From assembly GCA_049322955.1 (NCBI GenBank), contig JBMOPU010000012.1, forward strand, positions 886,186 to 950,185: a stretch of 64,000 nucleotides of DNA. Direction: 5' to 3'. The notes under the pieces were generated by a model. It worked only from the letters and a program-made list of their open reading frames with translations, did no database searches and had not been told where the DNA came from. The translations under genes were made by a program, and so were the position numbers. Positions 1-64,000 of the stretch are shown piece after piece (within the stretch, counting starts at the first letter, position 1; each line of letters starts with the position of its first letter). This DNA is from Patescibacteria group bacterium. GTDB lineage: Bacteria > Patescibacteriota > Microgenomatia > UBA10105 > UBA927.

Positions 1-656
1 GGTCGTGGACAAAATATTAAATAGAATATTATCGCTGTTGCGACGGTAAGAATAACGCCTCCATACAAGGGTGAACTAAATCCTAATCCTCCGTTAAAGA
101 AAACAGTGATTAACGCAATAGAAATTGCAGAAGGGAGAATTGAGCCATGACCTTCTAATATAGGCAGGATATATTTCATAAATAACGGCAGAGCGACATA
201 CACAGAAAAAGTAGTTGCGGCACCAAGCTTCCATAGCTCTAATAAAAAATAATTAATTCCGTAAAAAAAAGCTGCAATGAGGGGAAAATATCGATATGGA
301 AAAAGTTTATTAATTGATCGTGCAAATAAATAAATCGAAAGTAGTATCGCAAAAAACCAGAAGATAAAAGTTAAACGTTGAGCGTCGGTTATAGATAATC
401 CTAAATAGCTACCGAAGGCAAGAACGGTGTGAATGAATAATGAGCCAAAATGCATTGAGGTTTCTTGACCAAGACTATCGACATGTGTCCAGGCAAAAAA
501 ACGATTGAGATAGGTACTCTGTATGTTAATCGGATAAGCCGCGTCATTTCCCGTTACATATTGCCCCGGACCGATCCAAATAAGAGGAATTAAACTGACA
601 ATGAACAGGAGAAATAGGTCTACAAAGAGAGGAGAATTTTTAAAAACTCTACTCAT
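1..656 (-). CDS. polytopic membrane protein, N-terminal portion; the gene runs off the window start (GT-C-like, uncharacterised)
   Basis: I translated the minus strand by hand from ATG at 656..654 down to position 3 and found no stop (MSRVFKNSPLFVDLFLLFIVSLIPLIWIGPGQYVTGNDAAYP...). There are several hydrophobic helices. The ORF is absent from the ORF track because its stop lies outside the window. Its ATG overlaps the stop of the 653..1279 gene as ATGA. Confidence 0.5.
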   Translation of the reverse strand, partial: MSRVFKNSPLFVDLFLLFIVSLIPLIWIGPGQYVTGNDAAYPINIQSTYLNRFFAWTHVDSLGQETSMHFGSLFIHTVLAFGSYLGLSITDAQRLTFIFWFFAILLSIYLFARSINKLFPYRYFPLIAAFFYGINYFLLELWKLGAATTFSVYVALPLFMKYILPILEGHGSILPSAISIALITVFFNGGLGFSSPLYGGVILTVATAIIFYLIFCPR

Positions 657-1279
657 ACTTTTTTAACCGCAAATAAATCAAAGCATATGGATGGAACGCG
701 AAAAAAAATAACTTCCGAAATAAGCGAAATGAAGCCCCAAAAAAAATACGGTTTATGTCTGATACCCGCATGCTCCGTTCGTAATATTTTTAACCCTCTA
801 AGACCGTATACGACATATCCTAATTTAGTCAAATCACTAATTACCCAACCTGATTTATGAACCTGATACGGATTACCGTCGTACGCTTCTTGTTCATAAA
901 AACCATTTGGTGTTAATAGAATAATTTTTTTTCTGGCTATTTTCTCCATGGATTTAATCATTTTGATTGCCTCGCTCTTTTCAAGATGCTCGATGACATC
1001 AATTGATACAACCGCATCAAAACTCTTATTTTTATAATAATTTCCTAATCTACGTATATCCCCTAACTTATAAGAGTCGTGAAGCTTTCTTTTTTTACTT
1101 AGCTGCAGAGTTTTAGGATATATTTCGATGCCTTCACTTATAAATGTTTTACGAATATGCCCTATTGCGGAATTATATCCGCACCCCACATCCAAAACAG
1201 TTTTACAACCTCGCAGATGCCATTCAAGGCATTTAAAGAAAAAAATATTTTGAATATAGACGATAAAATTACGCAGCAT
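653..1279 (-). CDS. class I SAM-dependent methyltransferase
   Basis: Motif I VLDVGCGYN and a D-acidic motif II (AVVSIDVIEH) fit the Methyltransf_11/23 type. Length 208 aa. Confidence 0.75.
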   Translation of the reverse strand: MLRNFIVYIQNIFFFKCLEWHLRGCKTVLDVGCGYNSAIGHIRKTFISEGIEIYPKTLQLSKKRKLHDSYKLGDIRRLGNYYKNKSFDAVVSIDVIEHLEKSEAIKMIKSMEKIARKKIILLTPNGFYEQEAYDGNPYQVHKSGWVISDLTKLGYVVYGLRGLKILRTEHAGIRHKPYFFWGFISLISEVIFFRVPSICFDLFAVKKV

Positions 1280-2543
1280 AATTGCTCATGATGAAAAAAG
1301 CATTGGCGAATGTTCTTTCCCAGGTCGCATTCTTTGCATAATCATATGCACGACTTCTCATTTGTATATAACGTTTTCTATCAGATAGCAATGAAATCAC
1401 GGCGTTGCTGAACTCTCTAATGGTATCATTAACAACGAGGGCACCGCCATACTCAGCTACTTCTTTGCCTAACGGGGGGACTTTTGAGGAGATAACGGGT
1501 AGTCCGGCCGCACAGTACGCACGAATTTTACCAGCATCGGCATAAAACCTTATTGAACCTGGAAAAGATCGGTAGGGCGCAACTCCAAGCGCGCATTCAC
1601 GAAGCAAACTTGCCATTTTCGCTCCATCGGGTACATATCCGTAAAATTTAATATTTTTTTCTAAGTGAAGTTCTGCGACTAGTGATTGAAGTACGGGCAA
1701 TCGCTCCCCACCACCTATAATCCGCAACGTCGCTGTAGGGATTGCTTTTCGGATCTTTTGCATTGCGCGAATGATAAGATCTGGGCCATTCTCTTCACCC
1801 AAGGTCCCCATATAAACTAAGGCATGCTTTTTAATTTTAGTAATTTTTAAGGATTGAATTTGTGTAGCTAATAGACCGTTCGGAACATGAATGACCGGAG
1901 CTGATCTTACTGCGTTAAGCCCTGCAGAAATACGTGCCGGCTGCATAGCTTTCGAGACATCCCATATGTAATCCGAATGCATAGCCGCAAACCGATCAAG
2001 AACTAGATAAACCCGGTTAAAAAGTTTGTTGGCATACCGGTTTGGAGAATAATCCGATACGTAGTAGACGACCGTCTTCACCCTGCCGATGAAACGTAGG
2101 AGAATGCCCGCGATTGCATTGACGCTCTCAAGACCGATAAAGTAGTCAAAGCGGGTACTATCCCGAAATGCCCAATCGATCACCGACAGGAAATCCCGTA
2201 TCTTGAACGGCACCTGGGTGGCGTTGCTGTTGGTGAGCCGTAAAAACGGCGAAAGTATTCCGTACCACCAACCCATTTTATGAGAAATATATTTTTTGTT
2301 TCCGTCGTTGTATTCCTCGATTTTGTACGATATATCCTCTTCGCCCGGAACCAGCTGATCGAGTAAGACTAATTTTTTCACCCGGGGAAGCAAAAAATCA
2401 CGGAGCGGCTCGACGCTTCCGTTGGTCGGCATTCGTTTGCCGTTAGACCAGAGGGAAAAGGTCGCAAAAAAAACGGTACTGTCGGGAGAAAGGGTAAAGT
2501 TACGTACGTTTTTCATGCTGGACCCGAAGTTTTGCTTCTTCAA
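1269..2543 (-). CDS. glycosyltransferase family 4 (GT-B, Glycos_transf_1)
   Basis: C-terminal GT4 signature: VYMGTLGEENGPDLIIRAMQKI ... LRIIGGGERLPVLQSLV ... KFYGYVPD. Confidence 0.8.
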   Translation of the reverse strand: MKKQNFGSSMKNVRNFTLSPDSTVFFATFSLWSNGKRMPTNGSVEPLRDFLLPRVKKLVLLDQLVPGEEDISYKIEEYNDGNKKYISHKMGWWYGILSPFLRLTNSNATQVPFKIRDFLSVIDWAFRDSTRFDYFIGLESVNAIAGILLRFIGRVKTVVYYVSDYSPNRYANKLFNRVYLVLDRFAAMHSDYIWDVSKAMQPARISAGLNAVRSAPVIHVPNGLLATQIQSLKITKIKKHALVYMGTLGEENGPDLIIRAMQKIRKAIPTATLRIIGGGERLPVLQSLVAELHLEKNIKFYGYVPDGAKMASLLRECALGVAPYRSFPGSIRFYADAGKIRAYCAAGLPVISSKVPPLGKEVAEYGGALVVNDTIREFSNAVISLLSDRKRYIQMRSRAYDYAKNATWERTFANAFFIMSNYAA

Positions 2544-3324
2544 CCATCGCGGCTATCCCCTCCCGCAACTCGATTGAGGGAAGCCAGCCGGGAACCCTGC
2601 CGCAGTTGGGTGAAGCGATAGGATCGTGTCCCTTTTTGGTACCAGGAATCACCTTCGCGTTTGTCATGTCGGCGATCAAATTGGCAACATCAATGATACG
2701 TACCCATTCGTAACTGCTGGCGTCATAGACGGTTCGTCGCGGCTTTTTTTCGTTGAGCGCCATATAGAATGCGTTGGATAAGTCGGTAATATGTGTGAAC
2801 TGCCGCCATTCCTCGCCGTCGGTCATCATGGTGATCTTTTTTGTTTTTAGAGCCTGGTAGATAAAATCTGAGATCACGTGACTTTTGATATCCTCCCCTT
2901 CCATATAACCGTAGGCATTCCAGACCCGAACACAGACGCCGTTTAACAACCCCGTCCATACTTCTCCTAAGCGCTTGGTCACACCGTAGACCGTGTCCAC
3001 TTCCTCGGACAACTGGCTGGAAACAAACAAAAAGGGTTTTTTTGCCTTCTCCACCTGATCAAAAACATTTTTCATCAGGGCAAGATTCCAATCGAGCTGA
3101 TTTTTCTGAAGCTTCGGCACATAAAGATACTTACTCCCGCCGACATCCCACGCCAAAAAATAGACTTTATCAACTTTCGCCAGCGGGAGCTTGGCAAACC
3201 GCGCATCTTCCTTTTTTCCTCGCTTCACATCGAATCGTATTACCTTTTCGCCTTTCGCCTCCAAAAATCGGCAAAACGGCGTGCCGATAAATCCATCCGA
3301 ACCGATAACGAGATTGGTCTGCAT
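2500..3324 (-). CDS. NAD(P)-dependent sugar-nucleotide epimerase/reductase (short SDR)
   Basis: N-terminal Rossmann motif VIGSDGFIGTPF and a YxxxK catalytic motif (YGVTK). Length 274 aa. It sits directly downstream of the GME-like gene. Confidence 0.65.
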   Translation of the reverse strand: MQTNLVIGSDGFIGTPFCRFLEAKGEKVIRFDVKRGKKEDARFAKLPLAKVDKVYFLAWDVGGSKYLYVPKLQKNQLDWNLALMKNVFDQVEKAKKPFLFVSSQLSEEVDTVYGVTKRLGEVWTGLLNGVCVRVWNAYGYMEGEDIKSHVISDFIYQALKTKKITMMTDGEEWRQFTHITDLSNAFYMALNEKKPRRTVYDASSYEWVRIIDVANLIADMTNAKVIPGTKKGHDPIASPNCGRVPGWLPSIELREGIAAMVEEAKLRVQHEKRT

Positions 3325-3332
3325 ACAAGGAA

Positions 3333-4328
3333 TTATTTATCTTTGCGGTTATGACGCACCTGTTCGTTGATCCATACGTAGGTCTGGGCGAGACCGTCAT
3401 AGAGCTTGGTCGAAGGTGCCCAGCCGAGCTTCTTTTTGATGAGGCGATTATCAGATGATCTCCCGCGAACACCTAACGGTCCTTTAATGTGTTTAATCTT
3501 TAACTTTTTGCCGGCGATCTTCATCACCATTTCGGCCAGTTCATTAATACTCACCATTTCTTCGGATCCGATGTTGACCGGACCTTCAAAATCACTGTCC
3601 ATGAGCTTGCGTACTCCGTTTAAACACTCGTCGATATACAGGTATGACCGCGTCTGTTTCCCGTCCCCCCACATTTCGATGGTGCCGCCGTCTTTTGCCT
3701 GCGCAACCTTCCGACACATGGCGGCGGGTGATTTTTCCTTTCCGTTATTCCAACTTCCCTCGGGACCGAATATGTTATGGAATCGCGCGATGTGCACTTC
3801 CATACCGTAGTTACGCTTATACGCAAGATACATCCGTTCGCCGAAGATTTTCTCCCACCCGTATTCACTATCGGGTGCGGCGGGATATGCGGAAGATTCC
3901 TCGCAATTGGGGTTATTGGGATCCATCTGATTCCGTTCCGGATATATGCAGGCCGATGAGGAGAAAAAGATTTTCTTTATTTTGGCAAGTCTTCCGTAAT
4001 GCAGTGCATTGAGATTTATTTGTGCCGAATTATGCATGACGTCGGCATCATGATCTCCCGTAAAGATATATCCTGCGCCCCCCATATCGGCCGCCAATTG
4101 ATACACCTCATCAAACGGCAAGTTAAAGACTTTCTGACAAAATTTCTGATCACGAAGATCGCCGAGCAGGAACTCGTCAGCAGGACTTTTGCTGTATTCG
4201 TGACGTTTGATGTCTGCTCCCCGCACCCAATAGCCTTCAGCCTTCAGTCGCTTTACCATATGACCGCCGATAAAGCCTCCTGCACCGCACACTAACGCTA
4301 TTTTATGATTTCGTGATATTTTTTTCAT
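3333..4328 (-). CDS. GDP-mannose 3,5-epimerase-like enzyme (GME family, extended SDR)
   Basis: Rossmann motif VCGAGGFIGGH. Conserved blocks match plant GME as I recall it: LAADMGGAGYI, FSSSACIYPE, YGWEK (YxxxK), RFHNIFGPEGSW, GKEKSPAAMCRK, MWGDGKQTRSY, IDECLNGV, PVNIGSEEMVSINELAEMV, GVRGRSSDNRLIKKKLGWAP. Confidence 0.8.
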   Translation of the reverse strand: MKKISRNHKIALVCGAGGFIGGHMVKRLKAEGYWVRGADIKRHEYSKSPADEFLLGDLRDQKFCQKVFNLPFDEVYQLAADMGGAGYIFTGDHDADVMHNSAQINLNALHYGRLAKIKKIFFSSSACIYPERNQMDPNNPNCEESSAYPAAPDSEYGWEKIFGERMYLAYKRNYGMEVHIARFHNIFGPEGSWNNGKEKSPAAMCRKVAQAKDGGTIEMWGDGKQTRSYLYIDECLNGVRKLMDSDFEGPVNIGSEEMVSINELAEMVMKIAGKKLKIKHIKGPLGVRGRSSDNRLIKKKLGWAPSTKLYDGLAQTYVWINEQVRHNRKDK

Positions 4329-4344
4329 AGACTATAAAAGTAGG

Positions 4345-6360
4345 TTACTCTCGCGAATAATTATTTATTTTGATTATTATACATATTCCGGCAAAAATTA
4401 CCCATGCCAGGATGAGCAGGGGGCCTACAACGGATTGAGGAACATATCTTACAGTTGCAACTCCATGAACTCCTTTCGGAATCGTATATTCCTGCAAACC
4501 GTCGGGTGTTCGCTTTGGTTTCAATTCGATATCTTGCACTGAAAGCATCCAATACGGATTGTATGTCTCTGAAAAAATGATTGAAGCATCGCTATCACGC
4601 TCTGGTAGTACTAATGAGTATTCAGCTGGGGATATCATCGATACCGAAATTGATTGATTTGGCTGATCCACAAAAAAAGCATGGCCAAACGATATCGATG
4701 TACGCCAAATTGAAATACCGTCTATACGATCGTATCTTTCATAACGACGTGTTTCGTCAATGGCATTAATTATTGACTGCCGAGCATTATTATCCGGTTT
4801 TCCGTCTTTTACAAAAAGTTCATGTTCTACATCACTCGGAACAACAATATACTTGACTCCGTATCGTGCCAGCTGTTTATCATTTCCCTCTTCGGTGATC
4901 CAGGGAATAAACGCAGAGGTGCTGGCAATAGACAGTGTCTCTAATGAGATTGCTCGCTTGTTATCATCATAGTAACCGTATCTACTTCTGGTTGGAACCC
5001 ACAGAACCCGTGCAAAACCGTTATCCTCTCTCAGAAAATCCTTTAGTAAGACATATTCATTGGGTACTTTACCTGGAACTAATGTGCCGCGTATCCCGCC
5101 GGCATAAAAATCTCTGAAAGCGAACAACAGTAGACTCAACAATAAAGCAAAAAACCCCGTGCGAAGGTATATAAACAGTTTTTTATGTTTGATTGCGCGC
5201 ATAACAGCATCATTACTACGTTCTAACGTGTAGGCAATAAGCACCGTATAGGAGATTGAAATGAGAACATAAAATTTTGTCGGATCACGAAACATAACAA
5301 ATCCGGGAACATGCACGAACATCCACTCATAAAGAGATCCGAAAGGTTGATTAACCCCTTTTGCTAAAAATGCTCCAATGAGTCCCATAAAAGCGAAGAA
5401 CAAAATTTTTATTTTTTTCTCACGATCTTCCTTACCAAGGAACAACAGGGAACTGAAGGCAAGAATGGGAAATACAAGAAATTCGGGTCGTAAAAATGAC
5501 ATTTTTCCGAAGATATTTTCCGGCCAATTCGGATGAAGCAATGACATGGTATGAGATTGGTCTGCGAAACTGAAAAAGCGAAGCGCATCGGAAGATAAAT
5601 ATACCGGGCTCAACAAGGTATCGATGGGCGTTCGGTAAATAATTAACGGGAGGATCCAATACGCATGCAACCCGAAAATTATGAGGCCGGCACCGGTCCC
5701 GACTAACATGAGCCTAATATATACAACTTTCTTTACTCCTTTATTCAAAAAAACAAATACAATATAGGGCACAATTGCCATTACGGTGATATAAAAAATT
5801 CGCGCGTCAAACATAAGCTGAATGGCACCTATGACACCGACTAAACAGGTGGTGCGTACCAACTTGATAGATTCTCTATGGAGCAGATCCACAAGATGCA
5901 TGCTGAGATGAATAACAAGTGGTGCTATCGCAATTGCCCAAATCACTCCCATTTGTCCTCCTGAGAGAACCATAATAAAGTGCGTATTTATCACATACAG
6001 AATTCCCAGGAAAGAGAAGCGCGCCCTGACTAGGGACTGGGTAAGCCTGATGCTTGAAAATAATGCGATGATGATAAGCGGGATAAACCACACGATTCTC
6101 TCCGTAAATTCCCACGGAAGAGACATATTGGAAGCTATCCGGGCGGTGATAATGTACCACGTATCAAGAGGGGCCAATATCATTTTCCCCCCGCCCAATC
6201 CGTTTCCAAAATAGGTTGACCATGAAACCACCCATGGGTTCATGGAGCTGGAAAGCTCGACAAATCTGTATCCCCAATCGCCTGATGAAAGCGTACCGCT
6301 GATTCCCCATCGAACAAATATCGGGAGCAGTAACGTCATTGACAAGAATACGAAGATCAT
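4345..6360 (-). CDS. large polytopic membrane protein with YfhO-type C-terminal module (GT-C-like)
   Basis: Many TM helices followed by a C-terminal soluble domain ending YNPYWMLSVQD...IPKGVHGVATVRYVPQS and a final TM anchor. This is the same module seen in the YfhO-like proteins of the window. Sequence is AT-rich. Confidence 0.5.
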   Translation of the reverse strand: MIFVFLSMTLLLPIFVRWGISGTLSSGDWGYRFVELSSSMNPWVVSWSTYFGNGLGGGKMILAPLDTWYIITARIASNMSLPWEFTERIVWFIPLIIIALFSSIRLTQSLVRARFSFLGILYVINTHFIMVLSGGQMGVIWAIAIAPLVIHLSMHLVDLLHRESIKLVRTTCLVGVIGAIQLMFDARIFYITVMAIVPYIVFVFLNKGVKKVVYIRLMLVGTGAGLIIFGLHAYWILPLIIYRTPIDTLLSPVYLSSDALRFFSFADQSHTMSLLHPNWPENIFGKMSFLRPEFLVFPILAFSSLLFLGKEDREKKIKILFFAFMGLIGAFLAKGVNQPFGSLYEWMFVHVPGFVMFRDPTKFYVLISISYTVLIAYTLERSNDAVMRAIKHKKLFIYLRTGFFALLLSLLLFAFRDFYAGGIRGTLVPGKVPNEYVLLKDFLREDNGFARVLWVPTRSRYGYYDDNKRAISLETLSIASTSAFIPWITEEGNDKQLARYGVKYIVVPSDVEHELFVKDGKPDNNARQSIINAIDETRRYERYDRIDGISIWRTSISFGHAFFVDQPNQSISVSMISPAEYSLVLPERDSDASIIFSETYNPYWMLSVQDIELKPKRTPDGLQEYTIPKGVHGVATVRYVPQSVVGPLLILAWVIFAGICIIIKINNYSRE

Positions 6361-6371
6361 AATTATTTAAG

Positions 6372-7424
6372 CTACGATTGCCCTAGCTTTCGTACAATTT
6401 TTCTCAACGGTGAAATTATTCTTGATAATCTTGCTCTTATACTACTTCCGTTGTATTCCCATATGTACGCGCATAGGGCAAGTGCGATGAAATAATAAGT
6501 CCAAACTGCATACCCTTCGGCGATATCAATTTTGTTGAGTGCCACGTATACGGTCGAAAGCATATACATGGCCAAACCTACGATAAAATAGGCACTTCCG
6601 CCGATATTAAACTTTACGATTACAAAAAATAGAGTGGCAAGCTTAAAATATAGCTCTGCTTCATATCCCATTTCCTGTAGCGGTACATATACTGAACTAT
6701 ATATCCGATACGCAATAAACACTATTAATGTTGCGGTTACATACCTGTTGTTCATTATTTTCCATATCAAATACAACAGTGTCGGCAGAAGATATAAAAG
6801 AATATAGGAATAAAACTCCACGTCCTGTGATAGATTTTCAATTTTTATCTTAAAGTATTTCATAAATGTCTCTAAATCTTTCAAGGGATGTATCTTGTCT
6901 ACACGATATTTTGTTAAAAAGGCGACAGTATCAAAATGCACCTGTATACCTTCCCCTTTCGTATATTCGCTTTCAAGCGTAACGGTGTATCGTATATTTT
7001 TAGATTCAATAATCGTTGGAAATCCTAGAGGGTAAAAATTTCCCCCGTAAAGGACACGCATGTCATAGTGTCCCGTAAATAACAGTTCGCCCGTGTCCTG
7101 ATTCATTAATTTGAAAGTAATTACCCCTTCTGGATCTTCTTTAGGTAACTTGAAACGCAGTGCAATCGTTCCGAGGTTATTCATCTGGGATGTGAAACTG
7201 AACTGCACGGTTCCCGGGTTGGGCAAAGTTACATATTCATTCTCTTCTACATTTTTCTGATGATAAAAATTCAAGGAAAAAAAGCTTGCTCCCGGATAAT
7301 TAACAATCCCGTATAAAAATCCGATAAGCGCCAATATGCACGGAATAATGATCCAGGCAACACTTACCTTTAGAAGATGGTAAAGCTTAAAATATTGTTT
7401 TTTTTCCATGGAAGATTTCTTCAT
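6372..7424 (-). CDS. membrane protein with N-terminal anchor, ~200-aa extracytoplasmic domain and C-terminal TM bundle
   Basis: One TM, then a hydrophilic beta-rich stretch, then 4-5 TM helices. An A8 tract lies at codons 7-9 (coords 7398..7405). Function unknown. Confidence 0.45.
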   Translation of the reverse strand: MKKSSMEKKQYFKLYHLLKVSVAWIIIPCILALIGFLYGIVNYPGASFFSLNFYHQKNVEENEYVTLPNPGTVQFSFTSQMNNLGTIALRFKLPKEDPEGVITFKLMNQDTGELLFTGHYDMRVLYGGNFYPLGFPTIIESKNIRYTVTLESEYTKGEGIQVHFDTVAFLTKYRVDKIHPLKDLETFMKYFKIKIENLSQDVEFYSYILLYLLPTLLYLIWKIMNNRYVTATLIVFIAYRIYSSVYVPLQEMGYEAELYFKLATLFFVIVKFNIGGSAYFIVGLAMYMLSTVYVALNKIDIAEGYAVWTYYFIALALCAYIWEYNGSSIRARLSRIISPLRKIVRKLGQS

Positions 7425-7433
7425 ACACTCCGC

Positions 7434-9668
7434 TTAATTGACACTTTTTCCCTTTTTTTGTACATAGCCAGCGTAAAGTACCAATGCGATAGAGATAATG
7501 TAACCCGTTATGCTTATGAAATTACCTATATTCTGCAGTCGCTTCGGCTCAAAAATTATTTTTAATTTTATGGGCTGGTCGCCACCTTCATATCCCCGTA
7601 TATTTCGCATTTGCGCCGTATCGATCTTCCATGCATTAGCGTAGTCATACACTCTCGTATTCATTCCCGTCATATACGGTATTGTATATTTGCCCTGTTT
7701 GTCCTCCAGGTAGATCCGCCAGGTTCGGTAATATGGCTCAAGCAATACCATATATTGGACTTTATCCGCATTATTTATTGTGACAGTATATTCCCCTTCA
7801 TTATTCTTAACATACGAAAAATTATCGTTAAGTTGAACTTCAGAGAGTGAAGCGGTGAGATAAAGGACATCAGTAATATATGCGGGATTGATTTCATATA
7901 ATTCATATCGATCGCCGAAACTGGCAATAACGTTTCCGGTCATATGATTGATAAATTCATCATCCTGTAGCGTATCCAATTTATTCGAACCCCATAACCA
8001 GAGCGCATAGTTTGCAGAAGATGCAGGAAGCCGCTGTTTGTTTACGATAATGTATCGAATACCCAACTCCTGAAATATTTTTCCCACTGCTTCATAATTC
8101 CTTTCTTTTATATTCTTGATAATTGTTTGGGCAATCCCCGGACGGGACGGTATATCGAAGCTTAGCTCTCCCGTGTAATCTATTTTATTTGTTAATGGGG
8201 TAATAATTGACGGTCCGCTATAGAAATGATTCGGTAGTTTTCCGTCTTCAATATAGATATATGATGGAAAAGTAAGAGGTAACCATACGAAATGCGCTCC
8301 CGTATCCATATTTTTTAGATAACGAACCATATCATTAAAATCCTGATTCAAAGTTCCTGAAATTTTTGTGGAAAACTGCTCACTTCTATGTTGTGGAAAT
8401 AGAAAGTTAAATCCTGAATAGACGGTGAGCACAATAATTGCGCATGCAAAAAATACGGCCAATTTCTTGTGCAGGTTTCCGATAATCCAAAGACTCCATG
8501 AGAGAAGGAATGCGTACTGAAATGCTAATGGTAGCGCAAATTTATCATACGAGGTTTTGAACATTGCGAATAATGGCACATATGAGTTGAGCAGTAAAAA
8601 TAATTTAAGGCTCCAAACATCTATATTTGGAGTAAATAAAATTACGGTAAATAAAAATGAAAAAATGCTCAATAAATAGATGGTTCTCCTATTATTTCTC
8701 TTTAGTCGGGCAAAGAGTATGCCTCCCAAAAGCACCGGCCAAAGATAGAGTGAATTCAGTGGATTAAATACGATATTCATTCCCCATCCTGTTCGTTCCT
8801 GTTGAAAAAACTGCGCTAAAATTGGATTGAGATGTGAGATCGCCGCAATATAATTTGCGTTCGCACGCGAGGCCGCCTTCAACGAATCAAATGATAACGC
8901 GGCAGATGAGCCAGCTTCAGTAATCAATTGAGAAGCAATTAGATGTATTATCCAGTGCGTGTTAAGTACAAGAAATGAGCATAAAAATATTGACGTAATT
9001 TTGATAAACACTAACGGTTTCCTTTTAAATTCTAAAAAAAGCAATGGAAGAACAGAAAAAAAGAATGCCCCATACCATGGAAGAGTTATGAGAGTCGCAC
9101 TTACTGCTGAATATATCAATGCACATAAGACGGGAAGAATATACCGCTCCTCCCGAACAGATATAATAAACAAATAGAGAAGCAACGGACACACGCTAAC
9201 TGCGAAAATAGACATGAGCTCATGGGTGTATAGCGTAGTGATGACAAAATTTGATAATACATAAGATAGTGCTGCGGCTATTTTAAATACCCAGCCGAAT
9301 CCAGATGCATCTGCTTTCAATTTGCCCATCAGAAGATAGAAAAACACAAATCCTGCTGCCAAATTAACTCCGTACATGGCAAATTGCACATTATGCCAGG
9401 GAATAAGCGATATTATCCAGATAAATATATAAAAGGGAGTTAAAAATGCTGGCGATGCATAAACACCGTACGTACCGAGTCTGTTTTGCGTAATAATGGA
9501 AGATGAATAGTGTTCAAAAAACGGTTTTGGCATAACATAATACAATCGCGTATCATCCCCACCGACATGATATAGTTGACCCCAAAAGAGCAAAGGAATT
9601 AAAAAAAGCGTAACGGCGATGAATGCCACTGCATATTTTGACAGAAAATTAAATATTACTTTTTTCAT
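7434..9668 (-). CDS. large polytopic membrane protein (GT-C-like) with C-terminal extracytoplasmic domain and TM anchor
   Basis: 744 aa. About 430 aa of TM helices with an early loop motif HVGGDDTRLYY, then a ~300-aa soluble domain containing YYRTWRIYLEDKQG, then a terminal TM. Confidence 0.5.
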   Translation of the reverse strand: MKKVIFNFLSKYAVAFIAVTLFLIPLLFWGQLYHVGGDDTRLYYVMPKPFFEHYSSSIITQNRLGTYGVYASPAFLTPFYIFIWIISLIPWHNVQFAMYGVNLAAGFVFFYLLMGKLKADASGFGWVFKIAAALSYVLSNFVITTLYTHELMSIFAVSVCPLLLYLFIISVREERYILPVLCALIYSAVSATLITLPWYGAFFFSVLPLLFLEFKRKPLVFIKITSIFLCSFLVLNTHWIIHLIASQLITEAGSSAALSFDSLKAASRANANYIAAISHLNPILAQFFQQERTGWGMNIVFNPLNSLYLWPVLLGGILFARLKRNNRRTIYLLSIFSFLFTVILFTPNIDVWSLKLFLLLNSYVPLFAMFKTSYDKFALPLAFQYAFLLSWSLWIIGNLHKKLAVFFACAIIVLTVYSGFNFLFPQHRSEQFSTKISGTLNQDFNDMVRYLKNMDTGAHFVWLPLTFPSYIYIEDGKLPNHFYSGPSIITPLTNKIDYTGELSFDIPSRPGIAQTIIKNIKERNYEAVGKIFQELGIRYIIVNKQRLPASSANYALWLWGSNKLDTLQDDEFINHMTGNVIASFGDRYELYEINPAYITDVLYLTASLSEVQLNDNFSYVKNNEGEYTVTINNADKVQYMVLLEPYYRTWRIYLEDKQGKYTIPYMTGMNTRVYDYANAWKIDTAQMRNIRGYEGGDQPIKLKIIFEPKRLQNIGNFISITGYIISIALVLYAGYVQKKGKSVN

Positions 9669-10823
9669 ATGTTCCTGTTAGAGCTGATGCACTTTGGGAA
9701 TGCAAAAGCACGCTTCGCATTAACCCAAAAGCCCAGCAAAGAACTGCTATCCAGACAATATTCCAGGAAAATAGATGCAGCCAATGTATACCGAATTCAT
9801 CTTTATTTCCCAAAAGAAATAATGTCGTAGCAAGCGTATATACAATCAGCCACAACTTTGATTCTGTCCAGGAAAATGCAAGAGGTAATACAAAATATTG
9901 CGCACTTATCCCGGTCGTGGTCGCTAAAAAGATAACCAACGAATGCCCCATGCTCCGCCAACTATCCTTACGCTTAGCCAAATACATGGCAATGAGGACA
10001 TTCACCACTACAGTTGCCGCAGTCAAGGCTATATATATCATACGTACGCCACCTGATGTCCCTCCAACAGAAGACTCCATGGTAAGCGTTTGTGAGTGCG
10101 CAAGCATCCGATAAACTGATGTAAGAAAAAAAGACACACCATATTGTCCCGGTATGCCACCATAAAAAAATACTTGCGTCACTATTTCCCTCCATGCGCT
10201 GACATAAGGAAGGAATGACATGAAAAAAATAATCATTGTCGTGGCAATTCTGAGGAAACCTTTTTTACACCCCAATGACTAAAAAACAGAATAAGAAGAG
10301 GAAAAAGAACGATGTGCTTGGTCAAAAGCGCCATTGTACCGAGCAGCCATGCGATAAACGGTAATTTTTTTTGAAAACTTAGCCAAGAAAGAATAAGAAA
10401 AAGAATGGCAAAATTATCGAATTGCCCGTGCTTAGAAGAAATAATCATCGATATGGGATTAAGAAAGTAGAAGAGAAGCGGGTGAAATATTGAAATCTTC
10501 CTCGTTCGGGCAATGTGTGTTAATACAACTAAGGTAACTACATCAACTACCGACAAAAAAAGTCTGATAAATACTGCAAACGGTACGCTCGGGAATATGT
10601 TAGTGCGTATCTGATCCAAGGTTCCCAATATATAAAACCATACAGGGGTATAATTATACGCGGATTGAGCTGAATATATGTTTTCTCCCTGATGGAAAAT
10701 CTCGACATCTTTAAGATAGTTCGTTATATCGACGTTATATGGCAGTGTGGAGAACCATGCTCGAAGGATAATCCCTGAAAGGAGCAAAATGACATATATA
10801 CCATGAAAGAATTTCGCATTCAT
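9649..10823 (-). pseudogene. polytopic membrane protein split by a +1/-1 frameshift at an A6/T6 tract (pseudogene, phase-off variant or sequencing error)
   Basis: Two overlapping minus-strand ORFs (10233..10823 and 9649..10275) are in different frames and both are all-TM. Shifting at the tract 10261..10266 joins ...FFSHWGVKK to GFLRIATTMIIFF..., giving a continuous ~400-aa membrane protein. Confidence 0.45.
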
Positions 10824-10827
10824 ATGG

Positions 10828-12441
10828 CTATTTTTCCATATATTTACCCACAGTCGATTTTAGAGTTTTGTTGTTCCAGTTTAACTTGACAACCTGCGCA
10901 TCAACAGTCAAAAGCTCTGCATCAAGATAAGATTTTTCTGAAAGATAAAATCTAAAACCGATCTTTCCATGCTCATAATATCCCTCACTCCCCCAATTCC
11001 ATAAATCCTCGGCTTTAAAAAAGCTATCATATCTATATATATTTGAATTAACCACCATAGCCACATATCCGACACCTGAGTAGAGAGGGGGTAAATCTCC
11101 GGTATTTACGATAATTGTTTTTGAACTCGTATACTTGCTGGCTTGTTGCAAGGCTTGCACATAACTTGCCATCGGTCTTGCAATGTTAAGAGCGTGATTG
11201 ATATCTTTATGAAAAAAAATAGTATTTCTAAGAATAATAAATGAGAACACCACATAAATTATAATTGACTTAGAGCTATATTTCTCCAATAAAGATCTAA
11301 CTAGCGCACCAAATAATAAAGATAAGAAAATTGCCGAAATATAATAGTGACGAGATTCAAGTCGTAGACTTGTAGGTAATAAAATATACGGCACTGCTGT
11401 TACTAATACTGAAAGTAAAGTAAAGCGAATAAAGTTTTTATCGATTAATTTCTGAAATAACAAGAACGCACCCATCCCAATTCCAATAACCGGACCAACG
11501 ATATAAAAAGATATAAATTCATTAAAAATATCCGCGTTAAGTATAAAACCATATGGAATAATCTTTGTCGAGAGCACAGTGTTTCCGATAAATTTTCCTA
11601 GGAATACTTTATCGTGATCATTTATGAGTAATGATGCCAGCATGGAAGCAGGCATAACGATTGAATTTTTAATAACATTTTGTAAATCGATGCCGCCAAT
11701 GTGTAGTTCTGAAACATTTTGAAAATAGAGGTAAATACTTCCAAAACGCAAAATCAGATATAAAGATATAAAAATAGCTGAGGTTGTAAATTTTTTGACA
11801 TTTCGAGATATGATAAGTTCATACAATGCAATTATTATCACAGCGACTATTACATCTTCTTTGAACAAAAGACCAACGAAGAGCGATATATATGCAACCG
11901 TAAAACCCCAGGATATTTTTCTTTCATAATTCGCATAGATTAGCAGACCGCTAAGTAACAAGAAGGTTGAAGGTAACCCAACCAACGATGCTGCATACCA
12001 AGTGATAGTTTGACTAGCTTGCGAAAATGTTAAAAAAAATAACGCAGAATAAAAGGATATTACTTTTGTAAAAAAACGTCTCGATAAAAAATACACCAAT
12101 AAAACATTAGCAATAGAGAATATATATGTAAAAATGAAGTATGGAAGCGTGTGTAGTTGAAATTGCTTATAAACGTAATAATAGGTGAACCATGACAGAG
12201 GTACAAAATGATAACTAAATGGTTTTATCAGACAAACGAGCCCGCAATCCCTAACTGATAACACCTTTCCAAAAAGGTACCACTCATCTGCTTGAAAATA
12301 TAATCCTTTAAGAGGTACAAATAAAGCCAACGAAATAAGTATTAAAATGCCAATCAGAAGAATATCTGATTTCAGCATATTTGCTTTTACTCTGCTTGCG
12401 AATTTGGACATATTGACTCGCACCAAGGCATATTTCCGCAT
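10828..12441 (-). CDS. polytopic membrane protein (GT-C-like), uncharacterised
   Basis: 537 aa. About 11 TM helices, then a C-terminal ~150-aa soluble domain. AT-rich. Confidence 0.5.
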   Translation of the reverse strand: MRKYALVRVNMSKFASRVKANMLKSDILLIGILILISLALFVPLKGLYFQADEWYLFGKVLSVRDCGLVCLIKPFSYHFVPLSWFTYYYVYKQFQLHTLPYFIFTYIFSIANVLLVYFLSRRFFTKVISFYSALFFLTFSQASQTITWYAASLVGLPSTFLLLSGLLIYANYERKISWGFTVAYISLFVGLLFKEDVIVAVIIIALYELIISRNVKKFTTSAIFISLYLILRFGSIYLYFQNVSELHIGGIDLQNVIKNSIVMPASMLASLLINDHDKVFLGKFIGNTVLSTKIIPYGFILNADIFNEFISFYIVGPVIGIGMGAFLLFQKLIDKNFIRFTLLSVLVTAVPYILLPTSLRLESRHYYISAIFLSLLFGALVRSLLEKYSSKSIIIYVVFSFIILRNTIFFHKDINHALNIARPMASYVQALQQASKYTSSKTIIVNTGDLPPLYSGVGYVAMVVNSNIYRYDSFFKAEDLWNWGSEGYYEHGKIGFRFYLSEKSYLDAELLTVDAQVVKLNWNNKTLKSTVGKYMEK

Positions 12442-12464
12442 AGTATGTATCAGATTTACTGAGA

Positions 12465-13508
12465 TTATTCATCTATATAATTCTCTACCCCTACGGTCAT
12501 CAGATAGTAATATTTCAAATGAGGATGCCTCATAATTTGAGGCCAAAACTCGTTGTCTGATCGAGTACGAATCGTCTTCTGTATATAGGCACGCTTATTG
12601 AGTGTTTTAGGCAAGATGCTAATATTCCAAAATATAGCTCTGTATATCGCCAACGCTATGCGTCCTTTATTTTTGATAACGCAGAATAATGAGTAAAGCA
12701 TGCATATAAAAAGGTGAATTGGAAGTATAGAGATTAACTTAAATGCTCCTAAATTTTTAATATAAGAGTTTATTCGATTTTTAAAGGAATGGTATTGAAC
12801 GAATGAATTATCCATTTGTCCACTTGTAGCTCCCATCTTGTGATAGACAATTGACGAAGGAACAAAGACAACTTTATAGCCACTCAACCACACCCTATGA
12901 CATAAGTCCGTTTCCTCAAAATAAGCAAAATAGTCCGAATCAAACATTTCACTATTAACAAGTACTGCATCTAAAGTTTTTTTTCGTATCATCAAACACG
13001 CACCTTTAGCCGAGTAAGTAAGTAACTGCTTGTTATAAAATGTTCCGTTTTTCTTTGCGTAACCGTAGTGGTACAGAAAGCCTGTAGGGGTAAGATATGC
13101 GCCCACCGAATCCAAATACCCTGGATTATCCATCATTAACAGCTTACTTTGCGCGGCTCCAATTGCTTTATCTCGTAAAAAAACTCGCACGAGATTACTG
13201 ATACATGTTGATGTAGCCATCGTATCGTTATTTAAAAGGAGGATATATTCTCCATGCGCAGAAGAAAGACCGGCGTTGTTGCCTCCCGCAAAGCCAATAT
13301 TTCTCGAAAGAGAAACGGTTACAACCTCAGGAAATTTTTGCCGGACAAATTCGACTGAACCGTCGTGAGATCCGTTATCAACAAAAATAATCTCAATGTG
13401 TCTATATTGCTGTTTTCTAAGACTATTTATGCATTTTTTGAGGTGATTTTTCCCGTTAAAATTTACTATAATAACTGATACAAGCGGGTGTTTTTCTGTA
13501 TTTTTCAT
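12465..13508 (-). CDS. glycosyltransferase family 2
   Basis: VSVIIVNFNG ... IIFVDNGSHDGS ... and a DxD region. Start moved to MKNTEKHP so the gene overlaps the upstream stop as ATGA. Confidence 0.8.
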   Translation of the reverse strand: MKNTEKHPLVSVIIVNFNGKNHLKKCINSLRKQQYRHIEIIFVDNGSHDGSVEFVRQKFPEVVTVSLSRNIGFAGGNNAGLSSAHGEYILLLNNDTMATSTCISNLVRVFLRDKAIGAAQSKLLMMDNPGYLDSVGAYLTPTGFLYHYGYAKKNGTFYNKQLLTYSAKGACLMIRKKTLDAVLVNSEMFDSDYFAYFEETDLCHRVWLSGYKVVFVPSSIVYHKMGATSGQMDNSFVQYHSFKNRINSYIKNLGAFKLISILPIHLFICMLYSLFCVIKNKGRIALAIYRAIFWNISILPKTLNKRAYIQKTIRTRSDNEFWPQIMRHPHLKYYYLMTVGVENYIDE

Positions 13509-14383
13509 TTCTTTTGTAATGCAACCATAATATTGGATGCCCAAAATTTGGAGGATATCTGTTTTTCATCAATATCTTCAATTATTTTTTCTAGCATTGA
13601 AATTCGCAGAAGTGATAAAAATGCCCCGAAAAGTTTTACAAGGTGTCCCGTGTAATATACCGCTTTAACTGCATATCTTTTTCCGAATAATGACACAATG
13701 TCTTCGAGTGAGTAATGACGGTAATGCCCCACTTTTCTATCAGAATACATGTAAATGGGAATGAACAACGGGAAGACATATCGGAAAGCAAGAGGGACAC
13801 CGACAATAACTATTCCAAATTTTTTTATGTATTCATTTAATTGAACTACTACCTTTTTATCATTTTGCAGGTGTTCTATAACATGCAGAAGAATTGTCAT
13901 TTGTACGCTTCTTTTTTTTAGCCGTAATTTTGTGATGTCTGAGGCTACAAACAGAATACGATTCTGTAATTTTTTTATCTTTGCGACTGCTCTCGCATGA
14001 AAAAGCCCTTCAATAGAAAGATCGCACGCGATGACCGTGTATCCTAACTCCGCAAGAGCAATGGAAACATATCCCTGACCACATGCCGCATCCAGAATTA
14101 TTGATTTTTTGTTCGTAGGCAGGAAAGGCTGTAACCGTCGAATATATCTATTCCGCCATTCAAATTGCGTATTTGCATAGTCATTTACATACTCTTTGTC
14201 ATAATAGTTTTTTTGATGTTCATTATGTGTGTCCTCAAACACCCTGTCATCCAGAAAATTTATCACGCCGTTGGTGACTGCATACCGCTTTTTGCAACGT
14301 CCACAAATGATTGCTTTTTTACCTTGCCCTGATAGGGCGCCGCCGCAAGACGGACAGCAAATTATTCTTAAAAGATTATTCAT
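13505..14383 (-). CDS. SAM-dependent methyltransferase with N-terminal Trm112-like zinc ribbon
   Basis: CPSCGG...CGRCKK ribbon, then ILDAACGQGYVSIALAELGYTVIACD (motif I) and a DVIEH-type motif II. Confidence 0.75.
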   Translation of the reverse strand: MNNLLRIICCPSCGGALSGQGKKAIICGRCKKRYAVTNGVINFLDDRVFEDTHNEHQKNYYDKEYVNDYANTQFEWRNRYIRRLQPFLPTNKKSIILDAACGQGYVSIALAELGYTVIACDLSIEGLFHARAVAKIKKLQNRILFVASDITKLRLKKRSVQMTILLHVIEHLQNDKKVVVQLNEYIKKFGIVIVGVPLAFRYVFPLFIPIYMYSDRKVGHYRHYSLEDIVSLFGKRYAVKAVYYTGHLVKLFGAFLSLLRISMLEKIIEDIDEKQISSKFWASNIMVALQKK

Positions 14384-15540
14384 AGTGCCTTCGCAAACTC
14401 ATACTCATATATTTTATATATATCGTTCTTTTCTGCATATAGTCTGCTCTGCGTACATATGTGTGTGTGCTTTTTTTTGTCTTTATAGAGATCTAAGACG
14501 CCCTTGGCAAATGAGCATGGGTCTCCCGGTACTACGATCCCTGTGCCGTATTTGATAACGCGTTTGGAGAAACTATAGCCCTTTGTCACAATGGTAGGTA
14601 TACCCGCAGCCGCATAAATTTGAATCTTCATAGGATCTGTGGTGGTAAGAAGTGAAGAGTCATCCTTCCTATAGGGCGCCAAACCGCAGAGGTATGAACC
14701 GAGTTTGGAAGCATACGTAAATATATCCTGATACCCATGTAATCGAACATAATTTTCCAGTGAAAATTTTTTTACTTTATTCAGTATGATTGCTTCTTCT
14801 GATCCTACTCCGATAATATCCAGTCTGAATGACGGCTCATATTTATGTATTTCTTTGAGTATGTCCGGTAATAGATCAGCCCCGTTCATGCGATTAAGCG
14901 TTCCTATGAAAACAAGTGTCGGCGTTTCTAACTTTTTATGCCTCCTGGGAAAAAGCGCCACCGGAACATTTGCGGGAATCACCCGTATGGGTTTTTGCTC
15001 CTTCATCCTTCTGCTTATTTGAATATCGTTCGATAATGCCCAATTTATATCACTGTTTGCATACGCAAAGCCGTCCAGCAAACGATACAAAACGTTCATT
15101 TTCGCTCCGCTAAAACGTTTTTTTGCAATACCGTGCGAATAAAAAATAACTCTTTTACATCCCCCGATACGACGGAAAAATATCGCTATGAGAGCAAGAA
15201 GAGAATTTTGTGCAATAACGAGGTCAAAAGATTGATGACGCATCCTGAATAACACCCACAGCCCCTGAAGGAAATGCAGGATATAGGTTAACGACGGGTG
15301 TCCGACGTATGTACGAATATTCTTCGTTGCTATCTTCTTGCCATATCTGTACTCATACACCTCGATATGCGTGAGTAACGGAATTTCAGGAAGGGGGAAT
15401 TTAATAGCTGCTACGTATTGTGTTTTATGATCATTCAAATAAAGAGTCAAAAAGTCTTGCATGGCAGTAGTGGCGTAATGGGACAGTAGGAGCACCCGCG
15501 AAGACCTGTATCTCTCTTTGTTGGTATCTTTTTCGTTCAT
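14380..15540 (-). CDS. glycosyltransferase family 4
   Basis: GT-B C-terminal region: VFIGTLNRMNGADLL ... RLDIIGVGSE ... RLHGYQD. A (TG)4 + T8 simple-sequence tract lies near the 3' end (14455..14478). Confidence 0.75.
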   Translation of the reverse strand: MNEKDTNKERYRSSRVLLLSHYATTAMQDFLTLYLNDHKTQYVAAIKFPLPEIPLLTHIEVYEYRYGKKIATKNIRTYVGHPSLTYILHFLQGLWVLFRMRHQSFDLVIAQNSLLALIAIFFRRIGGCKRVIFYSHGIAKKRFSGAKMNVLYRLLDGFAYANSDINWALSNDIQISRRMKEQKPIRVIPANVPVALFPRRHKKLETPTLVFIGTLNRMNGADLLPDILKEIHKYEPSFRLDIIGVGSEEAIILNKVKKFSLENYVRLHGYQDIFTYASKLGSYLCGLAPYRKDDSSLLTTTDPMKIQIYAAAGIPTIVTKGYSFSKRVIKYGTGIVVPGDPCSFAKGVLDLYKDKKKHTHICTQSRLYAEKNDIYKIYEYEFAKAL

Positions 15541-16481
15541 ACATTCTCACACATATGTTTTATTCCCTTGTCGATAGTATATTGCTCCTTAAAGGGTGTA
15601 AGCGTAAGAAATTGTTTGTTTGAATATTTCCGATGAACAGATTGGCTTTCTGGCGGTGAGTACCTTATTTTTGATTTTGAACCTGTAATATCCACAACTT
15701 TTTTGGCCAGTTCGTATAAATTTATCCGTTGTGATCCGATAATGTTCACCGGTTCACCCGTTGCGTGCTTCTCAATAAGAAGCGTTAGTGCCCGTGCAAG
15801 ATCGGTAACGAACATAAATGTTAATTCCTTGCTTTTTGGTGCCGTAATCTTTATCGGCTTATTGGCTTTGGCAAGATGTATGAATGTCGGGATAACTCGT
15901 CCTTTTGCTACATCGTCCCCGGGTCCATATACGTTGCCCGCTCTGGCAATTGCGATGCGAAGATTCTTATCGTGATAATACTTGCCTAAAATTTCTGTAT
16001 ATCTTTTTACCCATGCATACGCGCCGATATCTTCATCAAACCAATAGCCCCGATTAAAACGCTTATCCACCACACTTGATTTTGATATTGCATAGACTTC
16101 TACAGAGCTCATTAAGAGTAGCCGTGATACCCGGTTTATTTTGCATGCATCCAAAATATTCAACGCGATTCTCGTGTTCGTCTGCAAGATTTCATGTGTA
16201 TGCGCCTGCTTATACGCCGTCCCGCCATCTAAGCCTGCGAAATGAAACACAATATCGGTGTTTTTCAGGACGCGAACGGTATTTTCGCGATTATTTAAAT
16301 CAACGACGCAAACTCGTAGATTTTTTTTCCGTACGGCATTAGGTTTCTGTTTTGATCGATGAGACACTAGTGCCGTCACCCGGGCACCATGTTCAGACAA
16401 AAATCGTACAACATGACTTCCGATAAACCCTCCGGCTCCGGTCACGGCAACTTTTTTATTAATCCAAAAGGAGTCACTCAT
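15537..16481 (-). CDS. NAD-dependent epimerase/dehydratase family protein
   Basis: VAVTGAGGFIGSHVV Rossmann motif and YAWVK (YxxxK). 314 aa. Confidence 0.75.
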   Translation of the reverse strand: MSDSFWINKKVAVTGAGGFIGSHVVRFLSEHGARVTALVSHRSKQKPNAVRKKNLRVCVVDLNNRENTVRVLKNTDIVFHFAGLDGGTAYKQAHTHEILQTNTRIALNILDACKINRVSRLLLMSSVEVYAISKSSVVDKRFNRGYWFDEDIGAYAWVKRYTEILGKYYHDKNLRIAIARAGNVYGPGDDVAKGRVIPTFIHLAKANKPIKITAPKSKELTFMFVTDLARALTLLIEKHATGEPVNIIGSQRINLYELAKKVVDITGSKSKIRYSPPESQSVHRKYSNKQFLTLTPFKEQYTIDKGIKHMCENV

Positions 16482-17314
16482 GATTTTCGCAGTATTGCAG
16501 TAAGAATACCTAGCAATCCGGCTGTGTATTCGACTGTCCTCATAATAATAAAGGCGAGTGTATCAACGGGACGGTGGAGAAACAATCTCCAGTTACGGAT
16601 ATATGCCATACGTATGGGAAAGTAACTTTTGGTTGCCGCTTTTGGTCGCTTCGCAAGGTATAACAACGAATCTCTGCCGTACATATATCGTTTTCGAAAC
16701 AGTTTTCTTAGCGTAAGCGCCCCTTCATTATGACGAAGAATTTCAGTACTCCAGTAAGTGGCGAATCCCCCTTCTTGCAACGCTACCGCCAGATCCCAAT
16801 CATCGCCACCGCCACCCAGTGATGTATCAAGCCCCCCTAATCGTTTCCATACGCTGGCCTTCACAAAACGAGGCGCTTCGATAGTTTCGTCACCCCAGTA
16901 GCATTGCCGCTCTAAATTTTTTGCCCGTGCCCAAATACCTTCACCGAATGAATCCTCCGATACGATCACCGCGTCTGCCCCTTTTTTACACAGATCAACG
17001 CAATTTTTTATTACTTTTGGGGTCAACTCCATATCTGCATCAATGATATATATGAATTCACCCTTAGCTTTTTTCGCTCCGTAATTCCGTCGGTAAGGAG
17101 CATCAAAATATCCCCGGGGCACCTTTGGGTTATAGGTATATACATGTGCGCCATACTGCTTGGCTATTACCCTTGTGTCGTCGGTGGAGTTACCGTCAAC
17201 GAGTATGATTTCAATATCTTTGTGTGTCTGTGCCCTCACGCTTCGAAGGCAATTTTCTAAAAAAACGGCGGAATTTTTTGTGGGTATGATGACGGATACT
17301 TGCCCTTTTTTCAT
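16478..17314 (-). CDS. glycosyltransferase family 2
   Basis: VSVIIPTKNS ... IEIILVDGNSTDDT ... IIDADME. Confidence 0.8.
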   Translation of the reverse strand: MKKGQVSVIIPTKNSAVFLENCLRSVRAQTHKDIEIILVDGNSTDDTRVIAKQYGAHVYTYNPKVPRGYFDAPYRRNYGAKKAKGEFIYIIDADMELTPKVIKNCVDLCKKGADAVIVSEDSFGEGIWARAKNLERQCYWGDETIEAPRFVKASVWKRLGGLDTSLGGGGDDWDLAVALQEGGFATYWSTEILRHNEGALTLRKLFRKRYMYGRDSLLYLAKRPKAATKSYFPIRMAYIRNWRLFLHRPVDTLAFIIMRTVEYTAGLLGILTAILRKS

Positions 17315-18414
17315 AATATTTCGATAAACCGGTTATACGACACTTTCCATGTGTGCTCATCACTTCCGCCGATTGCGTTTCTTTCCATCCTTTTGCGCAA
17401 CGAGGCATTTCGTATGACCAGCATCATCGCGTCTGCAAGCTCACGGATGTCTGGAGTTGTCGAAAGCAATATTCCGCTACGAAAATCAGCAATAGAATCA
17501 CACAGACCGGTCACACGCGTACCTATACTCGGCGTTCCGCAGGCGGCGGCTTCCGTCACCACCATCCCCCATCCTTCCTTTACCGACGGAAGCAAAAGCG
17601 CCCACGCCTCCTGCATGAGCTTTACCTTCTGATCCTTGGGGTGCTTATCAAAAAACAGATGATCTTTGTTAACCAGAAAAACATTTTTTTGCAGTCCGTA
17701 CTCGTTAATCATTTCTTGGAGCCGTTGTTCCATCGGTCCGTAACCGACGATAGCAAGCTTCGCATCAGGGACTGATTTGACCACGATTCGCATGGCCTCG
17801 ACACACATGTCCGGCCGTTTCATGGCGGTAAGCCGCGCCACAAAAACAAAGAGCGGAGTCTTTGACTTCTTCCCCGGTTTATAGCGATCATGGTCAATCC
17901 CTATGGGAAACGTGCTGATATGGGGAAGCGGGATGCCGAACGAAGCAATATCCTTTTTGACGCTTTCCGAATAGCACACAAACCGCGTCGTTTTATAAGT
18001 GAAGTATTCGAGCGGTTCTAAAAGGTACGCGATATGCGAAATCACGGGCGGCAGTTCATAAAAAAACACTTCCTTGGCCAGTTGATTTACGTAGGCTATT
18101 CGTTTCTCCCTTGGCACATATAAGGGTGTTTGCCAGCAAATGGTGTTGACGCAATCGATCACTTTATCGGGTTTTTCGGCAAGCGAGCGATAATACCGAA
18201 ACGCTTCCCAATAGACCGTAAATCGGTTGCCGCGACGGATAATGCGGATGCCGTCAATCGTCTCTTCCTTTTTTCCGCCGTTGTAGGTTCGGGAAAACCA
18301 CGTCACGGTATGACCGTCACGCACCAACCGTTTGGAGAGTTCATAAAGGATAACTTCCGCTCCTCCGACATCGGGATTTTTTATATCTTTCCAGTTGAGG
18401 ATCAGGATATCCAT
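17311..18414 (-). CDS. glycosyltransferase family 4
   Basis: EX7E-type motif: LLPSVKEGWGMVVTEAAACGTPSIG. Confidence 0.8.
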   Translation of the reverse strand: MDILILNWKDIKNPDVGGAEVILYELSKRLVRDGHTVTWFSRTYNGGKKEETIDGIRIIRRGNRFTVYWEAFRYYRSLAEKPDKVIDCVNTICWQTPLYVPREKRIAYVNQLAKEVFFYELPPVISHIAYLLEPLEYFTYKTTRFVCYSESVKKDIASFGIPLPHISTFPIGIDHDRYKPGKKSKTPLFVFVARLTAMKRPDMCVEAMRIVVKSVPDAKLAIVGYGPMEQRLQEMINEYGLQKNVFLVNKDHLFFDKHPKDQKVKLMQEAWALLLPSVKEGWGMVVTEAAACGTPSIGTRVTGLCDSIADFRSGILLSTTPDIRELADAMMLVIRNASLRKRMERNAIGGSDEHTWKVSYNRFIEIL

Positions 18415-18426
18415 AGATAGGCATGA

Positions 18427-19209
18427 TTATACCGCTTTTTGCGCGCAGGCGATCAGCGTCGTGCCAAAGGGCAACGCGATCCGTGTAGTGAGATAAGTAT
18501 CTAGTCGCATGGAAAACAACAGCAATCGGTTAAGCGGAGCGGCGGGCATGCGAAGCACCCCCTCAAGCACCGCCATCGTGTCATCGGTATGCGCGGGTGA
18601 GATCAGCAGTTTTTTCACAAGAAAGTGCGGCAGATACTGAAAAAAACCGAGATATCCGACAAATCGTACCGTGTATCCGCTTTTTTCCAGCGCTTCGATA
18701 AGGGCGGCTTTGGTGTACCGTCGCTTATGCCCCGATATCGTGTCATATGCACTCCATAACTCCGACCGTGCGGGAACCGTCACAAACAACATCCCTCCGG
18801 GATTGAGCAAAGACCGACATCTCTCGAGCGCTTTTGTTGCATGGGCAATATGTTCAATAACGTCAAAGATACCGACTGCATCAAATTTTTTTGCGGGTTT
18901 AAAATCAAAGAGATCGCCGACAACAAACGTTGCGGAAGGCACGCGTTTTCTTGCATATCTGATGCCATCACCGTGCATATCCAGGCCGGTCACCCGAAAC
19001 CCCATCGCGGCAAGTTCACGAAGGACATATCCCGTACCGCATCCGACTTCAAGAAACCGTTTTCCCAGGGGTTTGGGAAAATATTTCGTGATAATTGACC
19101 GGATCGCATGGTTTCTGCCGCGAAACCAAAAATGCCGTTCTTCGCGGTCGACAAGAAGCGCATAGGCTTCTTTCGGGTAATCACTTGCGGGAGATTTTTT
19201 TGCCGTCAT
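18427..19209 (-). CDS. class I SAM-dependent methyltransferase
   Basis: FLEVGCGTGYVLRELAAMGFRVTGLD and FDVIEH. Confidence 0.8.
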   Translation of the reverse strand: MTAKKSPASDYPKEAYALLVDREERHFWFRGRNHAIRSIITKYFPKPLGKRFLEVGCGTGYVLRELAAMGFRVTGLDMHGDGIRYARKRVPSATFVVGDLFDFKPAKKFDAVGIFDVIEHIAHATKALERCRSLLNPGGMLFVTVPARSELWSAYDTISGHKRRYTKAALIEALEKSGYTVRFVGYLGFFQYLPHFLVKKLLISPAHTDDTMAVLEGVLRMPAAPLNRLLLFSMRLDTYLTTRIALPFGTTLIACAQKAV

Positions 19210-19221
19210 ACATGCCCCGTA

Positions 19222-20247
19222 TCAGGTGAAGAGCGAGGCATTCTCCCGCACCCATTCATACAGTTTTGTTATGCCCTCAGTAACACCCGTTGTCGGTTCC
19301 CAACCGAATTCTTTTTTCGCTTTTCTTACGTCAGCAACAAATATTTTCTGATCACCGGGACGCCAGTCCTGCGGGCTGACGCGGATGGTTTTTTTAAATA
19401 ATTTTTCCAGCAGCGGACCGAATTCATGCCACACCGATAACGTATTTTTGGGACCGCCTCCGATATTATAGAGGCCGCCTTTTGTTTTTTTGCCTGCGGC
19501 AATCGCCATATCGTATGCGTGTATCAGATCATCAACGTACAGAAGGTCGCGCACCTGTTTCCCGTCGCCGTAAATGGTAAGTTTTTTCCCGATGGTGGTG
19601 GCGATGATAAACCACGCGACCCATCCCTGATCCTCTACGCCGAACTGTCGCGGTCCGTAAATACACGATTGACGGAACACCACGGTGTCCAATCCGTATA
19701 TCCTGCCGTAATCATGCACGTATTGATCGGCGGTTCCCTTCGAACAGCCGTACGGCGAATGAAAATCCAAGGGAGCGGATTCACTCACTCCGTGTGAAAG
19801 CTTTTCATACGCATACCGGCCGTTTTTTTCAACGACCGAAACATCTTCCATTCCCCCGTATACTTTATTGGTTGACGAATAAATAAGCTTGGCCCGGCTG
19901 GAACTTGCCCGCATCGCTTCAAGCAGGTTAAAGGTACCCAACGCGTTGATTTCAAAATCTTCCCGCGGGTCGAGTACCGATGTGGTCACGGCAACCTGCG
20001 CGGCCAGGTGCAACACGGCGTCGGCGTTTTTCAAAAAACCGACGAGCTTGGCCACGTCGGCGGGTTTCCGGAGATCTCCTTTGATAAAGGTGAGTTTGCC
20101 GCCCAAACGCTTAAGCCAGGCAAGATTTTTGTCGGTGTTTTTCCGCGAGAGATTATCAAAGACCACGACATCGGCTTTTTTGCCGAGGTAAAACGCTGCG
20201 GCATTACTGCCGATAAACCCCGCACCCCCGGTAATGACGATACGCAT
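19222..20247 (-). CDS. CDP-paratose 2-epimerase-like NAD-dependent epimerase (RfbE/Prt-like)
   Basis: MRIVITGGAGFIGSN, VVFDNLSRK, HLAAQVAVTTS, EDFEINALGTFNLLEA, IYSSTNKVYG, DFHSPYGCSKGTADQY (YxxxK), VVFRQSCIYGPRQFG, DQGWVAWF, GDGKQVRD. These blocks match Salmonella CDP-tyvelose epimerase as I recall it. Confidence 0.7.
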   Translation of the reverse strand: MRIVITGGAGFIGSNAAAFYLGKKADVVVFDNLSRKNTDKNLAWLKRLGGKLTFIKGDLRKPADVAKLVGFLKNADAVLHLAAQVAVTTSVLDPREDFEINALGTFNLLEAMRASSSRAKLIYSSTNKVYGGMEDVSVVEKNGRYAYEKLSHGVSESAPLDFHSPYGCSKGTADQYVHDYGRIYGLDTVVFRQSCIYGPRQFGVEDQGWVAWFIIATTIGKKLTIYGDGKQVRDLLYVDDLIHAYDMAIAAGKKTKGGLYNIGGGPKNTLSVWHEFGPLLEKLFKKTIRVSPQDWRPGDQKIFVADVRKAKKEFGWEPTTGVTEGITKLYEWVRENASLFT

Positions 20248-20259
20248 AACGATCCTCCT

Positions 20260-21051
20260 TTACGGGACAGATACTTTAAAATTCAGTTCCTCATCAAAGC
20301 GCCATTTGCGCTTGTTTAAGTTATCATAATACCGCAGAAAGCGTAACCGATAAAATACCGCGATCGTATCCCAGAGCATATTGAGGATTGTTTTCCACAC
20401 CCCGGTGGAAGTGATGCTGGAGGCTCCCGTAAAATCAAGCTCGACGGGCGCTTCGTAGATACGGGTGTACCCCAGGTATTTGGCGACGGCGAGTATTTCG
20501 ATATCGAACGCGAATTGTTTCACTACCAATCGCGGCAGTACATCCTCGAGCACCGTTCGCCGGTACAGCTTCATCCCTACCTGGGTATCCCGCACATTCA
20601 ATCCGAAAAGAAGCCGCACCAACTGCTGATATCCCCAGGAGAGAATTTTCCTCTCCAACGGATACATCACTTTGGAAACGGGATGCCGTTTGCTCCCGAC
20701 AATGATATCCGCGTTATACCATTTGAAATGCTCGAGCATCATGGAAAGCCCGAGCTCGCTTAAATCTCCTCCCGCATCGAGAAACCCGATCACGTCACCG
20801 TGCGACTTCCCCATACCGAAACGGACGGCATACCCTTTGCCATGGTTCGTTTTGTACCCGGTCACCGTAACTTTTGTCGAACGGACTTTTTTTGCCTCCT
20901 CAAAGCTTTTGTCATCCATCCCGTCTATTACCACGATTACTTCCGTCGGCACATGGAGCAACTCAAGCTCCGCCAGGATATTCTGCAACTGTTTGCGTAT
21001 GGTTTTTTCCTGATGATAGACGGGAATAATAAGACTTAACAGTTTCATAGG
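20260..21051 (-). CDS. glycosyltransferase family 2 (possible polyprenyl-phosphate sugar synthase)
   Basis: LSLIIPVYHQ ... VVIDGMDD ... GKGYA ... FLDAGGD. Start moved to MKLLSLII to abut the downstream gene. Confidence 0.7.
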   Translation of the reverse strand, partial: PMKLLSLIIPVYHQEKTIRKQLQNILAELELLHVPTEVIVVIDGMDDKSFEEAKKVRSTKVTVTGYKTNHGKGYAVRFGMGKSHGDVIGFLDAGGDLSELGLSMMLEHFKWYNADIIVGSKRHPVSKVMYPLERKILSWGYQQLVRLLFGLNVRDTQVGMKLYRRTVLEDVLPRLVVKQFAFDIEILAVAKYLGYTRIYEAPVELDFTGASSITSTGVWKTILNMLWDTIAVFYRLRFLRYYDNLNKRKWRFDEELNFKVSVP

Positions 21052-21052
21052 C

Positions 21053-22303
21053 TTATCGCTTCCGGCGATAGTATAGCAAAAGACCGATAAATAACCCGAC
21101 GGCAACCGTGATATTTGCGGTAATGATCGAAAAGATACTATCGTGGAATGCCACGATAGCGGCAATCTGGACAACCGACGCTCCCGCGACAAACACCCAT
21201 ACACCCGTCTTTCCATGCCCCAAGAGCGTCATAATCAACACGTAACACAGCGAGTAAAACGATAAAAATATTCCCATCCAACCCACATGCGGAGCCGCGG
21301 GATAATACGATGCGCCAAACAGTAGCCCCAAGGCGATATGAGGGAACAGAAAATATCCGGTGGTAATCCCAAAAGAAACGGTGCATACCGCGAGCAACGC
21401 CGCCATCACCAGATTTCGCGAGCCTGTATTTTGCTTGGTTCGCTCCGCCACAACCGGAAAAAGCACATATGAAACGCTGCTTGAGGCAAAGTAGACTATT
21501 TTCCCCATGACCGAAAGCGCCGCATAATAGCCCGCTTCAACGGGCGGAAGAAAATGTTTGGCAAGCAGGATATCCGTACTATAGAGCGACGTGATGCCGA
21601 GCATGGTGATAAGCGACGGTGCCGAATAGGAAACGAATTCTTTTTTGGAAATCCCGCTCGGTTTGGCGTTTGCCGAGTAGACAAAACGAAGCGGGAGAAA
21701 GTATGCACCGAAACCGACAAGTCCCGTCAAAAATCCCGCGATAACCGTTTCCACAACACCCATCGCCGCCCCTATAATGCCACCCAGTAACCTCAATACG
21801 GTCGTAACGTTGTTCATCACCATCGCGGCGGTAAAAAGCTGGAACCCCTGCAACAAGCTGGTCTGGACGACGGTCACGATCCATAACGCGGAGGTAAGAT
21901 ACATGAACAGGATGGAGACAGGATGTGAAATGTGCAAAAAATCAGCAAGTATCCCCATAAGCGGCAGGACTGCCGCGGTTCCCCCTATCGCGACGATCGT
22001 TAGCCATTTCATCGTTTCGAGGCCGAGATTTTTTGCCTTCCCTACCTCCTGTTTTGCACGAAATCCCGCGATATACTTGGTGAGCACCGTTTGGAGCACC
22101 AGTGACGGAACGTTCAACAGATAGGAAAACGAAAACAGCGAGGCAAGTTCTCCGTAGGAAACGGGTCCCAGCATTCTTCCCACCACCAGGTGATAGGCGT
22201 ACGCGCCGAGATTGGCGAGCGTCGAACCGATAAGGACGACAGCGCTTCCTCTTGCCAGGGGATGGGCGGCAATTCGCCGAAAGAAAGAAATAACCGTTTT
22301 CAT
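21053..22303 (-). CDS. Wzx-like polysaccharide flippase (MOP superfamily)
   Basis: About 12-14 TM helices in the Polysacc_synt arrangement. Start at MKTVISFF gives an ATGA overlap with the upstream gene. Confidence 0.7.
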   Translation of the reverse strand: MKTVISFFRRIAAHPLARGSAVVLIGSTLANLGAYAYHLVVGRMLGPVSYGELASLFSFSYLLNVPSLVLQTVLTKYIAGFRAKQEVGKAKNLGLETMKWLTIVAIGGTAAVLPLMGILADFLHISHPVSILFMYLTSALWIVTVVQTSLLQGFQLFTAAMVMNNVTTVLRLLGGIIGAAMGVVETVIAGFLTGLVGFGAYFLPLRFVYSANAKPSGISKKEFVSYSAPSLITMLGITSLYSTDILLAKHFLPPVEAGYYAALSVMGKIVYFASSSVSYVLFPVVAERTKQNTGSRNLVMAALLAVCTVSFGITTGYFLFPHIALGLLFGASYYPAAPHVGWMGIFLSFYSLCYVLIMTLLGHGKTGVWVFVAGASVVQIAAIVAFHDSIFSIITANITVAVGLFIGLLLYYRRKR

Positions 22304-22986
22304 GGGCGCCAGAAGCGGTAGCGAACGAGCGTAAGCAGGGCAATTACCCCGTCCCACCAGGTCAGCTTTTTCCCTTCTTCAAATTTTCTCCCGAAATAGG
22401 AAATCGGTACTTCATAAATCTGATGGCCGCTCCGCAAAAGTTTTGCAGTCACCTCCGGCTCAAAATCAAACCGCTTGGCGTTTATCGTAATGTTGGAGAG
22501 CGCGTCTTTCCGAAATGCCTTATAACCGGTTTCCATATCGGTGATATTGGTGTTGTAGAAAATGTTGGTGAGTAACGTGACAAACTTGTTGCCGAGTTCA
22601 TAGACAAACATGGTGGAAAGATGCGCGCCCAAAAATCGAGATCCGTAGACTACTTTGACGCGTTCGTTTTCAAACGGGGCAAGCAGTGTGGGATAGTCCG
22701 CCGGACTGTACTCGAGATCGGCATCTTGAATAAGGATGATGTCTCCGGTCGCTTCCCGTATTCCCCGGGAAACGGCGGATCCTTTTCCCCCGTTTTTCGG
22801 CATGACGATAAGCCGGATTTTTTTCTGCCAATGCTTGAGCAGTTGCGGTGTTCCGTCGACGGATCCGTCGTCCACGACGATGACTTCTTTTGTCCATCCC
22901 GGCACCGTTTGGGCAAACACGCGGGTAAGCACCGACTCAATCGTCGCCGCTTCGTTATAGGTGGGAATAATCACGGAAAGTTTTTT
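22300..22986 (-). CDS. polyprenyl-phosphate glycosyltransferase (GT2; Dpm1/ArnC/GtrB-like)
   Basis: LSVIIPTYNE, EVIVVDDGSVDGT, PKNGGKGSAVSRGIREATGDIILIQDADLEYSP, ETGYKAF. Confidence 0.8.
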   Translation of the reverse strand, partial: KKLSVIIPTYNEAATIESVLTRVFAQTVPGWTKEVIVVDDGSVDGTPQLLKHWQKKIRLIVMPKNGGKGSAVSRGIREATGDIILIQDADLEYSPADYPTLLAPFENERVKVVYGSRFLGAHLSTMFVYELGNKFVTLLTNIFYNTNITDMETGYKAFRKDALSNITINAKRFDFEPEVTAKLLRSGHQIYEVPISYFGRKFEEGKKLTWWDGVIALLTLVRYRFWRP

Positions 22987-22993
22987 CATACGA

Positions 22994-24052
22994 TCAGGAA
23001 AGCGACGCATAGACCGACGCCGTTTCTTTTGCCACCCGTTTCCAGGTGAATTGTTTTGCCCATTCCATTTCGTTTTTTACCAGCTGTTTGCGTTCCTTGG
23101 GCGGAAGCATAACCGACTGTCGTATGGCACGCGCCAACTCCCCGGTATTGCCCGGATCGGCACTGAGCGCGGGACCCGATATTTCGGGGATACTCCCCCG
23201 GTCACTTGCCACCACCGGCACCCCGCACATCATCGCCTCTATCACCGGGAATCCGAACCCTTCATACCATGAAGGAAGCACTACGGATCGTGCACCGGAA
23301 TAGAGCGCGGACATATCCTCATCCCGGATAAATCCGGGGCGAATCACATGTTTCCCTATCCCGAGCGACGTAATAAGCTGCAGGATATCACGGGTTTCCC
23401 GCAGTTCCGTATTGGAAAACGCGCTGCCTGCCAACACTAATGTTGTGTTTCTGCTTCGGGAAAGTTTTGCCCTGGTCAGCTTCCACGCGGCAAGAAGTCC
23501 CGTAACGTTTTTGTTCCAGTTCACGTCCCCGACATACAGCACGTATTCCTCCGGCAGATGATATCGCTGTCGCATGGCACGAATCCTCTGCTCGTCGGTG
23601 ACCCGCTTATAGGACGGCGAGGGGGCAAGGGGCACTACATGGATTTTTTCTTCCTGTTTGCCCGTCAATTTCGCGATATCTTTTTTGCTTGATCGGGAAT
23701 CGGTCACAATCGCCGCGGCTCCCATAAGCGATAATCGCTGTATTTGCCATTTTACCCTGCCGCGAATCCCGGGCGGAAATTTATCCGGAAATAGCAGCGG
23801 AATCATGTCGTGGACGGTTACCACCGTGGGATAGTGCTTAAAAAACGGCAGGGTCAGAAAAAAAGGGTCAAAAAACGGATAATGCACGACATCCGTCTTT
23901 TTGAGGATATCCTCAACCCGGGTAAAAAAGGAATACGTGTGCCCTTTTTCGTATTTTAGCAGCGCGTCAATGAGGTTTTTGGTATAGACACCCGTCCCCC
24001 GCATCCGGTGTTCGGTCGAGAGCGGCAACGTATTTATCGCGATATTCATAAT
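22994..24052 (-). CDS. glycosyltransferase family 4
   Basis: VLPSWYEGFGFPVIEAMMCGVPVVAS. Start trimmed to MNIAINTL. Confidence 0.8.
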   Translation of the reverse strand: MMNIAINTLPLSTEHRMRGTGVYTKNLIDALLKYEKGHTYSFFTRVEDILKKTDVVHYPFFDPFFLTLPFFKHYPTVVTVHDMIPLLFPDKFPPGIRGRVKWQIQRLSLMGAAAIVTDSRSSKKDIAKLTGKQEEKIHVVPLAPSPSYKRVTDEQRIRAMRQRYHLPEEYVLYVGDVNWNKNVTGLLAAWKLTRAKLSRSRNTTLVLAGSAFSNTELRETRDILQLITSLGIGKHVIRPGFIRDEDMSALYSGARSVVLPSWYEGFGFPVIEAMMCGVPVVASDRGSIPEISGPALSADPGNTGELARAIRQSVMLPPKERKQLVKNEMEWAKQFTWKRVAKETASVYASLS

Positions 24053-25587
24053 TGCCTCTTGAGTATAAACGATACGAATGCGACAGACAACGAAAGAACG
24101 CCGATAAAAACGGACAGCCGCTGCCACCATGTCTCATGCAGTGCTATCTCGCCTTCCCGTACGCCGGAAGGAATCGTAAATGACGCAAGACCGCGTCCGT
24201 CGGGTTCACTGGGTATTGTTTTTTCTCCCGTGATAAATACCCATCCCGGATAGTGCGCGACGGGAGCGGTAAGCGTCCCGCTTGCGGTGGCGGTAAGGGA
24301 TATCGCATAACGGGTCGGTGCCGTTTTTTCCGCGGAGACGGTTCCCGATGACAGAGAAAACGGCGTGGTCGCAAGCGACTTGGGATCGCCGGTTATCCAT
24401 CGGGTCTGAAACGCATTCCCGAGCGACGAGGTGCCGCGGGACAATTGTTCATGCGCAAAATACTGTGCATCCGTCCGCGGCTGATAGATAACCGGATGAA
24501 AATACCGCCAGGTAAATGCAAATGCGCACACCACGATCAGAACGCTGACGACGTTTTTTCGCGCAACCGCGGCAGCGAGTATCGGGGTCGCTATGACGAT
24601 AACCGCAAGGAGCCGCCACGGATACTGGATGAGCGAAAGCGGCGGGATCATTTGCCATACAAACACAGAGACCGGCAACATGAAAAAAACGGCGGCAACA
24701 CCGAGCAGCCGATAGAAGAGGAGTTCTTTGCGAAGGTGATTTTCTTTCCGGGAAACAAAGAGACCTGCGATAAAAATCACCATCGGCATAATCCCGATCT
24801 GGTAGGACATTTCGGTAGCGCCTCCCGTTTGTCCGCGGTAGCCGCTTCCCCAGGATGGGAGCAACAACTGGTCTAACCGGGGAAAATAATCAAACACATT
24901 CACGTTACTGAGCCCGCTAATGAACTGCCGTTCATAGAGCGCGGGTATCCAAAACACACTCGACATACCCACACCCAGGAGTATGGCAAAAAGCCCTTGC
25001 CGGCAAAACAAAAAAGCGTACAGAAAAAGTACCGGCACAAATAGCATCGCCATAATGTTATGACTGACGATAAGAAGCGCCACACCGGCGGACGCCATAC
25101 CGTATCGTTTTTTCGTAAGCGCAAAGAGTGATGCAAATATGAAGGCGATCGCCCATATCTCGCCAAGGGAACCGCGGATATACATATCAAGAAACCAGTA
25201 CGGTACAAAAGCCCCTGCCAGCGCCCCGATCGCGGCACGGAATGTACCGAATTTTTCCTTGAGCCAGAGGTATGAAAAGAGCACGGCGACAATATAACCC
25301 GTTGCGGTAACTAATTTGACGCTATCGACAAATGAAAATCCGAATACATGAAACAATGCGCCTACCAGGTTGGGAAACGGATATTGAAACGTAAACAGCG
25401 GGATCCCCAACCCATAATTTAAATCCGGAGCCCATCGGGGAAATAACGTGCCGCCGGAAAGCATCGTAAAATACTGCCAGAACCGTATAATGTGATATTC
25501 ACCGTCATGGGTCGGAATAAATCCATTCCCGAACAACGGTGACGCGGCAAAAAGTACCGGAATAAGGACAAGGATAAACGGTATCAT
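24046..25587 (-). CDS. YfhO-related polytopic membrane glycosyltransferase-like protein (HD...RW paralog family, member 1 of 5)
   Basis: N-terminal PTHDGEYHIIR...FPRWAPDLNYGLGIPLFTFQYP, mid FVPYWFLDMYIRGSLGE, C-terminal YPGWVFITGE...IPSGV then a TM anchor. Start trimmed to MIPFILVL, which overlaps the upstream stop as ATGA. Confidence 0.6.
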   Translation of the reverse strand: MIPFILVLIPVLFAASPLFGNGFIPTHDGEYHIIRFWQYFTMLSGGTLFPRWAPDLNYGLGIPLFTFQYPFPNLVGALFHVFGFSFVDSVKLVTATGYIVAVLFSYLWLKEKFGTFRAAIGALAGAFVPYWFLDMYIRGSLGEIWAIAFIFASLFALTKKRYGMASAGVALLIVSHNIMAMLFVPVLFLYAFLFCRQGLFAILLGVGMSSVFWIPALYERQFISGLSNVNVFDYFPRLDQLLLPSWGSGYRGQTGGATEMSYQIGIMPMVIFIAGLFVSRKENHLRKELLFYRLLGVAAVFFMLPVSVFVWQMIPPLSLIQYPWRLLAVIVIATPILAAAVARKNVVSVLIVVCAFAFTWRYFHPVIYQPRTDAQYFAHEQLSRGTSSLGNAFQTRWITGDPKSLATTPFSLSSGTVSAEKTAPTRYAISLTATASGTLTAPVAHYPGWVFITGEKTIPSEPDGRGLASFTIPSGVREGEIALHETWWQRLSVFIGVLSLSVAFVSFILKRQL

Positions 25588-26723
25588 AGACGCTTTTTCG
25601 GAAAAATCCGCGATCCAAAAATCATCGATATTCCGTAGATGATAAGCGGAATTGCGGTAAGTACTACCCGTGCTATCGGCGTTATCCCCCCGTATTCCCT
25701 TGTCGCTATCCACGGAATGTACCGTGCCATAAGGCCCAACGAAAGCCAAAACACAACGCCGTGCATCAACCCGTTTGTTGTTCTCGGGATACACGCCGCG
25801 ATACTGATGAACCACACGGCATACCAGGGATACATTTCTTCACGCAAGGGACTAACGAGAAATACGCCGACCATAAGCCAAAACGCGTACCGGTATTTTT
25901 TATCGATTGAAAGCTTGGGGAGGAAAAATAACGGTAACAAGGCAACCGTTGCTCCTTTGATAAGTATCGAGGCGATAAACAAAAGCACGGCTACGATTTT
26001 TACGGGCACACCTTTTCTGTCCCATAAGACAAGCGAGCCGATGGCAAGCGCCATCATGGTGCCGTCGTTGTGACCGTTTATCAGCAGTTCCGTAACGATG
26101 AGCGGATTTGCCGCAAAAAACAGCACCTGATCCGTCCGCCCGGTTTTTCGGTAAATTAACCAACAAATAATCCCATACGAAACGCCCGCCAAGAGTTTGA
26201 ACGAAAAAATACTCAAAAATATGTGACCGTTTCCCGCCATGTGCGGAATCGCGGTAATTAAAATCCAAACCGGACCGTACAAGGCGAGTTTATTGGCTGC
26301 ACGCGTGAACGAAAGCATGGGTTCATTGGGTATTTCAATCGGCATCACCACATAGGGATTTTCCCTATACTGATAGGTTACTTTGGCAGTCGCGATGTAG
26401 TTGAATATGTCATAGGAAAGCGCCGGGAACGCAAACAGGGCAAGCAGGACGATACCGATAAGCATCCGGGGAATTTTTCGGATGCTCACCGTTGCCCGAT
26501 ATCGCAAAACATCGGCATAGGCGACGTACCAAATAACCAGAAAGACCCCGAAAAGCAGGGCGGTAAGCGGTGATTGCCGATACACCAAATACCGCATCAT
26601 ATCCTCCCATTGCCGGGTATAGGGAGCAAACGGGAGCGACAAATGCGGATCAATAAATCCGTAGGAGATAACGCAAAAAAGAAGTGCCGCAAGAATCGTC
26701 AACGCATATACCAATCGTTTCAT
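25584..26723 (-). CDS. polytopic membrane protein, uncharacterised (all-TM)
   Basis: 379 aa, about 10 TM helices, no recognised soluble domain. Confidence 0.5.
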   Translation of the reverse strand: MKRLVYALTILAALLFCVISYGFIDPHLSLPFAPYTRQWEDMMRYLVYRQSPLTALLFGVFLVIWYVAYADVLRYRATVSIRKIPRMLIGIVLLALFAFPALSYDIFNYIATAKVTYQYRENPYVVMPIEIPNEPMLSFTRAANKLALYGPVWILITAIPHMAGNGHIFLSIFSFKLLAGVSYGIICWLIYRKTGRTDQVLFFAANPLIVTELLINGHNDGTMMALAIGSLVLWDRKGVPVKIVAVLLFIASILIKGATVALLPLFFLPKLSIDKKYRYAFWLMVGVFLVSPLREEMYPWYAVWFISIAACIPRTTNGLMHGVVFWLSLGLMARYIPWIATREYGGITPIARVVLTAIPLIIYGISMIFGSRIFPKKRL

Positions 26724-26726
26724 AGG

Positions 26727-27260
26727 TTATAAAAGCGCTTGTTTTGCTTCTTCCCGGATGCGGAGCGATTCCGTTAACAAAGAAGAAAGCGGCAACTTGG
26801 TCGCATCGGTTTTTTCGGGAGTCCAGGTAAATGTTTCGGGAACATGCGCGCGTATGTCGGATAACACCCGCGTATGCTCCCCTATCGCACCCAGGTATCG
26901 CGCGACAAACAACCGTACGTCTTTCCCTTCCGCCGAGGCTTTTTGAAGAAGCGGCGTTGCTTTTTGGAATTCCCTATCGGAACGTTCCAACGCGTCCACG
27001 GCGAGGAGATACTGTTTGTATTCAAATAAGGTTTTTGCCTCGACAAGATATTTATCCGCAAGCGACAGATGGTATTTGTACCGGGTAATCGAGCCGAAAT
27101 ACAGCGGTTTTTTGAGCTCGTCGATAATGCGCATGATCCGATAGAGTTTGTTTCCCGGCATAGCGGAAGGATACGGCAATACGTACTCGGCACGAACCTG
27201 CGGGGATACGCTTAAAAAGATCACAATGCCGACCAAACAGCCGAACAGTCGAACGTTCAT
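26727..27260 (-). CDS. small secreted alpha-helical protein with signal peptide (resembles the DUF5667 type as I recall it; uncertain)
   Basis: MNVRLFGCLVGIVIFLSVSPQVRA|EY signal peptide, then a charged helical region. It is the only predicted soluble secreted protein in the window. Confidence 0.45.
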   Translation of the reverse strand: MNVRLFGCLVGIVIFLSVSPQVRAEYVLPYPSAMPGNKLYRIMRIIDELKKPLYFGSITRYKYHLSLADKYLVEAKTLFEYKQYLLAVDALERSDREFQKATPLLQKASAEGKDVRLFVARYLGAIGEHTRVLSDIRAHVPETFTWTPEKTDATKLPLSSLLTESLRIREEAKQALL

Positions 27261-28024
27261 GATGCGAGAGATAATAAATACGCCTTAGGAAAATGGAGCG
27301 CTGAAAATAAGGCAAACAAAAACCCCCGCCATCCGTCGACAAATCCCTTATGACGGATAAACAGCAGGAAAAACGTACCAAGCGGTTTTCCCACAAGATA
27401 TGTTACCGCGGCGGCAATGCTTCGATTGCCTTTTTTTTCGGCAAGTTCGCGGGCGGTAAGGGCAATATACGCGGCGGATTTCTTCCAGTACTGCTTTGCC
27501 GAAACATAGGAATAGTGGTCAAGAGGATTGGAGAGTTTGCCTACCGAACCGGCTATCGTTATCTGCTCATGGACGCTTTTTTGGGGGAAACTTCCCTTCT
27601 CCCGCCTGAAGAGTCGGACGACATAATCCGGGTATTGCCCACCTTTGCGGAGCCAATCGCCCAAAAAATAATTTTTTCTCGGGATTGCGTATCCGTCAAG
27701 TGAATTGGCATTTGAGCATACCGCCCGGATTTCGGAGGCCAATTCATTACTCACCACCTCATCGGCATCGAGCTGGAGAATCCACACGCCGTGGGCATGA
27801 TCCAGTGCTTTTTGTTTATTGATGTGGAACATCGGCGGGTTGGTAGTTTCAATTACCGTAGCCCCGTGCTTTTTGGCAATGATCGCCGTGGTATCGGTAG
27901 ATGCGCCGTCCACCACCACGATTTCGTCGGCAAGCGTCCGCACCGACGCAAGACAGCGTTCGATATTTGCGGCTTCGTTATGGGTAGCCAGCGCTACGGT
28001 TATGAGGACATTCTTTTTCGCCAT
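27257..28024 (-). CDS. glycosyltransferase family 2
   Basis: ITVALATHNEAANIERCL ... EIVVVDGASTDTT ... LQLDADE. Confidence 0.8.
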   Translation of the reverse strand: MAKKNVLITVALATHNEAANIERCLASVRTLADEIVVVDGASTDTTAIIAKKHGATVIETTNPPMFHINKQKALDHAHGVWILQLDADEVVSNELASEIRAVCSNANSLDGYAIPRKNYFLGDWLRKGGQYPDYVVRLFRREKGSFPQKSVHEQITIAGSVGKLSNPLDHYSYVSAKQYWKKSAAYIALTARELAEKKGNRSIAAAVTYLVGKPLGTFFLLFIRHKGFVDGWRGFLFALFSALHFPKAYLLSLAS

Positions 28025-29715
28025 ATGAGTGCTATTGTACCAAGTGCCGCAAGAATAACGAGCGATGCCGCACTGATACCGTTGGCTACGGAGCGTAATT
28101 TTGTGTCCGAAAATACGAACCGGATATCATAGCTACCAGGATCCAAATCAAAGGTCATGAGTCCGCGATACGACGGATCCTGAAACTGCAAGGCATCGGC
28201 TTCAAGCGGGGCACCGTTTATCGTCACCCGCCATCCCGGAAAATAGAGCGTGTTCTCGACAAACCGCACGGGACCGGTCGTCTCCACATGATAGGAACGT
28301 ACGGTGCTGGTCCGTATTCCCTGGGTGATTCTGCCCTCACTGGGGATAAGGTACGCGGCGCTTTCGGGGCGGCGTTCCATAAAACGCACCGACCAAATAG
28401 GACTGCTTTCGCCGGTATCGGTGGTGCTGTTATAAATCCCCGTAAAAAACGACTCCGGATATTGTTTGTACTCCTTGGCTCGCCACATGGGAACGGTCGT
28501 AATAATCCCGACGATACAAAGGAATACGGCAATTTGTCTCCGCCGTTTGGGTGACGAAAGCACTACCGCAAGCGCTCCGATGACGGCAAGCAGAAACGTT
28601 GTGACCGACAAAAGCCTCCAGGGAAATTGGAATTTCTGAAGTATGGTAACCGTATTCCACAGCGGACTTGATAGTTGCGTCATGGCAAACAGCGTAAAGA
28701 ACAACAGCAGGATGCAGGCGATGAGAAGTTTTTGGTATTTCGAATTTTTCTCCAGTAAAAAGAATCCCACGATGAGCGCAAGCCACGGACCGGCTCCCAA
28801 CCATTTGGACAATTCATTTCCTCCGCCGTAGCTCCAGGGAGAATAAATAAACGCCGTCCACGGCACAAACCGTCCGGCAAATTCACCGGCAGTCACGATG
28901 TCACGAAGCGTATATTTTCCCTCAAAAAAACCCGGCACCCAATAAAATGCGGACAGCAAAAATCCCCATCCCACGGCAATCGCCGCGATCACCAAAAAAC
29001 GCGCACGAAGTTTTGTCTCGTGAACGGTCAAATAAATCGCATACCATGCAAGGATCGGCAAAAACATGATACTTAACGCGTTATGGGCAAGGATAAGACA
29101 TGCCACTCCCACCGCGATGACGGTACCGGGAGCAATCCCCCACCCCTTCCGTATATTTGAAAGCAAAAGCAAGCCGTATGCGATAATCGGCGGAAAGATA
29201 AATGCCATGTGTTCGCCGATTGCTCCCCGAACATACAGATCGATAAACCGATACGGTGCAAATCCGTATAGCACTGCGGCCGTCACCCCGGCCGCCACTC
29301 CCCATGAAGCACTTGCCCACAGATACATTGCCAAAATGCTGGCAATGAAACCGCTGGCAAAAACCAGCTTCGTGCTGTCAACGAATGAAAATCCCAAAAA
29401 GTGAAAGAGCGAGCCGACATACGAAGGAAGCGGATACAAAAACATAAGGATCGGATGTCCGTATCCCCAGTTCAGATTCGCCGCCCATCTCGGCACGATG
29501 TTCCCTTCCGAAAGAGACCGGTAAAAGTTTGCAATTCGCGCGATATGATCCTGCCCGTCATGCGTCACGGGAAAACCCGGATTGAGCAAATCAGAAAGCG
29601 GCAATAGCGCGACACAGAACAGACCGATCCATACTAATACGGAACGTATGTTTCGTTTCACTTTGTTTCCTCCATTATTCGTTTCTCGATAATAAACCCG
29701 CTCGGTAATTTCCAC
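28000..29715 (-). CDS. YfhO-related polytopic membrane protein (HD...RW family, member 2)
   Basis: FPVTHDGQDHIARI...VPRWAANLNWGYGHPILMFLYPLPSY, FAPYRFIDLYVRGAIGE, C-terminal YFPGWRVTINGAPL...LDPGSYDIRF then a TM anchor. Confidence 0.6.
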   Translation of the reverse strand: MEITERVYYRETNNGGNKVKRNIRSVLVWIGLFCVALLPLSDLLNPGFPVTHDGQDHIARIANFYRSLSEGNIVPRWAANLNWGYGHPILMFLYPLPSYVGSLFHFLGFSFVDSTKLVFASGFIASILAMYLWASASWGVAAGVTAAVLYGFAPYRFIDLYVRGAIGEHMAFIFPPIIAYGLLLLSNIRKGWGIAPGTVIAVGVACLILAHNALSIMFLPILAWYAIYLTVHETKLRARFLVIAAIAVGWGFLLSAFYWVPGFFEGKYTLRDIVTAGEFAGRFVPWTAFIYSPWSYGGGNELSKWLGAGPWLALIVGFFLLEKNSKYQKLLIACILLLFFTLFAMTQLSSPLWNTVTILQKFQFPWRLLSVTTFLLAVIGALAVVLSSPKRRRQIAVFLCIVGIITTVPMWRAKEYKQYPESFFTGIYNSTTDTGESSPIWSVRFMERRPESAAYLIPSEGRITQGIRTSTVRSYHVETTGPVRFVENTLYFPGWRVTINGAPLEADALQFQDPSYRGLMTFDLDPGSYDIRFVFSDTKLRSVANGISAASLVILAALGTIALIWRKRMSS

Positions 29716-31183
29716 GAAGCCGTAACGTTTCCTTTTTTAATCACGGTTTCCAACCATCCATTATAACTCCACGGTTTTTCGGGATCAGGTTCAATCAGCA
29801 GATATACGGTGTTTTCAAGCGATGTTCCCGGTACATACCCGTATCGCTTTGAAGCGTGCCAACCGAGAAGATAGTCATACGCGTAGGTATATACGGGGGG
29901 CGTAAAAACAGCAAGATTAAAACGCTCACCCCGTGCGTCAGTGTAAATGAAATCGATCGCATCAATTTTTCCGCGTATTTTCGCCGTCCCGCCATAGTCG
30001 CGATAATCATAAGTAATTATTTTCGGAAATCGGTAAAACACATTGACAAGAAGTACGCCGAGGAGTCCCAGTGCCACCCATCTGCCTACTTTTCCATGCA
30101 TGGCTTTCATACCCGTGTATGCACCGAGGATGGGATAAACAAAATACAGCAGAGAAAAATAATGGGAATATACCGGTCCCCGATACGGATAATAAATGAT
30201 AAGATGTGCAAAAATGAGAAGCAGTATCCCCGTCATATACTGTTGCTGTTCTTTCTTTTTTTCGTGATACACGTACCAGATAGCGGCCGAAAAAAGTATA
30301 AACGGAAACAGATAGGTCATTCCGGGTATACCCAATGAGAACGACTCTCGTACCGTTGCAAGCAGTGCATTGCCGTCTCCTATCACCCGGCAATCGGCTG
30401 AAACGGTTTTGCCTGTGCACCCTGGGTAACCCGCGTGCCGTACGACAGCACCCCGCGAACAATATTCCATCCGTGTCGGGCCTCAAAGAGTATCATGGGC
30501 AGAAACCCCATGAGAGCACCGGCCGCAATGACTATCCAACGACGAATATCCCGTACACGAAGCACGACTGCAAAATAGACACCAACCGCGACGAGTGCGG
30601 GTACCGCCATCGGAATTTCAAAATGATAGAGACTTGCCGCCAAAAATGCCGTGAGAAAAACGGAAACTAAGGTTTTTTTTCGCGACATCCATAGCGCATA
30701 CAAAAATGGCATAACGAGAACTCCCGAGTAATTCGGAGCCCATATCATTCTCGCTTGCGCGGTCAGGGGAAGCGATACGGCTGACAACAGCAATACAAGC
30801 CGCGCAGTAGCATTTCCGAATATCCTGTTTGATAATCTGGTCAACGCAAAAATCACTGCCAAACTCACCGCGCATAAAAACACGATCGACCAGTAAGGGT
30901 TGCCGGCACCAATGAATAACAAACCCGCGAGTATATATCGATATCCCGGTCCGTGGAAAATACCCGGCAGTCCCGCAAAACCCGCACCCGCTTCAGCACC
31001 GATAAGCGTAAATTTATGCGCAAACGCAATCGAGCTTGCCGCCATGGTATCGAGCCCCTGATCAAAACCGAATACGTAGTTGCCGTTTAGTGTCTCCACC
31101 GTACGAAGCACAATTCCCAACGCAATCGCCACCAAACCGGCCGCGGTTAAAACGTACGTACCCAACGCAGATATCCGTTTCAT
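29658..31183 (-). pseudogene. ArnT/PMT_2-like GT-C paralog interrupted by a single-nucleotide frameshift (~30386..30420)
   Basis: ORFs 30383..31183 and 29658..30470 are in different frames. Frame A ends ...GVLSYGTRVTQGAQ and frame B continues ...ALLATVRESFSLGIPGM. This matches the paralog 37382..38893 (...GVLGEGTRVVMSKRAMVWQALDYSFRVWGKMLPWM) collinearly only if the frames are joined. Confidence 0.5.
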
Positions 31184-31187
31184 AGTA

Positions 31188-32816
31188 TTATTTCGTCACG
31201 GCGATAATTGCCGTTTCTCCGTTTTTATTGGCAAACCGTTTCAGTACCTTGGCTCCTGCGGGAACCCCGTTGCTATCGTAGAGATACAGCGTATCCTCAC
31301 TCATATCTTCCGTTCGTTCGGGAAGAAATCCGAACGCGTATGAGCCTATGGTATGGGAGGCTGCAAATCCGCCGGACGTGGTACCCCCCTGTGCCAGATA
31401 TTTTTTGGGATCGTAGTTACTGTAAAAAAGGAAAAACATATACGACTGATACAGCGCTCCCTGGTTACTCATTTCAATCCGGGCATAGGTTCCCTCCTGT
31501 TGTTTTACATACGAAACGGCTTCCGATATCGCGTATTGAAACGAATCGGATTGTTCACGCGGAAAGCGTATGAAGTACCCGTTCCAAAACACGGCTACTC
31601 CGCTTATCGCTACAATCGCAATAATCACTCCGAGCAATCGTTTTCCGTCGGATTTGAGCATGCCTATGACATACCATACCCCCAAAGCGGCAACAATTTG
31701 GGGAATAGGAATCGCCGAATAAAAACGCATCGCATGCGGTGCTCCGGTCGTCAGTGCCGCCGGTATGGGAGCCGCGACAAGGTATGCCGCAAGGAGGAGC
31801 GTTACACGTGACGGAAATTTCTTCTTGGCAAGAAAAACAACGCCGGCGACCAAAAACGGGAGTTCCCACAAATACAGAAGCCCCATACCCGGCACCTTGT
31901 GGGCTTCCCGCTCACTCCCTGTAAATAGCCATCGCGGGGAAAAATGCGAAAGATAATTCCCGGCAAAAATCGCAAGACTCGTCGTATATTTGCTATATAC
32001 CACCCGACCGAAGAGATCATGCCGCGTTACCGCATCGGCGTATCGTGACGTTGCCTCCGTCATTACGGGACTATCGGGCGCAAACGCGCTTGTTCCCTTA
32101 AACCGCGACATACCTTCCGGCGAAAGACTGACAATCATTGCCGGTATCGCAATAACACTCCCCGCCATGACCGCGATAATCACCTGCTTTTTTTCACGCA
32201 GTAGTTCTTTCCAAAAAAGTAGGAGGGTGACAGCGGCAATGCAGGGTACGATCAGCTTCTGGCTTTGATACCCGTGCAGTGAAAGTGCGAAGAATACCGC
32301 CGTATATATCCAATCCCGTCCACGCTTTGCAATAACTGCGCGAAGCAGGAAGTATAATCCGAGCACCGCGAGCGTAAGTCCCAAATTTGCCTCATGGCCG
32401 AGTCGTGACAGATAAATATGCCACGGAGAAATCGCGAGAATTGCGAGCGCCAGTTCTCCGATCGCACGAGTACCCAAATATTTGTTCCCGACAAGAACGC
32501 CTATTTGATACGTCGCCCATAGCGTAATAAGAGAGAGAACAAACGCGGGCAATCGCACGGCAACTGCGGTAAGGCCGAAAACCGCGACAAACGGGATGGT
32601 GAGATAGACATACAGCGCCGGCCGAAAGTCATCGTAGGCACGTAACAGCAACGGAAATGAGTTGCCGTATTCGTCTTTGCCGGTCACCATGATCGAATAG
32701 GCGTTATAGCCTATGGAAACCTCATCCAAAGACGGCGCGGGAGGAACGCTCCCGAGGTGCACAAGTCGCAACAATGCCGCGACGACAAAAAGTGTTACCA
32801 GGATATATCGCTTCAT
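31188..32816 (-). CDS. PMT_2/ArnT-like GT-C glycosyltransferase (GT39/GT83-like)
   Basis: LRLVHLGSVPPAPSLDEVSIGYNAYSIMVTGKDEYGNSFP...RLPAFV signature. About 11 TM helices plus a C-terminal soluble domain. 542 aa. Confidence 0.8.
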   Translation of the reverse strand: MKRYILVTLFVVAALLRLVHLGSVPPAPSLDEVSIGYNAYSIMVTGKDEYGNSFPLLLRAYDDFRPALYVYLTIPFVAVFGLTAVAVRLPAFVLSLITLWATYQIGVLVGNKYLGTRAIGELALAILAISPWHIYLSRLGHEANLGLTLAVLGLYFLLRAVIAKRGRDWIYTAVFFALSLHGYQSQKLIVPCIAAVTLLLFWKELLREKKQVIIAVMAGSVIAIPAMIVSLSPEGMSRFKGTSAFAPDSPVMTEATSRYADAVTRHDLFGRVVYSKYTTSLAIFAGNYLSHFSPRWLFTGSEREAHKVPGMGLLYLWELPFLVAGVVFLAKKKFPSRVTLLLAAYLVAAPIPAALTTGAPHAMRFYSAIPIPQIVAALGVWYVIGMLKSDGKRLLGVIIAIVAISGVAVFWNGYFIRFPREQSDSFQYAISEAVSYVKQQEGTYARIEMSNQGALYQSYMFFLFYSNYDPKKYLAQGGTTSGGFAASHTIGSYAFGFLPERTEDMSEDTLYLYDSNGVPAGAKVLKRFANKNGETAIIAVTK

Positions 32817-32821
32817 GCGTA

Positions 32822-34450
32822 TTATTCCGAAATTCGTATGGCATCCGGGCCGTCAAGGTATGAAATAACCATCGGGCTTCCCGGTATTTCTTTCGGTGAT
32901 CCGATATAGAGTACCGAGCCGTCATGCTTTTCGTTTGCCCAATTCGGGATAGGACGGAATTCGTACTTATCAAAACGGTTACGCACTTCCTTAAACCCGC
33001 CCGAGGCGGTTCCTCCTGCGGCAAGGTATGCGGCGGGATCATATTTCGTATAAAAAAGGAAAAACATATGCGGTTGTTCGAGCTTTGTGGAGACCACTAT
33101 CTTGTCATATTTATGCTTATTCGCCTCAGCATACTCTACCGCCTGCTTATAACCGTACTGCCAAAACGGGGAATACTCGAGATTCATATGCACATAGTAC
33201 ATGTGGAAGTAGAAAAGCAAGTTCGCCGCTATTGCCGTGACGGCAACCACCCCTCCCGCTCCCATGACGAACCGCGATACCCCGCGGGTTTTCTTGAATA
33301 GCGATATCCCGAAAACGACACTCCCATAGAAACCTACCGCAATGCACAGTTGCAGGATCGGAAGTACCACAAGCGTCCGTATGGCATGCGGCGTTTCCGA
33401 CGTCGGGGATGCGGCAAGCGGGGCAAGCAAGATCCAGCTAACTACCAGTGTCGCGAGCTTCCCGCCTTTTTTCCAAATCGTATACAACCCGATGAACAAA
33501 AACGGCAATTCAAAAAAATAGAGTAATCCGTTATCGGGCGCGTGATGCCGGTCGTTATCTCCGGTCAAAAAGAGCCATCGCAGGGAAAAGTGACTGATAT
33601 AGCCGTCCAACAGCGTCCGTGCGTACACGATACGCCTGTTTTCCATAATCACTCCGATCCGGTCGCCGGCGCGTATATCGTCTTCCAGTTTTTTGACCGA
33701 CCGCATGAGAAGTCCGGTCGTATCGGAAAGCGTACTCGTGCCTTTCAGTCGGGTTACCGATGTTTTATCAAGCAGTACCGGAATAAGCGGCAGGACGGTA
33801 AGAAGCCCCACCATGATGCTTATGGCAATTTTCTTTTTGTCGGAAAACAGTTCTTTTCGCCAGAGAACGCTTACGACCAAAAGCAGAAGCGGCACAAAAA
33901 TACGTTCACTATGGTACGCATACAGTGAAATCCCGAACAAAAATGCCGCAAATACCATCCACGGAAGTGAGGTCAGTCCGCGAAAAAACGCCACCAACCC
34001 CCAGATATTTAACGTGACGCCGGTGTTTGCCTCAAACGCAATCCGCGAAAACTGCAGATGCCAGGGCGAAATTGCAAGGAAAAAAGAAGTAAGCAAGGCG
34101 AGCGTATCATCCTTTTTTTTCACAAGCAGGCTAACCAAATAATAGGTACCGATAACCGCCAAAATGCCCATGACCGCCGAAGGCAGTCTCGTCGCCCATG
34201 TGGTAAGCCCGAACGCGGCGACCGAAGGAATGGCGAGATACGTATAAAGCGGCGGCTTATAATCGTCAAATGACCGAAGCGTCCGCGGGAGGAATATCCC
34301 GTATTCATCTTTACCGGTTTTCAGTATCGAATAGGCGTTATACCCCAACGCCGCCTCATCCCAATCCGGGGAAACGGGCACCACACCAAGCTGCCAAAGA
34401 CGCAGGAACGCCGCAAGAATAATAATGCCGATAAAAAACAGTTTTTTCAT
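32822..34450 (-). CDS. PMT_2/ArnT-like GT-C glycosyltransferase
   Basis: PVSPDWDEAALGYNAYSILKTGKDEYGIFLP...RLPSAV. 542 aa. Tandem paralog. Confidence 0.8.
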   Translation of the reverse strand: MKKLFFIGIIILAAFLRLWQLGVVPVSPDWDEAALGYNAYSILKTGKDEYGIFLPRTLRSFDDYKPPLYTYLAIPSVAAFGLTTWATRLPSAVMGILAVIGTYYLVSLLVKKKDDTLALLTSFFLAISPWHLQFSRIAFEANTGVTLNIWGLVAFFRGLTSLPWMVFAAFLFGISLYAYHSERIFVPLLLLVVSVLWRKELFSDKKKIAISIMVGLLTVLPLIPVLLDKTSVTRLKGTSTLSDTTGLLMRSVKKLEDDIRAGDRIGVIMENRRIVYARTLLDGYISHFSLRWLFLTGDNDRHHAPDNGLLYFFELPFLFIGLYTIWKKGGKLATLVVSWILLAPLAASPTSETPHAIRTLVVLPILQLCIAVGFYGSVVFGISLFKKTRGVSRFVMGAGGVVAVTAIAANLLFYFHMYYVHMNLEYSPFWQYGYKQAVEYAEANKHKYDKIVVSTKLEQPHMFFLFYTKYDPAAYLAAGGTASGGFKEVRNRFDKYEFRPIPNWANEKHDGSVLYIGSPKEIPGSPMVISYLDGPDAIRISE

Positions 34451-34459
34451 ACTCAGTAG

Positions 34460-36094
34460 TTATTCAAACGCGACAAGCACCGGCGCTCCGTTGAGTAACC
34501 GTACGGTCTCAATCACCCGAGCCGTTGCCGGCACATCTTTGGGCGGCATGATATACAGCACCTTGCCCGAAAAATCCCCCGAGCCCTCCCGTACAAACCG
34601 GTATTTGCCGAACCCATAGACATTGTAAAATCCCGCAGCGTCAAACGATGCATCTTTTGTTGCGGTAAATTCCGAAAGCGGCGTTTGCTTGTAAAACAAC
34701 GCATAAATATACGGCCTGCCGATGCTTTCGGTTAACACCACCGTATCAAAATCTTTTTCATACTTTTCCGCAATGGCGATGGCGGACTTATAGCCGTATT
34801 GCCACTCACCGGAAAACTCTTTGGGATAATGGGCCATAAGGGTATGCCAGAAATAGGCAAAATTTGAAAGAAACAGGAGTACAACAAAAAGACTTACGCC
34901 CGTTCTCCACTTCGTTTTTATTGCCCGGATCGCCGCGACCATGCCGTAGGCGGTAGCCAGCATATAGACCGGAAGACCGTTCTCTATCCGAAGCGCATGC
35001 GGTGTTTCGCGGGCAACCGCGGTGGGGATGATGGCGCTTATGAGCCACCAGAGGAGGAATCCCCCGACAACCGGGTAATCGCGAAACAGTGCAAGCCATC
35101 CGAACATAAGAAACGGTGCGGAAACCAGAAGCAACTGCCCGACGTCCTGCACGGAGAATTTGGGATTCCCATCGCCTTTGATAAATAAGAACCGCGGTTC
35201 CAAATTATCAAAAAAATGGATGAAGTATTCCCTTGCATACCCCACCCTCCGGTTATGGAGAATCGACGAAAGCGGCGAAAAATTATCCGCTTCCCTTCTC
35301 GTGTTGGAGGTTAATACGGTGCGAAGATCGGTAAATATACTTACCTCTTCAAACCGTAGTCTCGCCTGTTTTGACACGAGATGCGGCGCGATGGGGATAA
35401 GGAGGATAAGCGCCGCAAGGATGCCGACGACAGCCTGCTTCCTTGCGCGAAACAGATCGTTTTTAACGATAAGCAAAAGTCCCCCTGCGATGAGCGGCGC
35501 CGCATAACGGGTGCTGTTAAAGGTGTAAATACCCAATATAAACGGTATCCACGCAACGTAAAAATACTTCGGTTCATTTCGACCCCGAAGCACCGCCCAT
35601 ATGCCGGAAATCAGGAAAAATACGGCAATGTTCGCCTCAAATCCCGCCCGCGACAACATGATGTGCCACGGGGTAACCGCCATCAACGATGCGGCAACCA
35701 GACCGATAGCATCCCGCTCCTTGCTGTCGCGAAAAAGCTCCCGGGCTAACACAAAGAGCATGCCTACGGTTGCCACGCCGAAAAGCGCCGAAGGGAGCCG
35801 CACCGCAAGTTCGGTAAGACCGAACAGCGCGACAAACGGTACCGTAAGATAAATGGGCAGCGGCGGCTTGTAGTCACCGAATGCCGCAAATGCATCAAGC
35901 GGCATGAATGTCCCGTGCTCATCCCTGCCGGTCGTGAGAATGGTGTACGCGTTATACCCTATCGATGCCTCATCCCAGGAAATTGCAGGGGGATTGGTGC
36001 TGACGCGAAACGTACGAAAAAAGAGTGCTACAAGAAGCACACCCGCAAGCAACGGTATCACGTACTTATGCTGTTTCATGAGTGATTTTTTCAT
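34460..36094 (-). CDS. PMT_2/ArnT-like GT-C glycosyltransferase
   Basis: PPAISWDEASIGYNAYTILTTGRDEHGTFMP...RLPSAL. 544 aa. Tandem paralog. Confidence 0.8.
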   Translation of the reverse strand: MKKSLMKQHKYVIPLLAGVLLVALFFRTFRVSTNPPAISWDEASIGYNAYTILTTGRDEHGTFMPLDAFAAFGDYKPPLPIYLTVPFVALFGLTELAVRLPSALFGVATVGMLFVLARELFRDSKERDAIGLVAASLMAVTPWHIMLSRAGFEANIAVFFLISGIWAVLRGRNEPKYFYVAWIPFILGIYTFNSTRYAAPLIAGGLLLIVKNDLFRARKQAVVGILAALILLIPIAPHLVSKQARLRFEEVSIFTDLRTVLTSNTRREADNFSPLSSILHNRRVGYAREYFIHFFDNLEPRFLFIKGDGNPKFSVQDVGQLLLVSAPFLMFGWLALFRDYPVVGGFLLWWLISAIIPTAVARETPHALRIENGLPVYMLATAYGMVAAIRAIKTKWRTGVSLFVVLLFLSNFAYFWHTLMAHYPKEFSGEWQYGYKSAIAIAEKYEKDFDTVVLTESIGRPYIYALFYKQTPLSEFTATKDASFDAAGFYNVYGFGKYRFVREGSGDFSGKVLYIMPPKDVPATARVIETVRLLNGAPVLVAFE

Positions 36095-37346
36095 CGAGAA
36101 CCTTGAGCCCGCCTAATGCATACACCATAGACAGGTAACCCAAGTGGCTGTTGTTGAAATACCGGCTCATATACCAATAAACGGTCAGAAACACCGCGTA
36201 ATAAACAATCATCCGCGACTCGTCCGGTCTCCCCATAAACCATCGCATAAGGATGACAAACGTCGGCACGGCAAAAACAATCTGCCAATATATAAACGGA
36301 TAGTAGGCATGGATATCGGTAATGATCCCCGCATCATACAGCACCATCCCCAATCCGTACCCTGAGACCGGGTAACTGGTGGCAGTTCCTCCGGAAAGAT
36401 ATAAAATAACACTCTCGATAAATGCTTTCGCATCCCACAGAACAAACGGTGCGGTAAGCACGAGTCCCGTCACGGCACAGGCGGCCGCCGAAATCCAAAA
36501 AACACGCCGGTGCGCCGCCGTTTTCAGCCATAGCGCGACAAGATAAAACGGCGCCATAAACCAAATTGTTTGCTTGCTTAACATCGCCAATGCAAATACG
36601 ACAGCACTCAGCGTGTACCGCTTATACGATAAAAACAGCAGTGCACCGACAAGCCATGAAAGAGCAAATACATCGCTCCGTCCTTCGACAAAGTAATCCA
36701 CGACGGACGGTGACAAAGCGGTGATAATCATGGCAATGCGGGCAACACCCTTGTCGCGAAACCAAAACCATAAAAAGAAGAGAAGCATCCCCATGGTAAA
36801 AAGCGATGCCATACGGCCGTCAAAAAATCCGAAGACGGGAATTCCCGTGTAATAAAAAACAAACGGAAACAACAAATACCAGGGAGGCATGACAAAGTGA
36901 TACAGTGCGGGGTTTACCGCATCGCGACCGAGCTCGGCGTAATGAAAACTTTCCACCGGAGTTCCGAAATACGTTTCCTTATAGGGGTTTTTCCCGACGA
37001 TGAGATAACGCATGGCCGCTTCCTGTTGGAGAATGATATCGTGCACCTGATACACGGGTGCGGTTTTTGCCCTATCAAACATGGCCGTGACCGTCGCCCC
37101 GCCGAGCGTTATGACAAACGTCGCGATCATCAAAAATACTTTGACAATGTTAAGGTGTTTCTTATATTTGCCTAAGAGTTCCGGAAAAAATGAGATCACA
37201 CAATGAAGGGTAAGCAATAAAAAAAGCATGCCGAAAAGCCAATACGGCGTTCCTTCCACGGGAAGTATCCGATACTTCATAACAATAGGAATGGAGAGCG
37301 CAAAAAGGAGAAGCGAATCGACGATGCTAAGCCACATACCTGTCAT
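36066..37346 (-). CDS. polytopic membrane protein, uncharacterised (all-TM)
   Basis: 426 aa, about 10-12 TM helices, no soluble domain. Confidence 0.5.
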   Translation of the reverse strand: MTGMWLSIVDSLLLFALSIPIVMKYRILPVEGTPYWLFGMLFLLLTLHCVISFFPELLGKYKKHLNIVKVFLMIATFVITLGGATVTAMFDRAKTAPVYQVHDIILQQEAAMRYLIVGKNPYKETYFGTPVESFHYAELGRDAVNPALYHFVMPPWYLLFPFVFYYTGIPVFGFFDGRMASLFTMGMLLFFLWFWFRDKGVARIAMIITALSPSVVDYFVEGRSDVFALSWLVGALLFLSYKRYTLSAVVFALAMLSKQTIWFMAPFYLVALWLKTAAHRRVFWISAAACAVTGLVLTAPFVLWDAKAFIESVILYLSGGTATSYPVSGYGLGMVLYDAGIITDIHAYYPFIYWQIVFAVPTFVILMRWFMGRPDESRMIVYYAVFLTVYWYMSRYFNNSHLGYLSMVYALGGLKVLDEKITHETA

Positions 37347-37381
37347 TGTACTAAATCAACTTATGCTTGACCATTGAGGGA

Positions 37382-38893
37382 TCATTCACGTTCGGATTTT
37401 CGCTCAAAAAGATACACCCGGCCTTCACTCCCTGCCGCGGTGTTTACTTCCTCATCCCGGATATAGGACCAGTCGCGCGCCAGCTCAATAGTCGGATACC
37501 TCCCCCGACAATGTTCGTCATAACACATCGCCTGCAAATCCCGGAGTTTCGTTACGTCGGGAGCCGACGGACACTGCCGGGTGTCGCAGACCAGCACAAG
37601 GAATCTGCTCTCGTCCCTTGTGACGGACAGAGGGACAAGACCGGCTACCGCCATAGCATACCGGTAGTGCAAATCCGAATACGAACGCGAGGTAAGAAGC
37701 GTAAAAGTGAACGGCGATTCCTTTGTCAATTGCGCTATTTGCGAAACAGCGGCTTGTGTTCTCCCGATATCATTGGTACCCGCTCTGAAAATATCGGTGT
37801 GGAAAAGATGCACCGAACCGATCACAATAACGGTTCCGATCAGACCGTAACGAACGATCGCATGTTTTATACGAGACACCACGGATGCCAGCATAAGAAA
37901 CGGTACCGGGGTAATAAATGAAAGATAATGATCATGGACAACGCCGCTGTATCGGACCATCGCGGTAACTCCGCCAAGGAACCATACCGTAAGGAATATA
38001 TTTTTTTTGGTGGGCGTAAAAAACAAAAATATACCCCATGCCCCGAGTACAACAAGCGCCGGCCATCTGCTCATCCAGGGAAGCATCTTTCCCCATACCC
38101 GAAAGCTATAATCAAGCGCCTGCCAAACCATAGCGCGCTTGCTCATCACAACTCTTGTCCCTTCGCCCAACACGCCGAAGATCCCCGTGATGTCACGAAA
38201 TCCCACCGTCATTTCATACCAAAGAAACGGTGCTATAACGATACACAATCCGAGCCCCCACCATACGGCCGCGGAAAATATTTGCCGAACCGATGCGACC
38301 CGATAATATCGGGCGGCGACGACGACAAGAAAAACAAGCCCGATAAAATACAAATTCGGGTAGTGTAACTGCACCAGCACTCCCACCGTTGCCCCTAACG
38401 CAATCCACCATACCGCCAGCCATCGCTGATACGCCCTATATAATAGGAAGAGAAAAAGCACGGAAAACAGCGGCACCAGATTCGGTTCCCAGATGATCCG
38501 ATCTGCGGTGACCATATTCGGTGATACCGCCCAAAGAAATGCGGCGAGCCGTGCGGGCACACTGCCGAAAAGTTCCTTCACGGTCTTATAAAGAAGTATG
38601 ACGGCGACGACCCCCAGAATCGCCATCCAAAGCGAAACTCCGAGCGGATTACCTCCGGCAAGATAGCCGGGGAGCAGAAGGTAATAAAAAAACGGTCCCA
38701 AGTGGTGACCGCTGAGCGTGGTGGGACCGGCAAGGGGAACGGTCCCCTGCTCGACAAACTGCCGCATGATAAGCATCGTTCTTCCCTGATCTCCAAGAAA
38801 TTCGGTGAGTGCACCGATCCGGAATAGTCGAAGAAATGCGGCGAGAATAATTATTCCCGACAGCCAATAATCAGTCGAACGCGACTTGCTCAT
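37382..38893 (-). CDS. divergent ArnT/PMT_2-like GT-C membrane protein
   Basis: FLGDQGRTMLIMRQFVEQGTVPLAGP motif in the first loop, about 11 TM helices, and a C-terminal soluble tail. Collinear with the frameshifted paralog 29658..31183. Confidence 0.6.
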   Translation of the reverse strand: MSKSRSTDYWLSGIIILAAFLRLFRIGALTEFLGDQGRTMLIMRQFVEQGTVPLAGPTTLSGHHLGPFFYYLLLPGYLAGGNPLGVSLWMAILGVVAVILLYKTVKELFGSVPARLAAFLWAVSPNMVTADRIIWEPNLVPLFSVLFLFLLYRAYQRWLAVWWIALGATVGVLVQLHYPNLYFIGLVFLVVVAARYYRVASVRQIFSAAVWWGLGLCIVIAPFLWYEMTVGFRDITGIFGVLGEGTRVVMSKRAMVWQALDYSFRVWGKMLPWMSRWPALVVLGAWGIFLFFTPTKKNIFLTVWFLGGVTAMVRYSGVVHDHYLSFITPVPFLMLASVVSRIKHAIVRYGLIGTVIVIGSVHLFHTDIFRAGTNDIGRTQAAVSQIAQLTKESPFTFTLLTSRSYSDLHYRYAMAVAGLVPLSVTRDESRFLVLVCDTRQCPSAPDVTKLRDLQAMCYDEHCRGRYPTIELARDWSYIRDEEVNTAAGSEGRVYLFERKSERE

Positions 38894-38936
38894 TCTGCTC
38901 GTATTCTTGTTATAATGCCAATAGCCTCGTACCTAT
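38894..38936 (+). promoter_or_regulatory. divergent intergenic region with extended -10 (TGnTATAAT) for the plus-strand block
   Basis: TG at 38908-38909, TATAAT at 38911-38916, about 20 nt upstream of ATG 38937. This is the only strand-switch spacer in the window. Confidence 0.35.
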
Positions 38937-40574
38937 ATGCATTCATTTAAGCACTATATCCTTGTCATTGCAATTTCGCTCCTCCCGTTTATCACCGTAT
39001 TTTCAAGCGATCTGGCCCCGCATACCCATGACAGCCCCGTACATTTTGCCCGTATTGCGGCGTACTATAAAGCGCTTTCGGAAGGGCAAATCCTCCCCCG
39101 ATGGGCGGGAGAATTAAATTATGGCTATGGCATGCCGCTTTTTAATTTCATCTACCATGTCCCTTACCTGGTTGCCGTCATTCCTGTGGCATTGGGGAGC
39201 GGCACCGTGTTTGCCTTTAAATTTTCGCTTGCCGTAAGTTTTCTTCTCTCGGGTGTGTTCATGTACCTGTTCGCCGCGACATTTTTCAAAGATACGAGGC
39301 GCGCCGCATTGGTCACGGCCCTGTATCAGTTTGCACCGTTTCACCTTATCGATCTTGTGGTACGCGGCGACATGGCCGAAGGGTATGCACTCGCGTTTCT
39401 TCCCCTGGTACTTTACTCACTGCAACGGGGATTTGAAGGAAAAACGGTCTCTGCCTCGATGCTACTTACCGCAGTCGCCACGTTGCTTCTTATCACATCG
39501 CATAATGCGATAAGTCTGGTGTTTTTCGGCGTCTGTGCCTTGTTTGCCGTCGTGTTTGCCCCTTCCCACGCCAAACGACTCCAAGCGGGTCTCGGTCTAT
39601 CGTTGGGGCTTGCGCTTGCGGCATTTTATTGGCTCCCCGCACTGGTGGAACGACGCTATACGTATGGAGATTTATTCATGAAGGACATGTATCTTTCACA
39701 TTTTGCACCCCTTTGGCATTTCTTTCTTCCGAATCTCACAAACGCCCCTTCCCTTCAAACGGGAGGGATCGCCGTTTCGTTAGGATTGGTTCCGATGCTT
39801 GGGTTCTTTGCCGCGATGATTCTGCTTGTTGGAAATAAAATATCCGCCAAACACGACAGACTCGCGCTGTGGTTTGGGCTGTTCCTCAGCGTTGCGGCGC
39901 TTTTTGTCATGCAACCGATCAGTAAGGTGTTCTGGGAAAATATTCCGATTCTTCGCATGTTTCAGTTTCCGTGGCGACTGCTAAACGTCACGACATTCTC
40001 TCTTGCCATGATCGGCGGCATCGTTTTTGTTTCCAAAAAAACATCCAGAAAAATGACACTGTTTCTTATCGCGGTCACCGTGCTTTCAAGCCTCGTGTAT
40101 TTCCGACCGCCGCTCGGGATGGATCGGGTTGACGAAGCATATTATTGGGATTATCCGTTAAATACGACGTATTTCGGCGAAACTGACATCATCTGGTCGG
40201 CAGGTCCCAAAGATAGTTATCCCGCAAACCGTTTCGAGGTTGTGGGGGGCGAAGGTACCGTTTCGGATCCCGTAAAACGGGGAACGAAACATACTTTCAC
40301 CGTCAACGCCGCAACCGACGTGCAGGTGGTCGATAAAACGCAATACTTCCCCGGATGGCGAGTATATACGGGAACGACAAAAGTGCCCGTCGAATTTCAG
40401 GATCAGAACTGGCGGGGGCTTATTACCTTTCGCCTTCCTCCCGGTACGCATCACGTAACGGTTGCCTGGGAAGATTCTCCCATCAGGAGAATCGCGAAAA
40501 TTATTACGTTCATTTCCGCTGTCGTGTGCACGGTGTTGTTTGCCCTACGAAAAAAAATCATTGCATATGGCTAG
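38937..40574 (+). CDS. YfhO-related polytopic membrane protein (HD...RW family, member 3)
   Basis: APHTHDSPVHFARI...LPRWAGELNYGYGMPLFNFIYHVPY, FAPFHLIDLVVRGDMAEG, C-terminal YFPGWRVYTG...LPPGTHHVTVAW then a TM anchor. Confidence 0.6.
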   Translation: MHSFKHYILVIAISLLPFITVFSSDLAPHTHDSPVHFARIAAYYKALSEGQILPRWAGELNYGYGMPLFNFIYHVPYLVAVIPVALGSGTVFAFKFSLAVSFLLSGVFMYLFAATFFKDTRRAALVTALYQFAPFHLIDLVVRGDMAEGYALAFLPLVLYSLQRGFEGKTVSASMLLTAVATLLLITSHNAISLVFFGVCALFAVVFAPSHAKRLQAGLGLSLGLALAAFYWLPALVERRYTYGDLFMKDMYLSHFAPLWHFFLPNLTNAPSLQTGGIAVSLGLVPMLGFFAAMILLVGNKISAKHDRLALWFGLFLSVAALFVMQPISKVFWENIPILRMFQFPWRLLNVTTFSLAMIGGIVFVSKKTSRKMTLFLIAVTVLSSLVYFRPPLGMDRVDEAYYWDYPLNTTYFGETDIIWSAGPKDSYPANRFEVVGGEGTVSDPVKRGTKHTFTVNAATDVQVVDKTQYFPGWRVYTGTTKVPVEFQDQNWRGLITFRLPPGTHHVTVAWEDSPIRRIAKIITFISAVVCTVLFALRKKIIAYG

Positions 40575-42921
40575 AAAAGAATGGTTGTTTATCATTGTCA
40601 CGGTTACGTCTCTTCTCATCCTCTTTTTTCATCAGACATTTTTTCGAGGTCTGGTGCCGTTTCCGGGGGACATTCTAGTCAGTGACTTTCAACCGTGGCG
40701 GTCGACTTCCTACCTGGGCTACGGCGCGGGAGGAATACCGAATAAAGCACAGTATCCCGATACCATACGACAAATGTATCCGTGGAAAACCGTAGCGGTG
40801 GAAGCCCTTAAAAGCGGAAAACTCCCTCTGTGGAATCCCTATAATTTCTCGGGCTCCCCGCTTCTTGCGAACTTTCAGAGTGCGGCACTGTATCCTTTGG
40901 GGATTTTTTACCTTTTCCTGCCGCAAATAACCGCCTGGACGATCCTTATTATCATGCAACCGCTCCTCGCGTTTCTTTTTACCTATTTTTTTGCACGAAA
41001 ACTGGGTATGGGAAAGCTCGCAAGTACCCTTTCGGGCATATCATACGGTTTTTCGGGGTTTATGAGTGTCTGGCTTGAGTACAACACCATAAGTCATGTC
41101 GTGTTGTGGCTACCGCTCATTTTATTGAGCATTGAAAATCTTGCCAAAAAACCGCATCGGGCGTGGCTTGCCGTTTTCGTGGGAAGCCATGTCATGGCAC
41201 TGCTTGCCGGACACCCTCAGGTGTATGCGTATCTTGCCGCCTATTCGCTTCTTTACGGATTGTTCCGTATGACCCGCGCGATGTGGCCGTATCTTTTCGG
41301 GTCAACGCTTTTGGGTATCGGCCTTTCGGGCATACAAATTATTCCGGGTATTGAACTGATACGTCAGGCGGCCCGAAGCCCGCATGATCCGGGAAACCTT
41401 TTTGCAAAGATACTGATTCATCCCGGGCAACTCATGGCACTTCCTTTCCCCAATATCTTCGGCAATCCTGCAACGCGTACCTACTGGCCAACCGATACGT
41501 TCATCGGCAAAGTAACGACCATAGGCCTTGTCCCCCTCTTCTTTTTCCTATCGACACTCCGACGAAAAGAGAGCGTCAGCAAGTGGTTTGTGTTGGCAAG
41601 CATCGCGGTCGTGATTTTGATTACGAGTAATCCGATGACTCAGATTTTGTACCGGGTACCCATCCCGCTTTTTACCTCAAGCAGTCCGACCCTTATGTCA
41701 TTCCTTCTTGCCTTTTCGCTTGCGATGGCGTGCGGACTCGGACTTGATTATTGGATCACGGATAAGCATTCCGTAAAAAAACTTGTTCGCCGAAGCATCG
41801 AAATGGCGGGCGTGTTTATCATCCTTTTTATCGCGACAAAACTTCCCTTCATCCCGGAATTTTCCCTACATGCGGGACAATCGGTAAAGGCGCTCCTCTA
41901 CGGGGCGGGAATTACCGCGGTTACCCTTGCACTGTTTTGGGTCGCCATCCGGTTTCCCCGATGGCGGATGCACGCCGTACTTGTGATGGTTATCGTCCAT
42001 GCGCTTGATATGTTTGTGTTCTTTTACCGGTTTAATCCGTTTGTTCCGCAGGCACTGGTATTTCCGGAGCACAAAATTCTTACTCGCCTTCAAACGCATG
42101 CCCCCGATCGGTACTGGGGATACGGCACGGCGGGAATACCGGCAAATTTTGCCTCACAATACGGGATATTTTCGCCCGAAGGATATGACCCGTTATACCC
42201 CAAACGATACGGAGAATTTTTATATGCCTATCGGACGGGAAGACTTATGGATATTTTCGACAATACCACACGCTCCGACGCCGCAATCAGTTCGCGATTC
42301 GGCGACGGCGGACTGACCGACAGGGTTAAACAAAAACTGATGAGTGCGTTAAGCGTCCGGTATATCCTGGACCGCACCGAAAACGCCAGCAGTGAGCAGA
42401 CCTTTCCGCCCGATGTTATCAAGAAAACAGACTCGATCGATGACTGGATACTGTATGAAAACACCCAAGCTCTGCCTCGAGCGTATGTTTCGGGGAAAAT
42501 AACCACGATAAAAAATACGGAGGATTTTGCCGATACGTTTTTTGCCCCTTCCCACAACCCGATAACTACCGCGCTGATCAGTGATACTGTCGGGGAAACC
42601 CGCGGTATCGAAGCATCAGGGTCGGCAACTATTCTTTCCTACGAACCGGAGCAAGTGGTAATACGCACCGAAAGCACCGTATCGGGCATGCTCGTCCTCA
42701 CCGACACGTTCTTTACCGGTTGGCAGGCGTCAGTGGATACATCACCGGCAGAAATACTTCCGGTCAACTGGACCCTGCGCGGCGTTTCGGTGCCGGAAGG
42801 CACGCATACGGTCACCATGCGTTATGCGCCGCGTAGCGTAACAATCGGTATTCTCTTGAGTATGGGAAGCCTGTTTGCGACAATAGTACTGCTTATTTTC
42901 GCAAAACCAAAACGATCATGA
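40567..42921 (+). CDS. YfhO-family GT-C membrane glycosyltransferase
   Basis: FPGDILVSDFQPW...QMYPWKTVAVEALKSGKLPLWNPYNFSGSPLLANFQSAALYPL, the YfhO N-terminal signature. C-terminal FFTGWQASVDTS...VPEGTHTVTMRYAP. Start taken at ATG 40567 (MARKEWLF), an 8-nt overlap with the upstream gene. Confidence 0.75.
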   Translation: MARKEWLFIIVTVTSLLILFFHQTFFRGLVPFPGDILVSDFQPWRSTSYLGYGAGGIPNKAQYPDTIRQMYPWKTVAVEALKSGKLPLWNPYNFSGSPLLANFQSAALYPLGIFYLFLPQITAWTILIIMQPLLAFLFTYFFARKLGMGKLASTLSGISYGFSGFMSVWLEYNTISHVVLWLPLILLSIENLAKKPHRAWLAVFVGSHVMALLAGHPQVYAYLAAYSLLYGLFRMTRAMWPYLFGSTLLGIGLSGIQIIPGIELIRQAARSPHDPGNLFAKILIHPGQLMALPFPNIFGNPATRTYWPTDTFIGKVTTIGLVPLFFFLSTLRRKESVSKWFVLASIAVVILITSNPMTQILYRVPIPLFTSSSPTLMSFLLAFSLAMACGLGLDYWITDKHSVKKLVRRSIEMAGVFIILFIATKLPFIPEFSLHAGQSVKALLYGAGITAVTLALFWVAIRFPRWRMHAVLVMVIVHALDMFVFFYRFNPFVPQALVFPEHKILTRLQTHAPDRYWGYGTAGIPANFASQYGIFSPEGYDPLYPKRYGEFLYAYRTGRLMDIFDNTTRSDAAISSRFGDGGLTDRVKQKLMSALSVRYILDRTENASSEQTFPPDVIKKTDSIDDWILYENTQALPRAYVSGKITTIKNTEDFADTFFAPSHNPITTALISDTVGETRGIEASGSATILSYEPEQVVIRTESTVSGMLVLTDTFFTGWQASVDTSPAEILPVNWTLRGVSVPEGTHTVTMRYAPRSVTIGILLSMGSLFATIVLLIFAKPKRS

Positions 42922-44552
42922 AACCGACCGTCAGATACATGCTCATTCTCATTGTCGCCATTGCCCTTTTACTCCGCCTGTGGGATATAACAAATGTTCC
43001 GCCGGGTGTAAATCGCGATGAGGCAAGCATCGGCATAACCGCGTATTCGCTCATGACGACGGGGAAAGACGAATACGGCAGAACGCTTCCGATTTCCTTT
43101 GAATCATTCGGCGACTGGAAATTACCTCTGTATATTTACACCACTATCCCCTTTATCACACTTTTCGGCCTGACGGAACTTGCCGTGCGCCTCCCTTCCG
43201 TACTCGCCGGAGTGGGATCGGTAGCCGCCGTATTTTTTCTTGCCCGCATGTTGTTTGCATCGGAACGTATCGCGCTTTTGGCCGCTTTCTCGCTGGCTAT
43301 TATGCCCTGGCATGTGCATATTTCCCGGGTAGAATCGGAAGCGATCGTTTCGGTATTTTTTACCCTCATAGGATCCGTCCAGTTCCTGCGCGGCATACGG
43401 ACTAAATCAGCTACATCGCTTATCGCATCGGCAATACTTTTCGGACTTACCTATTGGACCTACCACGGCACGCATGTTTCGACGACACTGTTACTTTTGG
43501 GAATGGCGGCAATTTTTTGGAAAGATATCGTCAAGGTTCCCCGATTCGGGATAGCGGTCCTCATCGGCGCCATCGTTACGTTCACTATTTTGGGTGCGAC
43601 GTTTCAGGCGGATCACACGAAAATAAGCGGCATATCGATATTCGGCGATCCGACGGTTATCCATAACGATATCGAGCTTCCGCGATTAGTGCACGATACC
43701 CCCGACTCACTTGCCGTGAAACTTTTGCATAATAAGTTCACCTATGCCGTCGTCCGCATCGCACATAATTATTTGGCCTCATACGGCCCTGAATTTCTCT
43801 TCATCAAAGGCGGCGGGAACCGCGCGCACAATATCGAAGGATACGGGAATCTGCATATCATCGAAGCGCCGTTATTGCTTCTGGGTGTTGCCGTGCTTAT
43901 AGGGCTCCTCCGGAAAAAAGAAGCGAAATTTATCCTCTGGTGGATTGCGGTCGGAGGCGTCGCCGCCTCAATCACCAAGGATGCCCCCCACTCAAACCGC
44001 ATGCTTGCCGTCGTTCCTTCTCTTGCCGTCACTGCCGCCCTGGGCGGCAACTTTCTTCTGGATCTGGTCCCGCGACCGGGGAAAAAACTGATGATGTCGG
44101 GAATTATTATCGGCTACCTTCTGTGTATGGCGATCTATCTTGATCTCTACTTCGTGCATTTTAAAAAGACGGAAGCGATGCATTGGGGATACGGCTACAA
44201 AAAACTTACCGCACTGCTTTTTGCGCCGGAGCATATGGGCAAACGGGTAATTATGACCAAACCGGAAACGTCACCGTACAGTTACATCTTGTTTTACAGC
44301 GCATACAGTCCCGCCGACTATCAGAAAACCGCAACCCGCTATCCGATCTCTTCGGATGGATTTACCGATGTTTCCGGTTTCGGAAGATTTTCTTTCCGGG
44401 CGATAGATTGGCAAAAAGATATCACGCAAAAAAATACGCTCCTTGTGGTTGCTCCCGACGAGTTCCCCCAGGGACTCGCCGGCAAGACAACGGCAACGAT
44501 TACGCTTCCCGACGGCTCGGTGCAATTTATTGTCCTGGATTTGGATAAGTAA
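42918..44552 (+). CDS. PMT_2/ArnT-like GT-C glycosyltransferase
   Basis: NVPPGVNRDEASIGITAYSLMTTGKDEYGRTLP...RLPSVL. 544 aa. ATGA overlap with yfhO-like gene. Confidence 0.8.
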   Translation: MKPTVRYMLILIVAIALLLRLWDITNVPPGVNRDEASIGITAYSLMTTGKDEYGRTLPISFESFGDWKLPLYIYTTIPFITLFGLTELAVRLPSVLAGVGSVAAVFFLARMLFASERIALLAAFSLAIMPWHVHISRVESEAIVSVFFTLIGSVQFLRGIRTKSATSLIASAILFGLTYWTYHGTHVSTTLLLLGMAAIFWKDIVKVPRFGIAVLIGAIVTFTILGATFQADHTKISGISIFGDPTVIHNDIELPRLVHDTPDSLAVKLLHNKFTYAVVRIAHNYLASYGPEFLFIKGGGNRAHNIEGYGNLHIIEAPLLLLGVAVLIGLLRKKEAKFILWWIAVGGVAASITKDAPHSNRMLAVVPSLAVTAALGGNFLLDLVPRPGKKLMMSGIIIGYLLCMAIYLDLYFVHFKKTEAMHWGYGYKKLTALLFAPEHMGKRVIMTKPETSPYSYILFYSAYSPADYQKTATRYPISSDGFTDVSGFGRFSFRAIDWQKDITQKNTLLVVAPDEFPQGLAGKTTATITLPDGSVQFIVLDLDK

Positions 44553-44553
44553 T

Positions 44554-46206
44554 ATGAAAAAATACGTCAAAGAGTGGTTCCTTCTTTTGCTGATCGTGGT
44601 TGTCGGGGCATATTTGCGGCTTGATCGCATAACCAGCATTCCCCCGTCGCTTTCCCATGACGAAACGGCGATTGCCTATAATGCGTATTCGATTCTTACG
44701 ACGGGTAAGGATGAATACGGTATCTCGTATCCGCTACTTTTTCGCTCGTTTGATGACTACAAACTTCCGGGTATGGTCTATGCGACAGTTCCCTGGGTCA
44801 AACTTTTCGGACTCACCGAACGGGCGGCAAGAACCCCCTCGGCGTTATTCGGTATTCTTTCCGTTATCGTCATGTACGGTATCGCCTTTGAATTAACAAA
44901 AAGCAGAAAGGCCGCGTTATTCCCCGCCCTCATGTTTGCCTTGTCTCCCTGGCATATCAATTTTTCGCGGCAGTTATTTGAAAGCAACGGCGCGGTATTT
45001 TGGTTTATGGCGGGAACCTACTTTTTACTCAAAAGCATAAAAAAGTATCCGATGATCATCGTTTCCGGAATATGCTATGTCGCCGCATTGTATTTCTACT
45101 ATTCAGTCCGACTGGTGATCCCGTTTATCGGTCTTTTGTATCTTGTGATGCATGGAAAAACCATGAAGACACACATAAAGACGACCGCGGTTGCCGTCAT
45201 CCTCAGTATTGCGTTATTTGCACCACTGGGGAGAGAGATGCTCTCTCCCGGGGGCATGGAGCGGATATCGATTGTCAGTGTGGTGAATGACCAACAGTAT
45301 CTGAAACGAAAAGAAGCGTATGTTGCCAAGATGGGCGTGTCGCCGACCGTATGGCAAAAAATCGTCTATAACCGGCGGGTCGCCCTGCTGGTTACCGTTT
45401 TGGAAAATTATTCGAAAAATATTTCTCCCCAAAACTTATTTATGACCGGAACCGGAACGTACGGTGCGCTCTATCCGTTTGAAGCCATTCTTTTTCCGTT
45501 AGGGCTTGTCGCGCTGTCGGGGTTTTCCCGATTCGGCGGCATGCTTGTCCTGGTGTGGCTGATCACCGCCTTTTTACCCGGAGCGTTCAGCGTCAATCAA
45601 CCCAATACGCTCCGCACGCTCGTCGCGGCGCCCGCTTTTTCGTTGCTATCGGGATTGGGTATCCTGTACGCGCTTCGTGCCGTACGGAAGAATTTCGCCC
45701 CCTGGGGAGTGACCGTCGCCGCGGGAGTACTTATGTTTCTCTTCATCTCCTCGTTTCCCAAGTTTCATTATGCTTACTTTGTCGATAACCCGACCAACAA
45801 CGCGCTTGCATTCGGTGACGGCTATAAACAGATGGTCGAGTACGTGATGCGAAACGGGAAAGACTATGATCGTATCTATATTTCCGGTTACCACTGGCGT
45901 CCGTATATATTTCTGTTGTATTGGGGCAAGGTGAATCCCGCAATCTATCAACGGTCCGGCACCCGTGAACAATTCGGGAAGTATCTGTTCAGCGGTGCAA
46001 GCTGGGACACCAACGGACTTAAATTCATGGATGCGTCGTTTTCGCTTTCCTCACTCCCCCGGGAGGGAAAGACGCTTTATATTCTTGCCTATTCCGAATA
46101 CCTGCTCCATCAAAAAGAGCTGACGGTCATAGGCGAGATACATGGAGTCCACACGCCCAAAGTATTTGTCGCGGCAACGCTCTCTCAGCCTCAGCCTGTA
46201 CGGTGA
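44554..46206 (+). CDS. PMT_2/ArnT-like GT-C glycosyltransferase
   Basis: PPSLSHDETAIAYNAYSILTTGKDEYGISYP...RTPSAL. Start at ATG 44554 (MKKYVKEW), 1 nt after the upstream stop. Confidence 0.8.
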   Translation: MKKYVKEWFLLLLIVVVGAYLRLDRITSIPPSLSHDETAIAYNAYSILTTGKDEYGISYPLLFRSFDDYKLPGMVYATVPWVKLFGLTERAARTPSALFGILSVIVMYGIAFELTKSRKAALFPALMFALSPWHINFSRQLFESNGAVFWFMAGTYFLLKSIKKYPMIIVSGICYVAALYFYYSVRLVIPFIGLLYLVMHGKTMKTHIKTTAVAVILSIALFAPLGREMLSPGGMERISIVSVVNDQQYLKRKEAYVAKMGVSPTVWQKIVYNRRVALLVTVLENYSKNISPQNLFMTGTGTYGALYPFEAILFPLGLVALSGFSRFGGMLVLVWLITAFLPGAFSVNQPNTLRTLVAAPAFSLLSGLGILYALRAVRKNFAPWGVTVAAGVLMFLFISSFPKFHYAYFVDNPTNNALAFGDGYKQMVEYVMRNGKDYDRIYISGYHWRPYIFLLYWGKVNPAIYQRSGTREQFGKYLFSGASWDTNGLKFMDASFSLSSLPREGKTLYILAYSEYLLHQKELTVIGEIHGVHTPKVFVAATLSQPQPVR

Positions 46207-46217
46207 CACACGGCGGA

Positions 46218-47936
46218 TTATTTACCGGATCGTTGTTTCGGAAGTTTTTCTATGTAGCCTAATGACAGAAGTTTTTCGAGTATTTCTTTCTCGTATCGCT
46301 TATCGAAATTAAACGAGGCATCAAGATCAAAGTTCTGGGTTTTCCCGAGTTTCCATTTGTACTCTACATCGGGAAGCGTCCCGTTTAACGTAAATAATCT
46401 GAAATAATTGGCATCCAAAAATTCCGTCATCCACCAGTTGTAGGTTTTGGGATCGCCTCCCCATGGGGCAAAATCGCGCTGGAAGACGATAAGCTTTGGC
46501 CGGGTCTTGTTAAGATCGGCCAAAAGTTCATCCTTAATCTTATTCTTTGCCGCATGATCCAAAAACCAATGATACTTACTCGGTTGTTTTTTGGAGGTCA
46601 GGTAAAACAATTCCTCAAATTCAAACGGTCCGATATAGACATAATCCGACGGGTCGACGATCGCGTTGACATAGTGAGCTATCTGCGGACGGCTATAAAT
46701 AAGGGGCGCAGTCCCCATATACTTCGGAAAAAATTTCTGTTCCATTTTCATGACAAAATAAAGCGGCGTCGCTATCCAATACAACAGCAGTGCCGCATAC
46801 AATCCTCCCAGGGCAAGTTTTTTGGAAAATGCGATATGTTCCTCATCGATAAGTTCCCTGACGGCCCAAAGGGAAAATAATCCGTTGAAAAACGATGTGA
46901 TGATATAGACAAACGCCTGATAATCGGTTTCCCGAATTGACTGGGGATTACTCCTGGCATTGGAAAACACCAGCACGGTCAGAAGCGGAATAAGAAAAAG
47001 GAATCGCTTTCGTACGAGAACCAATACAATCGCCGCGGCGGATGAAAACGCAATGGTCACCTGGACCGGATTGCCGAGCGGGAAATCTTTTGCTCCCCAT
47101 ACCGCAAGAATATAGTTATTGATAAACGTGTCAAAAATAACCGCCGCATAACGGATCGGGTTAATGGGAGCACCGGGTGCATGCGGATAATTATAAATAT
47201 AATAGTTGGTGTTATACACGACATTCGCCCAGTAATAATCCGCAACACTTCCCGTAAGCACAAGATATGCGCCAAACAGCAGATACGGGGCGGCAAGAAG
47301 CGAAACTCCCGTGAGGATGCGGGGAAACACCGGTTGCTTCCCTCGTGCCGTCACAAAAAGATACAGCGCATACAGGGAAATCGCGGCAACGATAAAGATG
47401 TAGGTCATGGAGGTGAACCAGGAAAGAAACGCAAACCATCCCACGATCATGAGGTCCTCTTTTTCGAACTTTTCACCGTAGTAATCTTTAAGAAACAACA
47501 GGGCAAACGAGGGCAAAATGAAGTAGCCTGCCAGCGTGTCGGCAAGCAACATGTGCCCCCAAAAATACGTTCCCGATACTCCGATCACAAAAAGCAGGAC
47601 GACATAAAACGAGAGATTGCGTTTGGGGAGCCGTGATTTGATAAGAAAATACGACCCGATGAGCAACATAGACAGAACGATTTCCCATCCCACGCGAAAC
47701 TTCACAAACGATTGACCGCTAAACGGCAAAATGGTCGCCGCCATGACATAGGCGCCGGGCTGGTGATGTTGAAACCAATCACGATACGGAAGTTTTCCTT
47801 CGGTGATATAGCGACCGCCGACGATGCTGTCGAACTCGTCGGGATATTTTTCATGGAATGCGTTGGTGACGAAAACCGCAAGAAGCAGAAGAAAAACGGC
47901 AACGGTTGCCCAGTATTTTTTTACCCAATGCATCAT
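46218..47936 (-). CDS. polytopic membrane protein, distant ArnT/PMT-like GT-C
   Basis: YPDEFDSIVGGRYITEGKLPYRDWF DE-aromatic loop motif after TM1, about 12 TM helices, and a C-terminal soluble domain. Confidence 0.5.
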   Translation of the reverse strand: MMHWVKKYWATVAVFLLLLAVFVTNAFHEKYPDEFDSIVGGRYITEGKLPYRDWFQHHQPGAYVMAATILPFSGQSFVKFRVGWEIVLSMLLIGSYFLIKSRLPKRNLSFYVVLLFVIGVSGTYFWGHMLLADTLAGYFILPSFALLFLKDYYGEKFEKEDLMIVGWFAFLSWFTSMTYIFIVAAISLYALYLFVTARGKQPVFPRILTGVSLLAAPYLLFGAYLVLTGSVADYYWANVVYNTNYYIYNYPHAPGAPINPIRYAAVIFDTFINNYILAVWGAKDFPLGNPVQVTIAFSSAAAIVLVLVRKRFLFLIPLLTVLVFSNARSNPQSIRETDYQAFVYIITSFFNGLFSLWAVRELIDEEHIAFSKKLALGGLYAALLLYWIATPLYFVMKMEQKFFPKYMGTAPLIYSRPQIAHYVNAIVDPSDYVYIGPFEFEELFYLTSKKQPSKYHWFLDHAAKNKIKDELLADLNKTRPKLIVFQRDFAPWGGDPKTYNWWMTEFLDANYFRLFTLNGTLPDVEYKWKLGKTQNFDLDASFNFDKRYEKEILEKLLSLGYIEKLPKQRSGK

Positions 47937-47969
47937 ATAAATTCCTTACGCTATCATATCACACGCCCG

Positions 47970-48848
47970 TCACGATTCCCGAACCGATGATTTCCGAGCG
48001 AGGATGACCATGTTATCTTTCATGGGCACATAGAGCGGAAACCGCATCAGAATTGTTTTCCTGACCACGTCATACACAAAACGCGCCAAAAAGCTTTCCC
48101 CGGTAGTTCGTGCCAGATGTAACACATACCCCAAACTCAACCATTTCCCGACCCTGTGCCATTGAAACGGCGTCAACCCCGATTTGGTGAGGAGTGTTGT
48201 CACGTTTTTCCGGTTAAAAAAGAAAATATGTTGCGGCGGGATAAAAAACGTCCAGCGGCGTTTCATTACTTTTGCGGCTATACTTTGCGTATCGCCCGTC
48301 GCGATGATGATAATGCCGTCGGGTTTAAGATATGAGGTAAGTTTTTTGACGTCGGAAAGAGGGTCCTCAAGATGTTCGAAAACATCAAACATCGTAATGA
48401 CGTCAAAACTCGCTTTGGGGTATTTCACCTCGGCAATTGTCCCTTCTTTGATGCGTGCTTTCCCGACCAGGGCTCCCGCTTTTTGTACGGCAAAGGATGA
48501 AGGATCAAAGCCGTAGGCATCGTATCCTTTTTGCAACGCGAGTTCCACGACGTACCCGAACGCGCACCCGACATCGAGAAGTTTTCCGGTCGGTTTCTTT
48601 TCCGCGACAAAGGAAAGAAACTTTTGCATGTTTTTGGTGATCAGGGGTTTATCGAGCTCGTAATCGGCATATGCGCTTCTTGTGGGGTCACCTTCGTAAT
48701 AGCCCTGCGAATAGAATTCTTTTACAAATGCCGAGTAATCTCGCTTTAAGTCGGTTTCGGCAAGGTGACACCTTCCGCAACGGTAGAGCCAATATCCGTT
48801 CTTATAGAGATATTTATCAAGCGTGGTTTTGCAAAGGAGGCATTGCAT
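47970..48848 (-). CDS. SAM-dependent methyltransferase with N-terminal zinc-ribbon (sugar C/O-methyltransferase-like architecture)
   Basis: CLLCKT...CGRCH ribbon, then LLDVGCAFGYVVE (motif I) and FDVITMFDVFEH. Confidence 0.75.
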   Translation of the reverse strand: MQCLLCKTTLDKYLYKNGYWLYRCGRCHLAETDLKRDYSAFVKEFYSQGYYEGDPTRSAYADYELDKPLITKNMQKFLSFVAEKKPTGKLLDVGCAFGYVVELALQKGYDAYGFDPSSFAVQKAGALVGKARIKEGTIAEVKYPKASFDVITMFDVFEHLEDPLSDVKKLTSYLKPDGIIIIATGDTQSIAAKVMKRRWTFFIPPQHIFFFNRKNVTTLLTKSGLTPFQWHRVGKWLSLGYVLHLARTTGESFLARFVYDVVRKTILMRFPLYVPMKDNMVILARKSSVRES

Positions 48849-48853
48849 AGCGG

Positions 48854-49774
48854 TTATGAAGGAAAAATCGAACTATCGCGGCGCCGCCAATGACGGGAAG
48901 CACGCAATCTGCTTTTATACAGAGCCGGAAACATACGAAATATCATGGCATAACCATACACCATTGCGGTGTCCCCGACAATCGCCGCCTGCACCAATCG
49001 AACGGGCATCCATAGACAATGCATGAGCCAAAGGGAAACGTCGGAGATGTTTTTCCAGAGAAATAAAAACTGGTTTCTATACACGATCCGTTTCACCGTT
49101 TCGGGAGTATAAGAGGTTTTAATCGCCCCTTCTTCATGAAAATGGTCCACAATACTTTTCGGTTCAAAGCGAATGGCATACCCCGCCTTGAGTATCTGAT
49201 ACGAAAGATCGATGTCTTCCCAATAAAACGGATTATAGATCGTATCCATACCGCCTAAGGTGTTCCATACGCTTCTTCTATACGCGGCGCTTCCGCCCGA
49301 TACCCAAGCGGTATCGGTCTTTGTCACCTCACCCTTTGCGTGGATAAAAAAGCCTTTTTCCCACCGGGCTATGCCCCTCCCGCGAAGTACGACCTCGTTT
49401 TTTTCATGACTTTTTTCCAAACACCCGACGGCGGCCAGCGTATCGTCCGCGGCAAATGCCGCAAGAAGCGGAGCCAGGAAATCTTTTTGGGGACGCACGT
49501 CGGTATTGAGTAAAACGACGATATCCCCGGTCGCTTTCGCAACGCCGCTATTGACGTTTCCGGCAAATCCTCTCTGTTTTTTGTTTTCGACCCGCACAAT
49601 CCCGGGGAATTCCTTTGCTAACACCCCTATCGAGTCATCGACGGAAGCGTCATCGGCAACGACAATTTCGGCGCCGTTTGCCGCCGCAATTACCGCGGGA
49701 AGATTTTTCCGAAGCAGTTTCGCCCCGTTCCAGTTGGGAATGACGATGCTTACCGAAAGTCGTGATGTTGTCAT
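48854..49774 (-). CDS. glycosyltransferase family 2
   Basis: VSIVIPNWNG ... EIVVADDASVDDS ... LLNTDV. Confidence 0.8.
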   Translation of the reverse strand: MTTSRLSVSIVIPNWNGAKLLRKNLPAVIAAANGAEIVVADDASVDDSIGVLAKEFPGIVRVENKKQRGFAGNVNSGVAKATGDIVVLLNTDVRPQKDFLAPLLAAFAADDTLAAVGCLEKSHEKNEVVLRGRGIARWEKGFFIHAKGEVTKTDTAWVSGGSAAYRRSVWNTLGGMDTIYNPFYWEDIDLSYQILKAGYAIRFEPKSIVDHFHEEGAIKTSYTPETVKRIVYRNQFLFLWKNISDVSLWLMHCLWMPVRLVQAAIVGDTAMVYGYAMIFRMFPALYKSRLRASRHWRRRDSSIFPS

Positions 49775-49775
49775 A

Positions 49776-52016
49776 TCAGCGATACGATAGGGTTATCCGA
49801 TGCGTACCTTCAGGAACCGTCACGCCCATAAAAAGGTAATTTACCGGATATATCCGTAGTTTTTTTCCGCCATCAATTGTAGCAGACCATCGAGTGTCGT
49901 AGCGATTGAGAATCGTCAGGATTCTTCTGTTTGCCGTCGTCGTTCTTACCGTCATGGATTCATTGCGATAATTTTCTATCGTTACCGATTCGTCGCCGGA
50001 AAGCGGTGCGGACAATATGCGCTCGGATCCGTCATATACCGCCCGTCGGAGCGTCGATTCCTCAAAGAGAAGCGGGATGATATCATCTGTTTTTGCTTCT
50101 TTCACTTCCTCCGCCAGATAGACACGGGGCAACGCGTTACGATACTCGTACACCCGCGTGTCCCCTTCACGAAACACTTCGCGAAGGAACGGCTTTGTTA
50201 CCTCGGTAAGCGACAACACATACCGAACGTTAAAATATGGCAAAAGCACGGAATCGATCGTATGAGCGGTATAGATCCGATGAAACCCTGAGACTGCGGT
50301 GGGGTCATACTTGCCACGCTCGCTTGCGGAAAGAAAACGGTCATACCGAAGCGGAGCCATGGGATCATAGCCTTCAATAGACTCGATACCGTAGTAGGCG
50401 CCGGCATTCGGAGGAAGGATACGATCGTCAAGGCTCATGACCCGAAACGGTTTTTGCTGACGGGTCAAAAATTCTATTGTCTTGGTTGTCGGGAAGAAAT
50501 ATTCCCCCGGGGTGAACGGGGTAAATTTCCAACCGAATCGGAAAAGATCAACCACGCATACCGTAAAAACGGCTAGGCCGAGAACGGTACGGATTCCTTT
50601 TGCCCGTATGGTGTGATACAGGAAAAGCAAGGCAATACCGGCAATATATAATACCGTCGGAAGCACGATATTCCGCTTTGAAACGGCAAGATTTTCCGGG
50701 GTGATATGCAGTATTGTTTCAAATACTTTGCCATATACACCGATCCAAAGAAGCCCGATACTTCCCCCTATAAAAATCGCACTTATCAAAACCCGTCGTG
50801 ATTTTCCCATCATAAAATGCCGTGCGCCGTATGCCGTAAGGACCGCAAGACAAAGGGAAACAAGCGCCATCAGACGTGTCGGTTGCAACACCGAAAACAC
50901 CGGAATTTGGAGTTGAAAAGGGAACTTGCTCAACGGATGAGGAAGCATGAAAAACAATGCGGCAAACAATATCGACGAAAAAAAGCGGGGTTCGCCGGGA
51001 AGAAATAGGGCGCTTAACGCCAACAGTAACGGAACCATTCCGATATACCCCACAAATTCCCCGTAATTCCACTCTCCCCAGTAATTGAGCGTTGCGGGAT
51101 TTCCGAAAAAATCAGGAGCGATAAATTGGATGATATGCTCCCACGGCATAAACCATCCGGGATTTTTCCAGGCCGAAACTTCCGTCCCTCTTGCGGACTG
51201 AGAAAAAAATCCGATGAACGGTTGCCATTGCGGCAGAGTAATCAGGAGAATAACGGCTCCCGCGATAAGGAGCGCACGATACCGTTTCCCGTAATGCGGT
51301 GAATTCCATTGCCATAGGGCGTAGCATACGGCAAAAATTCCGCCGTACAGCGCGATTTGCATATGTCCTCCGAAAAGCATCATGCTCGCGGCCAAAACGA
51401 TAAGCACAATCGGGTGCACCCGTTGTTTTTTTTCGGCGGCCAGCAAATCGAGTCCCAGGAGCATAAGCGGAATCCAAAGGGCGGTGTGAACTATGGTCCC
51501 CCACGTAAGCCATGCGACACTAAATCCTCCGAATGCCCACGCGAGCGCGCCAAGCAGAGATGCCCCTGTCCCCAGTCCTCTGCGGGCAAGATAAAGGTAG
51601 GCAAAAAGGAGCATCAACACCGGTTGAACGGTAATCAGCAGTGTCCAGGCGGAAGGAAAATCAGTCACAAAAAAAAGCAAATTAAACGGGTAAAAGGGCG
51701 CCGCTTGAATATTTGCATCCAACGGAACGCCGGCAAACGAATACGGATTAAGTTTCGGCACCGTTCCCTGTTTCCATGCATCAATAACCGTTTTTTTCCA
51801 GGGTATCTGCTGACGGACGGGATCGGTAATCAAAAAGTTTTTATAGGGAACTCCGCGCGGATTTGTATCCGCATACAGATCCCGCCAGGGATGATACAGA
51901 CCGACGAGGGTATCCGTCGGAACGGGTAATTTTCTATGAAGAATCGTCGGATAAAAAAACACCGATGCGAGACCGACGCATACGGCAACCACTATCCAAA
52001 AATGAACCCGCTTCAT
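49776..52016 (-). CDS. YfhO-family GT-C membrane glycosyltransferase
   Basis: YHPWRD...IPWKKTVIDAWKQGTVPKLNPYSFAGVPLDANIQAAPFYPF and C-terminal YDTRWSATIDGG...VPEGTHRITLSY. Confidence 0.75.
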   Translation of the reverse strand: MKRVHFWIVVAVCVGLASVFFYPTILHRKLPVPTDTLVGLYHPWRDLYADTNPRGVPYKNFLITDPVRQQIPWKKTVIDAWKQGTVPKLNPYSFAGVPLDANIQAAPFYPFNLLFFVTDFPSAWTLLITVQPVLMLLFAYLYLARRGLGTGASLLGALAWAFGGFSVAWLTWGTIVHTALWIPLMLLGLDLLAAEKKQRVHPIVLIVLAASMMLFGGHMQIALYGGIFAVCYALWQWNSPHYGKRYRALLIAGAVILLITLPQWQPFIGFFSQSARGTEVSAWKNPGWFMPWEHIIQFIAPDFFGNPATLNYWGEWNYGEFVGYIGMVPLLLALSALFLPGEPRFFSSILFAALFFMLPHPLSKFPFQLQIPVFSVLQPTRLMALVSLCLAVLTAYGARHFMMGKSRRVLISAIFIGGSIGLLWIGVYGKVFETILHITPENLAVSKRNIVLPTVLYIAGIALLFLYHTIRAKGIRTVLGLAVFTVCVVDLFRFGWKFTPFTPGEYFFPTTKTIEFLTRQQKPFRVMSLDDRILPPNAGAYYGIESIEGYDPMAPLRYDRFLSASERGKYDPTAVSGFHRIYTAHTIDSVLLPYFNVRYVLSLTEVTKPFLREVFREGDTRVYEYRNALPRVYLAEEVKEAKTDDIIPLLFEESTLRRAVYDGSERILSAPLSGDESVTIENYRNESMTVRTTTANRRILTILNRYDTRWSATIDGGKKLRIYPVNYLFMGVTVPEGTHRITLSYR

Positions 52017-52019
52017 AGA

Positions 52020-53072
52020 TTATTTCTCCCATCCCGCAATCAGCGCATCAAACGCACGGGTAAATTCCGCGTCACTAAAATCCTTGGCTTTTGCAATTCC
52101 CTTACCCGCCATTGATTGCATGGTTTTTTTATCGTCGATGAGCGCTTTGGTGAAACGGACTAATTCTTCCGGCGTATGCCATACACGACCGGTTACGCCG
52201 TCTTGGACAATCTCCAGTTGTCCGCCCGCGGCATACACAAGCGGAACAATACCCGCACTCATCGCCTCGGCGGTGGTTATCCCGAAATGTTCCATGTTCA
52301 CGGGATCGGTTACCCCGAATCCCGCGGCATGCCAATAAAACTGACTCGTCTGATACAGTGCAAGCAGTTCATCGTTGGTTATATTCGGGCAAAGCATAAC
52401 CGGGGTATTTTTCACCTTTTCACTCAGACGGGCAAAATATGCCTCATCGGACGGAATAAGCCCGCCCGCGAGCACTAACTGCCACCCTTTCAATAGATCG
52501 GACCGGTATCCGTCAAGAAACGCATCAATAAGCACGTCCTGTTTTTTTGCCTGGAAATATCCGGTAAATCTCCCCACCGAAAGTATCTGCTGTTTCCGCT
52601 TCCTGTTATGCCCGGGCGGCACCTGTTGAACGGGAGGATAAATTACCACCGCTTTTTCCCCTATCTGCGCATCCAACTGGTTCTTGGTAAATTCCGAATT
52701 GCATACGACGGCGTCATATCGACGCATTTTCCACGGATCAACAAGTACGGAGGCAAACGGCACCTGGAAGTGCAAAATATTATGTCTCGCCAATGTCCCG
52801 GGGATGCTTCCGTCACTCAGGAAAAAAATCAGATCATACTTTCGTGATTGCCAGAGTTTTTCAAAAATGTTGCCGTTTTTAAAAATATTCGGAACAACTT
52901 GAATACCCGACAGATCCAAACCGAATCGTTTTTCAGACTGGCTTATTATTTTCGGATCATCCCAAAACAGGGAAACCTGATGTTTTTTTGCCCAGTGGCT
53001 TGCAAGCGTCAGCGTGTATCGCTCGCCGCCGCCGAGACCGTCAAAGTAAGGATTATAAAACCCGATCTTCAT
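52020..53072 (-). CDS. glycosyltransferase family 4
   Basis: FGITTAEAMSAGIVPLV GT-B motif. Start trimmed to MKIGFYNPY, giving an ATGA overlap. Confidence 0.8.
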   Translation of the reverse strand: MKIGFYNPYFDGLGGGERYTLTLASHWAKKHQVSLFWDDPKIISQSEKRFGLDLSGIQVVPNIFKNGNIFEKLWQSRKYDLIFFLSDGSIPGTLARHNILHFQVPFASVLVDPWKMRRYDAVVCNSEFTKNQLDAQIGEKAVVIYPPVQQVPPGHNRKRKQQILSVGRFTGYFQAKKQDVLIDAFLDGYRSDLLKGWQLVLAGGLIPSDEAYFARLSEKVKNTPVMLCPNITNDELLALYQTSQFYWHAAGFGVTDPVNMEHFGITTAEAMSAGIVPLVYAAGGQLEIVQDGVTGRVWHTPEELVRFTKALIDDKKTMQSMAGKGIAKAKDFSDAEFTRAFDALIAGWEK

Positions 53073-55375
53073 TTTTTTGCCTTTCTGCGGAACATGAGAC
53101 CTAATCCTAGTGTAGCAAATCCGCTTACGATAGATCCCCACCATATATACGACGGCATATAGTGCATGCGCACCGTATGCGTACCCGCGGGAACGGCGAT
53201 CGCCCGAAACGCATAATCCGCACGATAGACGGGGGTTTTTATTCCGTCAACGGCCGCATGCCATCCCCTGTCATAGGCGTCGGAAAGGAAAAGAAGCGCG
53301 TCAGATGAGGTTTCAACGCCGATGATCACTTCATTGGGCGTGTAGGAAAGGATTGTCGCACTTCCCGTTCCGGGCTTCGGCGTAAGATGCGGCGTCGTTT
53401 CAAGGACCAGCGTACTCCGTCGATCCATCCCCTCCTTATACAACATATCGAGAACGGGCTGGTCGCCCGTTGCCGAGACAAACGAATACGCCAAAAATGC
53501 GCGGGGGTAACTTTCGGTGTTTTCGAGAATTTCAAAATGCTCATCCTCCCAGACGCGGTTGTAAGCGGGATATTCCCAAAACGGATATGCCCACGGAAGT
53601 CTGCCGTCGCTTTTTTTATGGAAATAATATCGCACCCCGAGAAGATTCAGCATGTCTTGGCTGTACTTGCCGTGTTTGTCAAAAACGACGACCGACCGGT
53701 CCACGGGACGCAGTATGCCTTCGCTGACGGATCCTATGAGCTTTCCGTATCGGTAACTATAGACCGCATCGTATCCCTCGATAAGCGGGATACCGAACGC
53801 AGAGCCCACTTCATTGCCGATGTTGCCGAATGCACGCGTATAACGTTGCCCGGTAAGACGTCGTAACTGTGTGATCGCGGGAACCTCAGGATACACCAGC
53901 GACTGCGGATCAAAGGGCATCCATTTTGCCGTAAAGCGATACATATCCACTCCCGTGATGAGCACAAATACCAACGGCAGGAGCCTAACAACCTTTCCGG
54001 AAAACATGATGCCCGACACAACAACCGCCATCCACAGGACGGCAAATCCCGTGGGAAGGGCAAGATTACGCATGGCGATGGCGAGTTTATCGGACGGAAG
54101 CGGCCGCGCGATGATAAGCGTCCCCCACAACACGAGCAACACGCCTCCCACACCGAGCACGCTCCCTATCAGCGTTTTTTTATTTCGTTTTGCCCACCAG
54201 TTCCGTACGGTATCCGTACCGTACGCGGAAAGCACGGCAAGGGAAAAACTCGCCAGAATGATGATCCGTGACGCGGAGCTTGTCGATAAGACCGGAATTT
54301 TGAGGAAGAACAAAAGATCAACAAGCGGTGTCTGGTATGCAAAAAGTAACGGAAGCACCGACATCACCGCAAAGAACCGCACCTCGCGAAGCCGTCTTCC
54401 GAAGACGGCGGCTATGACCGCAAAAAACAGCGGGGCTACGCCGACATATCCGGCCCATTCCGCATAGTGACCGAACCAATCGTTTCTTGTTACGGGATTG
54501 CCGTAAAAGTCAGGGGCAAGGAGCGTGGGGAAATATTGCCACGGAATCACTTCTCCCTTGATAAATAGCGTACTGCGCACCGCTTCCGTATAGGCTATAA
54601 AACCGGAAAAAATTTGCGGGGCGGCAATAAGTACCCCCGCCAATACGGCAAAAACCGCTCCGGGTACTTTGTGCCTATTCGTTTTATCAAACCATACAAG
54701 CACACAATACCCCAAAACATACAACAGTACGTACAGACTCATTTGAAAATGCCCGGAAAGAAACGAAAGTGCTATCGCTCCGGCGACAAGGAAACCTCCC
54801 GACCGGTATGCGGTGCCGATCAGGAGATCTATACCCAACAGCGCATACGGAAGGAATAACACGGCATACCCTAACGTCCCGTACGCCATCCATACGGTCA
54901 TAAATCCGCAGAACATAAATGCGATGCTTCCGATCAGCCGAGCTTCGACGCTTAAGGCTCGCCGTGACAGGAAAAGATACATACCCGCACCCGCAAGCAG
55001 AGGCTGGAGCAAAATCATCAGGCTCCATGCGAGTTTTTCCGGAAACAAAAATAACAGATTAACGGGGGAAAACACCGCCGTTTGATACGTCCCTACATGG
55101 CTGGTTCCCGAAAAACTGTACGGATTCCACAGAGGAAGTTGTCCCTGTTTCCACGAAGAGACGGTCAACCGCTTCCAGGGATAGATCTGGGTAATGACGT
55201 CAGGCATCGCATTATTTTTCACCGGCATCGCATACGTCGCCGCCCAGGGGGTAAAAAACGTGGCAAGGTAACTCCCGGGAAACGGCATGTTGCCCGAAAG
55301 AATCGGTGCCCCCAAAAGACCGGTGAGAAACAGAATGACACCGAAAGGCAAAAATCGATGTAACAGTTTATTCAT
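53069..55375 (-). CDS. YfhO-family GT-C membrane glycosyltransferase
   Basis: IYPWKRLTVSSWKQGQLPLWNPYSFSGTSHVGTYQTAVFSPV and C-terminal YDRGWHAAVDGI...VPAGTHTVRMHYMP then a TM anchor. I verified the start ATG at 55375 (MNKLLHRF). Confidence 0.75.
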   Translation of the reverse strand: MNKLLHRFLPFGVILFLTGLLGAPILSGNMPFPGSYLATFFTPWAATYAMPVKNNAMPDVITQIYPWKRLTVSSWKQGQLPLWNPYSFSGTSHVGTYQTAVFSPVNLLFLFPEKLAWSLMILLQPLLAGAGMYLFLSRRALSVEARLIGSIAFMFCGFMTVWMAYGTLGYAVLFLPYALLGIDLLIGTAYRSGGFLVAGAIALSFLSGHFQMSLYVLLYVLGYCVLVWFDKTNRHKVPGAVFAVLAGVLIAAPQIFSGFIAYTEAVRSTLFIKGEVIPWQYFPTLLAPDFYGNPVTRNDWFGHYAEWAGYVGVAPLFFAVIAAVFGRRLREVRFFAVMSVLPLLFAYQTPLVDLLFFLKIPVLSTSSASRIIILASFSLAVLSAYGTDTVRNWWAKRNKKTLIGSVLGVGGVLLVLWGTLIIARPLPSDKLAIAMRNLALPTGFAVLWMAVVVSGIMFSGKVVRLLPLVFVLITGVDMYRFTAKWMPFDPQSLVYPEVPAITQLRRLTGQRYTRAFGNIGNEVGSAFGIPLIEGYDAVYSYRYGKLIGSVSEGILRPVDRSVVVFDKHGKYSQDMLNLLGVRYYFHKKSDGRLPWAYPFWEYPAYNRVWEDEHFEILENTESYPRAFLAYSFVSATGDQPVLDMLYKEGMDRRSTLVLETTPHLTPKPGTGSATILSYTPNEVIIGVETSSDALLFLSDAYDRGWHAAVDGIKTPVYRADYAFRAIAVPAGTHTVRMHYMPSYIWWGSIVSGFATLGLGLMFRRKAKK

Positions 55376-56135
55376 GCGACTTTTTTTGCTGTAATTCCCA
55401 CAACTTCGCATACGTGATAAACAAGCTAAAGCCCTGATAGATGCTTTCGATCCATCCGACCGTACCGGCACGCCATCCGCCGAGTGTGAAAAACGAATGG
55501 AAAAAGCCCGTAAGGGTAACGCGGATCATGCGCCACCAGGTCATGGCAGGATGACGGGCGACAAAACGCAACTCGGCTTCCGTTTCACTCCACTCATTTG
55601 TTTTATCGACCATTTCCGCAAGCGTCCGATGCGTATCATGGAGAAGCTCTCCTTCCAGTCGCGCCACTTTCCCTTCAATACGCGCCGTTTCATGAAGTTC
55701 TCCTTCCCACCCGCGAAATGCCGAAACCCGAAACAGCCTCAGCATCCATTCACCTCCCGGCCATGGGTGCCCCAGATAGTAGTTTTTCCGATACAGCTCG
55801 TAGCCGGCAATCGGGGTTTCATTTTTCCCCGAAAGCACGGCTTCTATCGCCCGTGCCAGTGTCGGGGTCACCATCTCATCGGCATCAACAGAAAGCACCC
55901 ACGCACCCGATACATACTTCATCGCATGATTGCGAAGCGTCGCAAACCCTTCATGACGCACCGTAATCACCCGTGCCCCCGCGTGTTTTGCGACAATTGC
56001 GGTCTCGTCTGAGGAGCCGTTGTCTATAACGATAATTTCTCCCAAGTCGCCCAAGGCACCGATACACCCACCGATACGCGGTGCTTCGTTTCTGGCGACA
56101 ATAACGATACTAAGCGTTTGTTTTTTTCGGTTCAT
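55368..56135 (-). CDS. glycosyltransferase family 2
   Basis: LSIVIVARNEAPRIG...EIIVIDNGSSDETA...LSVDADE. Start trimmed to MNRKKQT. Confidence 0.75.
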   Translation of the reverse strand: MNRKKQTLSIVIVARNEAPRIGGCIGALGDLGEIIVIDNGSSDETAIVAKHAGARVITVRHEGFATLRNHAMKYVSGAWVLSVDADEMVTPTLARAIEAVLSGKNETPIAGYELYRKNYYLGHPWPGGEWMLRLFRVSAFRGWEGELHETARIEGKVARLEGELLHDTHRTLAEMVDKTNEWSETEAELRFVARHPAMTWWRMIRVTLTGFFHSFFTLGGWRAGTVGWIESIYQGFSLFITYAKLWELQQKKSHE

Positions 56136-57030
56136 AGCGCATTCCCCACCGCATAAAGAAAAAATCTCCGACGGCCTGCCGTTTTTCCCGGTTTGTTCCG
56201 AAAAGAAACGTACCTCCCTCACGGAGTAAGGCTATTTTCGTCCGGAGGGATGCATACCGCATCCCGAGGAGTAATCGGTTTCTCGTGATGTAATAATCGT
56301 GTATCGGATTACCGGCTCCTCCCGATGAACCCGCGTTGACGTGCCAAATGACCGATGTCGGTTGATACATGAGCCGATACCCCGCTCTCTTTGCGCGAAG
56401 GCAAAAATCCAGATCCTCAAGATAAAGGTAATACGCGTCATCAAGCATACCGACGGATTCGATCACCCGCCGGTCTATCATCATCGAGCAACCCGTCACG
56501 AACGGAGTTTCCGTACGCTGGTCATATTGTCCGTGATCCACTTCGTCAACGCCGCGGTGTGATGCATAGACATTATCCCAATCAACGAGTCCTCCCGCAT
56601 ACCAAAACACGCGACCCCGTTCTTTTTTGGTATAGCGGGATTTGTGAAATTCATGTCCCGGCGCAAAATATATTTTTGAACCGGCAATCCCCACGCTATC
56701 TTCTTCAAACGCATCGAGCAGTGAAAGTGCTTCAGGGTCGACAATCGTATCATTATTGAGTAACCACACATAATCTGCTCCCAGTTTCATCGCATAGGTC
56801 ATACCCACGTTGTTGCCGCCGGTAAAACCGCGGTTCGTATCGAGTTTTAACAAGGTTACCTTCGGAAAATCCCGTGCAAGAATCGCGACGGAATCATCGG
56901 TCGAACCGTTATCCACGACGATCGTGAGCACCTCGACGGTATTGCGGCGAAGTTTTTCAAGCGATCGAAGACACACCGACGTGTCTTTATGGCCGTTCCA
57001 GTTCACGATGACGATGGCAACTTTTTTCAT
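56110..57030 (-). CDS. glycosyltransferase family 2
   Basis: VAIVIVNWNG ... VVDNGSTDDS ... LLNNDT. Confidence 0.8.
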   Translation of the reverse strand: MKKVAIVIVNWNGHKDTSVCLRSLEKLRRNTVEVLTIVVDNGSTDDSVAILARDFPKVTLLKLDTNRGFTGGNNVGMTYAMKLGADYVWLLNNDTIVDPEALSLLDAFEEDSVGIAGSKIYFAPGHEFHKSRYTKKERGRVFWYAGGLVDWDNVYASHRGVDEVDHGQYDQRTETPFVTGCSMMIDRRVIESVGMLDDAYYLYLEDLDFCLRAKRAGYRLMYQPTSVIWHVNAGSSGGAGNPIHDYYITRNRLLLGMRYASLRTKIALLREGGTFLFGTNREKRQAVGDFFFMRWGMRYEPKKTNA

Positions 57031-57032
57031 GG

Positions 57033-57932
57033 TTATTTTCCCAGTTTTCGCGTAATCTTATGACGAAGTTTTCCCAAAACGGATTTTGTTTCCTCGATCC
57101 GCGCGGTACTTATCCAATACGACACCTCTTTTCCCGTTTTTTTCATTTCGGCAATGACCGTTTCGACGGGAATCTCCATATCGACAAACCGTTCACGCTC
57201 CCAAAGCTTTATGAAAATGAGAAAGGAATAGAACGCCTGAAGCAGGGCAAGCACTAATCCGTGCAACCCGTCCTTATACCCTCCCTGGGCAAAATAGAGT
57301 TTGATAAAATCGGAAGCGGGAAAACGGATCGCATCCTGCCACGTGACGGTATATCCCAGAGAAACATATTTCTGCACCTCATTTTCGGTGTACACCCGCT
57401 CCATTTTTTCCAAATACTGTCCGACGCTATCATAGTTATAGTGCGTATAGGGATTTTTGAGCGTGCCGAGCTTTCCTGCAACATCGATATACTCATGGAC
57501 ATGCTTTTGGGGATACTTTCCCGCGCCATTTTTGAAAAGCCGTAACTGAAGATCGGGCCACCATATGCCGTGTTGAATCCACTTGCCGAAAATCATGTTT
57601 TTGCGCGGTATCCAATATCCGTCCGCATCGTCTTGTGAAATTGCGGCGCGTATTTCTTCCGAAAGAGGGAGAGTCACTTCTTCATCGTCATCCAGGCAAA
57701 GAATCCAATCCCCGCTTGCTTTGGAAAAACCGAAATTCTTATTCACGTTCAGCATCAGATTATTCGGTCGCGAAAAAACTTTTGCGCCGAACTTTTTGGC
57801 CACTTGCGACGTGTCGTCGGATGATTCGTTATCGACGACAATAATCTCGTCGGCAAGCTTTTTTACGGAAGCAAGGGTTCTTGCCAGACTTTTTGCCCGG
57901 TTATGGGTACTGATGACGACGGATAGTTTCAT
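57033..57932 (-). CDS. glycosyltransferase family 2
   Basis: LSVVISTHNRAKSL ... EIIVVDNESSDDT ... CLDDDEE. Confidence 0.8.
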   Translation of the reverse strand: MKLSVVISTHNRAKSLARTLASVKKLADEIIVVDNESSDDTSQVAKKFGAKVFSRPNNLMLNVNKNFGFSKASGDWILCLDDDEEVTLPLSEEIRAAISQDDADGYWIPRKNMIFGKWIQHGIWWPDLQLRLFKNGAGKYPQKHVHEYIDVAGKLGTLKNPYTHYNYDSVGQYLEKMERVYTENEVQKYVSLGYTVTWQDAIRFPASDFIKLYFAQGGYKDGLHGLVLALLQAFYSFLIFIKLWERERFVDMEIPVETVIAEMKKTGKEVSYWISTARIEETKSVLGKLRHKITRKLGK

Positions 57933-59380
57933 TGGGTGCTCCTCCTTATCATGCCGACAAATGCGTGTATTTTATTTTTTTCCAAGAAAAAAAGCGTGCC
58001 CGCATAGATCCCCATGCCGATAATTCCCAACAGAACGAGGTATATATAGGTATGCGGCACGACCGTAAGCGACACCCAATAGGAAATCCCCTGCACGACG
58101 GTTGCGATAATAGGCCCTTTGACGTTATCGATAAACGAAAAATCGGCAATCCCTTTCGCCACTCGGATAACGAGAATGATCGACAATGACACGACAAGGA
58201 GCGCAAGAGCGACACCGTTATAACCGAAAAATCGCATGAACAGCAGGGTACATGCCCACGTACCGACCGTCCATCCCACCATAAACGTTAACGTTGTGCG
58301 TATTTTCCCCACGGCATTTAACGCATTCATCAGCGGTGTCGAAAGTGCCGCGATAGCCGAGGAAAAAACAAAAAAGTAAAACGACAAAAGCGCGGGTTCC
58401 CATTTGGCATAGCGGGGTATGAGACCGACCATCGGATGGACAAAAAACAGCAACCCCGTCGATAGCGGCAGAATAGCGGAAGCCAAACCGAACATTGTTT
58501 TATCAATTGCTTTTTCCAGAAGCTTTTTGTCATGTTGGAGCCGTGAATACGTGGGAAACGTCACGCGGATGACGCTATCCATGATAAGCCTCAGCGGAAC
58601 CTCCGCCCATTTTTTCGCCCATCCGATGTATCCTACTTCCGCAAACGGTAAAACCCTACCCAAAAAAACCGTCATAAGATCGTCCTTTAACAGAGCCAAA
58701 AACGAATTCATCTGGAACGGAATACCAAATTTCATCAGCCGCTTTGCGCTTGCCCGGGAGACCGTGAATCGGGGAAACCAAGGCTCAACAATGTACATTG
58801 TGATAAGTCCGACAATCCCCCGCACCAATACCGCCCAGGTGAAACTTGTTATGCCCTGTCCTTTCCAGGCGAGAAAAACGGCCACGCCGTAAAAACCGAG
58901 CGTTTCCACGATATGGGGAATAACCAAACGATCAAAGGAAAGTTTCCGTTCAAGTAATACCGAGGGAATGGTCTTGAGACTCGAAAGAAAGAACGATACG
59001 GCGAGTGCGCGAAACAACCACACTCCCGACGCGTCAAGCCGATAAAACGATGCGATAAATTCGGATAATACCAGACTAATGACAACGAGCGTGAGAACCA
59101 GCGCCTGTTGAATGACAAACGTGGTATTTAAGTCGTCGAGCGTCACCTCATCCTTTTTTTGCACCAATGCGGCGGCCAATCCGATGTCGGAAAAATATCC
59201 CAGGAACGAAATAATCGCGGAAACGACATAAAAAACGCCGAAGACGTCCGGGGTCAAAAAAAGCGTTAATAAAAATGTCGCTCCGAACGCGACTACCTGA
59301 AGGATAAACGTGCGAACGGTGAGGGCCACAACTCCGACAACCGAGCGTTTTTTTATAACCTCCAAATCAATGTCTGGCAT
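57929..59380 (-). CDS. Wzx-type oligosaccharide flippase (MOP superfamily, Polysacc_synt)
   Basis: 483 aa, about 14 TM helices. N-terminal KRSVVGVVALTVRTFILQVVAFGATFLLTLFLTPDVFGVFYVV is typical of Wzx/TagG-like flippases. Confidence 0.8.
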   Translation of the reverse strand: MPDIDLEVIKKRSVVGVVALTVRTFILQVVAFGATFLLTLFLTPDVFGVFYVVSAIISFLGYFSDIGLAAALVQKKDEVTLDDLNTTFVIQQALVLTLVVISLVLSEFIASFYRLDASGVWLFRALAVSFFLSSLKTIPSVLLERKLSFDRLVIPHIVETLGFYGVAVFLAWKGQGITSFTWAVLVRGIVGLITMYIVEPWFPRFTVSRASAKRLMKFGIPFQMNSFLALLKDDLMTVFLGRVLPFAEVGYIGWAKKWAEVPLRLIMDSVIRVTFPTYSRLQHDKKLLEKAIDKTMFGLASAILPLSTGLLFFVHPMVGLIPRYAKWEPALLSFYFFVFSSAIAALSTPLMNALNAVGKIRTTLTFMVGWTVGTWACTLLFMRFFGYNGVALALLVVSLSIILVIRVAKGIADFSFIDNVKGPIIATVVQGISYWVSLTVVPHTYIYLVLLGIIGMGIYAGTLFFLEKNKIHAFVGMIRRSTQ

Positions 59381-60149
59381 ACGGTAGCTTTCTCCACGGC
59401 CGCGTGGTATATAACCGCCACAATCCTTTCAAGTCCCCAAGCGCCGTTTTCATGACACGCACCGTAGACCCGGGATTATCGATCCACGTCACCGGTTCTT
59501 CGTAAATCCGATACCCGCTCTTCTCACCGACGATCAGGAGTTCACTGTCAAAAAACCATTCGTTATCTTTCACCTGCGGCATGAGCTCGCGTACGACCCT
59601 TCGGGAGACCGCCTTAAATCCGCATTGCGCATCGGTGAAATTCACCCAGAAAAAAAGCTTGATAAGGCTGATATATCCTTTTGATGTAATCGACCGAAGG
59701 GTGCTTCTGCCGAATACTCTCGCTCCCTTCGTATTTCTGCTCCCTATTGCCATGTCAAAACCGCGCTCGAGCGCATGCAAGAGCGGCGGCAGGTGCTTCA
59801 GATCGGTCGAAAGATCTATATCCATGTAGGCAAGATAATCATAGTCGCCTTTGCGCCAGACGTGCTTCACCGCCCTTCCCCGTCCTTTTTGCGAAAGATG
59901 TTCTACCGACACGGATTGATACGTACGACTGAGTTCACGCGCGATTTTCAAAGTGGCATCGGTGCTTGCGTTATCGGCGATCGTTATATGCCAGGAAAAA
60001 TCGGAGAGATTTTTTGCCAGGTAACGGATGAGGGTGCCGACACTCGTTTTCAATTCCACCGCTTCGTTATACACGGGAAGCACGATATTAACGCTTGGTT
60101 TTGTGCTGCTTGGCATAAAGATAATAAATAAAAATAATAAGGCTAACAA
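59367..60149 (-). CDS. polyprenyl-phosphate glycosyltransferase (GT2; Dpm1/GtrB-like)
   Basis: VNIVLPVYNEAVEL ... ITIADNASTDATL ... QKGRGRAV ... YMDIDLSTDL. Confidence 0.75.
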   Translation of the reverse strand: MLALLFLFIIFMPSSTKPSVNIVLPVYNEAVELKTSVGTLIRYLAKNLSDFSWHITIADNASTDATLKIARELSRTYQSVSVEHLSQKGRGRAVKHVWRKGDYDYLAYMDIDLSTDLKHLPPLLHALERGFDMAIGSRNTKGARVFGRSTLRSITSKGYISLIKLFFWVNFTDAQCGFKAVSRRVVRELMPQVKDNEWFFDSELLIVGEKSGYRIYEEPVTWIDNPGSTVRVMKTALGDLKGLWRLYTTRPWRKLPYARH

Positions 60150-61737
60150 GCGAAATACCGTTGCCGATAACCCGTATCGGCGTATCGGTAAAACGCATGG
60201 TTATATACGACTGACCCGCGGCAAGAGTAAGCTCGGGCAATCCGTTTTTGACGGTCGGCCGTACTTCTTTATCGTCAATAAAATACCGCCAACCGGGAAA
60301 CGGCGCTTTGTTGATACGAACGGGCATCTCTTCCGCCGCAATGACGGACCATACTTCCCGGGTCGTGGTTTTTGTCAGCAACCGCGCCGACAGGCCGTTT
60401 CCTTCCTCTATTGTAGCAAAATCAGCTTCTTTCGGTGTGTCCGGCCGGGGGACGGAACGCGGAAGGTATTCATCGGAAATTTTTGATACCCGCCACCTGA
60501 CATCGGAAGGGGCTTCAAATGCGGTACTTGGTTTCTCATAGGTATATTGGGGCATAAACCATTTGCCGTTTAACAGTATAACCCCGACGCAAATGGCTAT
60601 GGTTGCCGCCCATTTGGCAACGGCGTTTTTTACCGGGAGCATCGCAAAACTTCCCAAGAGTGACGTGCCGAACATAAGAATCCCCAGAAAACGCCAGGGA
60701 TATTGAAGGTAGGCAAAGCCGGGGATGCTATCCCACAACCATTTTGAAGCTTCGGTCGCAAACAATACTCCTACAAATGCCGCGGCGACCGCAACTCCTA
60801 TAAGTCCGGCCATTCGTTTCGGCCGCAATACAAGCGCCGTCACCAGTCCGGCAAAACCGAGAAGCAGATGGGCTTTCCCGACCATAAACGACATGCCGTC
60901 AACACATCCTTTCGCGGATCCGCCGAATCCCCAGAGTGATGCGTACAGTTGGGTGATACATACGAAGTGATCCTTATAATCGGCACTGGCACTCACCTGG
61001 CCGGAAACCCCGGTAAACTGCATTTCAAACATTGCAGGGAGCCAGAAAAAACCCGCAAGCCCCATACCGAGAAGCAGCGGAACGGATGCGGAAAGCGTTT
61101 CGCGAAGCCGGTCGCGATTACGAAGATATCGAACCATCCGATACAGGACAAAGGAACACCCGACGAAGATCGTCACCGCAAATCCCATGAGGGTATGGGA
61201 GAGGATCACTCCTCCGATCCCGATCGCTCCCGCCGCCGCCGACTTCTTTGTTGCGGGTTTTCCCCATCCCGTAATCCAGTAGGCAATAAGGGGGAAAAAC
61301 ACGAGGGACCAATATTCACCCACCGCCCCCCGAACGTATATCTGTACCGCATGATAGGGCGCAAAAAGAAAGAGTACGCCGGCAAGAAGTCCGTACGGCA
61401 GTTCGATAAGCAGCGTTACCAACAATGCGGGCAGTAGGATCCCTGCGGCAAACATGATTTTGGTTGCCAAAACGGCGGGGACACCCACGGCATACAGCAA
61501 CCCGCCGAAATAATACGGTAACGGTCCGTAAAAATTAAAAATCGGATAACCGTATCCGTACCCTAACTCATTGACCCATCGGACGGGAAACTGGAAATCA
61601 CGAAGCGCCCTTCCCATTTCGATGACACGGGCAACCTGCGTATCATCGTGCATCGGGAAGAACCCCGGAGATACGAGCGGCCGGACGGCAAAAAAACCCG
61701 CAAGCGCAAGCAAAATATACGGTAGGACTCGTTTCAT
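60088..61737 (-). CDS. YfhO-related polytopic membrane protein (HD...RW family, member 4)
   Basis: FFPMHDDTQVARVI...FPVRWVNELGYGYGYPIFNFYGPLPYY, FAPYHAVQIYVRGAVGE, C-terminal PFPGWRYFIDDKEV then a TM anchor. I verified the start ATG at 61737 (ATGA overlap). Confidence 0.6.
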   Translation of the reverse strand: MKRVLPYILLALAGFFAVRPLVSPGFFPMHDDTQVARVIEMGRALRDFQFPVRWVNELGYGYGYPIFNFYGPLPYYFGGLLYAVGVPAVLATKIMFAAGILLPALLVTLLIELPYGLLAGVLFLFAPYHAVQIYVRGAVGEYWSLVFFPLIAYWITGWGKPATKKSAAAGAIGIGGVILSHTLMGFAVTIFVGCSFVLYRMVRYLRNRDRLRETLSASVPLLLGMGLAGFFWLPAMFEMQFTGVSGQVSASADYKDHFVCITQLYASLWGFGGSAKGCVDGMSFMVGKAHLLLGFAGLVTALVLRPKRMAGLIGVAVAAAFVGVLFATEASKWLWDSIPGFAYLQYPWRFLGILMFGTSLLGSFAMLPVKNAVAKWAATIAICVGVILLNGKWFMPQYTYEKPSTAFEAPSDVRWRVSKISDEYLPRSVPRPDTPKEADFATIEEGNGLSARLLTKTTTREVWSVIAAEEMPVRINKAPFPGWRYFIDDKEVRPTVKNGLPELTLAAGQSYITMRFTDTPIRVIGNGISLVSLIIFIYYLYAKQHKTKR

Positions 61738-63326
61738 GATGAGTGCGTTAGGCGCCGCAACACAATGCAATAACAGATAAACGACAGGATACTTATCAAA
61801 TCCGCGGCCAATCGAAACGGTGTCTCACGAAAATCGGCGGATACGACATGGGTTCCTTTGGGAATTTCGATACGCATGACTCCCAATCGGTTCGCATAAT
61901 CAATAGGCGTCAATCGGTTGTCAACGGTAATCCCCCATCCGGGATAATAAATTTTATTGATCTGAATCGTGCTTGACTCTTTTGCTTCCGCGGTAAAGGT
62001 GATTTTTTCGCCGGAAAACGTGCGCGTTGAAAGGAGAGCGTCGCCGTTTATCACTTCCAAGGTTTCCACGGGACGATTCACGGGGATATCATGCACCCAT
62101 CGGGGCATATACTCGTTTGCGACGGTAGTCGTCGCTTCGTTTGTCACGTAATAGCCCGTGTCACGCCGTACGGGAGAAACCTCACCCAATAGAACGGATG
62201 CCGTTGATAACCAAACTGAAAAAAGTACCGCGGATAAGGCGACCCGCCGCCAACCCGAAAGATGTTCAAAAACCGCGGCGATAATCCACGGCCCGAACAG
62301 TACGGGCAATAACAACGCGCGGTACGGAAACTGAAAAAGGACGGAAAATGCGGATATGTTCCATACGGGAGCAGTAATCGGAAGCGCAAGTATGATTCCC
62401 GCTATCGCCCAAAAAAATGCAACCGATTCAAACCGGGTAATTTTTTTCCGTAAGCCCAGAAATACCGCAAGCGCAACCACGGTGCCCAACCCGATAAGTC
62501 CGGCATTCAGCGGCGTAATAAAGTACGATGACGGATCCGAAATGACGACGGCATCAAACCGAACCAAATGTTTCTCCAGAAGGGCGGGAATCCAGAAAAA
62601 ACTGGCAAACCCCACGCCGATTGCGCCGGCGGTCAAAAACATGCCTCTTGCCGGAACGCTCATCGCAAGGGTGGCGATTGCAATCCCCAAAAGGAGCGCC
62701 GCCGAATTATGGCTTATGATAAGAAGCCCTATCATGGGGGCAAACAACCACCCCCACCCTCTGACAATGGCGGTGACGGCCCAGGATGCGGCGGCGATCG
62801 CCAGTACTTCTCCCACCGACCCACGATGATACATATCAAAAAGGAGATACGGAGCAAAGACAAGACTTACTGCCCCCATGGTCCGTGCCCATCTTCCGTA
62901 TGTTTTCCGAAGTCCCGCGTAGACGGCAATAACGGCCGAGACAACGGAACCGGCAAGGATGATTTTTACCGCATCCTGAAATGACGCGCCGAGAATATGC
63001 AGCAGGGATCCCAAGTAGAGAAACCCCGGATACAGAAAGTTACTCACCGGATAGCCGTAACTGTTGTTCAATCTTCCCAAAAATCGCACCGGGAATTGTC
63101 CGTCGGCGAGACTTTGATAGAATGCCGACAGCCGGATTATCATCCACTCACCGTCGTCCGTAATAAAAAATCCCGATCGCATCAGGGGTGTCAGAACAAG
63201 AAAAAGTGCCGCCGCAATAAGGAGCAACGACCAACGGGAGAAAAATCCCGAAGGACTCTCCCTATCACGGTTCGGGGCAAGTGAGTGGCCGGAGTTTTTT
63301 TGCATTGATGGTTTTTTCTTTCTCAT
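61734..63326 (-). CDS. YfhO-related polytopic membrane protein (HD...RW family, member 5)
   Basis: FFITDDGEWMIIRL...FPVRFLGRLNNSYGYPVSNFLYPGFLY, FAPYLLFDMYHRGSVGE, C-terminal YYPGWGITVDNRL...IPKGTHVV then a TM anchor. Confidence 0.6.
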   Translation of the reverse strand: MRKKKPSMQKNSGHSLAPNRDRESPSGFFSRWSLLLIAAALFLVLTPLMRSGFFITDDGEWMIIRLSAFYQSLADGQFPVRFLGRLNNSYGYPVSNFLYPGFLYLGSLLHILGASFQDAVKIILAGSVVSAVIAVYAGLRKTYGRWARTMGAVSLVFAPYLLFDMYHRGSVGEVLAIAAASWAVTAIVRGWGWLFAPMIGLLIISHNSAALLLGIAIATLAMSVPARGMFLTAGAIGVGFASFFWIPALLEKHLVRFDAVVISDPSSYFITPLNAGLIGLGTVVALAVFLGLRKKITRFESVAFFWAIAGIILALPITAPVWNISAFSVLFQFPYRALLLPVLFGPWIIAAVFEHLSGWRRVALSAVLFSVWLSTASVLLGEVSPVRRDTGYYVTNEATTTVANEYMPRWVHDIPVNRPVETLEVINGDALLSTRTFSGEKITFTAEAKESSTIQINKIYYPGWGITVDNRLTPIDYANRLGVMRIEIPKGTHVVSADFRETPFRLAADLISILSFICYCIVLRRLTHSS

Positions 63327-63344
63327 ACCCGTACCGCCCTACCG

Positions 63345-64000
63345 TTACTTTTTTGCGGCACCGAAATCGGCAACCGGAGCATCCACTCTATAGAACCGCA
63401 TCATCCGCTTGTCTTCTCTCATCCCTTTTCGATACTCGCCGATAAGCGTCATCGGCCAATCCGGTTTTGTCTGTGTTTCGTTCAAGACAAAGTAGGTGGC
63501 GCTTTCGCTTGCCGCGGTAACGATATCATCAGGCATGGTTTCTGGAAGCGGCCACATACCGGTGATACGTACGTTCGGATTATCGACAAGATAAATTTCG
63601 ATCGCGTACGGAAGCAGTCCGAATGTTCCTTCCGTAAATACCTGTATTTTTTGATGCGCCGCCTCGGCGGTAAGATAGGTAACCACTTCCTTTACTCCGT
63701 ACCCTGCCGGCCAATCATCCAAAAATTGCCCGCGTTCGGATTCGGGTATGGGGGCGGCAACGGGATTGGTAATAATAAACCAATCCATAAAGAGTGAAGG
63801 GACGACGAGCACGAAGACAAGAAGCAGGCGTGCCATCCGATTTTTCATCGCGTCCCATACCGTAACCGCCGTTGAAGCCGCAACGATAAGCAGCGGCATC
63901 ATCATAAAAAAGATAAAACGCGGGTACAGTATTTTTGCAAATGTCGCAAGTGCCGCAAACGGAAGCGCCCACCAGACATACAGGAACCATCGCTCCCTGT
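63345..64000 (-). CDS. membrane protein, C-terminal portion; the gene continues beyond the window end
   Basis: I translated the minus frame upstream of 63905 through position 63996 and found no stop (...RERWFLYVWWALPFAALATFAKILYPRFIFFMMMPLL...). There are hydrophobic helices, then a ~140-aa soluble tail. Confidence 0.45.
   Translation of the reverse strand, partial: RERWFLYVWWALPFAALATFAKILYPRFIFFMMMPLLIVAASTAVTVWDAMKNRMARLLLVFVLVVPSLFMDWFIITNPVAAPIPESERGQFLDDWPAGYGVKEVVTYLTAEAAHQKIQVFTEGTFGLLPYAIEIYLVDNPNVRITGMWPLPETMPDDIVTAASESATYFVLNETQTKPDWPMTLIGEYRKGMREDKRMMRFYRVDAPVADFGAAKK

Follow-up and report, generated by a model that had tools for sequence, protein, structure and literature searches.

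Why does the ~1 Mb genome of an uncultured member of the Patescibacteria keep several similar membrane enzymes side by side: are they the products of a recent local duplication, or different enzymes with different tasks? The stretch of DNA that we analysed (64 kb, hereafter the window) is an island of genes that build cell-surface sugars; the genes lie close together, 1-29 nt apart or overlapping by as much. Three of the enzymes are encoded on the minus strand: A (31188..32816, 542 aa), its sister group B (32822..34450, 542 aa; NCBI product name 'ArnT family glycosyltransferase'), and C (34460..36094, 544 aa), with intergenic gaps of 5 bp (A/B) and 9 bp (B/C). On the plus strand, the start of D (42918..44552, 544 aa) overlaps the stop of the YfhO gene K by 4 nt, and E (44554..46206, 550 aa from the ATG at 44554, with a C-terminal insertion) begins 1 bp after D. 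An ORF check bore out the coordinates of A-E in the initial annotation. Their similar lengths (542, 542, 544, 544, and 550 aa), which had been taken as a mark of the array, are real but only the norm of the family, whose members mostly have ~510-600 aa (best 150 of 6,173 cluster representatives). The five proteins are mutually full-length homologs (blastp E-values of 1e-55 to 5e-102, 27-36% identity), and the A-E family HMM gave 498-745 bits for A-E (539 for A) and 22 bits or less for all other genes of the window.

Against the curated gathering cut-off of Pfam PMT_2 (PF13231; 26.1 bits), A, B, C, D, and E scored 43.1, 35.3, 49.4, 33.8, and 40.1 bits, respectively. In the case of Pfam PMT (PF02366; cut-off 22.7 bits), C, D, and E passed with 27-30 bits (C 28, D 30.1); in the Pfam scan neither A nor B matched this family, and a MIR-type loop domain was detected in none of A-E. 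The AF2 model of B (pLDDT 91.4, pTM 0.91) has a GT-C fold and matches solved GT-C enzymes at 10-14% identity, including ALG12, ALG9, AftA, AftB, AftD, PimE, EmbA, Pmt4, and Pmt1/2; ArnT, ALG12, and oligosaccharyltransferases equal or surpass the Pmts as fold matches. Because this structural identity is just 10-14%, the donor and acceptor are not readable from homology. The profile searches gave no non-GT family for A-E, and their assignment as PMT_2-type GT-C enzymes is supported by the PMT_2 scores (34-49 bits) and the fold. The PMT_2 half of the earlier label 'PMT_2/ArnT-like' stands. No curated equivalog matched A-E (best NCBIfam scores of 22-46 bits versus cut-offs of 126-800). The ArnT family proper was tried by profile comparison and rejected (family profile versus PDB ArnT, E 0.012, 17.6 bits, 160 residues).

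The proteins have ~11-12 transmembrane helices, and the extracytoplasmic loop 1 opens with the catalytic Asp-Glu (residues 31-32 in A). All five proteins have this DE, preceded by an N-terminal hydrophobic segment; in the AF2 model of B it opens helix 30-45, after helix 2-18. The acidic catalytic residue expected where loop 1 begins is thus conserved in all of A-E. The reading of the loop-1 DE as a catalytic signature was sound, since it is a recognised hallmark of Pmt-type GT-C enzymes (PMC8698208). However, the motif DE...GYNAYSI...TGKDEYG, reported in all copies, occurs in its strict form in A and B only, and the relaxed pattern DE..[IL][GA]..AY[ST][IL]..TG[KR]DE[YH]G is present in A-E. The downstream RLP[SA] block was correctly described for A-D, but reads RTPS in E and is absent from F and G, two genes next to the array. 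Furthermore, A-E all share D31, E32, R88, H133, R138, and E142 (A numbering), and in 125 homologs (B numbering) conservation reaches at least 90% for D31, E32, and K65 and is complete for R88, R136, and E140. Judged by these residues, A-E are likely active enzymes.

F (37382..38893, minus strand, 503 aa; PMT_2, 44.5 bits) and G (29658..31183, minus strand; ORFs 30383-31183 and 29658-30470; 508 aa when intact) had been counted among the motif bearers, but both lack the DE and GYNAY/TGKDEYG and have an invariant F..GDQGR block instead. F scored just 22 bits with the A-E HMM. By hhalign, the F subfamily aligned with A-E at 97.9% probability over 321 columns, in the membrane core only; D35-Q36 of F aligned with D31-E32 of B, and DQ is found at the aligned position in both F and G. 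Neither fragment of G matched Pfam PMT_2. By these alignments, F and G are a distantly related subfamily apart from the motif-bearing A-E. In comparison with related loci (given here by L numbers), the frameshift noted earlier in G is genuine: the gene is intact (508 aa) in L013, from a strain 99.78% identical to the window over 5,029 nt, and near-identical strains carry the intact 508-aa form. At the frameshift site (30383..30392, minus strand), the window reads GCCGGG-TGATAGG and L013 GCCGAGTTGATAGG, that is, one substitution and the loss of 1 nt near 30386-30390. When the L005 gene, which is intact and encodes 519 aa, was used as tblastn query, the frame switched between 30392 and 30386. 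The frameshifted sequence was also found in Logan assembly L001, and G is absent from the L002, L007, and L009 loci.

The tandem duplication proposed for the array, if read as a recent local event, is not what we found. The paralogs are only 27-36% identical in protein sequence, and the search for gene conversion among them revealed no tract, the best nucleotide matches being 64-76% over 60-86 nt. In the tree, the copies group into five orthogroups across genomes, not by genome, and gene order is conserved across Gottesmanbacteria-like genomes. A recent tandem duplication or conversion array was ruled out by the low nucleotide identity and the tree by orthogroup. Related genomes have one-to-one positional orthologs with 45-100% identity overall: 45-74% for A (in L002, L005, L007, and L009), 57-88% for B (among the 120 matches listed), 53-100% for C, and 51-65% for D, with homologs of E at 42-99% (among the matches listed). 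All related loci contain A, B, C, and D, always in the same order, and E and G vary in presence; D is followed by E and L (see below) in L011 and L012, and no E gene adjoining D was found in L009. Between orthologs, dN/dS was 0.09-0.15 (A and B measured), the C-terminal domain included, and each of the 20 long metagenome loci surveyed had two to six family members within ~10 kb. On these comparisons, the duplication of A-E is ancient, and such an array is usual for this bacterial group rather than an exception. A sharply delimited tract of ~2 kb at 34386..36377, covering gene C and the edges of B and the neighbouring gene I, is 99.6% identical to L002 (8 mismatches over 1,992 nt) against a background of 65-85%, and dS for C is 0.02 versus ~1 for the neighbours; this suggests an allele exchange.

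Each of A-E ends in an alpha/beta domain of ~110 residues that lies beyond the membrane, for which structure comparison gave no significant relative. The C-terminal domains had been said to differ among the paralogs. They are indeed not near-identical, but the domain is homologous in all five and not more diverged than the rest (26% identity versus 31%; TM8-11, 27%; middle loop, 23%). Between orthologs, purifying selection on the domain is strong (omega 0.14 for A, 0.04 for B). Comparison of the B and E orthogroups gave 44 positions that are conserved inside each group and differ from one group to the other; they are densest in the C-terminal domain (15 of its 122 positions, versus 5-8% elsewhere). 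This modest excess fits an old divergence of specificity in sequence terms, although it is no proof of the diversified acceptor or donor specificity that had been proposed.

The island contains 16 GT-C-type genes, which fall into three paralog families; here we take PTPS_related and YfhO proteins to be GT-C enzymes on the basis of their Pfam clan and the YfhO literature. The PTPS_related family has five members with 25-30% identity: H (28000..29715, minus strand, a membrane protein of this type; blastp H-J 32%, E 2.5e-74), J (38937..40574, plus strand, 545 aa; PF10131, 33.9 bits), 24046-25815, 60088-61770, and 61734-63326, of which J and 60088-61770 match the Pfam family. J, separated by 43 bp from where F starts, leads the plus-strand block J-K-D-E. 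K (40567..42921, plus strand, 784 aa), 49776-52016, and 53069-55471 are YfhO proteins (66.9, 73.6, and 106.5 bits, respectively) with ~30% mutual identity. Between C and F lies I (36066..37346, minus strand, 426 aa), a GT87-like polytopic membrane protein scoring just under the cut-offs of both GT87 (23.6 bits) and PMT_2 (19.9 bits), whose orthologs bear GT87 or MptA_B_family marks. L (46218..47936, minus strand, 572 aa, ~12 hydrophobic segments) is a polytopic membrane protein without a Pfam or NCBIfam match, and is kept beside E as 573-576-aa genes in L011 and L012. The best candidate polyprenyl-phosphate-hexose synthase is a 236-aa GT2 (22300..23010, minus strand; NCBIfam best matches AglJ at 116.6 bits, Dol-P-hexose transferase, ArnC, and PpgS); 59367-60149 and 20260-21216 are weaker polyprenyl-P-sugar-synthase-like candidates, and all three are under the family equivalog cut-offs. 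Other genes of the window encode a Wzx-like flippase, methyltransferases, sugar epimerases, and GT4s, and its first 16 kb has low GC and further glycan genes.

We think it probable, from sequence comparison, that A-E are ancient, non-redundant PMT_2-type paralogs of one Patescibacteria-rich subfamily, putative polyprenyl-P-sugar transferases that act on different glycan positions or acceptors. Cytoplasmic GT2 enzymes of the same island would load sugars onto polyprenyl phosphate, the lipid-linked sugars would be flipped across the membrane, and each paralog would then transfer a sugar at the outer face to a separate position or acceptor of an envelope glycan or glycoprotein, alongside F/G, the GT87-like protein, the five PTPS_related, and the three YfhO proteins. 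The loop-1 Asp would serve as the base, and conserved Lys/Arg residues would hold the donor phosphate. The polyprenyl-phosphate donor is suggested by the GT-C fold class and the three GT2 genes; that the enzymes act on the extracytoplasmic side and differ in specificity is our inference. Against this explanation, none of the candidate donor synthases reaches its family cut-off, and A-E match no curated equivalog. Also, the varying presence of E and G among relatives suits accessory decoration better than an obligatory assembly line. In our literature search, no publications on Patescibacteria members of the family were found.

The loop-1 hallmark (PMC8698208), the passing of the PF02366 cut-off by C, D, and E, and the presence of Pmt4 and Pmt1/2 among the fold matches would also suit protein O-glycosyltransferases in the strict Pmt sense, which would modify Ser/Thr of different secreted or surface proteins (pili, S-layer, adhesins) with polyprenyl-phosphate-mannose. 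This is unlikely, however: the bacterial Pmt equivalog NF058602 matches C only, at 24.1 bits versus 800, A and B have no PF02366 match, no MIR-type loop domain was detected, ArnT, ALG12, and oligosaccharyltransferases fit the fold as well or better, and the genomic context (Wzx, GT4, YfhO) is of the polysaccharide type. It is extremely improbable that A-E are true ArnT-type modifiers that decorate a membrane lipid with a cationic sugar and so confer resistance to antimicrobial peptides. There is no ArnT equivalog among NCBIfam matches at E <= 0.001, the identity to ArnT is 13%, and Ara4N biosynthesis genes were not recognised among the window genes scanned, which gave weak, sub-threshold ArnC-like GT2 matches and no ArnA/B/D-type domains. 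Moreover, one lipid modification hardly explains five conserved copies, and Patescibacteria are not known to have lipid A.

The co-occurrence of A-D in every related locus in fixed order could reflect stoichiometric assembly rather than five reactions, the paralogs being subunits of hetero-oligomers as in the yeast Pmt1-Pmt2 heterodimer. The 1-9 nt gaps suggest co-translation, and PMTs are described as obligate dimers (PMC7759382, PMC12705809). However, with the full catalytic motif in all five none looks non-catalytic, and E is missing beside D in L009; we regard this possibility as quite unlikely, and it is compatible with the preferred one. Very unlikely is an array of interchangeable GT-C decorations for surface variation or phage evasion, with gain, loss, inactivation, and exchange among strains as in serotype-converting Gtr clusters. 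Such a toolkit would account for G being present, absent, or frameshifted among close relatives, for the variable E, for the exchange suggested by the 2-kb C tract, and for the low-GC first 16 kb with its glycan genes, but A-D are conserved one-to-one across genomes with just 45-70% ortholog identity, dN/dS is 0.09-0.15 (A and B), and there are neither repeats or phase-variation tracts nor gene conversion between paralogs.

Returning to the non-redundant transferases, we tentatively suggest, with more doubt than confidence, that the A-E family, whose C-terminal domain lacks a structural relative, would count in CAZy terms as a new family of glycosyltransferases, mostly confined to Patescibacteria, and that with F/G, the GT87-like protein, and the PTPS_related and YfhO proteins it forms an extracytoplasmic line of 16 or more enzymes for a complex, lineage-specific envelope glycan. 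If true, glycan complexity comparable to that of mycobacterial arabinomannan would be encoded in a ~1 Mb genome, and the envelope glycan could be central to the attachment of these episymbionts to hosts.

Among known systems, ArnT (undecaprenyl-phosphate-L-Ara4N:lipid A transferase; PDB 5EZM/5F15; GT83) shares with A-E a K-P-P block, at which the profile alignment starts; A-E differ from it in sequence (13% identity, E-value 0.012, no equivalog match), in the C-terminal domain without a significant structural relative, in having five conserved paralogs versus one gene, and in that no lipid A/Ara4N context was recognised among the window genes scanned. Compared with Pmt (GT39; yeast Pmt1/2/4 and actinobacterial Pmt), A-E have no MIR domain, a shorter membrane core followed by a different C-terminal domain, and an NCBIfam Pmt score of 24 bits versus a cut-off of 800. 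In the three-component logic of YfhO/GtrB systems (teichoic acids of Bacillus and Listeria), a GT2 makes the lipid-linked sugar, a flippase moves it, and an extracytoplasmic GT-C enzyme transfers it. The island likewise holds three YfhO genes and small GT2 enzymes, although A-E are not YfhO proteins and genes for the synthesis of teichoic acids were not recognised in the window. In the GT-C batteries of mycobacterial arabinomannan (Emb/Aft/MptA-B/PimE) and of the ER-lumenal N-glycan precursor (ALG3/9/12/6/8/10), enzymes conserved one-to-one use polyprenyl- or dolichyl-phosphate sugars and make one linkage each. A-E resemble these batteries in their many paralogs, and differ in that the genes are packed in tandem in one island of a ~1 Mb genome.

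In the open reading frame listing, the five PMT_2-type GT-C genes A to E lie where the initial annotation had placed them. A (31188-32816, 542 aa), B (32822-34450, 542 aa) and C (34460-36094, 544 aa) are on the minus strand with intergenic gaps of 5 and 9 bp, and D (42918-44552, 544 aa) and E (44554-46206, 550 aa counted from the ATG) are on the plus strand, 1 bp apart. All-against-all blastp showed that they are full-length homologs (27-36% identity, E = 1e-55 to 5e-102), and a family HMM constructed from 125 family members gave 498-745 bits for these proteins and at most 22 bits for every other protein of the window. B is identical to MFZ5535485.1 ([quoted passage not shown]), encoded on the 990,597-bp contig, and its named homologs at approximately 59-60% identity are from Candidatus Gottesmanbacteria. 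The motif previously ascribed to all of the seven listed genes is retained in A to E as a relaxed pattern (DE..[IL][GA]..AY[ST][IL]..TG[KR]DE[YH]G); however, the strict pattern is matched by A and B only, and neither this motif nor RLP[SA] occurs in F (37382-38893) and G (29658-31183). A to D contain RLP[SA], and E has RTPS instead. The grouping of the seven genes as one family holds for A to E, but F and G belong to a different subfamily.

The genes A to E form a paralog cluster that is ancient and typical of the lineage, and their subfamily is uncharacterized. Nucleotide similarity between the paralogs was at most 64-76% over 60-86 nt, confined to the conserved N-terminal motif region; such short matches rule out gene conversion or recent duplication, and a check for conversion tracts among the paralogs detected none. 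Every one of the genes has a positional ortholog in related genomes, with ortholog identity of 45-100% and cross-paralog matches of only 27-37%. The gene order D-K-J-F-I-C-B-A-(G)-H-GT2 is conserved, and loci that contain E preserve the order D-E-L-methyltransferase-GT2-YfhO-GT4-YfhO (H and J, PTPS_related-type proteins; I, GT87-like protein; K, YfhO family; L, polytopic membrane protein). A neighbor-joining tree resolved five orthogroups, those of A and B being sisters, and the arrays of L003 (a Collierbacteria contig) and L004 paired with each other, not with individual genes of the window. Comparison with the related contig L002, at dS of approximately 1, gave dN/dS values of 0.15 (A) and 0.09 (B). 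The calculation per domain, proposed with the initial annotation, was made for these two genes and revealed purifying selection in every domain, including the C-terminal domain (omega 0.14 for A and 0.04 for B). The five orthogroups, the positional orthologs and the low nucleotide similarity contradict a recent diversifying duplication.

Among the five paralogs, mean identity was 49% in TM1 plus loop 1, 33% in TM2-7, 23% in the middle loop, 27% in TM8-11 and 26% in the C-terminal domain, compared with 31% for the whole protein. The C-terminal domains do differ in sequence, as the initial annotation had it; however, these figures show that the domain is homologous in all five proteins and that its divergence is unexceptional. 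The possibility that these are different domains was ruled out by the full-length alignment and by conserved blocks such as WQYGYK and P(H/Y)xFFLFY. When 61 B-type and 61 E-type sequences were compared, 85 conserved positions were in common, and 44 were conserved within the groups but different between them. The latter had their highest density in the C-terminal domain (15 of 122 positions, 12%; 5-8% elsewhere), a pattern that would be weakly consistent with an old specialization of an acceptor-facing domain.

F and G share an invariant F..GDQGR block. F passes the Pfam PMT_2 model (44.5 bits), and the two fragments of G match nothing. The family HMM, the motif patterns and a profile comparison ruled out both as members of the motif family. 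In the profile comparison, F and G were aligned with A to E across 321 membrane-core columns (97.9% probability, E = 4e-13), and D35-Q36 of F were paired with D31-E32 of B. The profile, the DQ alignment and the absence of the motifs show that F and G constitute a GT-C subfamily of their own, distantly related to A to E, in which DQ replaces DE; they are not divergent copies of the array genes. The frameshift reported in G was confirmed by the existence of intact homologs: an intact 519-aa homolog in L005 aligns to two frames of the window, with the switch between 30392 and 30386. Furthermore, five intact proteins of 508 aa, all from other assemblies, fall in the 90%-identity cluster to which the upstream fragment belongs. 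One of these is encoded in the near-identical strain L013 (99.78% DNA identity to the window across 5,029 nt), where the site reads GCCGAGTTGATAGG; in the window it reads GCCGGG-TGATAGG. The window sequence at this site recurs with 100% identity in the Logan assembly L001, which possibly derives from the same reads and hence is not independent confirmation. G is an accessory gene, intact in L005 and missing in L002, L007 and L009, and in this genome it represents either a very recent inactivation or a sequence error. For the adjacent gene H (28000-29715), the GTG start listed at 29715 lies within the end of G, with an overlap of 58 nt, and implies a protein of 571 aa; orthologs of H have 541-552 aa. 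The true start of H may be further downstream, near the stop codon of G, which would permit translational coupling.

A tract at 34386-36377, comprising C and the edges of B and I, is 99.6% identical to L002 (8 mismatches in 1,992 nt), and another at 21339-25720 is approximately 98% identical. The remaining aligned region has 65-85% identity, and the borders of the tracts are sharp; dS is 0.02 for C and approximately 1 for the neighboring genes. These tracts suggest recent gene-sized homologous exchange between diverged populations. L002 is a co-assembly ("binchicken", labelled Gammaproteobacteria), and a chimeric contig could also explain the near-identical tract; however, with its 8 mismatches the tract is not strictly identical, and we regard chimerism as less likely than exchange. 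L002 and L004, both GTDB-representative MAG contigs, are titled "uncultured Gammaproteobacteria bacterium" despite their Patescibacteria-type locus, probably a taxonomic mislabel in public records. Positions 1-16000 of the window have a GC content of 0.35-0.41, compared with approximately 0.50 elsewhere in it, and carry further glycan genes (GT2, methyltransferase, GT4 and epimerase), a weak PMT_2-like ORF (10828-12441, 537 aa) and large ORFs with no Pfam match (7434-9668, 744 aa; 4345-6360, 671 aa). This segment appears to be an extension of the island that was acquired horizontally or varies between strains.

The entire window is a glycan-assembly island. The products of nearly all genes scanned are glycosyltransferases, sugar-modifying enzymes, flippases or polytopic membrane proteins. 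With this 64-kb stretch, envelope-glycan genes take at least 6% of the contig, in a genome of approximately 1 Mb. There are approximately ten GT2, five GT4/GT1-type, four methyltransferase and two sugar epimerase/dehydratase genes, a Wzx-like flippase gene (57929-59380), and 16 membrane enzymes of GT-C type, which form three old paralog families. The YfhO paralogs (K, 40567-42921; 49776-52016; 53069-55471) have approximately 30% mutual identity, and in relatives a GT4 gene lies between the equivalents of the last two, with the order conserved. The PTPS_related-type proteins (H; J, 38937-40574; 24046-25815; 60088-61770; 61734-63326), with 25-32% mutual identity, are a second five-member polytopic family, parallel to A to E and scattered across the island. 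L (46218-47936; 572 aa, approximately 12 hydrophobic segments) is conserved and had no match in Pfam and NCBIfam. It has a DE pair (PDEFD) soon after the first hydrophobic segment, and its near-C-terminal region has a weak, non-significant likeness to the C-terminal domain of A to E (hhalign E = 0.023); L may be another unrecognized GT-C. As members of the A to E family, L, H and I were not significant (single-sequence hhalign probabilities of 2%, 0.6% and 27%, respectively). Three GT2 genes resemble polyprenyl-/dolichyl-phosphate-sugar synthases (AglJ, Dol-P-hexose transferase, ArnC and PpgS), all below the equivalog cut-offs, the best candidate being 22300-23010. No tRNA was found in a scan of the window, promoter-like sites were not in excess (26, compared with 24.5 in shuffled sequences), and terminator-like matches were enriched but scattered within genes, and hence uninformative. 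Divergent F and J are separated by 43 bp (38894-38936), and the convergent ends of E and L by 11 bp (46207-46217); consensus scans of these gaps gave no convincing promoter or terminator.

The assignment of A to E to the GT-C/PMT_2 superfamily was correct: all five exceed the Pfam PMT_2 cut-off, C, D and E also pass Pfam PMT, and the fold is GT-C, with no single closest characterized family. Fold comparison gave 23.7 for ALG12, 23.0 for ArnT, 22.8 for AglB, 21.5 for STT3B and 20.2 for Pmt4, at 10-14% identity, and Foldseek returned the same set; no solved structure exceeds approximately 14% identity to the family. In the predicted model, DE is at the start of the helix after the first membrane helix. 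The loop-1 DE motif is a catalytic hallmark of Pmt enzymes, and mutations of D77/E78 in yeast Pmt1 and of D55/K85/K203 in ArnT impair function (PMC8698208). Among 125 homologs, D31, E32 and K65 are conserved in at least 90%, and R88, R136 and E140 are invariant; with such conservation, all five paralogs look catalytically competent.

The best reading is that A to E are five non-redundant extracytoplasmic GT-C transferases, with the donor class and site of action suggested by the fold class. The GT2 enzymes of the island would make polyprenyl-phosphate sugars, and each of A to E, within a battery of at least 16 enzymes, would use them to contribute its own sugar or linkage to a glycan or glycoprotein of the envelope. 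Every paralog probably forms a distinct linkage, because each is individually conserved. Three rivals are partly compatible with this model: protein O-mannosylation in the strict sense, hetero-oligomeric complexes of the Pmt1-Pmt2 kind, and a variable surface-decoration toolkit. In the NCBIfam search no curated cut-off was reached, the best scores being 22-46 bits for Agl23 (cut-off 126) and 24 for Pmt (cut-off 800). A further rival is true ArnT-type lipid modification. ArnT was the sole match in a profile search of PDB sequences (E = 0.012, 160 residues), in an alignment that begins at a K-P-P block common to both, but no ArnT model was among the NCBIfam matches. The family names "ArnT family" and "GT39" are automatic transfers only, and the ArnT label is probably misleading.

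Patescibacteria (CPR) are episymbiotic bacteria with minimal genomes, yet in this uncultured member a full 64-kb stretch is given to envelope-glycan genes. With their probably distinct linkages, A to E are concrete targets for defining the surface glycan of these organisms, and the cluster is a good entry point into CPR envelope glycobiology. Our literature search for this family in Patescibacteria found nothing; an apparent ArnT match in PMC8172020 proved to be the cited author Arntzen. At E <= 1e-30, the family comprises 6,173 representatives of clusters formed at 50% identity, and the best 150 of these are mostly approximately 510-600 aa in length. A metagenome scan yielded 80 loci, 20 of them with at least 20 kb of sequence, and all 20 had two to six family members (mode, four) within approximately 10 kb of the match. 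The same-length tandem array pointed out in the initial annotation was therefore observed, but both features are normal for the family in this lineage. The array is a standard feature both of the lineage and of an already known superfamily of enzymes, and it represents neither a new mechanism nor a new kind of system.
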